In this document: positions 1 through 64,000 of the stretch, piece after piece
Layout: every line of letters begins with the position of its first letter
How positions within the stretch are numbered: the first letter of the stretch is position 1
DNA from: Pocillopora damicornis
Lineage: Eukaryota
Direction: 5' to 3'
Assembly: GCF_003704095.1 (NCBI RefSeq)
Contig: NW_020843606.1
Span: 248,001 to 312,000 of the forward strand
Length of the DNA stretch: 64,000 nt
The notes under the pieces: generated by a model
Told to the model about the DNA's origin: nothing
Database searches by the model: none
Seen by the model: only the letters and a program-made list of their open reading frames with translations
Translations under genes and position numbers: made by a program

Positions 1-3000
1 TCGAATACATCACATGGATGATTTATTCGCATTTTTTAAAATATTCTGATGTGGAAGAAAGAGGAGCTTTCGTTTAAAATATACTGACTTAGTGAAGGAA
101 TATTTTGACTTCTATTGTAATGCAAATACGGAGATCAGGTGAGGTTCTCTATTGTTCATTGTTGTACCAGTTCAAAACAAAGACCTCTTTCATAGCAAGA
201 AAGAACTCCGGAAAATGTCAATTTTCAACCGATTTCTCTCAAAACATACAACTCTGTCGGGGGCTCAACTTAAAAACAAACGAGGGAAAGAAAGGAAGTC
301 GAAGCTGGCCGATTTTCTTACGATAAAATCGATTGTTTTCAAAGTACGATTGCGGTTTGACAGACATGTTTACGTACTAGAAAACAAGTACCTTATTGGT
401 ACACGGAATTTTGATATCGATTGAAATCATAGATTTTTAAATCAGTATTTAATGTAGTTTATAATTTGTCCTCCAATTTAACAAAATTTTCAGCTAGTCT
501 AGGAATGTACCGTTTACGCGCGGGTCAATTCTCAATGTGTGGGTTATCGAGACTCTAAGCCGTTATTTTACTGAAGTTAAAAAAAATTGTAATATCAAAA
601 AAGCGTTTGCTATCGCCAATATCAGATAATTCGAATTTAATCCAAATATATTGATGTTTGGCAACGGTAGGTTTAAATATCGATTTCCTGAATCCTAAAT
701 CCACTACTGACAGTGAACGATTGTTATATTTTTATTTCATTGGTTGGAATTTCAGGTCATTTCTAAATATATAGTTAGCCTATATTTAGTCGAAGATGTG
801 TAGTTTCTGAATGATTAGGCTGCTAATTTGGAATGGAGAGCCCGAGCGGTAGAGGGGCACTTTTCTCGGTACTTAGATAATACTTACATGTTGCAACGGT
901 TTCGTTACGAAAAAAGGATTGTCAAGAAAAATAGTCTCTTAAAACTTACCCCCTAAACCAAATAAGATGACTTATTATTAAATGAAATATGACTTTATCG
1001 TATATCTTGACTTACAGTTTATAAATATCAACTCCATTAGCGTTTTACTCAAATCTAGAGAAAGAACCAGTTCGTTTTGTCCATTCGCGAAGGTTTATAA
1101 TGTCCTTATGTACATTGCTACGGAACTCCGACCAAGATAATATTAACTCATTTATTGAAGAAAACACATGAGAAAGCTCTGATCTAAACCCCATCGCCAG
1201 GTTCTATGGTCTAAAGAAGGTGTTTAGAGATAACCCAAATGATGCATCTCTTCCACTTTTGGACTCTTGCAACCTCTCCTCAGTGAAACTTAGCCAAAGG
1301 GTTGTACATAAATCCAATTTTCTTATCTTTTCTTCGCCCTTTGCTTGACAATTTACGAATGACATAGGCGCTGCGCTCTAAAATATATACAAACACCACA
1401 ATAATAGTAGATGAGTGTAATATTTATTAAACATCCGTTTTCTAAGGATCAAATCGCCTCTATTAGGCTACACAACGGAAACAAATTTACAGCATTCACT
1501 GCATTCAAGCGGGATACTTAAGCTGCAATGATAACCTTTGTGAAGTCGCTCTTAAATTTAGTGGAATCTAGCTGTGATTCTTTGCTACAAAGCTCTTTGT
1601 CTTTCTTGACAAACTTTTGTGAAGACCTGAGTTGGATTCGGTCAACATGACGCCAAATCCAGCGTATGTTTACAAATCGAATTGACATCTTTGCATATAT
1701 TACAGACTAGTGGTAACTGAAAATTTTGTTAGAAGTATACAATTTAATATGATTTAATCCAGAGCTTTTTTTTCTGGTTTATAATTCTGTTAGCGCCTCA
1801 AGACACTGAAACACTTAATTATTTTGTTTTTTTTTGGTTTTTTTTTACTAATTCGCGTGCAATAAGTTCACTTTTTTATATATGTGAAAAATTGTTTTTA
1901 TTTTGGTACCTCTCACTTTCTATTTTTGCTGTTTTTCGAGGGCCCTCAAGAAAATTTCTCACAGGAATAAGTCCACTTTCTCTCCAATATAATTGAGACA
2001 AATTAATCTTGTATTTGTCTCAGTGTGTATTTATAGAAAATAAAATATGAGTGATTTGTTTCGATCGAGACAATAAGTTAACAGAAATCCACGCTGTATT
2101 GATGACGGGGTGGAATGTCTGGTAGGAAACAGAAATGGTGTTTTTGATGCCATGAAAAGAAGCGCTTTTCCAAACAACGCCCGCACTTAAATTAAATGTC
2201 TGCGCCGGTATTCCGTTGTAATCAGAAATTGTGAATCCTGCGTCCAAATTGAGAATTTGATCATGTGATTATTATTTTAAAGCTGAACTGTGAGATCATT
2301 TTCAAGGAACGATAGATTTCCTCTTATTAACTCGCTTAGGCAAAGTTTGCGAACTGCTAATTAGCCGATTCAGTTGTCCAATACCAACTTGTTTTCACAT
2401 GTGTTTGCTGAATCATTTTTCCCCGTTTCTTCCATGATCATTTGTTATTGCAAGGTTTTTGTTTTGACATGGCTTCAGATCGTTGTTATCTTACACTTTA
2501 GAAGGTAAAACTGAATGATCTGTTGTCTATCGGTTATCACAGCTTCATTGACATATTGAAAATATGAATTACTATCCTGCCGAGTTACACTGGATGCTAA
2601 AGATCGGTGCACCTAATTACAAATTGCTTGGGATTTTTTACGCATGGTTGAAATAAATTAGGGAGTAGAAGCTGCACAGCCAAAACTGCTTGTTTACAGC
2701 AATTAGACAATGATGTCGTCAAGGGAAATTTACCTACGCGATTTTCAGTTTCGATAAAACAAAAACCTATGCAAATTTTACGATTGAGTGCACTTGGTTC
2801 CAAAATAGTGATTTCGACTGAAGTCATACAATTCGTCGAAAAGTTGCATCATCTTTTTTTGCGAAACGTTGCGTAACGTTTTTGCAATGACGAGTTAGGC
2901 TTCTGTTCCTTTATGCACTACTTCAGTTCTGTATAACTGAAAAAAACTGGCTTTGCATATGATATGTTCACAGTTTAATTCAGTTTTCTGGTATATTTAT

Positions 3001-5615
3001 GAAGTTGATGAATGTTGTTTGGTTGACTGAATTTTTTTTCTGTTCAATGAAGACTCTTGAATCGAAGCAGTTTCATTGATTGCTTGATTGTGGTCTCCAA
3101 ATGCCATTTTGCGTTTTCAAGTCTCACTAATTGACCACACGGTTAGAACCGCAACTATTTGCCGAGACATCTTGCAGTTTAGGCTCCGAAGTATTTTTTA
3201 AATTTTTTCCAATTGTTATCGATGGAAAAGTAGTTCCTTATCAGCCATAGTCTAACTCAAGGAAATAAATCGATTTCTACGCTTCAAAGTTCAGTCCCAA
3301 ACGTCAGAATATGATCCCATCGTAAATGAACTTTTGAAGACCTAAGAGCTTTAATGTGCCGTAGGCGGTTAACTACATAAACTATGCATAATACAAGGTT
3401 AGACAATCATACCTTTACGGGGTTATTTCCAGCTGTATGACTAGCGACAACATTTTGAATTTGATATCAAAACATTCAACTCACATGTAGATTCGCTGTT
3501 TCATTTGCATACGTGAAAATGAAACTATTCGACCTAAACCTATAAACTGTAAGATTTTGGTGAAAGATAATCTAGAGTTGGCAAATGAACTTGCTAAGTA
3601 GACATAATCATATTGATTAACATCGGAACAGGAGAATTTTGACAAAAATATACGTGCTTTTCAGTGGAAAATAACACATCGCACCAAAATCTAAGCAATA
3701 TATCTAATATCTAACCGAAAAATACCCAACCGACGTGCAACTGAACTAGCGTGGGACTGAAGGCGTAATGCCATGGAAACTCTTGAAATATCTTTAATTT
3801 TTCATTGCACTACACTCCAGGAAGTCCATTTTCGGAACAATAGAGTCATTGCGCAAGGGAAAACTGAAGAGGTCTGACTAGACTCGTACCGATTATTTGC
3901 GGTTTTGCGTATCATGATTCGCTGCTTCGGAGCAATTCGCCTTGGCCGTTTATCTATGAGTTTCTCATCTTAGTCTCCATGTGCTTGTTCAAGTGATCGA
4001 GAGTACAGCGAAGATTTTTACCTTTACAAGATCAAGTTCAGGTTTGGCATAGTTTCAAATGTTTTATTTCCTTTTGGGTTCAATCGTTTTTCGCTTGAGT
4101 TGTTGTGACGCGCATTCACACCTTTCGCTATTTCAGTGGCGGGTTTCCTCGCGTGTTATATTTGCTTTTGACTGAAATTGTATCGTCTTAAAACAGAAGA
4201 TTATGCCCTCTGTGGCAAAGATGGCCCTGAGCTCTCCTTTTTGTTTTCTCACTTTTGAAGTTGTTGAGTTACTCATGACAAGTATTTCGCACAAAGGATC
4301 TCTAAAGTATCGCAAATTTTTGCCAAAGTTTGTCCCGTATTAAAAAAATCCCTCAGTGCTGATTCAAAGGTTTATCACAGATTCATGAAATTCTTTAGTA
4401 CAACCTTCCGGAAAAATATCAGATGTGGTCGAACCGCGTAGTGAAAATTGAAAGTAAAACTATTTCGTCAGCATAAACATTAAGTAAATATTTTAAAAGA
4501 ATGTGTTGAATTGACAAAAATCGCTAAGCGGAACTCACTACTGCGTCATCAAATCTAACACATTTCGAATGGGAATTTCCAAGGGTTTTTCTCTTTCCTG
4601 TGTAAAACTGATTTCTGTCAAACTTGAAGCTCAGACGGTAAGCTCTCTTTTAGAATTAAGTTCATCATGATAGTGTGCTCCACTTTTCGCGTTTGGTGAT
4701 TTCATTTCCGTTTTGTTATACGGAATGATATTCTGCCGAAGAGGCGGTTTTGGTTCAAAACCAAGACGTTCCGGAAAATGTTGAACAACTTTAAATGTAT
4801 TAGCCCATTAGGTTGAATTAAGAACTTTGTAATTGCTCATGAGTGAAAAAGGAATATTCTAGCGAGTGCTGATGTAAAGGCATCTTTCATTTACCTGTCG
4901 AAAGGTTTCTCAAACTGTACCTGAAGAAGATGGATTATAAAATTTTCAGCTCGGTCATCAAATGATAAAAGATTACATCCATTTTCCAATGATATGGTAT
5001 TAAGAAAAAAATCTTACTTATCCACCAGAATTCGGGCCTTAAACTTTTAGATTTTGCGGTGCGATGTTCCAGAAGAGAAAGCTTCTATACAGAGCCATAC
5101 CGTCTTTGTTTACATATAAAAGTGGAATCTTAACGGTTCGGGCGAAATCTATACATCGTTTGGACAGTTTTTCCGATATGAATGGTGAAATAGATAAAAA
5201 CCATTAATCCTGTCAAAATTAGTAGTTAAAGCTTTATTGTTTTAAGAATATAATTGTTATAGAATTTACTGGCAGAGGGCTCGTAGATTGGCGATTAAAC
5301 CGATTTTCATTAATCTGTGATTTTGACGCGAAAAACAAGAAGAAAAAAAAGCCCCGTGAACACATATTATATTACTGTCTGTTCTACAGTCTGACGAGGG
5401 ATTAAGAGAAATCATTACTTGAGAAATATTCTGGATTTTTCCAAAATACATGTCCAGTCAAAACTTGTTCCTTTATTTAGTTGTTTACAATAGGAAATCG
5501 AAACTTTCTTTCATTTGAGTTTCGCACGCCGTAGGTTAATTCGGCTTGTCTTCAACTTACCTGTGGAAACTTTCTCTTTTCTTTAGTGATTTCAGGTTAA
5601 TTTTCTAACAAAGAG

Positions 5616-5772
5616 ATGCAGCCAATAAAAGAAAGGCAAATAAAGCCTTATCAGTGCAAACATTGTCCGAAGTCTTTCAAGAGCTCTAACGGTTTGAAGT
5701 ATCATTTGGAAAAGGTACACTTTGACGAAGAGAACAAAATGGAAGAAGGGAAGAGCTTCTTTTCAATGGAAG
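5616..5772 (+). CDS. C2H2 zinc-finger exon (YQCKHCPKSFKSSNGLKYHLEKVH), predicted first coding exon of the HBP1 gene
   Basis: Canonical C-x2-C-x12-H-x4-H finger. The AG|GTATGA donor at 5772/5773 is phase 1 and joins the acceptor at 8368 in frame (G+AA=Glu). An upstream acceptor-like tttcag near 5596 suggests a non-coding 5' exon. Confidence 0.75.
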
Positions 5773-8700
5773 GTATGATAGGCAGATTATGTATTTCTCG
5801 CTTGTTCATAAATGCTATCGTTTTGTTCAAGAATGAAAGGGGAATTTTTCACGAGTAGAAATTCTCTAGATAACTTTCTAAACAAGCCTGCTCTTAGTCC
5901 AGACAGCTTCAGATAAATGTTTTGAATGGAAACATGGTGTAATCCGCTCTAAATTTGTAGCTGCATTTTTAAACCATGAGAGTATATGATTGATAAAAGC
6001 GAACCTTTTCAGTGATGAATTATTGAACTAAAGTACGATCGTCATTTCAGGGAAGATTTCATCCGTCTTTTGTTTTTTTTCCGCGTCATTTCAGATTTGT
6101 TAAACCGCCCTTAAATGCTTTTTAACACCTCTATCATTGTTGTCAATAAAAATTACCGATATATCTTTGATGTTGAATAAATTGTCCGTAAACTGTGGTA
6201 AATTAAAGCCAATAAAAATCGTTCTTTTCTTCCGTGATCGTTTGGTAAGTTTATCAGAGAAGTATGTTTCCTGAATTACAAATAAAATTTTGAGTCATCC
6301 TCAGGATATTTTAAGTGGAGTAGGAATCCGTTTCCTGTCTACGTAAAAATGAAAGTGGAGGATAAAAATTGTTCAAGTACGCTCACGAAAAAAAAGATCG
6401 TAATTTAATGAGATTCAACGGATTTTGTTTCACTTGTCAGCAAAGATATTCTTTCCTAACCATCTCTCGCAGGTGTACTTAGCTAATGATGTTTAAGAAA
6501 AACTGATCTTTCTTAAAAAAAAAAAAAGCCTCCAAACGGTAAAACTCAGAAAAGTATGAGCCAAACAAGCGAAGGAAATGACTGAGATTCTCGTTGAAAA
6601 AAAAAACTGTTAAATCTTGAAGTCAATCACAAGACATAATTGTGCGACAAGTCTGTCTGATCGAGAAAGATTATATGATTTTTCCGTCCAGTATGTAGAA
6701 GTGTGTGAAGTTTTAATAGTTTCTAAAATCGGAAAATTTTCTTAAATGGGATGCCTCATAGAGGACTTTTAAGTAGAATGGGAGGACAGAATCCTTCATG
6801 TCCTTATCTTAACAAGTATTGATCTGATACACAGACAGATTAATCCTTAATATCTAAACTAGCTTTCACACGTCACTTCCCTTTACGAAAGGATGAACAC
6901 AACAGCTTGGCACTCGCAGTTTCGATTTGTACCCTGAAAAAAAAATTGAGCTTAACCTCTGTTTTGATTTCACCAAAATCAGCTGATTCTAACAGGTTTC
7001 CGGCCACGAGATATTACACATGATGGCAAAACCGAATGAAATGGCTATCCCGTCGGTTCCGGTTCTTAAACCGGGCATGACTCATCTGAAAGCACGTGAT
7101 TATGGCGGACAAGAAATTTCACTAAAAGACACCTGCTATAACGCTGTGGAAAGAATCTTCTTTCGACTTAACTTTTAGCCTGATGCCTGCGCCGATTTCA
7201 GCGTTAAGTCCTGCGTAGAATAAATTCAATCTTTTAATACAATTGGAAAAGCCCAGGTAACCTTTAATCAAAAATAAAAAAGGCCGAGGACTTTACACTT
7301 TTAAAACAAGTTTCGCAGCCAGCAATCTTCAAACGTGTTCCGGCCCTGCATGTCCGCTTAAAGTAGTGTAAATTTCTGCTTGAACAAACAATCAAGCGTA
7401 GATGTCTGTATTTTAATCTGAAGCATGCCATTGCATGTAAATGAAAGAAAAATATTTTGGAAACTTTAAATAAATAGAGTGTTCAAAATTTTGTGCTCTG
7501 ACGAATGTGACACTCTCGCAAGCGATTTAAATAGAGGTGGAGATTATGTTGCAACTTTTACTGCCGAAGAAATTTATCATTTTGTCGCGAGTATAGTTGT
7601 TTAAAAATCTATTTTCGGTGGAATTAAAGGATCTTGGCCCACTCTCATCATTCAAAATCGCCTATTCATTGATGAGTTAAAAGCGTGCGGATGCTATTAA
7701 GCAAGGTATGAGAAAAGGCTATCACAGGATCCTAGCAAAATTCAGGACGTATTTCGCATACAAACCTAGAGTTTGATCCTTGGCTCGCGGGCAAGTTCTT
7801 TTTAGCTAACTCGGTAAAGCTGAAAAATCACACCCTTCTCGCGAAAATTATTTAATATAGAATCAGTTAAGTTATTAGAAGTTTACGACTCACGATAATG
7901 TGATAAAAGCGACTGTAAGCTGCGTCACAAGCATTCTTCAAAACAATTTCATGCTTTACATACATTTTTTTCCAGTTTTGATGTTGTTAAAACTACTAGA
8001 GAGTATTTTTTACTCACTTACTTTACCTTTCATTAAACAAAATTGCTTTCTAAATGAATTCAGCAAGTGAATTCAGCATTTTTAGACCAGTCCTCAAAAC
8101 AAGAATGAAATGTTTATACAATCAGTTTTTTTTTTTTTTTACCCGTCAGCCTGTTGTATTTAGATATTTCGTAATCATGAACTTATGTGCGCAACTGCTG
8201 TGATCGTTATGATGTTTTTGTCTCGCAAGCCGTTGGATACTACTTGTTGAAGAAAATGTCGAGTCTGAACTCAGCCACCATGTTATTGTGAAACTAATCA
8301 AATACGTTAAATTTCGTAACCGAGATCTTTCAGTGGCATTAAACCTTTTTTTTCCTTCATCATTCAGAAATGCCTGCAAAGCCTCGCACCATTCCCCCGG
8401 CCCTAAATCTGCGCGCAGAGGAAGTAACTTTACTGACGGAGTTTGCCCTGATTGCTACCAGTCCACAAAGTCCTCTGGTGAGAGAAGTAAGCGGGGAGAA
8501 CTCTTATGTCAAGCGCCGTGAAGATGACAGTCCACCACCTCAGCTTATGGTATGTAGATGGAATACTGGGTGGAGAAGAGATAGTTTTCCTTTAACTGCA
8601 CCTTTTATATGTGTAACGTGCAATTGCTTTCATCTTTCTTGCTTTGGATGGAAAAATGAACGCTATGCAGTGCAAATTCAGAAATACCATACATAACATT

Positions 8701-11700
8701 AAAATTAGGAGATTTAGGAACCATTCAGGAGGGGTTTGGTTGTATCCCAATAAAATTTACCTGATCCCCTGATAGGAGGGCTCTGTAATATTCTAGTGAT
8801 CGTCTTTCTCACCCCTCCCCTTTCCTTTCCCCCCCCNNNNNNNNNNNNNNNNNNNNNNNNNNNNNNNNNNNNNNNNNNNNNNNNNNNNNNNNNNNNNNNN
8901 NNNNNNNNNNNNNGGGGGGGGAGATATTTTGAAAGATAATTTGGTTTTATCAACCGAGTTGATAATGCAGATTGGCCACTGGAAAGAGTTTCTTAAGCTG
9001 ATTTTTCGAGCGTTAGCCCCTCGTCAGAGCGAGTTTTGAACGTCTTCTCTGCCATTTGCCTTTTGCATTTTCACTTCCCTTCCTACCTCCATTGCTTGCC
9101 GAAAAACCGCCAATGTAAGTGGTCTAGACGGCTTCTGTGTCCGGCAACAAAGACCGCACGGTTTATAAGGAAATAAAAACTGACTGCCCATAGAAATATA
9201 AATAGTTAATTATATTATCTTCGCGTTTCCGTTTGCGTAAATAAGTCGGTAAATCAATATATTTTAAATTGCATGATATTTCGATGTTGGCTTGAGATGA
9301 AAAAGTGTTATTTCCAAATAAAGAAGTTTCTAGATCACAGCGCCTTCCGGAATAAATTTCTTTGAACTGAAAGGAAATTCCGCTTTAATTGCACGTAGGG
9401 GCTAAAAATATTCAACTGTATTCATTTTTTCCGGGAATCTGTTGATATGCCTGAGGCATGGGAAATGCGTGGTTTTCAGGAAAAGGTTGAAGCCATTTGG
9501 CGAAATGTGATTAAGTGTAAGGGTCGGTTGATCGTTTATGATATGAGTTGTGAGAGAGTTTTCAAGTCTACCAGAATATCAAAGAAATATGTAATTAAAG
9601 AGTTTAAAAATCTTTATCATGATTTTCTTATCAACAAATTCTAAAAACACCGTAATACATATACAGAATATCACGACTAAGGACAGTATCCTTCTATTTT
9701 TAGAATTTTTCATTGCCTTCTTTGAGGCATTTAATATTGTTCAAAACTTGTTTCTTTTTTTTTGTCAATTCAACTTATAGCGATTTTCGGTAGTCTTTGG
9801 AAAATATTTACAACAGCGCAAGCACAAACGTTCAAACAAACTTTGGAAAACTTTTGCGTGGTAGAGACAGTTGATAGTATCTTTCAGTGGCTTAAGTGTA
9901 CGCAAACTTTATATCTATTATCTGTTCTCCTTTTTAGGATCTTCAGTCCACTGGTAATTGGCGATGTGTTTCAAAAAACACTTCAGAAAATCTATCACAA
10001 ACAGAATTGCTAAACACTACACCAGCTGCCAAGCGGCAATATTTTATGGCGGGAACCAAATTGAGTTTCCCGGATGAAGATGGCTGGACATGGCGAACGG
10101 TCGACGATCTCGATATGGATGAAATATCCGCTGACATGTTTCGGGATGGACTTCGAGTCATGGACTACCAGAGGATTGAAGCGAAATTTGATAACAATAC
10201 TACGGTATGTTAAGAGTTTGGTTTGTTAAGATTGAATTATTTCCCCTTTTATTTGTTTAGGGTACAAGTATAGCAATTTACTAAAACGAAGAGGAAGCAT
10301 GGCCTCTTGTAAGCCTCTTCTTTTTTAACCTGCTGACTGATTTATTGACCGTTTCAAAGTAATTGTTAAACAGACTGACTAAGTAACTGACAGACCGACT
10401 TATGGATTGACTTATTGCTGCATAAGTAACGAACAGGTAAATAAAATTGTTGACAAACTGAATCGCTTGATGGTTTACTCAGTGACTTAGTTACTAACTC
10501 ACTGACCGACCGAACGATCAACTGAAAGATTGATTGACTCACCAACTGACTGAATGACATTTCGCTGATTGTTCGCTCATAAGCCAATTCTACAAATGCC
10601 TCGACTAAAAATGTTTAGTTTACCGACCCTTAAACCCTCCTTTATTCCTTACTAGGATGAATTCATCGTAACTTTCAAATCATGCAGTAATGAAGAAACA
10701 AGTTTTCAAGCAGAAATCACCGCTGATCATCCGTTCTTCGTCAAGGGTGCAGACACAGCAGGTTGGGCGTCGTTTGACCCAGCAGCGACCGAATCGCATT
10801 ATGGGATAAGTTGCCAGCCATTGCGACGTGATGTCTGTGTATTGCCATATGACTCAGAAGTGGGATTGACTTTGAACGGAAAGCAATTGGATGGAAAGGA
10901 GAAAACGTACGTCAAATAAGAGCATTCTCTATCATACACCGTATTTTTAGTTGCTTATCAATAATTTTTTTCCTATTTTAGGTCTGAATTTACTGCCATG
11001 GATTCCACAGCCGCTCTTACACTCAGTAGTATGGCCAAGGTATGTGCAAGGAGATAAACAATAAACCGTCGTGTGCCACAGGTCTTCCAGAAGCCTGGAA
11101 CGAGTCAGGCAACCTACGAAGTTTATGAGAAATGTCAAAATAGCCTTATATAGAGAAGATAGAATTGTATGATAAAGTTTAATCTTGGTTGTAAAATTAC
11201 GAATAATCTTTTTCATATAACAGGATAAAGAGGAACACAGTCACCGAAGAACCAAACTTTTCTCAGGGTCCCACAGTCCACCCAGCCCGGTTAAAAGAAA
11301 CAATACGCATCAGTTTAACAAAAGACCAATGAACGCCTTCATGTTATTTGCTAAACGCTTTCGATTGGAAATAACTCAGGCTCATCCAGGCAAAGACAAT
11401 AGGTAAGCATGTATTTTTCACGATCGTGGTTGAGGTGGGGAGGGAGGGGGAGGAAGGGTAGATAAGCAGAATTTTTTTATCAAGAGGGGGGAGAGGGTTA
11501 AACACCGACGTTTCATTGCGAATAAGAACATATTTCAATTTTTTATTTTTCAAAAGAACTGAAAGATCTTCAGAGCAGAAGGGTTGAGTAAACATACCTC
11601 CTTGAACCATCCCCTAAGAAATTTCTTGCATGGCTTTATAAAAAAATTCAGTAAATCCAGTAGGTGTCGATCTGGTCACTTCTTTTGTTAGAATTTTGTT

Positions 11701-12864
11701 CCCTATGCGAGGACGAAAATAAAGTATTCTATCTATTTGAAAGGTATATAAACACACTGTCTCGGTAATGTTATTCTATATGTAATTATGTAATTAGTAA
11801 AGTACTGTGATTTAGTATTCTCTCATTAGACCATTTTAGCTTTTGAAGACTGGCCCTAGATTTTATTTTAAGAATGACCAAAACCGATAAAGATGACGAT
11901 GTTTTAACGCCTCATCATCGCTTTTTTTAGGGCAATAAGTGTGATTCTTGGTGACAAATGGAAGGCCATGAAGCAAGAGGATAGGAAAGAGTATGTGCTC
12001 CAAGCAAAACTGTTAGCGGATGAACACAAACGAGTGAATCCAGACTGTTGGAAGAGAAAGAGAACCTCTGAGGTCAGTTTATAACTCTTCTTTCTCCTGA
12101 CATTTCTAATCTAACATCCAGATCTCGAGCTCGAGATTTCTCTCGCGTGATAGCTGATGAGGGCGAAGCTCGAATCAACTATCACGCATAGAAATCAAGA
12201 GCGAATAACGCAATTGTTTTAGCATAAATTTTCTAGTCTTTTAAAACTTTACAACAAGACAAGCTCACGGCTTTGTTCAGGCCACTCACTTCTCGCTGTT
12301 TATCACGGAATAGCGACGATTATCGTAGCCATTCGGATTGCAGCATTTATAATAGAATGCCAGGCAATTTATGTTGAAAATACGTATCGGCTAAGGCTAT
12401 AGTTGGGAGAAAACACATCGCTATCAGCTCAATTCTTACGGTGTCTCAAGCGATATACTGGGTTCTTTTATCTGTCGTGATCTGGAGGGATATGAATTCA
12501 GGGAATTGGAAAAATTAGTTGAAATACAAGTGATGAGGTAATTTTGGAAATACAACTTTTAGCTTTTAGAGGTTGTAGGCCACGTTAGGCGAGATGCTGT
12601 TACTGATAACCGAAGATTTCTTGAGAATCTCAACACGAGCTCTCGTTAAACAGCGGTCATTTGAGCCTCGTAGACGCGAGGAAGAAAATTAGACAACTGA
12701 AGAGAGAGACACGCAACACAAATTCTACCATGTTTATTTTCTCAACAAAAAAAAAAATTCACAAGTCCACTTTCTTTGGTTACATCGTGCGAAGTTTCTT
12801 TAAACTAACTTCCACTTTAATTCCTTGGCAGGGTTCCTCCAAGATAAGCTACAGAAGACCATGA
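5616..12864 (+). CDS. HBP1: HMG box-containing protein 1 (HBP1): AXH + Sin3-interaction helix + HMG box, with a predicted N-terminal C2H2 zinc-finger exon; ~422 aa
   Basis: Hand-spliced exons 5616-5772, 8368-8549, 9938-10204, 10656-10906, 10982-11039, 11224-11402, 11931-12072, 12832-12864; all GT-AG, phases compatible, 1269 nt. Peptides match remembered vertebrate HBP1 motifs: LLTEFALIATSPQSPL; AXH YFMAGTKLSF...DHPFFVKG...GWASFDP...HYGISC...[69 protein letters not shown]...NPDCWKRKRT. The first (ZF) and last exons are less certain than the core. Confidence 0.92.
8837..8913. other. Assembly gap (77 N) in HBP1 intron 2
   Basis: N run flanked by poly-C on the left and poly-G on the right. Confidence 0.99.
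8933..9032 (-). mobile_element. Short hammerhead-bearing repeat (PLE pLTR/retrozyme-like), copy 1, in an HBP1 intron
   Basis: Minus strand reads GCT-CTGACGA-GGGGCTAACGCTC-GAAA-AA-TC-AGC, followed by ...gtggccaatctgcattatcaactcggttgataaaaccaaattatc. Similar to the copies at 13487-13650 and 45690-45838. Confidence 0.7.
12130..12201. repeat. Palindromic foldback element core
   Basis: The left arm gatttct..gcgtgatagctgat pairs with the right arm atcaactatcacgc..agaaatc around a gggcgaagctc hairpin. Confidence 0.7.
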
Positions 12865-13486
12865 AAGTGTGCTGCAGTAGTAGATACCCAGATACCTAAT
12901 ATATTTTTTTTCTGCAATATATCAGATATATTTTGAACCAAGTCAAAAGTATTTTTTCATTGACGGAAAACAAGGCATTAGTTATACTATGTATAACGTA
13001 TTTATAAGGCTTCTTTGTAAATAATTTAACATAGTTTTGAAATGCTTTTATTGGGTACTGATTTTATAGAATAGTATTGAGAGTTTGGTAAGTTATTTTG
13101 TCCTATACACCTGGTTGTGATTAAATCAGCTTGGAAAACGAACTCTACGTCTGCGTGCCCTTTTTCGTAGTGATTTGGATGAATCATTAAGCTTGAGATA
13201 ATTCTTTTGAAGCTCAGAGATTTTCTAAGTAATTAAGTGCTTCCAAATGTAAAAAAAGTTGTAAACAATCCAGAAGATTGATAGAAGTTTTCAGAAAAGT
13301 TCCCAGAGACTTCGCTTCGGGATACATCTCAAGCTTGTTAGCTGTAATACAATTTTCGGAATTTCGTGAAATGTTTTTCATTTTCCTTTTAAGTTAGTTT
13401 TATTCATGTGGAATAGAACCTGAGTTGAGGAATACTTTTATCAACATGATTGAATCACCTGGCTTCCTTGACTCATTTAGTTATCA

Positions 13487-13650
13487 AGATTATTTGGTTT
13501 TATCAACTAAGCTGATAATGTAAATTGGCCACTGTAAGGAGTGTCCATAGCTGATGTTTCAACAGTAAGCCCGCTGGTCAGAGCTCTTCTTTTCACTCCA
13601 TTGACGCAGCAGCAAAATTCATTTTCCCTCAAAAACTTACCCTCTTTAGT
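13487..13650 (-). mobile_element. Short hammerhead-derived repeat, copy 2 (degenerate, with an inverted tail segment)
   Basis: Shares tttggttttatcaact..gataatgtaaattggccac..agctgatgtttc..gtcagagc with copy 1. The gacgcagc...aaacttacc tail at ~13598-13650 lies in the opposite orientation compared with copy 3. Confidence 0.6.
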
Positions 13651-14429
13651 GATTTAGTTATCGTCTACACTTTACCCGCTTCATTACTCGATATCAAAAT
13701 TTTTAACGCTTTCTTGGTCATTTAATATCGGCTATGTCGATTTAATTTCATCAAATAGACGCCGAACGAAATTTCGTCTGCTGTGAAACTTCGAGAAATT
13801 GCATGCGAAGTTCAACTATTTTTATCTTCTTCAAGGATATTCCATAGTATAATACGCATGACTGAGACACACGCAACAAAAAGGTCGGCTTTTTCATGAA
13901 CTAAGTTTGTCAGGTAATTCCACAGGTATCCCAACTCCTTATCAGCCATAAACGTTATAAGACATTGCCTCTTCGATGGTGTTTGTGTTTCCGTGCATTC
14001 TAGGGTCGTTTCAAAGCGACTCCAGCGTGTCTTATATTTACTGTTTTCTCGATACATTTTGGAAAAACACCTTTCCGCAAGTTGTTGTATACAATGTTCA
14101 CAGCCGTTAAGGTGCATGGATAGCTATGCTTCCTCCAAGGAGCACAAGAGTTTTCTCTCTCATTATAAATCGTGCTATTATTTTCTTTATAAAACAACTA
14201 CAGATTAATCCACATTGCAGAATGATATAATAAATATCGCAAAACATGTTTTCAAAAAATACTCTTGAACATAAGATTTGAAAGGAAGTGTAGACAAAGT
14301 CCTCTCGAAGGTTAACAAAGGCTCAGGCTGGATTGCTTGGCCGCATTCGGTCAAGCCAGTCGCTGTCAATGTGTGTACAATTCCCTCCTTCTACCAGTTA
14401 TTTGAATGAGGGTGGGGGCTATAGGTTGC

Positions 14430-14720
14430 GTGCAGCAAAGCTCAGCGACAACCTAACAGCTGCACGTATTTCATTCAGAAGGGATAACTCTGACGAGGCT
14501 ATCGAGACTTTAGGCTGGTCTGACTTGGAAACAATTAGAAAACGAAACAGATGAGATTTAAAATGCTTGAATAACCTAGTGCTGGAATACCATAAGGAGT
14601 ATTTGATCAAAAATAACCCATTCCATTCAAATAATACAAGAACGAATGACAACATCATGTGCGCAGGCCAAAGCTTAGCCTGGGAAAGAGAAAAGTTTAA
14701 TATTTTGATCGGCCTTTCTA
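14430..14720 (+). mobile_element. Decayed CR1/L2-type LINE ORF2 C-terminal fragment
   Basis: Broken translation AARI..RRDNSDEAIETLGWSDLETIRKRN..FKCLNNLV..EY..N..HSNNTR resembles the RAAR...LGW..L..RR...FK.LN...H.YNTR C-terminus of L2/CR1 elements. It is followed by a simple-repeat tail. Confidence 0.6.
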
Positions 14721-14734
14721 TCAATCTATCTATT

Positions 14735-14963
14735 TGGCTATCTAACTATCTATCAATCGATTTTTCTATCAATCTATCTATCTAACTATTTATCAATAAA
14801 TCTTTCTATCAATCTATATCTATCTATCAATCTTTCTACCAATCTTTCGATCAATCAATCAATCTATCTATCTATCTGTCTATCAATCTTTCTATCAATC
14901 TTTCTATCAATCTCTCAATCAATCTATCTATCTATCTAGCTATCTATTTATCTATCTATCTAT
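14735..14963. repeat. Degenerate (TATC/TCAA)n microsatellite
   Basis: Directly visible. Confidence 0.9.
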
Positions 14964-15545
14964 GATGGTATGAGGAATTGTTATACGGCTCTGTGCAGAA
15001 GCCATCAAGATAAAGCAAGAGCCTTGTTCTGATTGATTGCCCTCGCGAGTAGGACGAGCCGCTCGAAATTGCCCGCTTTGATCCCACGAAAACAAATCTC
15101 TTTTGATCATAAGCAATATTCAGCTATCCTTACCTCAGGCTTGATCAATAAAACAGACCCTGACATCCAGCGCGCAGCTGCTAAATTCACGATTATGCAT
15201 GGTACCCTCCCTTTCCCTGCTTCCTTTAATCTCATTGATATCAACAGCCATTAAGTGAAATTTAACAAATCTTGAAGCATGTTGCTGTTTCGGAGAAATG
15301 AATTTTTAAAAAAAACCCTTTGCCTGTCAGCAGAAATAAAAAATCCTTCCGTGTATTGCTTTGTCGTAATTTTCCGACCGTCAAAACTGGAATATGGAGA
15401 ACGTGTGTTTAAATATAGCAGTTTATACTGAAAAGCTGTAGGCTAATGTCAAAACCAACATAGAAGATATATTCTGCGCACCAGATTCAAATTAGAACAC
15501 ATTTTACAACGATTGTTCTCGAATCACTGTGAGAACGCTATGTTT

Positions 15546-15547
<2 letters not shown>

Positions 15548-15582
<35 letters not shown>
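15548..15582. repeat. (CT)n microsatellite
   Basis: Directly visible. Confidence 0.95.
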
Positions 15583-15586
<4 letters not shown>

Positions 15587-15739
15587 CCTGTGTATGCTCT
15601 AAGTCCGATATGATGTAGGAAGTGAAACATAAGATATCATAACCAATACAAGATATGGAAAAAAAAACAAAAGAAAAAGAATTTTACTTTATTTTTTGGT
15701 ACATATATTATATTTGTTTATTTTTTCGGCGCATTAACC

Positions 15740-15975
15740 TACGCGGGGTGTTGGGAGAACACGAGAATATTTGTAAATCACGAACCGGAGGAAAGTGATT
15801 TACGAACTCTTTGAGTGTTCTCCCGACATCCCAAGTTGTTTTCTTCGCCGGTAAACCGATGGCAAGTGCGGCCTTGAATTAAACCCCGAAAAGTTTGAAT
15901 TTTTTATGGGTTTACTGGTGTAACATAGGTTTTTTACCAATCAGGCCGCTCGTGGTACCTTAGTCATTGGATAAA
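15740..15975. repeat. Palindromic foldback element; partial relative at ~32850-33020
   Basis: Inverted arms gggtgttgggagaacac..ttgtaaatcac / gtgatttacgaa..gtgttctcccgacatccc. The end ccaatcagg..gctcgt recurs inverted as acgagcgccctgattgg at ~32862-32880. Confidence 0.65.
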
Positions 15976-17499
15976 AATTTTTAATCGGGCATAACACTCA
16001 ACGCTTTATTTATAATTAGTACGGTAGACATTTACGTAAAAACCCAGACATAAAAGTATGCAATGCATACTTCTAAATTGTGGAGATTATCTTAGTGAAA
16101 AACTGAGGATTTCTGAAGCATGACTTCAAGGTTTCTGTAAAAAATGAGTCGTAAGTTAAGAACTTTAAGTTACACCTCCGCTGATTATCTGTCCTTCGGC
16201 ATGAATCGCGTCTTCTATTCCGGATAAAAAACCATTGAATTGAAAATTGCGGAAGTTCATCCCAGGAGGGTTCCCAGCATACCTAAAATCACCTACGCGG
16301 ATATCTTTTTCAGACATTTCCTGCCCAAAGCCTTGCTTTTTCCTCCATTCGTTTAACTTTTCCTTTAGTTCCGATTGTTCAAAAGTGCTTGCATTATCTC
16401 TTAGGAACAGTAAAGCTCATTGTTTCATTATAACTTTCTAAAAGCACTTAAGTTTCAACTGCCCGTGAAATTCATCTCAGTAATGTTTCGTGTTTGAGGT
16501 AGGCCGACAGAATTTTCCCACGGATCGTCATGGATGTTATAAGTGTAATAAGCGTCTGAGAGCCAGGGAAAAAAGTTGAAGACAATCTGCATAATTTGTC
16601 CATTACTGGCCAAAATGACAACATATCTTACAAATTTCAATTTTCTCATCATTAATACTTAGATTAAAAAAAAATTAGAAATACGTGAGCAAGTCTCTTC
16701 CCACGAAAACTTTCTAATAGACTCTCTTGTGATATTGGATTCAATTTCCATATTTTCACGCAAAAAACACTCTCTTACATACACGTAATGTTTCACGAAC
16801 TCTTTCTAAGAAACAGCGACATTTTCGTTCCAGTTTTAGATTATTATAGCTGATAAAAATGGTTTTCCGTCCACTTAAAAGCCAAATTAAACATAGGAAA
16901 ACAGATTATTATACACATCTACTTTCTTAGCAATTAGACTCAATTACGATCGATTAGACATTGTCTTTTGTAACAATTTTAGCGATGGACAATTAAATTC
17001 AAGCTCTAGAAGTCTTAGGAACAATTGTTAAAACAATTACACCATTTTCGACGGAAAAATGAGATTAAAGTAGTCGTTTGAACAGCACCGTGGTTTTGAT
17101 GCAAATGTAAATTTTCTTTTAAACAAGTCTATATATGAATTACAAAACACTGGAAATAATAGTTATTGAAACAAACAAATTTCCCATTAGAACAAAAGAC
17201 CGATTTTGGCTCTTTAATGAAGGCATCATAAAATTGTGCGCTAGAAAAGTTTTTTTAGATATGCACACCAATTTCGTCGCAACGGAAAGGGCTTCTGTGA
17301 ACGGAAATGGAATTTTAGTTGCGGTTTTCGACTTTGGAGAGCAATGACGACGGTCGTCTACGAGGAATGTTATGATGAACGATCGTAGTTGTATAAGAAG
17401 ACAGATTACTGCTTGAACTATACACTTACCCGGCCCTATGTGATCCATCGAACTTTGAAATCAAATATTGCAAACATTAACGTGTGCTTTAACAGTGCC

Positions 17500-17547
17500 A
17501 TTGGCCAATTCATTGAATGGGGTGCTCCCGGGAATGCTCTGACGTCA
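17500..17547 (+). promoter_or_regulatory. Candidate proximal promoter of paralog A: ATTGGCCAAT palindrome + perfect CRE (TGACGTCA)
   Basis: CCAAT at 17505-17509 and TGACGTCA at 17540-17547, ~170 bp upstream of the ATG at 17716. Motif match only. Confidence 0.4.
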
Positions 17548-17715
17548 CGGTACTTCAGGGGCTGGGAAGTAATTGCGCAACGGTAGAGAGAGATGTGAAA
17601 ACACGCTGCTTGCATCCAGTATCTTCAAAAAGACAAAGCCTTCGCACGATACAGAGCTACAGGAAAGACCAGTTGTCGCAGAAGTGAAAAGACGAAACTT
17701 AACGACAACTCAAAA

Positions 17716-20700
17716 ATGCCTCTCCTAGTACGGGGCTGGCTGTTAGTTCAAGTTCTGACAATTCTTCACTCAAATCAGAGGAACACCGTCCACGGGGGAA
17801 TAAGTAAGTCTTTTCTACTTGTTCTAATGTCTAGATTTCTTTGAGCGATCCCTACTCAGTCGGCCTTTACTTTAAAGAAAGTTTTCCGTGAGGGTCAAAC
17901 TATTTTTAAACACAGACGCACAAGATCTATCGACAATGAGATTTGGTTTTCCTATGCAAAGTGAGACGTGTTCAAAGCTTTCTGAGCATCGTATTTATTG
18001 CGATATAGTTCAACTACGCACAAATCAAAAGAATTTGGACAGATCCAAACACTTTTATTTGCTAATTTCATTTACTTAAAGCAAACATAAACTTGTCTCT
18101 AGTCCTACTACACCTACACTAAATAAATAGGAGATTGATTTGAAATTAGGGACGCATTTTCCAGACTTATCCAGCTAGAAATGTTAGTGTGAAACCATGC
18201 GCCTTTCAATATACCTCATTTTTTATGAACATGCATGAATGTCTAAATCTTCCGTAGGGATTTGCTGAAGAGATCGAATGTTGATTTTTGGCTCAGTTAT
18301 TCAAACTGAGAAAGAAATTTAACAAGGAGTCTTTCGCCTTTTGTGAAAAAAGAGTTGATGAAACGCTCGAAAGCTGGAATTCAATACATCTACATAATAT
18401 CAATTTCGGAAAGCTACCCGCGTTCATTTTGGGCAGTTTTTTTAGTGAAGAGGATAACAACATCTTCGCAGTTTTTCGCAAGAGTAACTGTATTTGTTCA
18501 GGCAATTTTGAAAACGTATTGTTCAAATGATTGTCTATTAACTCATTAAGGTAATTTTTCCGCAGGGAAAAAAAGTGATCGATTATTATTGATTGTTATT
18601 GAATGAAAGACCTTTTGTTAATCCTATTTGTATCGTTTCCCGGCCCTCTTCTTTTGTAAAGAAATGTATCTTCTTTTATTGAAGAAATCTTTCCGCCTCT
18701 GCAAACAAATAGATCTTCATTTACAAGAGAAGAAATAAAATAGGACAAAGAGCACAAAAGCGTTCGAAATATCATAAAAATTAAGTTCCTTTTCCCGTCG
18801 TTATCAATGTTAAGCTTCGGGTTGGTCTTGAAAATATTGATCTTTTCCTGAAACCACGCACTAGCAAAGCAAGCATGCATCAGCGGACGATATTTGCCAC
18901 ATATGCCACAATTTTGAATAATTTTCAGACCGCAAATTAACAATTTTAGAACCGAGTCAGCCCCAGAGTTTCGGCGGATCAAATATTTCATCGTTTGGTA
19001 CTTTGAATTTGTTAACGCACAAAGAACATTTCTAGACATCAAACCACATTTGAAAGGAATTTATCGAGGGTCTCTAACCATGAGAACATGGGGAAGTCTT
19101 TGCGGTTTCAATTGAAGGATCTTTGTTAAAGAGAACTGATGGCGCCATAAAAACGCTGTTTTTGAACTCACAGTTTGACAACAGGATTGCGGAGATATGC
19201 AAAGAAAAACTTGTTTTTTCAAAATTACTTTTTTCCATGGAGATCATTTGTTATTTATTGAAAATAATGACAATTTATTTGTAATTAGTTAACTAATGAC
19301 AGAATCAATTCAATGCTCAGAAGAAAAAAAAAAGGTTTACCAATATCAGGTGCTCTTTTGAACGTACATACGTGAAGATTGAAAAATGTTCCGCCCTTAT
19401 TGAAGTGAATATGCCGTAAATACTTTGTTGCTTAGAAAGGTCGCCACTTTCTGGGGTTTGCAAACCGCAGTGAATGACGCATGCGGCGAAACGTGCCAAG
19501 TGATACGCGCGAGAAGTCTTAAAAGATATCGTGTGATAAATATTCGTATCTGCACGTTAATGGCTGTTTATTAAACATGACGTTGTATTACTAGGTACGA
19601 ATTTGTTTCGATTGTTTCTCGTCCATAATTACTTTATATTGGCTTTACATCTCATCCAAGATAAATCTATTTCCAGAAAAGCGCTTTCTTGGAGAAAAAA
19701 CATCTTTAAAATGATTTTATTTACGAAAGATTAGTTTTAAAAGTTCACAATTATTCTCATAAGAGAGAATGTAGGGAATGCTTTGCTTCAGTTCCTCGCC
19801 GAACCAAATCTAGTCACGTGCCGTGTTTCCATAGGAATATCAGCGCTGACATAAATGCATTGCGAAGCACTTGTCTCTCGCTAAATTTTTGTCGTCTGGG
19901 TAAAGTATTGACATTTTCCGCATTGAAAACATGTTGCCAAACTTGATGAGTTTACCACATTTTTCATCTACTGAAGCACCGTAAATTTTTAGAGCTATGC
20001 TTGACTTGAAAAATTCTCAATTGCAGAAACAAAATTCTGGCTTTGATGAACCTTATAATTAACGCAAATAGGGTAAACCTTCCTTGAAGATCACAGAAAC
20101 TTTATTGAACAATTACTATGGAAGTGATATTAAGTTCGATTGAAATAATGTCTCCATCCAGAGATCGAGGGATAAAAATAAAACGAATGATTCCAGAAAA
20201 AGAACGATAAAAGATCATTTCACTGATAAACTAATATTAATGACAATTGCAATACAGTAGAGCATAACTCTCTTCCTATATTGATTAGCATTAATTCATC
20301 TAACAAGCTGTGAAAGACTGAAAAAGCCTTCTAATCATTGAACAAATTCACTAAGATAGTTTAAAAAGCAATAAGGATTTTCCCTCTTATGATTTAACTA
20401 ATTAGGATTTATTTCAATTCTTTTTTTTTTGGCTATTAGTGTTGTTATTAGTATTACCGTTATAATATTGGATCACTACTGATATTGTATATTGATTGTT
20501 TTTCAGATGATTGTTACTCCCTCATCACTGCAAACTCAAAGTTTTCAGCTTCTTCGAGTAACGTCCCTGGTGGTCCAGGGTTCGCAAAGATTAATGGGAA
20601 TGTAACGTGGTGTGCAGCCATTCCAAACGATATGCAATATCTGACAGTCGACTTAGGTATGACACTTCCATCTCTTATACCTTAAGTCAAAAGCTCTTCG

Positions 20701-23700
20701 CTGTGTCTTTAAAATCTTTCAAGGGAAAGTAGATTTAAGACTTTTGTTTAAGTGACAGTTAGTTTTTTTAAATGTTCTACGTACGCTGTATGGTTCCAAA
20801 GGGCCAACGTCATTGGGCGGTGGATATAAAAACTTCAGGAAGATAGCCATCTATGTGATTCACTTGTCCGCCAACTTAGCGAAACGATTTCTACAAGACG
20901 GTTTTCTTTTTTTGAGCCCTGTGTCATCTTCATTAAGATCTTCAATGAAAAGAAAATGTATTGGCACCTCCATTACGTTTCGGGTCTTTCTGAAATTTTA
21001 ATTTGTCTCCCCCACTTCTCCATTTCAATGTTGCCTAGTGTTAAAAAAAAAACGGTCACTAAATTTTTTCACCATTGTTTAGGGAGAAGGAAGGACTTTC
21101 AAATAAATAATAAAGATGAATTGCAAGATTTTTGTTAATTATGTTGAGTTTGTCTTTTAACTTCTTTTTAAGTTGCTAATTTTTTAATTTTTATTTTATT
21201 TATCTTCATTGCGCTCATAAAAAGATGATTCCTCCAGTACTAAGTACTATATCCAGTACTAAGTACTATATATAATATATATAATAGATATATATATAAT
21301 ATAATAATATATATATAATAGCATTACTCTTCAACTTCTTTAACCATTATTTTCTAGGTTTTAGTCTCTTGTTTGATCGTGTCGTCATGCAAGGGTTGCC
21401 AAACTCGAGAAGATCCGTATCACAATACAAGTTGAGCTACAGTGCCAACAATCAAGTTTATACCCCTATTAATAACCAGGTGAGACCTAATGAAAGCAAA
21501 AACAAAAGTAGATCAATCCAAATTTTTCAATTGTGATGATCTGATAAGGAATACATCGTGAGCTGGAAATCAAAGAAAAGGTTACTTATCAGTCATCACG
21601 GTCTTCGTGGATTACTGATTACAATTAAAACTCATGGATACTTAATTCATGTTTTGTTTTTCATTAATTTCAATTCAATTTAGCCTCTCATTTATCCTCT
21701 AGTTTGAACCAAAGTGGTAAAATTATCAGTTTCTCACCGTCGCTGTTGCCATTATCGCTAAACTGAGTGATCGTTATTCGCTAAGTGTCATTCGTTAGTT
21801 GTTAATTGCTAATTGTAAATCGCCTGTGGGTCCATCGTGATGGTTATTTTTTATTTCTCATCTTATCCCTAATCGCAATCGATTTTTTGGTAATACTTCC
21901 TTGGAAATAAAGTTGCTCCTTTTCATTTGTCTTTCAGTATTTTTTTGGAAGTTTGTACAACGGTAATTCTCTGAAGGCAACTGATCTCACCACGCCTCAA
22001 ACTAGCCGATACGTGAGGTTTTCTCCAATAGAACCTAAAGGAGTGAATGAAAACTACTTCTGCATGCGAGTGGATGTACAAAGCTGTCATAACGGTAAGT
22101 TTGAAATTACCTCCTTCTATGGTCCTTGTAAAGTGTAATAAGTGGAGTTGTGAGCAAACCCGCCTTTATTGTGGCGGGTTCACATTCGTTATCCGTCAGT
22201 TCACCTAAACTGAAAGCAAACTCATTAAAGTTGCCATTCAACTCAGTTATTTTGAAAGTTGTCCGGGATCATATTGTACAGTTTTATCTGCTGTGACCGT
22301 AGGGTCAGATACATCATGCCGGCATACATTTCGACATACTGCCATGATCACGGCATAGGGCATAATTCAAGCATAATGACAAATTCCCTTGATGTTACAG
22401 TTCAACAAGAGATAAATTCTGTAGCCTGAGTGCATCCAACAGTAAGCCTCTTTTTCTAGCTCGCGCTTCAGAAATTTGAGCCGGTAAAATGTCGTGTTCT
22501 GAGCCACGGTAAGCTACGTTGTACCTGTTAGTAATAGGAATATGAGAGGAAGGGGAGGGGGTTGAAAAGCTTAAAAGCTATTCTTTTAGAGCGAGTAAGA
22601 AGTAGGATAGAACATGACAGTTAATTTTTCCAGGAAGAATTGATTATGGTAAGGATAACTGTTCAGCGTGTTAAAGCGCTCTATCCAAGATAGGCCACTT
22701 TGATATTCAGATGCCACTCGCTTAATCTACCTTACTGAGGCTTACTTATTCAAGTCCTTTTTATCAGAGAGGTACATTGGAATTCAGGGCCTGTCGGGAG
22801 CGCTAGAATGTTTAGTGGTATGTAGTTGAGGATCCCAGAATCAGCAGAATTAGCTTAAGAAAAAGGAAAGAAAGCCTTTAAACATAAAATTATGAAAATA
22901 TACACATTTAATGACATTTTAGTTTCGCTATCTTATTATCGCTATGATAGTAAAAACAATTGTTAAGAAGTTGAGGAAAACCGCGTGTATTAAGTGCTTG
23001 TTTCGTAAAATGGGGTCTGATGCGTGTCTTTCTCTCGTGCTGAATTACAAGACCCAAATCCTATCGATGGCGGATGGACCGAGTGGACGGTTTGGAGTCA
23101 ATGCGCCCGTTGTGGTGGTCTCAAGGCTCGCACAAGGACGTGTACCAATCCTGCGCCTGCGTTTGGTGGTCTGGATTGTGAAGGGGCTAATACCATTACT
23201 CAGTTCTGTCCTAACTATTGTCCCGGTGAGTATTCATGGCCTGGACTACTCTTTAGAGAAAAACGGAACGAGAAATTACATCACGTTGCTTCATCAATGT
23301 TACCTTGATAACATAGTATCACCAGATAACAGCAGAAAAAGCGTTGGGTGTGAATGGGGGAAAAGAAAACATTTCTATGCACAACCATGAGCATGGGACG
23401 AACAAGAAGTTAAGTCACTTCTCGAGGATTCGAACCCAACTCCCAATTCTTTGGAGCTCAAGATTTCTTTCTTAAATATGAAACTAACCCACGATGTTTT
23501 CTTCATAGTTGATGGTCAGTGGTCCGCATGGGGTGCGTGGTATCCCTGCACTAAAACATGTGGTCAAGGAACGAAATTCAGAGTACGTGATTGCGTTAAC
23601 CCACCTCCATCCAATGGTGGAGCATTCTGTGTTGGTCAAGGATATCAATCTGACCCCTGCAATAACGGCCCATGTCCAGGTAGGCTTGTATCATGTAAGA

Positions 23701-26700
23701 TCATGGACTATTTTTCGATTGATGCTCTGAAAACCACAACCAAAGTTCTTACACTGGCCATTCAAAACAAACTTAGATACGAGGAGGAGCCCATGAAAAC
23801 TATAAATAAGAAAAAATAAATAAAAACAAACATCTGATTGATTGAGATGGTAGCTTAAGTTTTAGCAAGCTAATCACAGAGTGAAATGAAGAAAACTCAA
23901 TCAGATCCTCGATTACTTTTGACACTCAATTAAAACTTGCCAACTCCAACCATTGATTGTGCATTCTTAAAGACTCTAAATTAAAGTTATCTTGCTTTTT
24001 TTTCAGATCCTACAACAGTCCCACCACCAACAACTCAGCCAGGTAACCTGCTTAAGTTTCTTCCCTGAACGATATTTCCTCATCAGTTTCATATCATAAT
24101 TAATTAGAACACGCTGTGATTGAAGGGTTTGACTGCGATGGTAGCTTATTGGTTAACGTATTTACTACTATATCTACAGCTACCACCACAGAGGCTACCA
24201 CTACTACTGCGGCAACGACAACAGAAGCAACTACAACTGCAGCTACGACTACAGAAGCTACCACTACCGAAGCAACTACAACTAAGGCTGCTACCACCAC
24301 TGCAGCTACCACAACGGAGACTGTCACCACAACTGAGGCTCTTACTACGACTAAGGCTGCCACCACAACTGAGGCTGCTACTACAACTGAGGTTGCTACT
24401 ACAACTGAGGCTGCTACCACAACTGAGGCTACTACCACAACTGAGGCTGCTACCACAACCGAGGCTGCTACCACAACAGAAGCTGCTACCACAACTGAGG
24501 CTGCTACCACAACTGAGGCTGCAACCACAACTAAGGCTACTACCACAACGGAGGCTGCTACCACAACTGAGACTGCTACCACAACTGAAGCTACTACCAC
24601 AACTGAAGCTACTACCACTGAAGCAACTACCACAGAGGCTCCAACCACCACGGCTGCCCCTACCACAGCTACACCTACAGGTTTGTAAACATGTGTTGCA
24701 GAGGTATTTATCCTTGTACCGAAATATTGTATACCATTTTGAATCCATGAACGCGGAGAAGATTAGTTGACAAAATTTGAACAAACATTTCATCCGTGCA
24801 CCTTTAGGTTATTAATACAACGATTTATAATCTCCAGAGTTTGTTTGTGTAGTTCATATTTGTATCATCTTGGAATCCTGTCACCGATGCGAATAATAAA
24901 AATAGGTCAACAGATTTTCCATCTATTAATAGTTGTTTCCTTTAATTTTCGGCTACCATTTCGTTCTCTTTCACGTAGAGTGCTTCGCTCTCTCTTCTTT
25001 CCGACATCACCCTTTTTTCACATCTTTTTAGTCGTATCTTGTCCTGAAATTTTTTTTTGCTTCGCAAACTACAGGAATACCTGGCCTCTCGGATATCGAT
25101 ATCACATTTGCCTTGAGTGCGACATCAGCCAACTCCAACGCCACTTACACATTCATGCAGAACACACTTAAAACATTCATCGACAAGTACGGTGCCAACC
25201 AAATCCAATACAGTATCATTGTATATGGCGACCGCGTCGAACGTGTGGTGACCTTCAATAGCTCCTTTCCCCCAACTGACAATCAACTGAAATCAGCCAT
25301 CGACGCGCAGTCAGCATTGGCGGGAGGTCCTGTCCTAGAAGATGCATTGCAGGAAACTTTTAAAATCTTCAACGAGTCAAAAGGAAGACCTGCTGTCAAG
25401 AAGGCTCTGGTAGTTGTCACAGATAACAACTCTGGAACAGATAAGGGAAAGCTCTCAGCTGCTGTCAAAACGGTAGAAGAACAAAAAGTTTTAGTTATTT
25501 CTGTGGCTGTTGGAGGCGTCGTGGATACAAATGAGTTGGCGATCATCTCACCCAATCCCCTAGATGTTATATCGACAAATGTGAATGAAATTCCGGAGAA
25601 AGTGGGTGACCGCGTCATCGACAGAATATTGAGACGTAAGGAACTATTTTGCCTATTATCCACTGAACATACCTGGTAGTCCAGTCTCCGTAGCTTATTT
25701 TTTTATGAACGTAAATCGTTGAAAATCATACCACTCATTGGTGGAAGGCACCAGTAATAAACTTGGGTTACCTTGAAAATGCATTTGAGTGAAAGGGTAG
25801 GGGCTTGAAACCAGGACCTTGCGACTAGGGCCATATAGTCTTAAAAATAATTTGAGAATTAAAAGTAACGACTGTTTTTTCCTGTTAACCAGGTACTATC
25901 CCAGATATAAACGTGGGTTTTGCCATCCGAGACGAAGAAGTAGAATCTATAGGTCTCTTCACGTTGATGCAAGACACTATTAATACAATTAACCATCGGT
26001 ATGGAACAGAAAGAGTCAAATACACAGTCATTTTATACGGCAACATCAATTCTACGAGTGTGGACTTCTCCAACCGGAATGTCAATCACAGGGAGCTCAT
26101 ATCGATTGTGACGAGTTTAGAGAGAGTTCCTGGGGCTATTGATCTTCAAGCAAAGCTAACAGACGCAGAAGCTTTATTCCGATCTTTACCAAGTATACAA
26201 GGGAGCAAGAAAGTGTTCATTGTACTCACAGATGTGACTGCGGGTGGAAATGAAAGTGCAATTACTTCAGCGGGTGCTTCATTGGTAAGGGAAGGAATCC
26301 TTGTCTTCTCAGTGAATCGTAGTGAAGATGGAACTAACGTGGTGACAGTAACACAAATTGACTACCTTGATATTCCAACCTTCACTACGGATCGGTCAGT
26401 TGTCATTGCAGAGACCATCATAAGGAAAGCATCGTCAGGTAAAATATCAGCTTTTTCTGTTAGGACACGATTCATGATGCCTCTAACACCAGCTAAAATA
26501 TGTCTCATTCATCAACCGTTTCTCGGTAGGAAGTCCCTTTTCCCATACATGGCATCCTCCACAAGCTTTGCCTCTTATCCTTAGGCAGGTTAGATGTTTT
26601 CCTGCAAAGTTCGCCACCGTTTTCGCCAGTCGTCTATTCCATTCGCCCTTCGACTTAATCATCTCTTAAGCTTGATGAAAAAATCATCTTTTCATTTCTC

Positions 26701-29700
26701 AGGCACCATATGCATGGCTGCCTCACGCATGACTTTTTTTTAAAACATTGGCGTTTTTTGTATGATTTATTTCTTGGCGTACATTTTCTTTATTTCAGCG
26801 AATATCCCTCTGATCGATCTGACCTTCGCACTCAGCGCGACCTCAGCCTCGTCTGACTTGACTTTCTTCCTGATGCGAAATGCAGTCACTGCGATCATAG
26901 ACAAATACGGTATTGACAGAATCCACTACAGCGTGATCATCTTCGGCTCTACTGTCACCAGACGCGTGACCTTCGACGATCAATTTCCGGAAAAGAATGC
27001 ATTAAATAGGATTGTGGGCAGATCTCAAAAAGTTGTCGGCGAGCCAAACCTATTGGCAGCTCTGGAAGAGGCGAAGAGCCTTTACGAACTACAATCGGTC
27101 AGGTCAAATGCCAGGAAAGTTCTCGTCGTCATTCTGGACGCCCCATCAGCCAGTAATGATACGGCAGTGAGGCAAGCTGTCACTGACCTTGATAACAAAG
27201 ATGTTCTCGTCATCGGGGTTGGAATGGGAAGTTCGGCGAATGAAAATGATTTGATTGGAATTACGAAGGACGATCGACACCTGATCAATGCACCTCTGAA
27301 CAAGTCACCCCGAGAAGTAGCCCAAGAAATTATCGAGGCCATATTTTATGGCATTAATAGTACGTATCTATGCTTCATTATTTTCCTCTGTTTTCCACTA
27401 CTTTTTTTGTCTTTTGTCTTTTACTATTTGAGCCGGGGTAAAAACGTTATCTCGATTGGCATCTCTGACTTTTTTTATCACTTTTCATCAAAAGCTACTA
27501 AAAAATTGGCATGCAAGGTTTGTTCTATGAGAGAAACTCAGTTCACAGTTAATTCTTTTTCGCTGGTTCACATTTTTATCAGCAAGATAATCTGGGACTA
27601 GTTGCTTCATGAGCAGATAGAGCTATTTAACGAATTGATGGTTACCACTGTATACAGACTCGCTCAGTGAAGGGTGATTTCCACTCTTCCAAAACCCGTG
27701 CTTATATCCACTTCCTTTCGAATATCTATCGCTTTGATGATCTTGTCCTTCTCTATTGATCTTCCTTTGAGAAGTTCTTTCGTTGCTGAGGATGTATGAA
27801 AAACACCGCAAAGAAAACAGCTGATGAATCGAACGATTCTGCAGTGAGAATACGTGTATGCATGTTGATAAACCTTTCAACAAAGCTGAAATTTGTATTT
27901 CAGCTGCCGGATTCAGTCAATGGGGAGATTGGAGCACATGCTCAGAGCCGTGTCGTTCTGGTGGTGTTGCTGGCACTCAACAGCGCAGGCGTATTTGCGA
28001 AATTCCCAGACGAGGATGCTTCGGTCCCACGGTGGAAACAAGAGAATGCAACACTCAAAACTGTCAAGGTTAGGAGACTGTTTTCAAAATAAGGTTTTCT
28101 GTGTGTTGTTTCGATACAATTCATTGTTCGAGAACATTCATAGAATATGTTAAAACTTTTTTGCAGTTTGCGGGGAAATAGGTCCATTGGAAGATAGTTC
28201 TTATCAAGCTTCGAGTTCTGTACAGTTACCACGATTCGCTAAACTAAACACGACTGATCCTGGTGTTAACAGGCGAGGCTGGTGCCCATCTCCAGATGAT
28301 AGTGACCCGTATCTCCAGATTGATTTAGGTAAAAAAAAAATTAAAAAAGGAAATTATGAATCTGTCTTAAAATTTTTAATTTAACAGTGATGTAGTTTTA
28401 AATGATACAAATAAACTGCACCGATTTGAAGCAGAAGTCAACTAAATCTGCCTATGGTCTGCGCCGTAGGTCGTCCCAATGGCAGGTGAATCTGAGATCT
28501 CAGGATTTCATGTTGGAATTCATTTTACATTCTCTTTTTTTATGTTTACACCTTACCTTTACGGTTAAAACAGAAAAACGATATTCCAGACGGATAAATC
28601 TAACTGTTTCCAACAGCAGGCATTTGAATGGTTGTTCCTATCTTCCTCTGAGTCGCCATGGTTTCTTCCCATAATAGTATAAGCCACTTTTTGGCATTTG
28701 AAAGCTCTTTCTTAATTTATCTGTCCCTTTTTGTGATCAATCATTTATCAGCTCATCTTTCTCTTACAGTTGATAGTGTCGATATCAGTGGTCTTGCCAC
28801 AAAAGGGCAAGACTTTTCTGGACTTGAACGCTGGGTAACAAGTTACTATATCTCATACAGTGAGGATGGATTCAAATACATTGAGTATGTAGAAGGAGGC
28901 CAGAGGAAGGTAAGCTGAATGCAGATATGAATGCAGATATGATTTATTTTGACACTGAGTTGTAAAGGGAGAAGCATATCACACTGATCATAGACATCCA
29001 GGTGGTTTATTTAACGACGAAAGGACCAGAACTACCTTCAATAATTCATTGTTTACTTGAACTCTCACAGGATAGCGTTTTGGAGCATTATGATTAACGA
29101 AAGAATATACTTTTCTGGGTTGTCAGTCAGTGGAGAGGAGCACGATAAATTGCGGACGACGTTCTGCGGATTTTAGGACAACCAGCAATTTTCCTCTCCA
29201 ACCCTCTAACTCTCTCTTTTCGCTCTTCGCTTATTCACTTGCCTTTTCTAACCAAAAACCTATAACGGGTCGGAAAGAAACTTACTCCAAAATGATCACA
29301 TAACTGAATTTTTTCCCACACACTGAAGTTGTTACAAAAAGCTTTTCAGGATCGTAAAAGCAAGTACTTTAAATCAAAAGTTTTCCCTGACGGTGAAATG
29401 ATTATCTTTTAGGGTTTCCTTATCCTGTTTGATTTCTATGTGAACAAAGAAACAGAACGCAACAAAAATCGAGAACACAACGCTATTTCTAGAAGGCAGA
29501 AATCTAAGGGTCCGTTTCTTCTATATCATTTATCTTTTCAGAATTTCACTGGCAATACAGATCCAACGAATATTGTCATTAACGAGATCAATATAACGAC
29601 AGCAGCCAAAAAAATCCGATTCCATCCTTTGACGTTCGTTGAGCAGGCGTGCATGCGAGCCTCAGTGTTTGGGTGCCCTCCGCCAGGTAAATACAGTTGG

Positions 29701-32700
29701 AATACAGTGAAAATCATTCCTTTGAAAGAACATGAGACACGCGATGCCCTGGGTACCTGTGGATGCGGATCGTTAGATCTGTTTACGAGCCGTAGCTGGC
29801 TTATTTTGTTGTGTTTTTGAACAAGACAATATACTCAACGAGTACCCCTACCCTTTCCACCCAAGAATATAAATAATGTGTAACGGCTACCCGTCGGGTG
29901 ACCAGAAAAAATATGGGGTGGGGGGCAAAACATTGCAATCCGGGGGAAGTAGCAACACTATGCTCCTTTTTTATTCCACCTATGAAGACAATTACCATTG
30001 CGGTCACGTAATATGACTTGTAGACTTTGAAGAAAGACTAAACTAAACCGTGTCGATCATACCAAGCAAGCAACAAATAATGCACCTCTATACTGGAATC
30101 CTTAAACGATAAACTTGATGGAATTCTCCTTTTCTTGCAGTTGCCGAAGTTATCAGTAGCCCAATAGCACAAACTGGAATCTGTAAGTAACTGGTTTTTG
30201 TTTCCACTTTTGGAGTTATTGGTCTGAAATTCATTTTGAAAAAAATTTTTCCTACTTTTTCAGCTGAAGTTACAACTCCAACAAGATATAGATGCTGGAG
30301 TTAAATGCCATAGAATGAAAGTAGAGATTACTTGATTAAATTCCTTGTTTCGTCTTACAGTGATCGCGTTATGGATCTTGGCCGGAATTCTGTCATTCCT
30401 CCTACTCATGGCCTGTTGTTATTATTGTTGTTGGCATGTCTGCTGCGGAAGGTAAAAATGAATTGATTATAAAACATGACTTCTCTTTGCTATATCAATA
30501 CGTAATCAAGCAAAGCAGGTGTCGAGAATAGACACATCAGTTAGCTGGAGAGTTTTGTCTTGTTATGGTTCCATTTAAAACGAAACATAGAACAGTTAAA
30601 AACCAAAATATGGATTAGATACTGTGAGTTTAAGAGGAATTGACCACCTTTCACAACGCTGTCAGAATATTGAATCTGTGAGATGACAAAACTGAAAAAG
30701 TCGAGTGTTTTTTCAGCCGCGAAAATGTAAGTTTGAATTTAAAAGAATTCAAACCGTTTTTAAATGATGCAAAGCTTGAAGAGCTTTTGGAGCTTTTTTC
30801 GGGTGAATGTCAACAAGTAACCGGTATCAAATTGTTTGGATCAATATCAGTATCTGAGCCAACTGCCCACTTACCTCTCCAACCCAACAACAGTCTATTG
30901 ATAACAAGTTAGGGTTAATGTTGGGTTAGGGGAGGGATAGGTGGGCAGTTGCCCAGACACTGATATTGATCCAATTGTTTTCGTTCAAACGGCTTTAGAG
31001 ATCGATCCAGAAAATTCATGCTATCACAACCAATCAAATACAAAATTAAAACCGAATTGGCTTCTTGCGTTTTCCCGCCTGTAGTTTTTCCTTCAAGTTC
31101 TGATTTGCTCTGATCGTATTCGGAAAGCGCCCGAAGCATTAACGCTTTATCTTATTTGCTTTGCAGAGGTAAAAAGAGGCGGGGTTTGACGGCCTTTAGA
31201 CACACATGGATGGACGACCCAGATGGATATCTTATCGAAAGTTTAGAGAAGAGATGGAGGCTTCCGTCAGCGGATATAATGACTGCAGCTAAATCTGTTC
31301 CTCAAGATGAAATTCAAGAGGTCATTGTGGATATGCAAGACGAGAATTTTAAGCCATCAGGTAAATTGGTTCATTTCTGAAATTTCTTACCACTGAGTGG
31401 CACAAATCACTCACAAAAGAATTAGAATAATCTGACCTTAAATTTATCATTCGCGAGCTTTTAATGAAATTTAGTCTTGCTAAACTGTAATTTGTCATGC
31501 ATCGTTTGCCAGGAAAGGTAAATTTTATACTCTATGTCTGTTTGCTGGGCGTTTTCGTTTGCAATTCTGTGTCCCTCAAACGTATACGCACCTGACGGAG
31601 CTCTTTAGTCTTACATCAACGGTGCAAAGATGGAATATATTTGAATTCAGTCTTACTTTTGTCATTTTGTCGCTGACACTAGGGTTGCTTAAAAGAAGCA
31701 TTCACCAGCGTTCGATTTTATCCAAGTTATTGACTGGACAGGGAATTATTACATTTATCTATGTGGTCCAACGCTGCAAACTCGTGGAATTCTCTCACTC
31801 TTTCTTCTTGCCTTAATTCTTTTATTTCAATTTTTACGTTATTTATTTTGATTCCTCTCTCTTGGACTTTTAGGAGTAATACAGTTCGGTATTGAGGCCG
31901 AAGCAAGCAAAGAAGTTCCCGTCACTGCCGACACCGTACACTCGGAGACACCAACGTACTCGGAAGATGCCGTCGATGATGTGAAAAATGGCGCCAGTAT
32001 GATAAGTCTAAGTTCGGATACTGCACGGTACGCTTCCATTAACAGAAGAAAGCGAATCAAAAGTGACCCATCTGCAGTTGGGCCGAATCTTGGAGCAGCT
32101 TCTTTGGAACGAAACAGCACAAAAGGGCAGAGACGAGGCTCTGGTGTCACAAATGAAGGATTTACCAGGTTAGTTAATGCATATTTGGGTCAAACAACTG
32201 AGTAATTTGTTCTTGGCCTCAAGGCAAGGGAATCGAAAGTAAACCGTAATTGCATTGGTTTTGGTTTAAGCTTTGTGACTGTACAAGAAAACGTACGAGT
32301 TATGATTGGCTTCTTATTACATTTTCCTTTGATCTTATAAAGCATTATAATAACTAAACTCTTTATTTAGATCCAAGGAGTGGTTACTTGACGATTCGCC
32401 CCAGGCCCGTCCTTTGACACCAGAAATGAGGCGTGCCGTAAGTGCAGACGAACTCGCTGTGGTTGACTATGACATGTTCGCTCCACCAAGTAGTCAGCCT
32501 GCTTTCAGAGGGGAGCTGGGTCGGGATGGTTACATGAGAATGAAGCAAACTAACCCGGATCATACATATGAAGCACTTCCAATCGGAAACGCTGACGTTA
32601 CCATGGGAGCCGAACAAGTGAGGGAGGCAGTTGTTATGGAAAACGAAGACCCGTTATACGCTGAAATACGTTTCAATGATGAGGTTGGTGAGACCTAGGT

Positions 32701-33199
32701 TAAATTTTATTTCAAGTATAAAAAAACACCATAGAGCTTGCACCTTAAAAACTAGAATAAGCGTCAGTTTATAGAAGGGTGTAACTTCTACCACTTCTCT
32801 ACCTTAGTGCCCTTGATTCAACTTTGGCCTTTGAACTTTATCTGTCTAATAACTAAAATACTACGAGCGCCCTGATTGGTCAAAAAATTGCACCGGTAAA
32901 CGCTCAGAAAAATTGGTCAAAAAATTTATGAAAAAGTACTTTTCTCGCGTCCTCCCAACATCGCAAGTGAGTTACTACGCTGATAAATCAATATAACGTG
33001 CTGTCTATTGCTTAAATATTCTAACAGCATTTGACTCATTTCGGGGGGGCTGAATCTTATTGTCAATTACTTTTTTTTCAACGGTATCTCGATTAGAGGC
33101 TTAATTCTAAATCCCTCATTGTTAAGGATAACTGAAAGCCTGAAGTCATTATTGTTTCCTTTTCTATGGCTACAGGGAGAAATGGTGGAGATCAAGTGA
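17716..33199 (+). CDS. Coadhesin-like single-pass adhesion protein, paralog A: SP - F5/8C - 2xTSP1 - mucin-like Thr stalk - 3xVWA - TSP1 - F5/8C - TM - cytoplasmic tail; ~1545 aa
   Basis: Exons: 17716-17803 (SP MPLLVRGWLLVQVLTIL); 20507-20656, 21358-21479, 21938-22094 (F5/8C); 23052-23225, 23509-23679 (TSP1); 24007-24042; 24180-24680 (TTTEAA stalk); 25075-25635, 25893-26438, 26799-27359 (VWA); 27904-28068 (TSP1); 28167-28328, 28770-28909, 29542-29686 (F5/8C); 30141-30182; 30361-30451 ([32 protein letters not shown]); 31167-31360, 31874-32168, 32371-32683, 33176-33199. The terminal exon and its frame are ambiguous: the stop could be 32698, 33199 or 33207. The domain set matches coadhesin, a known coral skeletal organic matrix protein. 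Confidence 0.88.
22146..22565. repeat. ~420-bp dispersed repeat, copy 1 (intron 4 of paralog A)
   Basis: Colinear with 34073-34470, e.g. shared ctcagttattttgaaagttg, acagttttatctgctgtg, cgtagggtcagataca, gcataatgacaaattccct, ctctgtagcctgagtgc. Confidence 0.85.
24180..24680 (+). repeat. Coding minisatellite of ~29 15-18-bp units (consensus ACCACAACTGAGGCTGCT = TTTEAA) forming the mucin-like exon of paralog A
   Basis: Tandem units are directly visible, bounded by a tacag acceptor and G|gtttgt donor; phase 1-1, 501 nt. Confidence 0.93.
30838..30972. mobile_element. 135-bp MITE with ~30-bp TIRs and an 8-bp TSD (Merlin/hAT-type)
   Basis: TIRs GGATCAATATCAGTATCTGAGCCAACTGCCCAC / GTGGGCAGTTGCCCAGACACTGATATTGATCC. 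Perfect AATTGTTT duplication at 30830-30837 and 30973-30980. Confidence 0.88.
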
Positions 33200-33884
33200 G
33201 ACTATAGCGTTTAAGGACGGCATACAGCAAACCATGAACAAGGAAGGAACCCAATTTAGTGAAGTCGGAAAATCGTGAAAATATCCAAGATCTTTCCATA
33301 ACGTTCGAGTTTAAAAGAGATGTCCAGCTTTTATTTTGTTTACAGTGTCTTTTAGGAAAATGCACCGTAAGTGTTTGAGAATGTGTACTTCGTGCAGTCA
33401 TAGGGAATACTTAGTTTCGTTTAGAATGGCAATTATTATGAAGATGTTATGTGTTAAAGGAGATTTAATTAGTTATAAAAGCAGTTTTAAGTCACATAAG
33501 TTACCAACTCGATCGAGTTTCATGGCCGAGAGGGCCTTGGAACAGTTTGACCAGCGAGCTACCAGAAGCAAGCGGATAGTTCTGTATTCAAATATCAAAA
33601 ATGTAATAATATAATGAGGAAAAAAACAACGCTTATTGTAGCTTTGATCTGTTTGATTTGTGGGTAGATAGTTATTGCTGCACAATAATTATGACCGTAC
33701 AGCATCCAAATTTGTATTTATCAAGTGTAATTCCCATTTTCTCAGTCGATGCTTTACGGAATATCTAAAACTTCAAGGTGGAAAGAATGCAACTTTCTTA
33801 TAGTCTGATAACTTTATTTGTAATATTCTCTAATTACGCATAAAAGGTTAAGTATTCTTTGGGTATTGTTTCTACTTGTGACTC

Positions 33885-33894
33885 AATAAATAAA
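33885..33894 (+). terminator. Candidate poly(A) signal of paralog A (overlapping AATAAA x2)
   Basis: AATAAATAAA ~690 nt after the predicted stop, followed by GT-rich sequence. Confidence 0.4.
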
Positions 33895-34072
33895 AGGTTA
33901 AAATTAAAAGAAGTACAATTGTAGTAGATGTGTATTGTGTATAAAGAAGAGTTGTTGTTTGAGGCAGGATGAATATGAATACGGCAGAATCCGAAGGTCA
34001 GAGTTTTGATTGGTCGCGAAGATTTTGTCCCCGCTCGTGACAAGACGAAAAAACATATTTTCATTCAGCCAA

Positions 34073-34470
34073 GTTGTGGGCAAACCCACCTTCATCACGG
34101 CGGGCTCACTTTGGTTATCCGTCTGTTCACTCAAGTTGAAAACAAACTCATTTAAGTTGCCATCCTACTCAGTTATTTTGAAAGTTGTTCAGGATCATAT
34201 TGAACAGTTTTATCTGCTGTGGATCGTAGGGTCAGATACATTATGCCGGTATATTTTTGGACATACTGCTATGATCAAAGCATGGAGCATAATTCCAGCA
34301 TAATGACAAATTCCCTACAGAAAAACTCTGTAGCCTGAGTGCTTCCAACAGCAAGCCTGTTTTTCTTGCTCGTGCTTCAGAAATTTGAGTCAATAAAATG
34401 TTGCGCTCTGAACCCCGGTAACCCAAAGTTTTACCTTTTGGTAATAGGAATGGAAGGGGGGGGGGGGTTA
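34073..34470. repeat. ~400-bp dispersed repeat, copy 2 (inter-paralog spacer)
   Basis: Same orientation as, and colinear with, 22146-22565. Confidence 0.85.
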
Positions 34471-34739
34471 AAGGCTCTCAAATTCTATTACTTTGAATTA
34501 TTTCATTATGTGGGCATAATGAAAAAAATAGCATTATGAAAAAAATTCCATAGTTTGCGCCTGATACTACAGTCACAGGGGTGACGCTAAAGAGCATAAT
34601 GCTTAAATTTTCGAGCATGGTTTACCCGTTGTCTTTCTCGATTTCCATAGTAAAACGAGTAGTATTGTAAAAAGCCATTGACATGGTCTCGGTCTATGAC
34701 TGGGAAGTGTCATCTACATATCGCTTCCAGATCTTAGGT

Positions 34740-35790
34740 TGGATCGTCGGCAAATCGAGAAAGGTAACACCATTTCTTTTCTCGACACATCTGTTACAAG
34801 GGACTCAGACCGTCTTGTCACTACCACTTTCTGCAGAAAGCCCACACACACGGACCAGTTCCTAGCCTATGATTCACACCATCCTACGTCAGTGAAGTGT
34901 GGTATTGTTAAGTGTCCATACGACCGAGCCCAACACCTCACAACAAAACCATCAGTTATCTCTGAGGAAAAGAAACACTTGTCATCAGTACTTGTTTCTA
35001 ATGGTTATCATTCTTCGTTCGTACAAAAACTCGCAAAGACAACAAGAGTAACTGCCAACAAAGAAGGAATTTAAATCTGCTGCCATTCTCTCTTACATAC
35101 AGGGTGTATCAGAGGTTCTTCGCCCCTGCCTACAACATCAAGGCATACGGACTGTTTTCAAGTATGACACAGCGCTTAGATCTCACTTGGTGAGACCTAT
35201 AGATGCCCTAGAACCAACAAAACCAAACGGTGTCGTTTTCAAGATCCCATGTGAATGCAGCAAAGTGTATATCGGTGAAACAGGGGTATCAGTGCGAGAA
35301 AGTATAAAAAAAAATATGACAGAGACATACGGTTTGCTCGTACTCAGACCTCTGCGGTTTCGGAGCACACTAACGTAACGAAACGGGGTCTATTCCTATT
35401 TGGAACAAGGTTAAGTTTATTGATCGTGACCCTCACTGGTACACACGTAAGGTCACCTAGGCTATTCATATGAGACTTCATCTCAACGACATCAATAGGG
35501 ATAGCGGAATCGAAATCCCGAGGCTTGGATACCCACGATCAAACAACTGACAGCAGCCGATCAATACAGATCTATAAAGGAACAACATCTAACAACCAGA
35601 ATAATAATGAGAATCGAAATGCACCAACTGCAGCGAACCAACGTGCTACAAATAGCGACACGTAACCAATCGACCTCATCGCCTGATGAAGATTTGTAGT
35701 ATTGCAGTCGAAACGTCGCGATCAACATCGCAAGTGACTTCATCGTGAGACAAACGAATAAAGTTTATCTCTAATTCTTTACTTGTAACA
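34740..35790 (+). mobile_element. 5'-truncated, decayed Penelope-like retroelement (RT C-terminus + GIY-YIG endonuclease + 3' pLTR)
   Basis: ISFLDTSVTR...RKPTHTDQFLAYDSHHPTSVKCGIVKC is the PLE RT thumb region. GVVFKIPCECSKVYIGETG is the GIY-YIG motif. The reading frame is broken by stops and frameshifts. The 3' end carries a hammerhead motif and AATAAA. Confidence 0.9.
35678..35722 (+). ncRNA. Minimal type I hammerhead ribozyme in the Penelope pLTR
   Basis: ATCGC-CTGATGA-agatttgtagtattgcagtc-GAAA-CG-TC-GCGAT. Perfect 5-bp stem I (ATCGC/GCGAT), intact catalytic core, imperfect stem II, palindromic ACGT minimal stem III. Predicted cleavage after C35717 (GUC). Confidence 0.8.
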
Positions 35791-36189
35791 ATTCTTATCC
35801 CAATCCTAGGTAATATTGTAAGAAAAAAATCACTGTTTTCCGAATCACTTATTCTCTCGGTCAAAAGGTTGGAATTTGAACCCTGTTTTTTGTTCCTTAA
35901 AATACATTTGACTCCCATAATGCCTCGCTCGGATCAAGAGTGAGAATGAGTACCAGCCAACTGACAGGATAATCTGATGAGATATAACCCTTTGATGTAA
36001 CAGCTACTGTCCCATCCAATGTAACTGTTACAACACTACAACATTTCTTGCTACTAAAGCCACGATTAATCTCTGTAGGATGGGTCCTCTAAATCAAGAG
36101 ATAACTTTACCTTTACCCTTCTTAGTATCACGAGGATCCAGTGTGCAATTAATGCTATGACATGGTGAATATTCTACTTTAAATAACCG

Positions 36190-36400
36190 AGGGGAAGAGG
36201 AATGTTTGAGGGTCTGGAAGAAGAGGGGGAAAGAAAAAGGGAGAGGGAGAAATGGGAAGGAAAAAATAGGGAGGGAGGCTGAATAGGAGAATGAAGGATA
36301 AGGAAGGGGATAGGAGATAGAAAGTGGGGAGGGAGGGGAGAGATGAAGAGAAATTTAATGGAGGAGGTAAAATGGAAGAAAGAAGTGAAAAATAAACTAA
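36190..36400. repeat. Polypurine (GA-rich) low-complexity tract
   Basis: Directly visible. It lies just downstream of the predicted paralog B poly(A) signal and is pyrimidine-rich on that strand. Confidence 0.8.
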
Positions 36401-36439
36401 AGAATGGGAACCTCTTAGTTTTCAAACACACATTAACAC

Positions 36440-36445
36440 TTTATT
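36440..36445 (-). terminator. Candidate poly(A) signal of paralog B
   Basis: TTTATT on + (AATAAA on -) ~1 kb after the stop, followed on - by gtgttaatgtgtgtttg, a GU-rich element. Confidence 0.45.
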
Positions 36446-37436
36446 AAAACACCATATTTTTATTTCAAGGAATGCCTCCAGCTAATACAATTAAAATAAG
36501 AATTTAATCGATTAAATTCAATAATTTAAACTACAGCAAGATAGCAATGTACTGTAACTCCTGTACTGTAACTCGACAAAAAAAGTAAACATTTTTCAAC
36601 TGTACAAAATGCTTGTAAATTTCTTAATAGGATTCTCTAGAAAAGAAATGCCCACTATGTTTTTATCTTATAGTTAAAAAGTAGAGCAAATGGGCTAAGA
36701 AACTATTTCGCCTATAGAGAGATACCCGAGCAAAATGTTTCTCCACTGCAGGTTTAGGTGACAAGGCCTTCTCTCTTGAGTGGAAAAACTTTCTAATAGC
36801 CTGCGCGCAAACGTGCGAATTTCTTTAATTCTACGGGCAAAAAGGAATTGGAAATATAAAAAAGAGCTAATTTCTAATATAAAAAAATAATAATACACAC
36901 TAATAATCACACATTTGTTATTATTTTTTATTATTATTTTTTTCTTTTTTGGTAGGAAGAAATATTATCTCCGTCAATATTGTCCCTAAGTAATAAATTT
37001 GCTCCAATTTCTTATTTATTCATTAATGCATTTTAATTCATTGAACGCCTTTCGGTCAAAAGAAGAGGAGAGAATTTTTTTTTATTTCCTTCGCCTCTGA
37101 CCTGGAGAAGAGCAAAACGAGAGATCTGCACCTTAATTCATACCTACAGCTGTATCTCCACGCACAATGAGAATTTTCTAATGTTATCTTATTAAATCTA
37201 TCCCACCCACACCGCCAGTGAGTAGGTTTCACAGAAAAACCTGACTGCAATCAATTTAACTAAAATTTTTTGGACTTCAGAAAAAGCGGTCCACCTCTAA
37301 AGTTAGACCTTTAAACCCATCGAGTTAGACTAATCGGTTTTCGAAGAATTTCACTAAATTTTCGTTGAAAAGATTGTAATCCTCCTTCGTCTTCTTTGTA
37401 TGGAAGGACTTAGTTTCGACTTCGCAGTTGTTCCTA

Positions 37437-40400
37437 TTAGACAAGTCGGCTGTGCCTGAAGCCCTAAGAAATAAAAAAAAACATAAATTTAATTGGAATG
37501 ATCAGATAAAACAATGAAAGTTTGATACAATTTGTCATAACGATGACGACAGCACCAAAAGTAAGCAAAAACAACATCCAAACAGGAGTTTAACAACTAA
37601 CCTTGTTATCATGTTCTATTTCGTGGTAGATAGGTTGATGTTCCACATGGATCTCCCTAAATCCTTCATCCCTCAACCGACCGGGTTCATGTCCCCCACG
37701 AGCATACCACTCTTCCGTACGGTATCCCCCGTCTTCCAATTCATAATAATGACGTCCACCATTATCTTCCGAGAATGTCATCTCCTGTTCCTCCATTCCA
37801 TAGAGCTGGCTCGATCCCCGTTGGACATTCGGTGCCTGGATACCTCCGATAGCCAAATCTACAGTTCCCATTTGGAAGCCCCGGTCCGTTTCATCGACTG
37901 AAGAACCTCGGCTGCTTTGTTTCATCCTCATGTAACCATCACGACTCATTTCTCCTTTCAAGGCGCTCTGAGCCGACTCGCGTCGTTGTTCGAACATGTC
38001 GTAGTCGATGGCGGACAGTTCATCTGCGCTTTGAGCGCGTCTTAATTCTTGAGTTCGGGTACGAACTTGAGTAGGTGCGATTGACTCTTGAGATCTAAAT
38101 AAGAGGATGGGATAAGGTTAAGTAGGATCAGTTTTGATCGAGACTCTGTTCCGTGAAACAGAGGCGTTTACTGGACTGTCTTCTTTTCCATGAAGCGGAT
38201 AAACTTCATTTTCTTGTTGCTTACTAAAGATGTTCGGTGGAATTGTCTTGAACGAGTGCGTGACCCTCTTGACCCATTAGAATATAAAACTGAAATTATT
38301 CTCTGATTATTCTTTCGCACATCTGCCCTGTTTTCTTTGAATTTGAATGGGCTCCTTCTGCTACTAACTTTTATTTTAATTGGAAGTTGTGATTACTTTA
38401 CTTTTGCTTGCCTGACACTTAATCTGAATACTCCGTGATAAAGAAATATACCTCATGTAACCTTCATTAGCAAAAGCAGAGCTCTGCCTCTGTTCTGTCT
38501 GGTACGACCATTGTTTGGAAGTAGCCTCGGCCTCCTCAAGAGTTGCAGCAGCAGATTCGCTCTGAGCGCGTTTCCTTTTCTGGGTGTCAGTGGAACTCAT
38601 GGTCATCTTTGTAGCGCCTTTTTTGACTGTTCCAGTGTTGACCTCTTGAGAATACAATGGAGTCTCTGAGTGGACAGTTTCTGCTGTTACGTGTTGGTCT
38701 TTTTTGTTATCGGCTTCGATGCCGAATTGGATGACACCTGGAAAACATTTAGTTGGAGGAGAATTATCAATTAACAGTGGTAATACAGGTGACACGGTTT
38801 AGTTATTCCATGGGTAATTGAGTTCGATCGTACATGCGTTGTGCACGCAGAGAATGATGAATTAATTTCGAGTTTATAAGAATACACGAAGGTCTTCTTA
38901 TTCAAAAAAAGGAAGCGAAGTACTCACCAAGTTGGGGACTGTCTTCTTTCATCTCAATGCTAACCTCTTGCACCTCGTCTTCGGGAACCTTGTCGACCTT
39001 TGGTGCTCTTGCCACCATGGGAACCGCACGAGGATTCCATCTCTTGCTTTCACCGTCTTCTATAAGATACCCGCCATCTTCTTCCGTGGATGTTTCGCTA
39101 AAAGCTGTCAGACCTTTACTTTTCTTCCCTCTAAGAGCCAACGAAAGAAATTAAGGGAGTTAGTAAGCCCTCAGGAATACTTCAACCCTTTCACTCCCAA
39201 GATCTCATGAGTAATTCTCCTCACTATTGGGCATACCCTTCTCATGATGTTATTTAAGGAAATTTAGTCTTAGATCAACCAATAATCCCCTAGCTGATAT
39301 TTTTCTTTATTCTCGTCACTAGTCTGCTTGATATTGTATTGATACTGTAAGGAGGGTTACACAGTGATTACAAGTTAAAAGAAAGCCATCCATTGTTCTC
39401 GAGAATTTCTCCAACACTTCGCCTGAAATGATGGGTACTTTCTCAAGGAGAGTGGAAGAAAGTCCTTCGTGTTCAAAATTACGTAGAATCTTCTCCTACA
39501 ACGCTGATCCCTTAAAGAAAAGACAGGCATATAAGTTTCGCCTCTATTTTTCTTCCCGATACGGCACATGCAACATCGCCTGGTTGTGGTGAAGATACCC
39601 ACGAATTTTCGTTGCAGGCATAATTTCTAAAATTACAGCTGAGTATGTTGAATGCACAGCCTCCAGGTTCACATACATGTAAGACATGCTCAGTGGTAAA
39701 ATAGAAATGACTTATTATGTGCTCTTTACCTCTTGCAGCAAACATGCCAGCAACAATAGTACAAACAGGCCAGGAGAAGAAGGAAAGTTAAGATGCCAGC
39801 CAATATCCACAACGCGATCACTAAAAATATGAAAAAGTTGCATGATTAGTTTGTTTAACCCTTTACACCCCAACATCAGTATTCATACTCTCCATCCTGT
39901 TCTCTGTACATTTACTAAGGTGCTGACAAGGAGAATTCGTCCAACAATCAAGAGTTTCTTCAGTTGGTGATCATTTCCTTTATTCTCATGACACTGATGT
40001 GTAATTCAGTGGTGATATTGTGAGGAGAAATTAGATCCTAGTCACTGTTAGGGGTTAAAGGGTTAAAGGAAATGAGATTGAACTATACTCGCGATAAGGT
40101 CACTTTCCTTTTCCCGCGCATCGCAAAGACTGCCGGGCGGTTATTGTGTCTTCTCATATGATTGCTAGTCGTAGTTGCTTTGGGTTTGGCTTTACTTAGC
40201 TCAAACAAATGCACTTACATTGACAATTCCAAAGTGGTAAGGATCACAATGTAAAGGAAAAATCCCACAAAAAAAAGACAAGAAATGTTACAACAACTTA
40301 CAAATTCCATTTCCTGCATCCTCTGAAATTCGAGCTGGATTTGCTGTTGGGTCTATTATTTCTAGACACAGAAAATAAAAGAAACATATTATATATCTGA

Positions 40401-43400
40401 TTGGACTCCAGGAGTTAAGATAACCATGACACTGAGAAAAAGTAAATAATCGACCTGTTTCCGTGGAATTCACCTCAGTTACCCTCAACTTTAGTAACTT
40501 CAACCTGATATTACATTGCTGCAGTTAAATAACATTAAGTTGATAACAAACTTACAAAAGTGAAAATCATTGTTAAATGAATCGAATTCTGTTTAATAGG
40601 AATTCTTTGAAGTATAAAATAGCAGATGTGACTCACCAGTGCAGGCAAACACCGACGCCTGCATACATGGTTGCTGGTTAAATGTGATTGGATAAAAACG
40701 GACATATCGAACGGCTTGTGTGGCGTTGAGGTTGTTAAAAACAACGGATCTTGAATCCCGATTGCCAGAGAATACCTACAATTATTTGCGAGATAATAGA
40801 CAAAATTTAACATCTTATAATGAATTGCTTTTTATTAAGATTTCCATCATTAACCCAGTTAAAGGTCTTACAATTTGAGCTACTTAGCACTACTCTCTTG
40901 ATCAATTGTTAACTATTCCTGTGCGAGCGGGTTCTGTTGATCGTGCTGATGATGGTTGTTCATTTGTAAGCCTCTGAGCAGTGCTTTCGTGTCGTTCGGT
41001 TTCCTATGTTATTGATAATTCTATTGAGTCTATAATGAAGCCCTTGTATGTCATTTGCGAACTTCCGAATACAAACTGTCCACAGGTAAGAACATTTTCA
41101 AGTGCTTTAAACTAAAGAATAAACAGAAGACCAACCTTAGTTCTTCCGCCTTGGGTATAGTTAAAGAAGGAGTTGCCATCTGAGCTCAGCGTTATGTAAT
41201 AACTCCTAACCCATCGATCGTTTTGTTCCTGACCTTTTGTAGCCACCTGGTAAACATCAGCAGTTTCCCCTGAGGTGATAAAGAACAAGAATTGTTTTGT
41301 TTTCTTCAAATTGATGAAGTCTTAAGATTCCGTGAACCAGGGTCAGCATTGAAAGGTCACGCAGTAACACAATGGCTTTTTTATCTAAAGGGAACTGATG
41401 GTTTTCTCAAGAAATCAATTGCCTGTAAGGAATGTCGTATCCTTGTTACGCAATTTTGATATTTTGCAAACCCTGGTGTGAAAAATAAACCGTGCGGTCC
41501 TTGTATAAATGGAGATAGAGAATAAATTAACGCAAATTGGACCTGCCAAAATTTAAAGATTTAGGATAAATTGTCCGTGAAGCAAAACCCATGACTTAGC
41601 TCCTTTAAACCTTAATATTATCTTTAAAAGGTTTTTTACCTAAGTCTATCTGCAAATAGCCACCAACGTCGTTGATGTCTCTGCACCAGGCTCTTTGCGA
41701 TGCACTCGGGTTAGAAGTGTCCAGCTTGGCAAACTGAGCCGGTTGTTCAACAGTCGAGGCACTGTAATTTGTGTCATTGAGTGAGGTCCTTTCCGCACAG
41801 CCTAACAAATATAATTAATATGGGTTTTTTCAGTGTTAGCAAACCCAGGACTACATTAAATTTACGTACGTATTTAATTTACTGAGAGTAGGTGTGTCAT
41901 ATGTTAATTTTTTATTCTGCTTTATGCTGCCTCGCCACTTAACGTGTTTCCTCCGCACTTCTTACTCTGTCTATGTGTGAAGAGTTTTCTTTCCTTAGGA
42001 TTTAGATGGTTTCCTACAGTTTTCATTTGTTATCGGAGTTTTAGTCCGCGATAATTCCTGAGGTACTCTGAACAATATTTATCAGTTACCAACAAGATTC
42101 AAGAGTTGTTGAACTAAAAATCAAGTGTACTGACCTTCACAGTCTATTTTGTTGCATTCTTCAAATTGCTCACTAGGGCCATCACATCCTAGCTCACGAA
42201 TATCACAAGTGCGCGTGCGTCGTCTGGTCCCGGCAACGCCCCTCTGGCGACAGGTTCTTGAGCATGCGCTCCATTCCGACCACTGTGAATAACCGGAAGC
42301 TGCAATTGATTAAAATTTTCGTTAAAATTTGCGAACATTTATGCGGACAGCAATGACATAGGAAAAAATGGATGATGTGCAGAATTGTCCGATAACTTGA
42401 CCAAGTGTCCAGGGTTTATAGTTATCAATTTTCTGCTAGTTTTCTTTTTTTTTCCTTTTTTCTTTCATAGGCTATAGCAACCTTGTGCAAAGGATCGGAA
42501 GTCAGCAGCAGTCAAAAGCACAAAGGATCTCCCTATGCCTGAATATCTGGATGATCAATAAAACTAGGAAACAATACGAAGTAGTTCAATAAATCTCACT
42601 TCTTAAAATGATCTTCATAATTTCCCTTGCCACTTCCTCTGGCCTCTCAGTTGGTTCTACTTCAATGATATTTCGGTTTTCTTCGGTAATGTAAATAAGC
42701 TCATTTCGATCCACTGATCTTCCAATACCGACTCCGATTATTAGAATACTCTTCTGGACCAAATCGGTTGCAATCGTCTCTAACTGAACTTTGCTATTGT
42801 CCGTTTTTTTGTCCAAAATGACCACAAGCACTTTTTTCGCGTTAGGCCGGACCTCCCTCAACTCGTACACTCTCTTGACCTCTTGGAGAGCCTTCGCCAG
42901 GTCTGGAGTTCCAGTCTCTCTCTGAAGACTCGTCACCAAACGAGTCAATGTTTCTTTGTCTGGCACGTTAGTAGAGAAGTCAACACTTGTTGTGAAGCCA
43001 GAGCCAAAAACAATTACGGTGTAATGGATTCGGCTGATTCCATACTTGTCAATTATGTTATTGATTGTGGACTTCATCAATGTGAATGTTCTATCGGTTG
43101 AAGCGGAAGTAGCACTGATGACAAAAGTCAGGTCGATCTCTGGAATATTGGCTGAATTTAGAAGGAAGGAAGAAATAAGTTATCATGATCACTGTACCAA
43201 ATCAAGTTCTCAAAATTTAAAGGTTCGAACAAACCTCATCCCTTCTTTGAAACGCACTAACTCGCCGTTGCAAAAAAATCATTTCCAACAAATATCGCCA
43301 TCTACTCAGTCCTAACACAAGTGTCAGTGCTTAATCTCTATGCATAAGCGGCACACACTTAAAGTTATACTTACCTTGCAGTGCTTTAAACATGATGGTC

Positions 43401-46400
43401 TCTGCTATCACAACTGGTCTCTGTGTAGTAAAATCCGGCACACTAATGTAATCACTTTGAGCTATAACCACCTTTGTCATCTGGTTACTAATTGCGTTCA
43501 CCTGTTGTCCAAATCCTACTGATAGAATAAGCACACCTCCCTTTCGTAATCTGGCAGAAGTGGCTATAAGTGAGTTATCATCTCCACTTCCGACGATATC
43601 CGTGAGCACAACAAACACTCTGGTAGCGTTAGGCCTGGATGTCTTTGTGAACAGCTGTTCTGCTTCCTCTAGAGCTTTTTCGAGGTCGGGGTCTCCAGTA
43701 ACCTTCTCAGTTCCATTCACTGCCTTGATGAGTTCCTCCTGAGTTATTGGTGCATTGTCAAAGGTGAATCTAGTGGTTACCCTGCTTCCGTAAACAATGA
43801 AGCTAAACCGGACTTTATTAACTCCATAACGATCAACAATTGTGTTGATTATTTGTTTCATCAGACTGAAGATTTTATCTGAATCAGCTGACGCAGCACT
43901 GATGGCAAAACCAACGTCAACGTCTGGGAAATTAACTGGAAATTTGAATGAATGAAAAGATTCTATTAGAGACAGAATGACTGATTGGCCGACCGGTGGA
44001 CTGAATGACTGACTGACAGACTGTAGACTTACTGACTCACACACTAACTGGTAAATAAATCGACTGACTGACTGACGGACAAAATGATAGACTGACAGAC
44101 TGGCAAAGTGACAAATTGACTAACTAACTGACTGACTGACTGACAGACTGACTATCAGACTAACTGGGTGACAGATAGAATGACTGGAATTCACAACAGA
44201 ACACTTAGGAGAACACATTAGATTCAAAGTGACTGGATACAGGGAAGACATCTTTGACTTGCAAAAACAACATTCATAGCAGGAATAGCAATGAAACAAT
44301 ATTGTCGAAGTAAAGCTGAGCGAAATGGCTTACGTCTGAGAATCCTTTCCATTATACGCACGGCCAATACTGATGGATTGATGTTCAAACGAGCGGATAT
44401 GACGTCCAACGGGTTAGGTGAAATGATATTCAACTCGCTTCTGGAGACTTCATTTCCTACTCCTATCGAAATCACCAAGACCCCTAGATCTTCTAGCGGT
44501 CTCACTGCTTGGCTCAAGGAGTTTGTACTCGAACCAGAATTCCTATCTGTAATAACTACCAAGACCTTCTTAGCACCAGATCGTCCAACACTCTCTTTAA
44601 AGACCCGATAGGCTTCTTTTAATGCATTTGTCAGCACGGGAACCCCGGGCAAAGCAGGTTGGCGATCAATGGCTGTTTTAAGCTCATTTGCGGAGAGAGG
44701 AAAGGTTCTGTTAAAATTGACCACTCGGATTACTTGATTGCCGTACACAATGACGCTGTAATGGATTTTGTTCACGCCGTATGTATCGATGAATTTCTTG
44801 ACGGTGTTTTTCATTAGCTCATAAGATTGTTTAGATGATGCTGATGTGGCACTAATGGCAAACACCAGGTCGATTTTGGGGATATTCGGATCTAAAGAAA
44901 TGGAGGAAGAGAATAGGTATTTTGGCTCGAAATAGACTATTTTTAGACTATTTATAACAAAAACCGACAGGTGTAATTAGATTTTATAGAGCTTCGACGA
45001 AAACTTGGTAAAAAGTGGTGTGTTTCAACACAGCTGCCTGAATTTAGTGAAGCTGGGAAGGATTGTAAAATTTCATCGGGTACAGAAATTTAGAACAGCA
45101 AAAATTGTTACAATAGTGGCAGTGCCATTTACATAACGTGTACTTACCTATAGTAGGTGTAGGCAATGCAGTAGCCGTTGGCGCTGTAGTTGCTGTAAAA
45201 GTAGTATATCTATTAGTTTTTTTACTTCCAAAAGCAAACCCGGTACATATTGCTCTGGAACCGATTTCACTCTTCATACATTATGTTGAACGATACTGAG
45301 GTGATCTGGTAAATGTAAGACTTTCCTTGCAACTGAAATTCTCGGAGACTAGAGAGCGTTTTTTCGCGAGAATAATCAATCAGTTGTGGCCTTACTTGTG
45401 CTTTTCTTTCACCTAATAATAACTAGTAATCTAAATTATGAAATAAGCTAATTTCGTCACCTTTACAAGGTCCAGAGTTACAGTTCTCCGTTTCAAAGGC
45501 TGGCCCCATACAGACGTCACCGCCTCCCGAGGCGGGTGGGTTAGTGCACGTTCTTGTTCGGTTACGTTTTCCATCGCCACATAGAACATTGCATGGCCCT
45601 GTAGCCCAGTTAGTCCATCCTCCATCAACTGAAATTAAGAAAGGATCATGAAGCTATCGATTTTAAGCGACAGACACTATTTCTGTGCAAATGAGGTAAG
45701 TTTCCAAAGAAATTGTCGAGCTGCGTCGGTGGTAGGTATTACAAGTTTACTTGATTTTATTATCTAACTTAAAGTAAATTGGCCATCGGAAAGAGTTTCT
45801 AAAGCTGACGTTTTGAGCATCGGCCCGACGTCAGAGTTCTAACGAAGTGCTATAATTTATTCTCTCGGTGATACTTTCAGCCTGAAACTATCATCGGGTG
45901 CAGAGTGCCATCAGCTCTAATTGTACTCTGGAGCGTTGAATTGTTACTGTCCTTAAAAAGAAGGATTGCGGTGGCCGAGAAACGAATCGATGATGCTTTT
46001 ACCTGGACATGCCTGGGTCATGCATTCCCTTGTCTCTGTATCGTCGCCAGGACAAAACTTTCCTCCGTTGGACGGTTGCGGGCTGTCGCACTGACGTCTT
46101 CTTGACTGTGTTCCGCCACCGCATGTCCTGCTACAGGAGGTCCAACTTGCCCAATTTGACCAGCTACCATCAGCTGTGGAAAGAATAAAGTCGATTTCTC
46201 TCTGTAAATTACAGAGAAGAGCTAACTAGGCTTTTTGTCTTACTTTGTCTATGTCTATGGTTGATTGGTTAATCATTGTCACCGAAAACTTTCTCATTAC
46301 TGCTGCGTGAATGGTAAAAAAGATGACCATTTCTTGCTCTTCAGATTTGACTTTGCCGTGTGTTTGAGTCGCCAAAAGACAACTCTACCTTCTTTTCTCT

Positions 46401-49400
46401 TTAGTTGAAACTTTAACCATTACTTTTGCTGTGGAGTAAATCATTATCCGTTAATTTCTCGGTGGAAGGAAGGATCCCTCGGTATACCTTTCTTTTTTAC
46501 TTATGAGTACCAATTTGGAAGCCGAAAACACTAATAGAACTCACCTGGACAGACGTTGGTGCTACACACTCGAGTCTGGAGGGTATCTCCAACACAGGGC
46601 TTCCCACCCTGGGAGGGAGGGGGATTATCACACTGCCGTGTCCGGGTTTGAGTTCCTCCTCCACACGTCTTGCTGCATTGTTTCCATGGAGTCCACGGAG
46701 AAAATTTTCCATCCACTAGCAGCAATAAAGAAAAAGAAGCATGGTAGATTTTCAACATCATTTGTCCTCACGGTTATCTTTACCTTTTTAAAAGATCAAA
46801 TCTACGCATTCGGGTGCCAAGTTACTGTCAAGAAAAACGAAGTATTTAGCGTCGAAATTACAATTTCTGGGACAAAATGTTACAAATTCTCTGCTTTTAT
46901 ACAAAAAAATAAAAATCCAAACTCATCACCCCAAAAGGAATGTCGTACGTAACTCTTGGTTAACTTTCCAGGTTCTTCTTCCTATACCTCACCTGGACAC
47001 GATTGTGTGTTGCACCTTTCAACCTCCACGTATCCGCCAGTACATCCTGATCCGTCATTGGACGGTGGTGGATTGGTACAGGCACGTCTTCTTGATCGTG
47101 TTCCACCTCCGCATGTTGCACTGCATCCTGTCCATTGGGCCCACTCAGTCCACCCGCCGTCCACTGGAGACAAAAGGAACGAAGACATTCAATCTTTTTG
47201 TCTCACGAAACAGATATTTTGTAGATTCCTTCACTATGAGGGTAGTTTTATGCCTTCGATCCCCTCTTTCTTACCTGGACATGCTTGTTTGTTGCACTGT
47301 TGAGACTCCTCTGAGTTTCCACTGCAGCTATTTCCACCGTGTGCAGGAGTAGGGTTAGTGCAAGATCTTGTCCTCTTTTGTGTTCCTCCACTACACGATT
47401 TTGTACAGGTCGACCATTCACTCCAGTCGCTCCAGCCGCCATGTACTGGGCCTATGCAGAGAAAATTTTGTATGAAACCTGCGTTTATCAACTAATGTTA
47501 GGTTTCCAAGGTTTCTTTGTTCTCCTTTTGAGCGCAAGAGAAGGTCTGTTCACAATAAACTTGATACCACTGGTCTCAAGTAAATTTCGTCAATTTAAAG
47601 TATCGTTATTAATTCATCCGTTAACCAATTACTGATCATGTTGAGGTTCCTGAGCGACAATATTCTTGGTTGATTCTCGAGCTATTATGCACCTTTTGTT
47701 TATTTACAGTGGAAAAATCAATCCTCCTGAGTATTTCACGTGATTTCCGATGAACAAGTGCGTTCTAGTGCATGATTCGAATGAGGTATGTACGGTATTT
47801 TGGTTTTCCCTCTATAAATAGCTCACCTTAAGTCTGGTTTTTTTTTGGTATAAAGTTAAGCTATCCTTGCACTTACCTGGACACTTTCCCACATTGCACG
47901 CTTCAGATTGTAATCTTAACCCTGGGCAAGAGGCTCCTTGGTTGGATGGCGGAGGATTGGTGCACGAGCGCTGCCTCGTTCGCTGTCCGTCGCAGGATTT
48001 ACTACAGCTCGACCACTGACCCCACGCACTCCAACCACCATTGACTATTTCAGATAAAACATCATTTTTAAAGGCTATGATTAACTAGTGCGAAGTCATT
48101 GATCATAAGTGGATACAATAAAATAGAAAATAGTGACGGAGATTGCTCCCAACGGAATAAAGCATGTCAAGAAGGCTCAATTCTAAATCACTCTCCAAAA
48201 ATAGCCGAGATGAAGGAGCAGAACCAATAGAGTTGAAATATTGGAATCTTTGATTTAAATTCAGTAACTGAAAACGAACATGAACAATAAACGCCACTTT
48301 GAAACGGTTAAAGGAGAATGTTATTGTGTGGCTTCAAATGACTCAGAGTAACTCTCTTATCAAGATTTGAAATACTAAATACCAGGATATTACTAATCAT
48401 GTGTTAACTCCTGCTAAAGATATCCATGGGAGTGAGATTCTTCCTTTTTTAAATCTTTTTGAACTGATCATTGGTTTTGGAAGTTGTAATGGGCAAATAT
48501 AATACGACAATAATTTAATCGATTCATTGATTTGGACTTGATTTTGGTAAGTACCTGGGCAGCCTTGCGAATTGCAACTCTGAACTTCGTAACCATTTCC
48601 AGGGCATGTTTTGCCACCGTTCTGAGGTGGTGGGCTGGTACATTGCCTTCGTCGATAGGAGCTGCCACCGCCACACGTTTTGTCACAGGCAGACCATTGT
48701 GTCCACTCAGTCCAGCCTCCATTAACTAAAATGGAAACATGATGATTCAAAAAGGAGTCGCCTCACCATATTTGGAGTCAATTCTGTGCTGCGTAAGACT
48801 ATGTTTAGCATTAACGAAACAGGAAGATATTGTTTCGTCAAGAGTTACGGGCACAATAGAGGCCACATTTGTAATTTACTTCCTTCCCAAGGGGATTATA
48901 TTGAATTTTTACGACATGGACATACCTCAACAAATTTTTTTTTGCTCAGTGAACGAAGGTTCACACAATATGAAATGTAATTAATAAGTGAATTAGAACG
49001 AAAAAAAGCGTTTGAGTAAAAAAGGGAAAGGCTTAATTAACACATCCGGTTTCATTTACAAAACAAAAGTCAGATAAAATTGTTATAAAAACAGAATTTT
49101 TCCGTAGGATTAGCTTTTTAAACTTCTGTAGCCATTTGTAAAAGGTTCTACAGATATTATCTGCGAAATTTACTTACTGGGGCAATTTTCAGTGTTGCAA
49201 GATTGATGATCTGTATCGCTTCCTTTACAGTGAATGCCGCCATGTTGTGGTGGGGGATTGTTGCAAGAGCGCTTGCGCGTCTGTGAACCTCCTCCGCACG
49301 TCGCAGAGCAACCTGACCATGACTGCCAATTAGTCCAGCCACCATTAACTGACCAATCAGAGAAAGGAATAAATAACAAATACTTGCAAATAAATTTTAA

Positions 49401-52400
49401 AAAAGTAGAGCTGTACATCGTATGGATGTTAAGAATCTATAATCTATAATCTAATCTGTTTGCACCAGTTCCGCGCGGACCAAGGGGATGGGAGTCGAGC
49501 TGTAATAAATAGTCTCCATTCCTCTCTCTACTTCACTGGTGGTTTCAGTACAAGGTTACTGGAAATAATCACCACAGCATTTTGTTTTCAGTTTGTCATC
49601 GTTTTAGAAGCGCGGAAAGGGTTCATCTTCTTGTGATTTGTGTCCCACCCTATAATTGATCCCTGGTACCAACTTGTACCTCAGGTATCTTTGTGATACG
49701 TACTTGGACATGGGTCAGAGTTACAGTTTCGATGATCGACATTACTCCCCGCACAGTCATGGCCACCATGCTGAGGATATGGGCTGTTACATGTCCTATA
49801 CCGTGTCTGTTTCCCTCCTCCACAGCTCACCGAGCATCCTCCAAAGCTGGACCAGGGAGACCATCCACCATTAACTATGCATTTCAAGAGAAAAGGAGAA
49901 AAAGCAAGGTTTTGGGCATCAAGTATTTAGTCGATTTTCCAGCCCATGGTTTATGGGCAATAAAACAAGCGTGACTTAGATAAATGTGAATAAATAAACT
50001 ATCGCTCGCCCAAAAATTTCGAAATTTTCCTCGTGCTGAAAAAAAAAGATTATCGCTCTAGTTTATAACGGCCAGAAATTGAGCAACACACAAAGTAAAT
50101 TGAAGGAAAGTTAAAACTGTATGATAAAAATTTCAGTAGTAGGAGATATTACCCTTATTCGGGAATAGCGAAGCAAGAAGTTTGATCAACAAGAGGGACT
50201 AAAATGTTCGATCTTGAAAATTAAAGGTTTCATGTTCATTCGTTTTGGCATAAAAAAATGAGATGAGCAGTAAATACTTGCATTTAGATTATCACCTACT
50301 TGGACAATGCAGACGATCACTACAATACTTCGTTTGTTTTGCGTCTCCAACACAAGAGGACCCGCCGCCAGAGGGAGGAGGACTGTCACATTTCCTTGTC
50401 CGAGTTGCTGTCCCGTTACCGCAAGTTTTACTGCAGGCAGACCATTGTGACCAGTGACCCCAATTTCCATTCACTTGAGCTACAAGGAACCAGAACAATT
50501 TGGTTGTTTTAATTTCTAAAGGCGTAGGCGTGTTAAAGGTGGGCCAAAAGTGAATGCGACCCCTTTGTTAGTTTTGACGACGCTGATAAAACTTTATCAT
50601 AAAGTTTCATAAAATTTGCATCGTGGGAAGAATCGTGGCTGTATGAAAACATTGTGAAATGAGAATACCATTACAAAATCGTGCCCCAAAGATTTATTTG
50701 TTTGGAAAATATATTGCTGGTTGGTGGTGCATCTAAAACATGATAAGTCAAAGTAGATAGAATAATTATAGCACTTACAAGAACAGCTGTTTAGGCAAAA
50801 GGCATCTTCCCCCGAATTCCCTTTGCATGCGGCTCCTTCGAACGTAGGAATGGGATTTGAACAAGTCCTATGCCGACTCTTGATGGCATATCCAGATCCT
50901 TGACCATAAATGTGGCACTGCTGAGAACATTCTGACCAGCTGGACCAACTCGTCCATCCGCCATTTATGGGTGTCAGTTCTGCAAATGCCACACAGATAC
51001 TTTAGAAGCATAACATTACAAAATGTTTAAGCTTTTATCACACCGGCGTCACATAGGTCCTTGCCAAGCCATAAAAGGTGTTGTTCTCGAGAAAAATGTT
51101 GGAAATTTGCATGTTATAATAGCTGTAATCATATGAAAATCATATGTGTGCACTGCGGTTGAAGAAACGAATATAGAATCGATCATCGCAGTTATGAGGA
51201 CTACTGAACTAGTAGTTGAAATAAGGCCTGAACAAAATTCAGGCCCGTACGGGATTTGAACCCATGGCCTCTGCGATACGGGTCTGAATTTTTTTTCAGG
51301 CCTTATTTCAGGAGCGATTCTATAGTCGTCATCATGTAATGTTACAATCGACAGACGCGTATCCTCTCCTAATTTCAGTTCCTTTTATACTTTCCTCTTT
51401 AAAGGAATTATCGATGTGCATTGGAGAGAAGGCGGAGAAGTCTGATGGAATTTCTTCTTTGTTTGGTATGTCCCTTCGATCAATTATTTTTACGCCTTCC
51501 CATGCGTCCTTAACCTTAAATTCAGATATTTACCGCCGTTGCATATATTAACGTCCACTCGCAGACAGAGACCATTTGCGTCTGTTTGTGGTTCTCTCGG
51601 ATTAAACGATACATATCGAGCTTTGACAGGTTTCTTCAAGTTCGTTTTGGCCACAAAATCACCATCATCTATTGCACCCCAAAATGCCTGAAAAAAGGAA
51701 ACAAGCGAAAAATTATATTGCCGCGCCGGCTTAAAAAAAGCCGGAGAATAATCTTACAGTCAGCGCAAAATGAGGGTTTGGATTACGGTTCTATTAATGT
51801 TAGCATGTCTGGTCTGGTCATGGGTAGACTATATTATCAAAGAATAAAATGCAAGCAATTGCGTCAAGATCAATTGGCACTTTGTTCACTCAATGATGTT
51901 TTACCTTGGGACGTGTTCCACTATCATCAAGAATGTAATTAAAAGTGCTCCCGTCTTTACTTGTTTTTACGTAATACATTGAAACTGATTGCTTTGTGCC
52001 TGCTTTTCCTTGTATAGCCACGTGGTCTATCTTGACAACTCCACCTTGAAAAGAAACGAAACAGTTAAAAATGTATGCCTAATCACTCTTTAGTTCCTCA
52101 ACAACATTAATGCCCGAAAATAGGACTGACTATAAAAAGAAGTCATTCGCGTTGTATAATTTTCCTGATGTTTCATAAGAATAGGTGACTTGGCATTGGA
52201 GTTGACCAAAGAAGTAGGCAAAACGAAGGTAATGTAAAACATTATCTATCTATACATATTTGAATTTTTCATGCTCAGTTAGCGGTTGCCAGCACTTCGA
52301 GCTGTTGCGCAAGATGTTATTCAACGCTATGATGGCATTCCGTTGCAATGGAAATTACTTTATGGTAAAGACCCACTTGCCGCTGAAATCTCTGGAGCAC

Positions 52401-55400
52401 AAATGCCAGGCTTTCCCCAGACCATGATGAAGGACCATACAAGAAGGCACAGAGGGACTGAGAGGTTCCTTGTTTTGTGATTTACCTTGCACATTTTTCT
52501 GTCATACTTCTCGTGAAATACCCTTTCGCACACAGACCTGACTTCCAAGTAATTATCGCTATCTTTTAAACTCTTTTCTTTAAGCTTTGTCTTTGATGGT
52601 ATGCCGCTTCATGGAGTTCTGACAGTCCTATAACATATACAGTTGAAATCTACGTCAGCTACCCACCTAAATCGACAATGAGATGTTGTGCTTTGTCGAT
52701 GGTTGCCGCGCACCATATGTCGTTTCCATTTATTATTGGGTGCCCAGGCCCCAGGCTGCTGGTCGAGGCGGTGAACTTTACATTATTGTTTGAGGTGATA
52801 TATGACGGACATGCGGGCGATTGCGTAGTCGGTGCTAAGAAATAAAAGAAAAGACAAAACTCTAACGTCTGTGAAAGCAAGCTAACTGATCATTAATAAA
52901 TGACGACTGTAGACGATACTTTCGAACAGCTTACGCTCGTTTCAGTTCAAACCTTAAAAAGTTCTTAAAATCTTAAGTTAAATCAAATGATCCTTGCAGT
53001 TACATGGGCTGAAATTTATGCAATTGCAGGAAAGAAGCCTGAAAAAAAATCCGTCTTCGACGGGATTCGAACCCAGTCCCCCTAAATACTAGTTGGACGC
53101 CTCTACCAACTGACCGACGAAACCACACTTTGGGAGGGTGGGAGGGAGGGAGGGAGGTCTTAGGTATAGCCCAGACTATGGTGGTCCTGCAGTTATTAAC
53201 ATAAACTATTCAATGAGCCTTTATTTTAAGCCGACGTCACAGAGATAAATGAGAACAAATGGGAAAGAGCATTTCCTGTTGAAGAAGAAACTAACAGGAA
53301 TTGTTGAAACAAAGCATTTCCTGACGAGAAAATCGAAGGGAATTAGATATGGGAAATGACGAAAGATAACAAAAAGAGAGAGATTATGCAACAGTCACTT
53401 AAGATTAAAAAAAAAATGCACAGCCGGAAATCATGCAAAAATACTTTCGAGGTTAAATGATTAATGATTGACGCTGGTGACATTTCTTCCTTTCCTCAGT
53501 TCAAAGCTATTTAGGGAAAATTATCTCTAAAAGCGTTTACCTACGTCGTTTCCTTCATTTACGCATATGCGATACTGGGTATTCAATTAACGATAAATGC
53601 TAAAAAAAAACACGCTTATCTGGTATAAGACGACCAATGTAAAACCGGCATGACTGCCTATAAATTTTCCACGAACGCGAGAGAAAAACATCAAAGTTCC
53701 ACTTGTTCTACATATCAAACAGAGCACAGCAGTTTTAATTGATTTATCGATTTCAGTTAGATTTTAGCTTGCCGTTCTTATAGCGAGCGGTTAAGTCAAG
53801 TTTTTAAATATTTATTTTTTACCTGTTGTGCATTGAGTTTCATTAGTTTAGGGAATTTGGTATTCTATGTAAAATTAAAGCGCTATTTTTTAGACAGAGT
53901 GTAGCAGTTGTGAGAAAAAGTAACTTGTTTACCGTCCTGGGAGTTTTAGGGGTTTTTCTAATGGGTTAAGCTTGAATTATGGGGAAGAAAGCCATAATAT
54001 CTGACTAAAAACAGCGATCTTTATTTCACTGGATTAATTGCCTGGAGGTTTACCCCACCCTTGTATATGTTCTGGCGTTACTCAATATTGCGTGGCCGCA
54101 AGCCTTTTGCCATTGATGGCTAGTAAAAGAGAAATGAAATGAATCAGTTCCTGTGTTAAGATTTACTGTTGGATCCTGTCTTCTGTCAGAGATTTGTCCT
54201 TGCTTGAAGGGGTTGTTGGAAAATTTCAAACGAATAGATTAAGTTTCGTAAAGTTTGGTTTGTGGTTTAATTGCTCAACATAATGTGAAGAAAATTTTAA
54301 TTTTTAAGAGCGTAGCGTGAAACTGATCGAAGATAAGAACAGGAGTACTAAGATCGTGTAAAAGAAACTTGCAGTTTTAATTTTTGCTAATTCTTTCTTA
54401 ACTCTTGATAAAGAAACTGTTTTTGTGTGGTTCAAATGCTCCCGTGTCAAATACTTAAATGCGAAGTCCCTAATCTTGGGTAGACAACAAACACTATATT
54501 GCGCCACAAAAAAATGGGATATTGTTCAGAGTAAGATTGATATTTTTATGCCTTGGGTAAAGTTGGTAACATTATAATAACTTTGTGGCAAGAGAGCAGA
54601 CATTGCTTCAAAGTCGTTTTCAATTTTTTGAACATTGACATACACTGGATCTTGCCTTGGTGTACACCAGCAGTTATACAGCGTAAAAAAGAAAATAGAT
54701 TTGGCACGTTTACCTATAGAGACCAATATTTTTTAGTGACCCACTCGTTGAAAATCCATCACATATGAAATCAGCTAATTTTAAGCGGGAGTGTAAAGAA
54801 CAGTCTTTCAGAAAGATTTAACACAATGCAATACGCATTCTTTTAATGCATAAGGAATGTTCGTCCTATTGTTAGAAGGCAGGATGTACCATAGTGACAG
54901 GAATATGGCTGAAAATCGTCAAGTGAGATTATATTATGACAAATGCGTTGTCTTAAAATGAACATTTTTTCCTGCTTGTATTCTTTTCAATTGTAATGAA
55001 AGGCTTTATCATGGGAACGTTTAAATTACCTTAGGAAACGTGATTAGCTTCATGTAACGACTTGCTCGTCCTTTTTTGAGAGTTCGAGGAAATTAAACTT
55101 GTAACTTCAAAATTAGGAATTGATGATTAGGGAAGGTATTTGTTCAGAAAAATGTCAGAATCTTCCTTGAAAAGGTTTTTTTGATATGAAATTTCCCAAA
55201 ATTTTTTAAAGGGCAAATTATTTGAATTGTGGAATATACGCAGGTACTGCTGGGTAAAAGTGAACTTTTAAAAAGGTTTTTATGTAAACAGCATGTCTCG
55301 GTGAAAATTTTCATTCACTGTGTGTGGTTTTCTTGAGGTAAACAACTTAAAAAAAAAAAAGTTAGAATCATTTTGGATCCAAAAAAAAGTAACCACGAAT

Positions 55401-55663
55401 AAAGGTATATCATCTTTGAAATTTTTACGATAAAGAATCTACTTAAAAATTGTGTTTGATTAGGAACCGTACCTTGTTTTACAACTGTTCTGTAAGAAAA
55501 GCCTTACTGATGTTATTATACCATAAAGGAAAAAAAAAAAAAAAGGAAAGAAATGTAAAAACTTACCAGGGTAATATCCATGTCCGTAATAAGTGCCTCT
55601 TGCTTGTGAGAATACGATTGCAATTATGAACACAAACAGCCATTTCCACGAAGAACGCGACAT
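37437..55663 (-). CDS. Coadhesin-like single-pass adhesion protein, paralog B: SP - F5/8C - 11xTSP1 - short Thr linker - 3xVWA - TSP1 - F5/8C - TM - cytoplasmic tail; ~1984 aa
   Basis: Exons on -: 55663-55567 ([25 protein letters not shown]); 52834-52667, 52044-51905, 51687-51534 (F5/8C); TSP1 50979-50779, 50479-50300, 49874-49704, 49348-49178, 48725-48555, 48044-47877, 47451-47275, 47163-46993, 46715-46545, 46173-46003, 45628-45461; 45192-45148 (linker); VWA 44891-44334, 43935-43375, 43151-42600; TSP1 42299-42135; F5/8C 41801-41640, 41269-41136, 40775-40637; 40361-40302; TM 39820-39730 ([30 protein letters not shown]); 39130-38928, 38737-38452, 38094-37602, 37463-37437 (GFRHSRLV*). All GT-AG, 5955 nt in frame. 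Confidence 0.92.
39184..39355. mobile_element. Truncated piggyBac-type MITE related to 39859-40062
   Basis: Starts aaccctttcactcccaagatc and shares the internal ttt(c)ctttattctc...tgatattgt...aggag layout. The right TIR is missing. Confidence 0.55.
39859..40062. mobile_element. 204-bp piggyBac-type MITE
   Basis: TTAA|CCCTTTACACCCC ... GGGGTTAAAGGG|TTAA, i.e. CCC/GGG termini with a TTAA target duplication. Confidence 0.85.
43975..44185. repeat. Degenerate (ACTG)n microsatellite (similar tract at ~10370-10560)
   Basis: Directly visible gactgactgac runs in an intron. Confidence 0.8.
45690..45838 (-). mobile_element. Short hammerhead-derived repeat, copy 3, in a paralog B intron (core mutated)
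   Basis: Minus strand reads ACT-CTGACGT-CGGGCCGATGCTC-AAAA-CG-TC-AGC, then tttagaaactctttccgatggccaatttac...ccaccgacgcagc...gaaacttacc. Confidence 0.65.
51110..51310 (-). mobile_element. tRNA-derived SINE-like remnant with inverted arms
   Basis: Reverse B-box (gggatttgaaccc) flanked by tgaaataaggcctgaa / ttcaggccttatttca inverted repeats. A relative lies at 52985-53135. Confidence 0.6.
52985..53135 (-). mobile_element. tRNA-derived SINE-like remnant
   Basis: gggattcgaaccc (reverse B-box) and ctctaccaactga (reverse A-box-like), with the same upstream gatc.tcgcagtta...gcctgaaaaaa layout as 51110-51310. Confidence 0.6.
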
Positions 55664-55830
55664 CTTGATCGGTTAAAACCTGTTCCTCTGGCACTTTGAG
55701 GCTACTTCTGCAGCCGACGGAGACCTTTTCGTTATGTCTATGTTAGCCCGGGTAACCTTAAACGTAGAGCATTAAGACTTCTTTTGTTTAGCAGACCGCA
55801 ATCCAACGCCCGCTTAAGTACAAAGTTAAG

Positions 55831-55949
55831 TGACGTTCGTATATACGACGTCATATCGTATTTAATTAGACTGAGAAAGAATAATGTTCCATCAAAGAGC
55901 AATGCCATTACTTTCAGGGTTAGATCGGGGTGTTTTAAGCGATGACTCA
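55831..55949 (-). promoter_or_regulatory. Candidate proximal promoter of paralog B: CRE-like TGACGTCG, TGACG half-site and AP-1 TGACTCA
   Basis: CGACGTCA at 55846-55853, TGACG at 55831, TGACTCA at 55943-55949; 170-290 bp upstream of the ATG at 55663. Motif match only. Confidence 0.35.
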
Positions 55950-58900
55950 GAGAAAGATCCTATTTATTTCTTTTTTGCTAAATTCTTCATGTGAAATTAT
56001 CAAGATCAAGTGCTGCAGGGTTTTAATTTTGGTTAATTTTATGGTTCGTGACCTTTTCTTGTCTATTCAACTTTAGTCGTTTAAAGATAATTGACGAGAG
56101 TTTTACACAATACCCTCAATTAAATTATTGATTCCCGCAAAGGCAAGCGTCAGAGAGATACACAGGGCGTACATATGTGAGATTTTAGAATGTAACTTGG
56201 CTTTAAGATGTTTTCATCTATATATTTTGCTGCGGTGAAACTGAAGAGATATAAGTTTCTGTGGCGCGTGCCTTAGTGAACTCCATACAAGAAATCATTT
56301 GCGTGAACTGAAAGTGATTAAGGCCAATATTAGACACCGTGTTCTCGTGGGAAGAAATTTTAACCCTTTGTTGAGATCTACTAGCTTTCATTGCAATGTA
56401 ATGGCGTAAATCTTAAGTCTCAAACCGTCTTTGTGTAACAAATCGGGTTTTGTTAAGGTTGACGACAAACCGTGAGAACCTCTTGAAACAGAATGTTCTT
56501 GACTGCGATAGGAACGCTTCACGGTTGGGTGACTATATTAGAATGTATGCCTCTTCAGCTTTTATCACTCTAGAATATATCGATAGAGGAATAAATATAA
56601 CAAATCAAAGGGAAATTTTAGAACTTCCGAGTTTTATGCTGAGTTGCACCAACCAATAGTTCTCGTTTACTTCACCTTTTCATTGGAAAATTAAAAGAAA
56701 GGTTTTTTTTTCCTATGACGCTCAGGTTTTTTAATTATTTGACGATTTTTTTTAAATTTCTTGTCCATTACCCTAGTTGGGTATTTTATCGATGATAACG
56801 AAAAAGTCGGTATGATTTAGTGTAGAGTATTTTCCGTATAAGTGCATCAAAGTGCAGACTCATGAGTGGCGACCTTACTGCAGTGGCCTAGGGTTGCAAT
56901 TACCACTTGTCACTGATTCGTTTGGGGGGCAAGTGGTTTGATCTGTAATGAAGATATTGCTTTTACCCGATACAAGGGCGAATATAAAAGAAATAATCGA
57001 TATTTGGCCACAATTTCTTTGGTAAATGTGTACTAAAATCCGATTTCCTATCTACATAGGTTTTGAACAATACACCAACGAAAAAAAATTCTGATCCTAC
57101 ATAGTATTCCTAGAAATATGCATCTTTCGGAGCAACCAAGATTCATTCTTTATTAAGGATAATGGTTTCTTTTATGTCAATTCCCCCACGGGTGTATATT
57201 TATTGATCGTCTCAAATTCAATCAATTTTAGTCAAAATAACAATTGTAGCATTGTTGATGATTACTTGAAGCTAGTTCCGGAAAATGATTGACTCTTTTT
57301 TTTTCCAAGTTTTTTCTATTCTTTACATCGAATGACGCCAAAATTCGTTTCTCGGCCCTTTTGATTTAAAAAAATCTCATATCTGTCGCATAAACAGTAC
57401 CAACAGAACCGAACCGAACCGTAACCCTTGTTCAAATAAATTTCTCTCAAAAGCACTTTTGACAAGAGTTCCGCCGGGACGTTTTTACAGCGTCTGCGTA
57501 AGCAGGGTGATTTATAATTGTTCAGTGACAGTGCAGATTTTATCGGTATATTCTTTCGGTCTTCATTGGCAAGATAATCCGGATATTTATCGAAATTAGA
57601 TCGTGAGGTTGCGTTCTTTCTTTTCTCCGTTCGACTCCTTTTGACGAAAAAAGAAAAGATTCGTTGGAATCTTCAAAACATACAGCCATTCAGCCAAAAT
57701 TCATCTTGTAATCTTGCAAAAACAATTTTCTAAAAAAGTGTCATTTTAGCAGAAGAGATGTAATTATGAAAATGAGTGGAAAGAATTGTACATTTGTTTG
57801 TCGGTTACGCTTTCACAAATGTTAGAGTATCTTTGGTGATCTTTTTTCTTTTAGGTGTCCTGGATAGTAAGAAAATACTAGGGTTTCAGAAAATTTATGT
57901 ACATTTCTAAGTGAAATAGACTATCATTATTTGGACTTATACTTTTTTACTGTGAGGTTCACTTTACCTCACTCCTCAAAATTTTAATATCGCCGGTTCA
58001 GAAAATGGTTCTTTGAAACAATATTGTGCTAGGACTATTCGGGCGCATCCCCGCGGATGAATTCTAGCAAGGAACTCATTTGCTTTGTTACGTTGTACAA
58101 ACACTTTATTACGCAGTATTTAAGAAAATGCTAGTTTCATTTCGGAGACACAAGCACTATATCGATTATATTGATGTCGGAACGTCCTTCACAGACAGTT
58201 TTTTTTAGTAACTCCGAACTTTGTAGGAAACCCTTCTGGACAGTTAGCATACGAAGCCAAACTTTCTTTAGTTACTTTAGTTACTAGTCAAAGAAAAAAT
58301 GATGGCTGGTACTTAACTGAAGAGTTCCAATTTGTATGAGAATAATTTCCCGAAAAAGCTCCTATTATTTCAAAGACAACTTTTTCCTCGTAATGTCTCA
58401 CTTTTAAAGGAGGCATGTTCATTTTTTTAAGAAAGCAAAATCTTTCCATTCTTAGCACTTGCTAGAGGAAAGTTGTCGTTATGAACAGATTTCAAGACGA
58501 TGGCATATGCAGGGCCAAGCAGATATACTTATATGCAGAACTATAAACTCAAGGCTCTCAGTGATTCGAACTTCCTCATTGTATTGCACGAGAGAGGAGA
58601 GTATCCTTCTGAACAAAATGACTTGTCATGGCAGAATAAAACTGTACTTTACAAAAGACATAAAACCGACAAGTCCTTTAATCAATGACTTTTTAACATG
58701 TTTTACAATAAAAAAAAAATAAGAAGATAGAGAGGTCGTTGGTTTCACCATTGCCGTAATGTAACAGATCATTATTTTCATTCCTTGTCGTCATGAATGT
58801 AAATGTTGGTTACAATATAACCAAATGAACTTTGGAACTTTCGATCCACACTTCGCACAATATCTAAGAACCGATTGAGAAACGCCATTTTAAACAAAAC

Positions 58901-61900
58901 GGTGAATTCTAATCGTGCATTACAGATTTATCAAATTGATTTGCTGCAAGGAAAATTGAAACAAATAAACTAGATTTATTAAACAGAGCAAACAGCGATT
59001 ACAGAAATCTCTAACCTTTTCCAGTTGTGTGCCGACAAAACACCTTTCATTCCCTTAAGAATAGCATAAACGTAAACAAAAAACTATATCTTTAAGATCG
59101 ACAATGTAAGGGCAATGTGTAAGGGCAATGTGTAGCGAGAATATTCTAGGATATTTTATTATGAAGAATACCATGATATATTGAACAAGAAGGAGGGGAA
59201 TGTGTCAATTTTAAAGTCTTGCAGTTTCCTTTGGTAACTTAACGTAGATAATAGTGATATTATACTTTAAAGTCCGCAAAAAATGATGCCTTTGTCCTGA
59301 TTAAACTCCAGATTTAAAATGGATGAACTTCGAAATAGACATCGTTACAACACGAGGCCAGCACTTTGGAAAAAGGTATCCGCCTTTCTCTCACTCTAAA
59401 CTAATTAAATCTAATTAATGAGTTTACTTTTTCTTTCAAAAACCAAAAGACTCTTGAGTTGTTTTACTTTCTTCGCATAGCTGTTAATTGGTGATCACGC
59501 GTTTGACCTGTTTCAACTCAACCTGAAAAATGGTGTCGTCATGATGTAATTCTCATTATAAATAATTCTGTATGTTTAGATCGTCAAAGTATTGCAAAAT
59601 GAAATAATTGTGGAAGCGTGGTCCAGAATGTCTAACATTCAAAATGATTCTTATCAAAGATATACACTGTATCACATTAAGGGTTTTTGATAGCGAGACA
59701 CTTTACGAGAAAAATGTTTAAAAAGTTAATGTCATATTAAGAGAGTGCTAAAAAGCTTTGTAAAACGTTTGACAAATTGTAAGAAAAATAGTCAAAAAGC
59801 TGTTTTGATTGCATAAATATTTTGTATTTTGTTTAGCATAAAGAATTCAGGCAACAATGAATTCTTCACAAAGGTCTTAATGAGGTGTTAAAAGACTTAA
59901 AATAACTTAGTTGTTGTATAATCAAGTGGCACTCGTTTTAGTTTTTCTTGCCCAACATCTATTGTATTCTTTTGTCATAACCTTTCTTCCAAATAAAACT
60001 CCATACAATATTAACCGTATAAGTTTGGAAAATTTTAGTGCAAGGAATTTTTTTAACGTATTTCAATCAGATGAATAAAGTTTTGTGTTCTAAATGATCA
60101 CAGATTTTCAGTCTTACGAAAGGTGTGCATTTCTAGTAAATTAGCCAAAACCAGCTTAGGTGTTTTACATGATTTACGAGGGCTAAGTACAAGTGTTCAT
60201 GTCCTTTATATTAGCTACAACGTAGAGTAAGCTTGAATGTTCCATATCATTTGTGCAGGCTTACGACCATTCTAGAAATTCCTTCATTTATTTTCAATTT
60301 GCTTTAACGAGTACTTAGGTTCTCCCATGTGCTACGTGACTCGTGTGTGGATGAAATATGTGAAACTTTGCAGTATGAGTTAAATTTGATCATTTCTCCT
60401 TTTTTTTTGAAGGTTTACAAGTCTTATAAAAACACACACATACACACCATCAGGTTTTCTCTATAAAAAAAAGTTGATTTTATTAAATAAATATTCTTTC
60501 CAGTCGAAACTTTCGGCCCTCTTGACTTTACTAAAAAAAAAATGTTCCTATAAATTGTTTTGGCTTAATTGAAGATGGATTACAACGTAGTTTTGTTCAA
60601 AAAAGGCAATAGCAAACTTAGTTCAAATAAAATACGACCTAACTACACTTTACACCCGGAATGCCAAAGAGTTCTCATTTAATGAAACGTATGTTGGTAT
60701 TTTTACAGGCATTCACCGATAAAGTCGCACGTAAAGTATAATTTTAGTACTTCCTGATAAAGACTAACGACTAGTACCAATGTAGCAGTCGAAATACCGC
60801 CATCTTCACTTGATAGCTTGACCGCACAATTGATGATTTTTTGCAATTATCCGCACTATCATAACTCTAATGAATGAACACATCTTTTATAATTCTTCCT
60901 TTCATCTGAAATAAACTACTAGTGAGAACTGATCGGGAGTAACTTTTTAACGCTTTCTTTTATGAAAATGCGCTTTGGTAAAGGTTCCTCTGAGCTTTTG
61001 GAACCATACATGGATGTATTTCCCGTTCATATTTGGCTTTAAAACGTGGACACTTCGTATCGTCGTTTTAATCTGTTTTAGATACAGGTGGTTTTAATTA
61101 GCTAGACATTATAATTTGATCGACGGAACGTACAGAGTACGCCCCAAAACGTGGACATTCGGTGGCAGCTCAAACTCTTCACGAATATGCTCCGATATTG
61201 GTGCTCTAGACCTGTGTCTTTCAGAGCACGTCCTGGAGTATGCTGTGGACACTCAGAAATGCTATTTGCTGGATTACTTGATAAGCTTTCGAGAGCGACT
61301 CCTAAAGACAAACTAGCCATGAACGTAGCACCTCTCCCTCTCAATAGTTCACGCTATATTTCAGATAGTTGATTGGCGTGATAAAATCTTATTCACTGTC
61401 AAGCATATTCTTCTTCTATTTCTAACACACAGCGACTCGTAGCTCATTATTTTACTTAAACACCGATCACTTACAGTCTCTCTTGGTAGCATTCCTATAA
61501 ATTAACAACATTGCGGCGATTAGTTGTCGTCTGGAGAATATTCAAAACTCCTCTACCCCTCCTCCGGCCAGTTGTAATCTCTTTCTCCTTCAGAATTCTC
61601 TACAATTTTACGGATCTATTTTACAGTGGGAATTTCAAGTATTACTTTATTTTTAGCCCGAATGCCTTCGGGTCGAGCCATGAACTCGGCTTCATGTTTT
61701 TTTAAGTTTTTCCTGCATTTCGACAACATTTAGAAGGGTTTTCCTCAAGGTCAGTTCAAAGAAAAGCAATAAAATTGTCTAAGCATGCTTTACACTCTAT
61801 TAGAGTCCTGATAATTTCAAAGGACTTTATACGCCGTATTTTAATTATCTAGCGAGGTTCCATAGAAAGTTGAAAATATCAGTTCATTTTGATACCTTAT

Positions 61901-62132
61901 GGTCGTACTTGACATCTGACCCGACCGTAGCAACGTAAGAAAGCTTTTTTTCTGATTTGATTTCAACAACAATTCACTTGACTGATTGATAAAATTCTAA
62001 AAAAACTCTTGCAGATATTTTTCTTTATCATTGGTTATTTTTAGCATCTTGCATCGCTTTTTATGCTGAAATAGTCTCTGAATTATAATAAGGTGGCATG
62101 AAAAATTTTCATGAGATCAGGTGACCCATTTT

Positions 62133-62908
62133 CTATTCAATGGCTTCGTACAGATGTTGGGATTGCGCGGTATTGCGGCGATTCTGTGAACTGACTGAAG
62201 CCCCCCTGATTGGCTGGTTCTGAGAGCTCAGTGAGGCTCCTCGGCTTGGACCGTTTTTCGCCTGGTCTTGAATGATCGGCGGTAATTCCGCTTCATCCTC
62301 GTCAGTCACTGAAAAGTGAGTGACGCCATGTTTGTTGTCAAACCCATCGTCTGTGAAGTGGGCCACAACCTGAAAACCCATGAAAACATTCAAGAAGTTT
62401 GATATACAAATCCTTCTGCAAAAATCATGGAATGGCATTTCCTTTATTTCTTTAATAATGAAGCATACAATTTAGTTCATTTCAACGGTGATCCTCGAGG
62501 TATAATTGAGAGAACACAAGACAGGTGGGAAAAGCACCGATTTCCGGTTGATGTTAGCATTTCGTATCAGAGGAAGTACGAAGAATCATGAAAAGCTCTC
62601 GAAAACATAAAATGCCAGAAAATGTTTTGGTTAATGGTTAGCCACGTGTAGCCATGTCTGGCCGGCTATGATCTGCCTAGTCACTCCTGGGTCCTAATAC
62701 TCAAGGTACATCTGCTTTTGTGTGGGCTCTTACCTCTTGTACTTCGTCCTCAGCCTCTTCATAAGCGCCATCCTCCTGTGTCTCCATGATGTCTGCCATT
62801 TCAATGGTCAACGTACCGTTTCTCTGTGACTTTGACCGTGGGGAAAATGGATTTGTGTAGAGAGATGGATTCTTTTCCGTTCTAGTTGGCCTTGGTTTTA
62901 GAGCTGGT
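62133..62908 (-). CDS. Last two coding exons of an unidentified gene extending beyond the window; low-complexity, probably cytoplasmic tail
   Basis: Exon 62908-62734 (PALKPRPTRTEKNPSLYTNPF...DGAYEEAEDEVQE; cag acceptor, GAG|gtaaga donor) splices in phase 0 to 62369-62133 (VVAHFTDDGF...SQHLYEAIE*; ttttcag acceptor). No domain recognised. Confidence 0.65.
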
Positions 62909-64000
62909 CTGTGTTTATGAAAGAAATTAAGATGATAGGTATAGATAGGTATTTTATTATAAGACTTTGCAGTCCCGCGGCTGAGTTATTCATAACAATG
63001 ATGCAATTAAATATTTACATAAATATATCTATCAAAACTAAGTACAAAGATAATTTCTAATAAAATGGCAATATAACCTAAAATTTTATATAATTTACTG
63101 ACCTCAATCGAAGAGGATATACAAAAACTATTCTTAACTCAGTTTTAACCGTTACTAAGGTAAGGTAGGTAAAGCCATAAATTAAACAGTCAAACATTCC
63201 TTCAAGCATTCGGAAGCATTGATAATACGTACTGTTTCCGGATTCGACGATAGAAAAAGCAAGCCAGGAAGATAAGGAAAAATAGCATGATTATTAAAAC
63301 CCAGAGGAAAGGCCCTAGAAAAAAAGGGAGAAAAAAAATGATTTAAAGTTGAGAATTCTCATCGTTATCTCATTGTTACAAAAAAATAATGAACTGTTCT
63401 CTCTCGTGCCATAAGTAATATGATGGCTACTTACACCACCAATAGTGTCGAATCGCAATTTCACTTTTTGTGATTATGGTGTGCGCTGGAAAGTAAATAG
63501 ATAAGTTCTATTAGCCAATATTTTACGCAAATCTGTCCGGACGCGTAACTTCTTGTATAACTTTATTACTTTATATGATTTTCCTCGTAATCAAATCTAT
63601 AAGAAAATTCTCGAAGGCGATTGGTTATCATCAGCCCGATTTGAGCACCAATAGGACAGTGTGTGCGTCAAGCTTGTCATTGGAAAGTATAATAACAGAC
63701 CGAATTAGACTCCACTCGGTCCTATCACCAATAGTAAGCCAAGATTGACAGTTCAAGATCTTCTTTGAGTCGCACATAGTGGTTGTCACTTTACCTAGCT
63801 CCTGAGAAATCAAATGTAAGGCTCTTCGATCGCAATTAACTTCCCACTTCTTTAGTAATGAATTTCTTCAGTTAGACGTCCAGCAAGATGTTGGAAATAT
63901 ATTGAAGGATTCCATCCAAAATGAACTTTGAAAAAAAACCAGTTACAAAAATTCTAAAGAAATTACACATTCTCTTCCTCTTCCGTAGTTTATTTATGAT

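Follow-up and report, generated by a model that had tools for sequence, protein, structure and literature searches.

A convergent pair of anciently duplicated coadhesin-family genes in the stony coral Pocillopora damicornis, probably with divided roles

The window analysed here is a stretch of 64,000 nucleotides from the P. damicornis genome (assembly GCF_003704095.1, contig NW_020843606.1, positions 248,001 to 312,000 of the forward strand), and all coordinates below refer to it. It holds two genes that converge tail to tail: gene A on the plus strand (17716–33199) and gene B on the minus strand (55663–37437). Their stop codons lie 4237 nt apart when the terminal micro-exons defined by RNA joints are counted, in agreement with the roughly 4.2 kb of the original prediction; a spacing of 4891 nt, from an open-frame reading, was rejected because the RNA joints add a terminal micro-exon to each gene. 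Both genes encode, in the same order, a signal peptide, an F5/8C domain, TSP1 repeats, a Thr-rich linker, three VWA domains, a further TSP1 repeat, a second F5/8C domain, a transmembrane (TM) segment and a long tail. In both exon models all introns are GT-AG, in-frame stops are absent and the summed exon lengths are multiples of three. The parts of gene A are as follows.

17716–33199 (+): gene A coding span, short coadhesin paralog; 4602 nt in 20 exons (1533 codons and a stop)
17716–17803 (+): exon 1, start codon and signal peptide, outgoing phase 1; predicted
20507–20656 (+): F5/8C-1 part a, 150 nt, phase 1-1; PF00754 E 5.4e-4, below cut-off
21358–21479 (+): F5/8C-1 part b, 122 nt, phase 1-0; PF00754 E 6.6e-4, below cut-off; 53% identical to Oculina G033194
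21938–22094 (+): F5/8C-1 part c, 157 nt, phase 0-1; 51% to Oculina G033194
23052–23225 (+): TSP1 exon a, 174 nt, phase 1-1; TSP_1 E 1.4e-5; weak acceptor score
23509–23679 (+): TSP1 exon b, 171 nt; TSP_1 E 4.9e-12
24180–24680 (+): Thr-rich mucin-like exon, 501 nt, a stalk of about 167 residues; acceptor uncertain (several in-phase AG sites); tandem repeat at 24278–24618, period 18, 19.1 copies; no Pfam match
25075–25635 (+): VWA1 exon, 561 nt; Pfam VWA E 1.6e-18; 55% to B VWA1
25893–26438 (+): VWA2 exon, a divergent VWA, 546 nt; 40% to B VWA2; no Pfam match even at E 0.1
26799–27359 (+): VWA3 exon, 561 nt; Pfam VWA E 5.7e-14; donor GTACGT
27904–28068 (+): membrane-proximal TSP1 exon, 165 nt; TSP_1 E 1.3e-5; 68% to Oculina G033194
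28167–28328 (+): F5/8C-2 part a, 162 nt, phase 1-1; PF00754 E 1.2e-4, below cut-off
28770–28909 (+): F5/8C-2 part b, 140 nt, phase 1-0; splice and phase model
29542–29686 (+): F5/8C-2 part c, 145 nt, phase 0-1; 66% to Oculina G033194
30141–30182 (+): juxtamembrane micro-exon, 42 nt, phase 1-1; predicted only
30361–30451 (+): TM exon with Cys-rich end, 91 nt, phase 1-2; 80% nucleotide identity to the B TM exon
31167–31360 (+): cytoplasmic exon C1, 194 nt; splice and phase model plus tail alignment
31874–32168 (+): cytoplasmic exon C2, 295 nt
32371–32683 (+): cytoplasmic exon C3, 313 nt
33176–33199 (+): terminal coding micro-exon, 7 codons plus stop
33200–33900 (+): 3′UTR; AATAAA at 33885

Gene A is homologous exon by exon to Oculina ACROYT_G033194, and the N-terminus encoded by exon 1 resembles that of the Oculina protein. 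Splice support from RNA covers the joints 32168/32371 and 32683/33176, each present in all four runs (from four studies), with the exons from signal peptide to TM given by the model. The juxtamembrane exon is the top-scoring in-phase candidate, predicted by a method that also recovers its transcript-supported counterpart in gene B. The RNA contigs of runs X1, X7 and X12 stop at 33885–33897, and others from X9 and X7 stop at 34297/34406; a longer 3′UTR form to about 34300–34400, with an AATAAA at 34392, may exist. Gene B and the space between the two mRNAs comprise the following parts.

37437–55663 (−): gene B coding span, coadhesin ortholog; 5949 nt in 29 exons (1982 codons and a stop)
55567–55663 (−): exon 1, start codon and signal peptide, 97 nt; 72% to the N-terminus of Stylophora P0200
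52834–52667, 52044–51905, 51687–51534 (−): F5/8C-1, three exons, phases 1-1-0-1; P0200 74–75% identical on two of the three; no Pfam match for the two pieces tried
45461–50979 (−): array of eleven one-exon TSP1 repeats, all phase 1-1; Pfam TSP_1 match on all three exons tried
50979–50779, 50479–50300, 49874–49704, 49348–49178 (−): array exons 1–4
48725–48555, 48044–47877, 47445–47275, 47163–46993 (−): array exons 5–8
46715–46545, 46173–46003, 45628–45461 (−): array exons 9–11
45148–45192 (−): Thr/Pro-rich micro-exon, 45 nt, a linker of 15 residues, counterpart of the A mucin-like exon; in P0204 and P0219
44334–44891 (−): VWA1 exon, 558 nt; Pfam VWA E 1.4e-19
43375–43935 (−): VWA2 exon, 561 nt; Pfam VWA E 8.9e-20
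42600–43151 (−): VWA3 exon, 552 nt; Pfam VWA E 7.8e-16
42135–42299 (−): membrane-proximal TSP1 exon, 165 nt
41640–41801 (−): F5/8C-2 part a, 162 nt, phase 1-1; no Pfam match; P0204 95% identical
41136–41269 (−): F5/8C-2 part b, 134 nt, phase 1-0; PF00754 E 1.1e-3, below cut-off
40637–40775 (−): F5/8C-2 part c, 139 nt, phase 0-1; P0204 100% identical
40302–40361 (−): juxtamembrane micro-exon, 60 nt; present in P0204
39730–39820 (−): TM exon, 91 nt, phase 1-2
38928–39130 (−): cytoplasmic exon C1, 203 nt; P0204 98.6% identical
38452–38737 (−): cytoplasmic exon C2, 286 nt; P0204 99% identical
37602–38094 (−): cytoplasmic exon C3, 493 nt
37437–37463 (−): terminal coding micro-exon, 8 codons plus stop
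36450–37436 (−): 3′UTR, about 1 kb; AATAAA 36459–36464; contigs reach 36452 (X1) and 36464 (X12)
33901–36449 (no strand): space between the mRNA ends, about 2.5 kb; near-zero RNA contig depth, loose-ended contigs

The transcript-derived protein P0204 matches gene B at 92–100% identity per segment from TSP1-11 through the last large tail exon, and the remainder is covered by the Stylophora coadhesin-like protein P0200 (XP_022783430.1). Across gene B, P0200 is 72–96% identical per segment, and it maps to nine of the eleven array repeats at a threshold of at least 70%, with the seventh and eighth below it. The transcript-derived protein also led us to replace the VWA2 acceptor at 43923 by 43935, and the terminal micro-exon agrees with the C-termini of both P0204 and P0219. 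Between the two genes, repeat-like open reading frames on the plus strand (34739–35378) gave no Pfam match.

Both genes are intact and transcribed, and splicing is correct wherever a junction could be checked. Spliced joints were present in RNA contigs from all four runs for gene A and from three of four for gene B (37602/37463), such that neither copy is silent, as the original prediction demanded. These contigs report the presence of spliced message and not its expression rank, and the nearly silent intergenic stretch provides an internal control. The protein cluster of gene B holds 98 member sequences, mostly from transcript-sized contigs.

How similar are the two genes? The common exon scaffold on which the prediction was built is present throughout: intron phases of the exon models agree in 18 of 18 corresponding exons, both F5/8C domains of either gene are split with boundary phases 1-1-0-1, every TSP1 repeat and every VWA domain occupies a single phase-1/1 exon, and the 91-nt TM exon, the 165-nt TSP1 exon, the 162-nt F5/8C exon and a small juxtamembrane exon recur in both. 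Common intron positions are expected of paralogs, and the match is therefore not an independent surprise. The genes differ in their TSP1 exons, twelve in B against three in A. Likewise upheld were the claims of dissimilar introns and well-diverged ectodomains: blastn of one gene against the other returned four matches, all exonic (VWA1, the end of VWA2, TM and tail), and no intron similarity, and ectodomain exons are 25–55% identical, F5/8C-1 part b being the lowest noted (25%). The TM exon, in turn, retains 25 of 29 residues.

Ten pieces of each gene were compared with Pfam. Eight matched for gene A (three F5/8C, three TSP_1, two VWA), F5/8C-1 part c and VWA2 giving no match, and seven for gene B (three TSP_1, three VWA, one F5/8C), with three F5/8C thirds unmatched. 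All F5/8C matches stayed under the Pfam cut-off (19.6–22.6 bits versus 28.2) because each exon carries just one third of the domain; PF00754 is present in the precomputed Pfam lists of full-length orthologs. The VWA domains of the pair lack the Asp-x-Ser-x-Ser MIDAS of metal-dependent VWA/I domains: the Asp is missing from 35 of 35 VWA rows in 12 proteins, and in the alignment of B VWA1 to collagen VI its position is taken by Ser. The best solved-structure relatives of B VWA1 are PTMP1 (4cn8, E 1.8e-16) and collagen VI alpha-3 (9han, E 1.9e-15).

Genes A and B are each other's closest relatives and the sole genes in the genome with the cytoplasmic tail of the pair. Searched against the 234-Mb genome, B VWA1 finds A VWA1 as its top hit after itself (55% identity, E 5e-57) and A VWA3 next, and B tail exon C3 has two matches, B itself and gene A. 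In a tree of ten database proteins (1139 columns), the A/B split receives support of 100/98, each side containing members of both Acroporidae and Robusta; a clade made up of Robusta alone is rejected by an AU test (p 0.0088). Together, these results place the duplication before the Complexa/Robusta split, that is, before the two main scleractinian clades separated, so that the old age proposed in the original prediction stands. The trees contain scleractinian proteins only, and the VWA-domain tree is rooted by the domain's own paralogs. In the latter, the VWA2 of window gene A pairs with Oculina G033194 (99/94) inside an A clade (99/97), and the A clade is recovered for VWA3 at 85/81. Since the VWA1 subtree gives no resolved A/B placement and the VWA1 of Oculina G033194 is nearer to B (67.6%) than to window A (59.7%), the placement of gene A rests on VWA2, VWA3 and the TM exon, along with the membrane-proximal TSP1 exon, signal peptide and architecture.

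Judged by its sequence, gene B is orthologous to coadhesin B3EWZ3 of Acropora millepora. The clade of gene B contains this skeletal-matrix protein, which shares a 90% cluster with P0202 from Acropora, and also contains Pocillopora meandrina B, whose exons are identical or nearly so to those of window B. The coadhesin ectodomain is recognisable in gene B from Pfam matches on exons, from the exon model and from the colinear mapping of coadhesin-like proteins. B3EWZ3 has the same ectodomain module order, a TM (at 1361–1383 according to a passage in PMC4043741) and a long tail with alignable motifs; it carries fewer TSP1 repeats than the twelve of gene B, and its VWA exons are, by alignment score, roughly half identical. 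The TM and tail of gene B line up position by position with those of proteins from Acropora, Montipora, Oculina, Orbicella and Stylophora, from which gene B is predicted to have a single TM segment and the cytoplasmic tail of the family. Gene A was rejected as the B3EWZ3 ortholog, since its VWA2 and VWA3 group within the sister A clade, together with Oculina G033194 and Montipora XP_068760301. It belongs to the wider coadhesin family of A and B types by module order, TM exon and tail, and represents a sister paralog of B3EWZ3 with three TSP1 repeats and an expanded mucin stalk.

A-type genes also exist in Oculina and Montipora, and genomic A-type contigs of other corals were found in metagenomes (L022–L027); database searches for annotated A-type proteins in Pocillopora and Stylophora yielded none. 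Gene A shares its two-TSP1 N-terminal architecture and divergent VWA2 with Montipora capricornis XP_068760301.1 and Montipora foliosa XP_068713925/6, whereas about five TSP1 repeats precede the VWA domains in the Oculina model; in the VWA2 and VWA3 trees, gene A groups with the Montipora and Oculina forms alike. Its Thr-rich repeat spans 167 residues, against about 20–30 in other A-types, and its tail lacks about 65 residues found in Oculina A, an internal deletion also relative to B. Tail motifs are conserved in A and B types and the TM across species; the GRDGYMRMK motif is kept in Pocillopora A but lost in acroporid A-types. Linkage beyond Pocillopora, implied by the original prediction, is possible. 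Consecutive numbers on one contig each suggest adjacency of the genes in Oculina patagonica (ACROYT_G033194/G033195) and Montipora capricornis (XP_068760298/300/301), as read from annotation order, which gives no orientation; the Montipora foliosa accessions, however, are 59 apart, and none of 15 metagenome loci had a contig bridging both genes in another species.

With respect to known systems, apicomplexan adhesins of the TRAP/MIC2 type are likewise type-I proteins with VWA, TSP1, TM and a short tail that are shed from the surface. Unlike the coadhesin pair, whose VWA domains lack the MIDAS Asp, TRAP has a MIDAS-bearing VWA, no F5/8C and an unrelated tail, and to our knowledge the two share no homology beyond these modules. 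Collagen VI alpha-3 and mussel PTMP1 have matrix-binding VWA domains like B VWA1, yet are secreted and, unlike B, without TM, TSP1 repeats or F5/8C. The P. meandrina ortholog bears the UniRef name Hemicentin-1, with which it has VWA and TSP1 modules in common, a resemblance remarked upon in a passage by Ramos-Silva et al. (PMC3748352). We rejected this identity, as eight ortholog Pfam lists hold only F5/8C, TSP1-type and VWA-type families: an Ig array, G2F, EGF and fibulin modules are absent from these lists and from the window exons, and hemicentin, unlike A and B, has no TM segment or tail. Coadhesin is described as well represented in the skeletal matrix, with a TM and with all peptides mapping to the ectodomain (passage in PMC4043741), as present in all four skeletal proteomes compared (passage in PMC7115838) and as expressed in aboral ectoderm cells of Astrangia (passage in PMC13060117). 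The Stylophora skeletal proteome entry named in a passage of PMC7115838, XP_022783415.1, differs in accession from the B ortholog, XP_022783430.1. Our literature search found no paper describing the convergent pair.

What might two such genes do? We think it probable that A and B are an ancient paralog pair of the known coadhesin family, encoding type-I membrane adhesion receptors with divided roles. Each would anchor an epithelial cell to the extracellular or skeletal matrix, as their domains and the Acropora and Stylophora papers suggest, with binding through the discoidin domains, TSP1 repeats and MIDAS-less VWA domains. Shedding could deliver the ectodomain to the skeleton, a route put forward for the Acropora protein, and the conserved Tyr-motif tail may couple to the cell interior. 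Both copies would then be kept by a division of labour in ectodomain length, stalk or expression, rather than by mutual binding.

The original prediction had instead proposed a two-component adhesion system, such as heterophilic partners, taken here as A and B on apposed surfaces, or anchors partitioned between tissues. That both genes are retained and intact and appear in the same RNA libraries, and that the pair is old and possibly linked in other corals, would suit such partners. Their ectodomains, however, share a module order instead of offering complementary parts, and the Acroporidae A-type tail has lost motifs kept by B, suggesting independent drift rather than a locked pair. Subfunctionalisation is the simpler account of old paralog retention; we thus regard an old subfunctionalised pair as the likelier reading and heterophilic partnership as quite unlikely. 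Association of A and B within one membrane, as a hetero-oligomeric receptor held together by the nearly invariant Cys-rich TM/juxtamembrane segment, is unlikely as well: no part is better conserved between A and B than the TM exon, which is conserved across species too, and both messages occur in the same libraries, but such conservation would equally suit homo-oligomers, palmitoylation or a shared third partner.

Two further readings question gene A itself. It could be redundant or in decay, a copy that is transcribed but has no separate function, given that Pfam no longer matches its VWA2, its tail is internally deleted relative to Oculina A and to B, and its F5/8C-1 part b has diverged so far from B's. 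Yet its 20 exons all keep an open frame and GT-AG borders, spliced contigs occur in every run, and two-TSP1 A-type orthologs are kept in Montipora, across the Complexa/Robusta split, which renders decay very unlikely. A recent, Pocilloporidae-specific inverted duplication with fast evolution of gene A since would account for the long branches of window A (0.50–0.73 changes per column) and for the missing Stylophora and Pocillopora A-type proteins in databases, but we consider it extremely improbable in view of the grouping of A VWA2 with Oculina and Montipora A-types, the supported A/B split, the AU test and introns devoid of any similarity.

Alongside the favoured reading of a subfunctionalised pair, we mention a bolder one that we rate a long shot: the convergent A–B arrangement might be a two-gene module conserved in all stony corals, its products forming a long-arm/short-arm hetero-receptor joined via the Cys-rich TM/juxtamembrane segment. 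If true, the Tyr-motif tail of this receptor, which is family-specific and belongs to no Pfam family, would inform the calcifying cells of contact with the matrix.

Two multi-exon genes on opposite strands face each other between 17.7 and 55.7 kb of the window, whose G+C content is ~38%:

17716-33199, + strand: gene A, the short coadhesin paralog; 20 exons, 4602 coding nt
55663-37437, - strand: gene B, the long coadhesin ortholog; 29 exons, 5949 coding nt

Both were delineated by splice-site scores with frame consistency, refined with database proteins and RNA contigs and then checked mechanically, and all sequence searches were made exon by exon. In the resulting models every intron is GT-AG and not one exon contains an in-frame stop. 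Eight of ten open-frame pieces on the + strand and seven of ten on the - strand match F5/8C, TSP_1 or VWA in Pfam; the pieces without a match among these 20 are thirds of F5/8C domains and the second VWA of gene A. F5/8C matches stay under the Pfam cut-off because a single exon amounts to one third of the domain. The window holds a single run of N (8837-8913, 77 bases).

The original prediction, a convergent pair of coadhesin-like receptors built on matching exon scaffolds, is borne out in detail: exon phases are identical in 18 of 18 corresponding exons. Three exons make up every F5/8C domain, of which each gene has two, with boundary phases 1-1-0-1, and every TSP1 or VWA module occupies one exon of phase 1/1. 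The TM exon measures 91 nt in A and B alike, and the two genes also agree in the length of the membrane-proximal TSP1 exon (165 nt) and of the exon that opens the second F5/8C domain (162 nt). The stops, predicted to lie ~4.2 kb apart, are separated by 4237 nt when the terminal micro-exons known from RNA are counted. Introns had been thought to lack similarity, and blastn of the two gene regions indeed returned four matches, all of them exonic (VWA1, the end of VWA2, TM at 80%, and the tail). The ectodomains are diverged, likewise as expected, with protein identities of 25-55% exon by exon; for the TM exon the figure is 25 of 29 residues, and for the tail 43-51%. Our models further add a small juxtamembrane exon to each gene, that of B being present in a transcript-derived protein and that of A predicted, and correct the acceptor of the B VWA2 exon.

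Despite the common scaffold, the genes are asymmetric: TSP1 exons number 11+1 in B and 2+1 in A, and a 45-nt Thr/Pro micro-exon of B contrasts with a 501-nt Thr-rich exon of A. The latter (24180-24680, + strand) is a near-perfect tandem repeat of an 18-nt unit in ~19 copies (84% matches), which likely varies in length between individuals and breaks short-read transcript assemblies. This may be why the databases lack a full-length A protein. In gene B, two in-phase acceptors lie 6 nt apart at the seventh TSP1 exon (47445-47451, - strand), the inner one fitting the P. meandrina model and the outer one fitting two extra residues of Stylophora; this may be a tandem alternative acceptor. The B intron between VWA1 and VWA2 harbors a (GACT)n-type microsatellite of ~39 units (43999-44153) in open frame, and a naive ORF list fuses it with the VWA2 exon.

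How closely are A and B related to each other within their genome? When the 234,350,878 bases of the assembly (4393 contigs) were searched with the B VWA1 exon, it matched 117 places, the best after itself being VWA1 of A (55%), VWA3 of A (44%) and VWA3 of B; below the VWA exons of the two genes came a very long VWA exon array on another contig, at 40% or less. The B tail exon matched only itself and A, and A and B thus form a two-member subfamily defined by TM and tail. Elsewhere, dozens of tandem VWA-sized open exons occupy one strand of genome contig G000 C255 (~53,900-126,300; loci L004, L005, L007-L012), each 30-40% identical to B VWA1; they belong either to an array of genes or to one giant multi-VWA gene.

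Among representative proteins, the B VWA1 exon retrieved 1517 at E<=1e-3. The best 150 of these 1517, which were inspected, are mainly multi-VWA collagen-VI-like proteins and single-exon ORFs, and none among them ranked as a full-length ortholog. Full-length relatives were reached via a cluster member, P0172, a partial Porites evermanni model, and fall into two groups:

Long forms: Stylophora pistillata coadhesin-like XP_022783430.1; Pocillopora meandrina CAH3111915.1; Oculina patagonica ACROYT_G033195; Orbicella faveolata XP_020631997.1; Montipora coadhesin-like XP_068760298/300; Acropora coadhesin (cluster including UniProt B3EWZ3)
Short forms: Oculina ACROYT_G033194; Montipora capricornis XP_068760301.1; Montipora foliosa XP_068713925/6; transcript-derived protein P0208

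Searches of protein databases did not find an annotated A-type protein of Pocillopora or Stylophora, for which the length window of the search or fragmented models may be the cause. An Actinostola multi-VWA protein (28% identity) was not counted as a family member, and a mammalian contactin-associated protein matched through F5/8C only. A metagenome scan yielded 15 loci, including genomic A-type and B-type contigs of other corals, in which each module has an exon of its own just as it does here. Three of these loci (L024, L027 and L023) are genomic A-type coadhesin genes from public coral metagenomes; in L024 and L023 the two middle tail exons match as a single unbroken stretch, hinting that an intron may have been lost from their A-type tail.

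How old is the duplication? Our first tree comprised VWA1-3 of ten database proteins and the six window exons (36 rows), each domain being rooted by the other two; P0172, whose model is visibly broken by retained introns and which was therefore omitted, and P0202 (replaced by B3EWZ3), P0203, P0204, P0210 and P0219 were left out as broken or redundant. In the VWA2 subtree, the short forms including window A constitute one clade (99/97) and the long forms the other (81/75), with window A being sister to Oculina G033194 (99/94). The short-form clade recurs in the VWA3 subtree (85/81), and the VWA1 subtree leaves the relations of A and B unresolved. A second tree, which covers VWA1 through the C-terminus of ten database proteins (1139 columns, no window rows), separates short from long forms at 100/98 among taxa that are all scleractinian, with no outgroup. 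Acroporidae belong to the Complexa, and Pocilloporidae, Oculinidae and Orbicella to the Robusta. Since Acroporidae and Robusta taxa are each found on both sides of the split, the duplication is older than the divergence of Complexa and Robusta; a tree constrained to unite all Robusta is worse by 19.7 log-likelihood units (AU p 0.0088). Beyond the stony corals, strong coadhesin matches, with E=0 to B3EWZ3, are described for corallimorpharians (PMC5604590).

Linkage of A-type and B-type genes in other corals is indicated indirectly, by annotation numbering. The two Oculina genes lie on one 23.5-Mb contig, and both their locus tags and their protein accessions follow directly on one another; the Montipora capricornis genes have consecutive accessions on one 52-Mb contig, and those of Montipora foliosa share a contig with accessions 59 apart. 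None of the 15 metagenome loci is a contig bridging an A-type and a B-type gene. Comparison of downstream flanks gave one 122-nt reverse match (79%, L020 versus L027) and one 33-nt match, either of which could be a repeat.

Neither copy is silent. Logan contigs from four RNA runs of four different studies, mapped onto 32001-38000, contain the A joints 32168|32371 and 32683|33176 in all four runs and the B joint 37602|37463 in three of four, run X9 having no contig at that place. Contigs of A end at 33885-33897 beside an AATAAA at 33885, with longer ones extending to 34297-34406, and those of B end at 36452-36464 beside an AATAAA on the - strand; the two messages thus stop ~2.5 kb apart, without overlap. 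Depth between these ends is almost nil save for repeat-like pieces with loose ends, and this near-silent stretch, together with the spliced joints, argues that the contigs represent RNA rather than carried-over DNA. Word depths for A versus B in the individual runs were 3654 versus 67, 75 versus 8.6, 803 versus 0, and 681 versus 12.8, but contig depth cannot rank the genes. The 90% cluster of B holds 98 sequences, many of them from transcript-sized contigs of 5-7 kb. In all four runs, low-depth contigs also cover the last intron of A unspliced (32655-33203, + strand) beside the spliced form, which could reflect a retained intron or pre-mRNA. The intergenic space further contains two ORFs (34739-35378, + strand), whose low-depth RNA contigs run into unrelated sequence like a dispersed repeat. 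Both lack a Pfam match at E<=0.1, and they may be Penelope-type retroelement fragments (a reverse-transcriptase-associated part and a GIY-YIG-like part).

What might two coadhesins do? A and B are type-I membrane proteins with identical module order, a Cys-rich TM end and cytoplasmic tails of ~280 (A) and ~340 (B) residues. At E<=0.1, Pfam gave no match to any of ten queries, namely six tail exons, A VWA2, the mucin exon and the two intergenic ORFs. Nevertheless, all species aligned share tail blocks common to both types: a basic membrane-proximal stretch, an acidic EDE-QEV, GVIQFGIE, ADEL-DYDMF and a C-terminal P-x-Y-x-E-I/V site. A further, ten-residue block is present in B types, Oculina A and window A and is lost from acroporid A types. 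A YMRM site is visible in the aligned tails as well. Compared with the B tail (38094-37602, - strand), that of A (32371-32683, + strand) lacks ~65 residues that B and the Oculina A-type have; the deletion is internal to the last large exon and specific to this lineage. The metal-site Asp of the VWA domains is missing in 35 of 35 rows, and among solved structures, matrix-binding VWA domains from mussel PTMP1 and collagen VI come closest to them.

Acropora coadhesin is described as abundant in the skeletal matrix and as having a TM segment; its peptides all derive from the ectodomain region, and the authors therefore proposed shedding (PMC4043741). A coadhesin-like protein is reported as common to four skeletal proteomes (PMC7115838), cross-linking data place one near other matrix proteins (PMC8086859), and in Astrangia larvae coadhesin-like is given as a mark of aboral ectodermal cells (PMC13060117). 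We infer that A and B each tether an epithelial cell to the matrix, in which their ectodomains can be left behind. The long TSP1 rod of B versus the short rod and mucin stalk of A would confer different reach or partners, and both copies would persist via division of labor. The original prediction of an old duplication kept as a two-component adhesion system is supported in part, as regards the age of the duplication and the expression of both copies; the two-component system itself is putative, and mutual binding of A and B is a possibility.

The coadhesin family was already known, B is its ortholog in Pocillopora, and A belongs to a sister lineage for which annotation pipelines already use the label 'coadhesin-like'. 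Our analysis shows two old, distinct coadhesin lineages, a long one including the Acropora skeletal protein and a short one, which are adjacent in Pocillopora and both expressed. A literature search for two coadhesin lineages or their convergent arrangement found no paper describing either. Our models also amend the gene B annotation published for P. damicornis: GenBank RMX54717.1 (pdam_00011543), which agrees with the window at 1152 of 1160 aligned residues, begins inside the gene, and several of its N-terminal TSP1 exons are translated in wrong frames (45461-47500, - strand; P0219 in our protein set). The P. meandrina model CAH3111915.1 is incomplete, being short of the signal peptide and of two exons, the first of F5/8C and the sixth of TSP1.

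Few proteins occur, as coadhesin does, in all coral skeletal proteomes that have been compared. It also serves to mark skeleton-forming cells, but 'coadhesin' and 'coadhesin-like' are currently lumped as one loosely defined group. Separating the two lineages helps to assign proteomic peptides and RNA-seq reads to the right paralog, and bears on the design of HCR probes or knock-downs and on how results such as 'coadhesin paralogs up in oral versus aboral tissue' are interpreted. Without being surprising or opening up a new kind of biology, the finding serves annotation and those studies of coral calcification that need to tell the paralogs apart.
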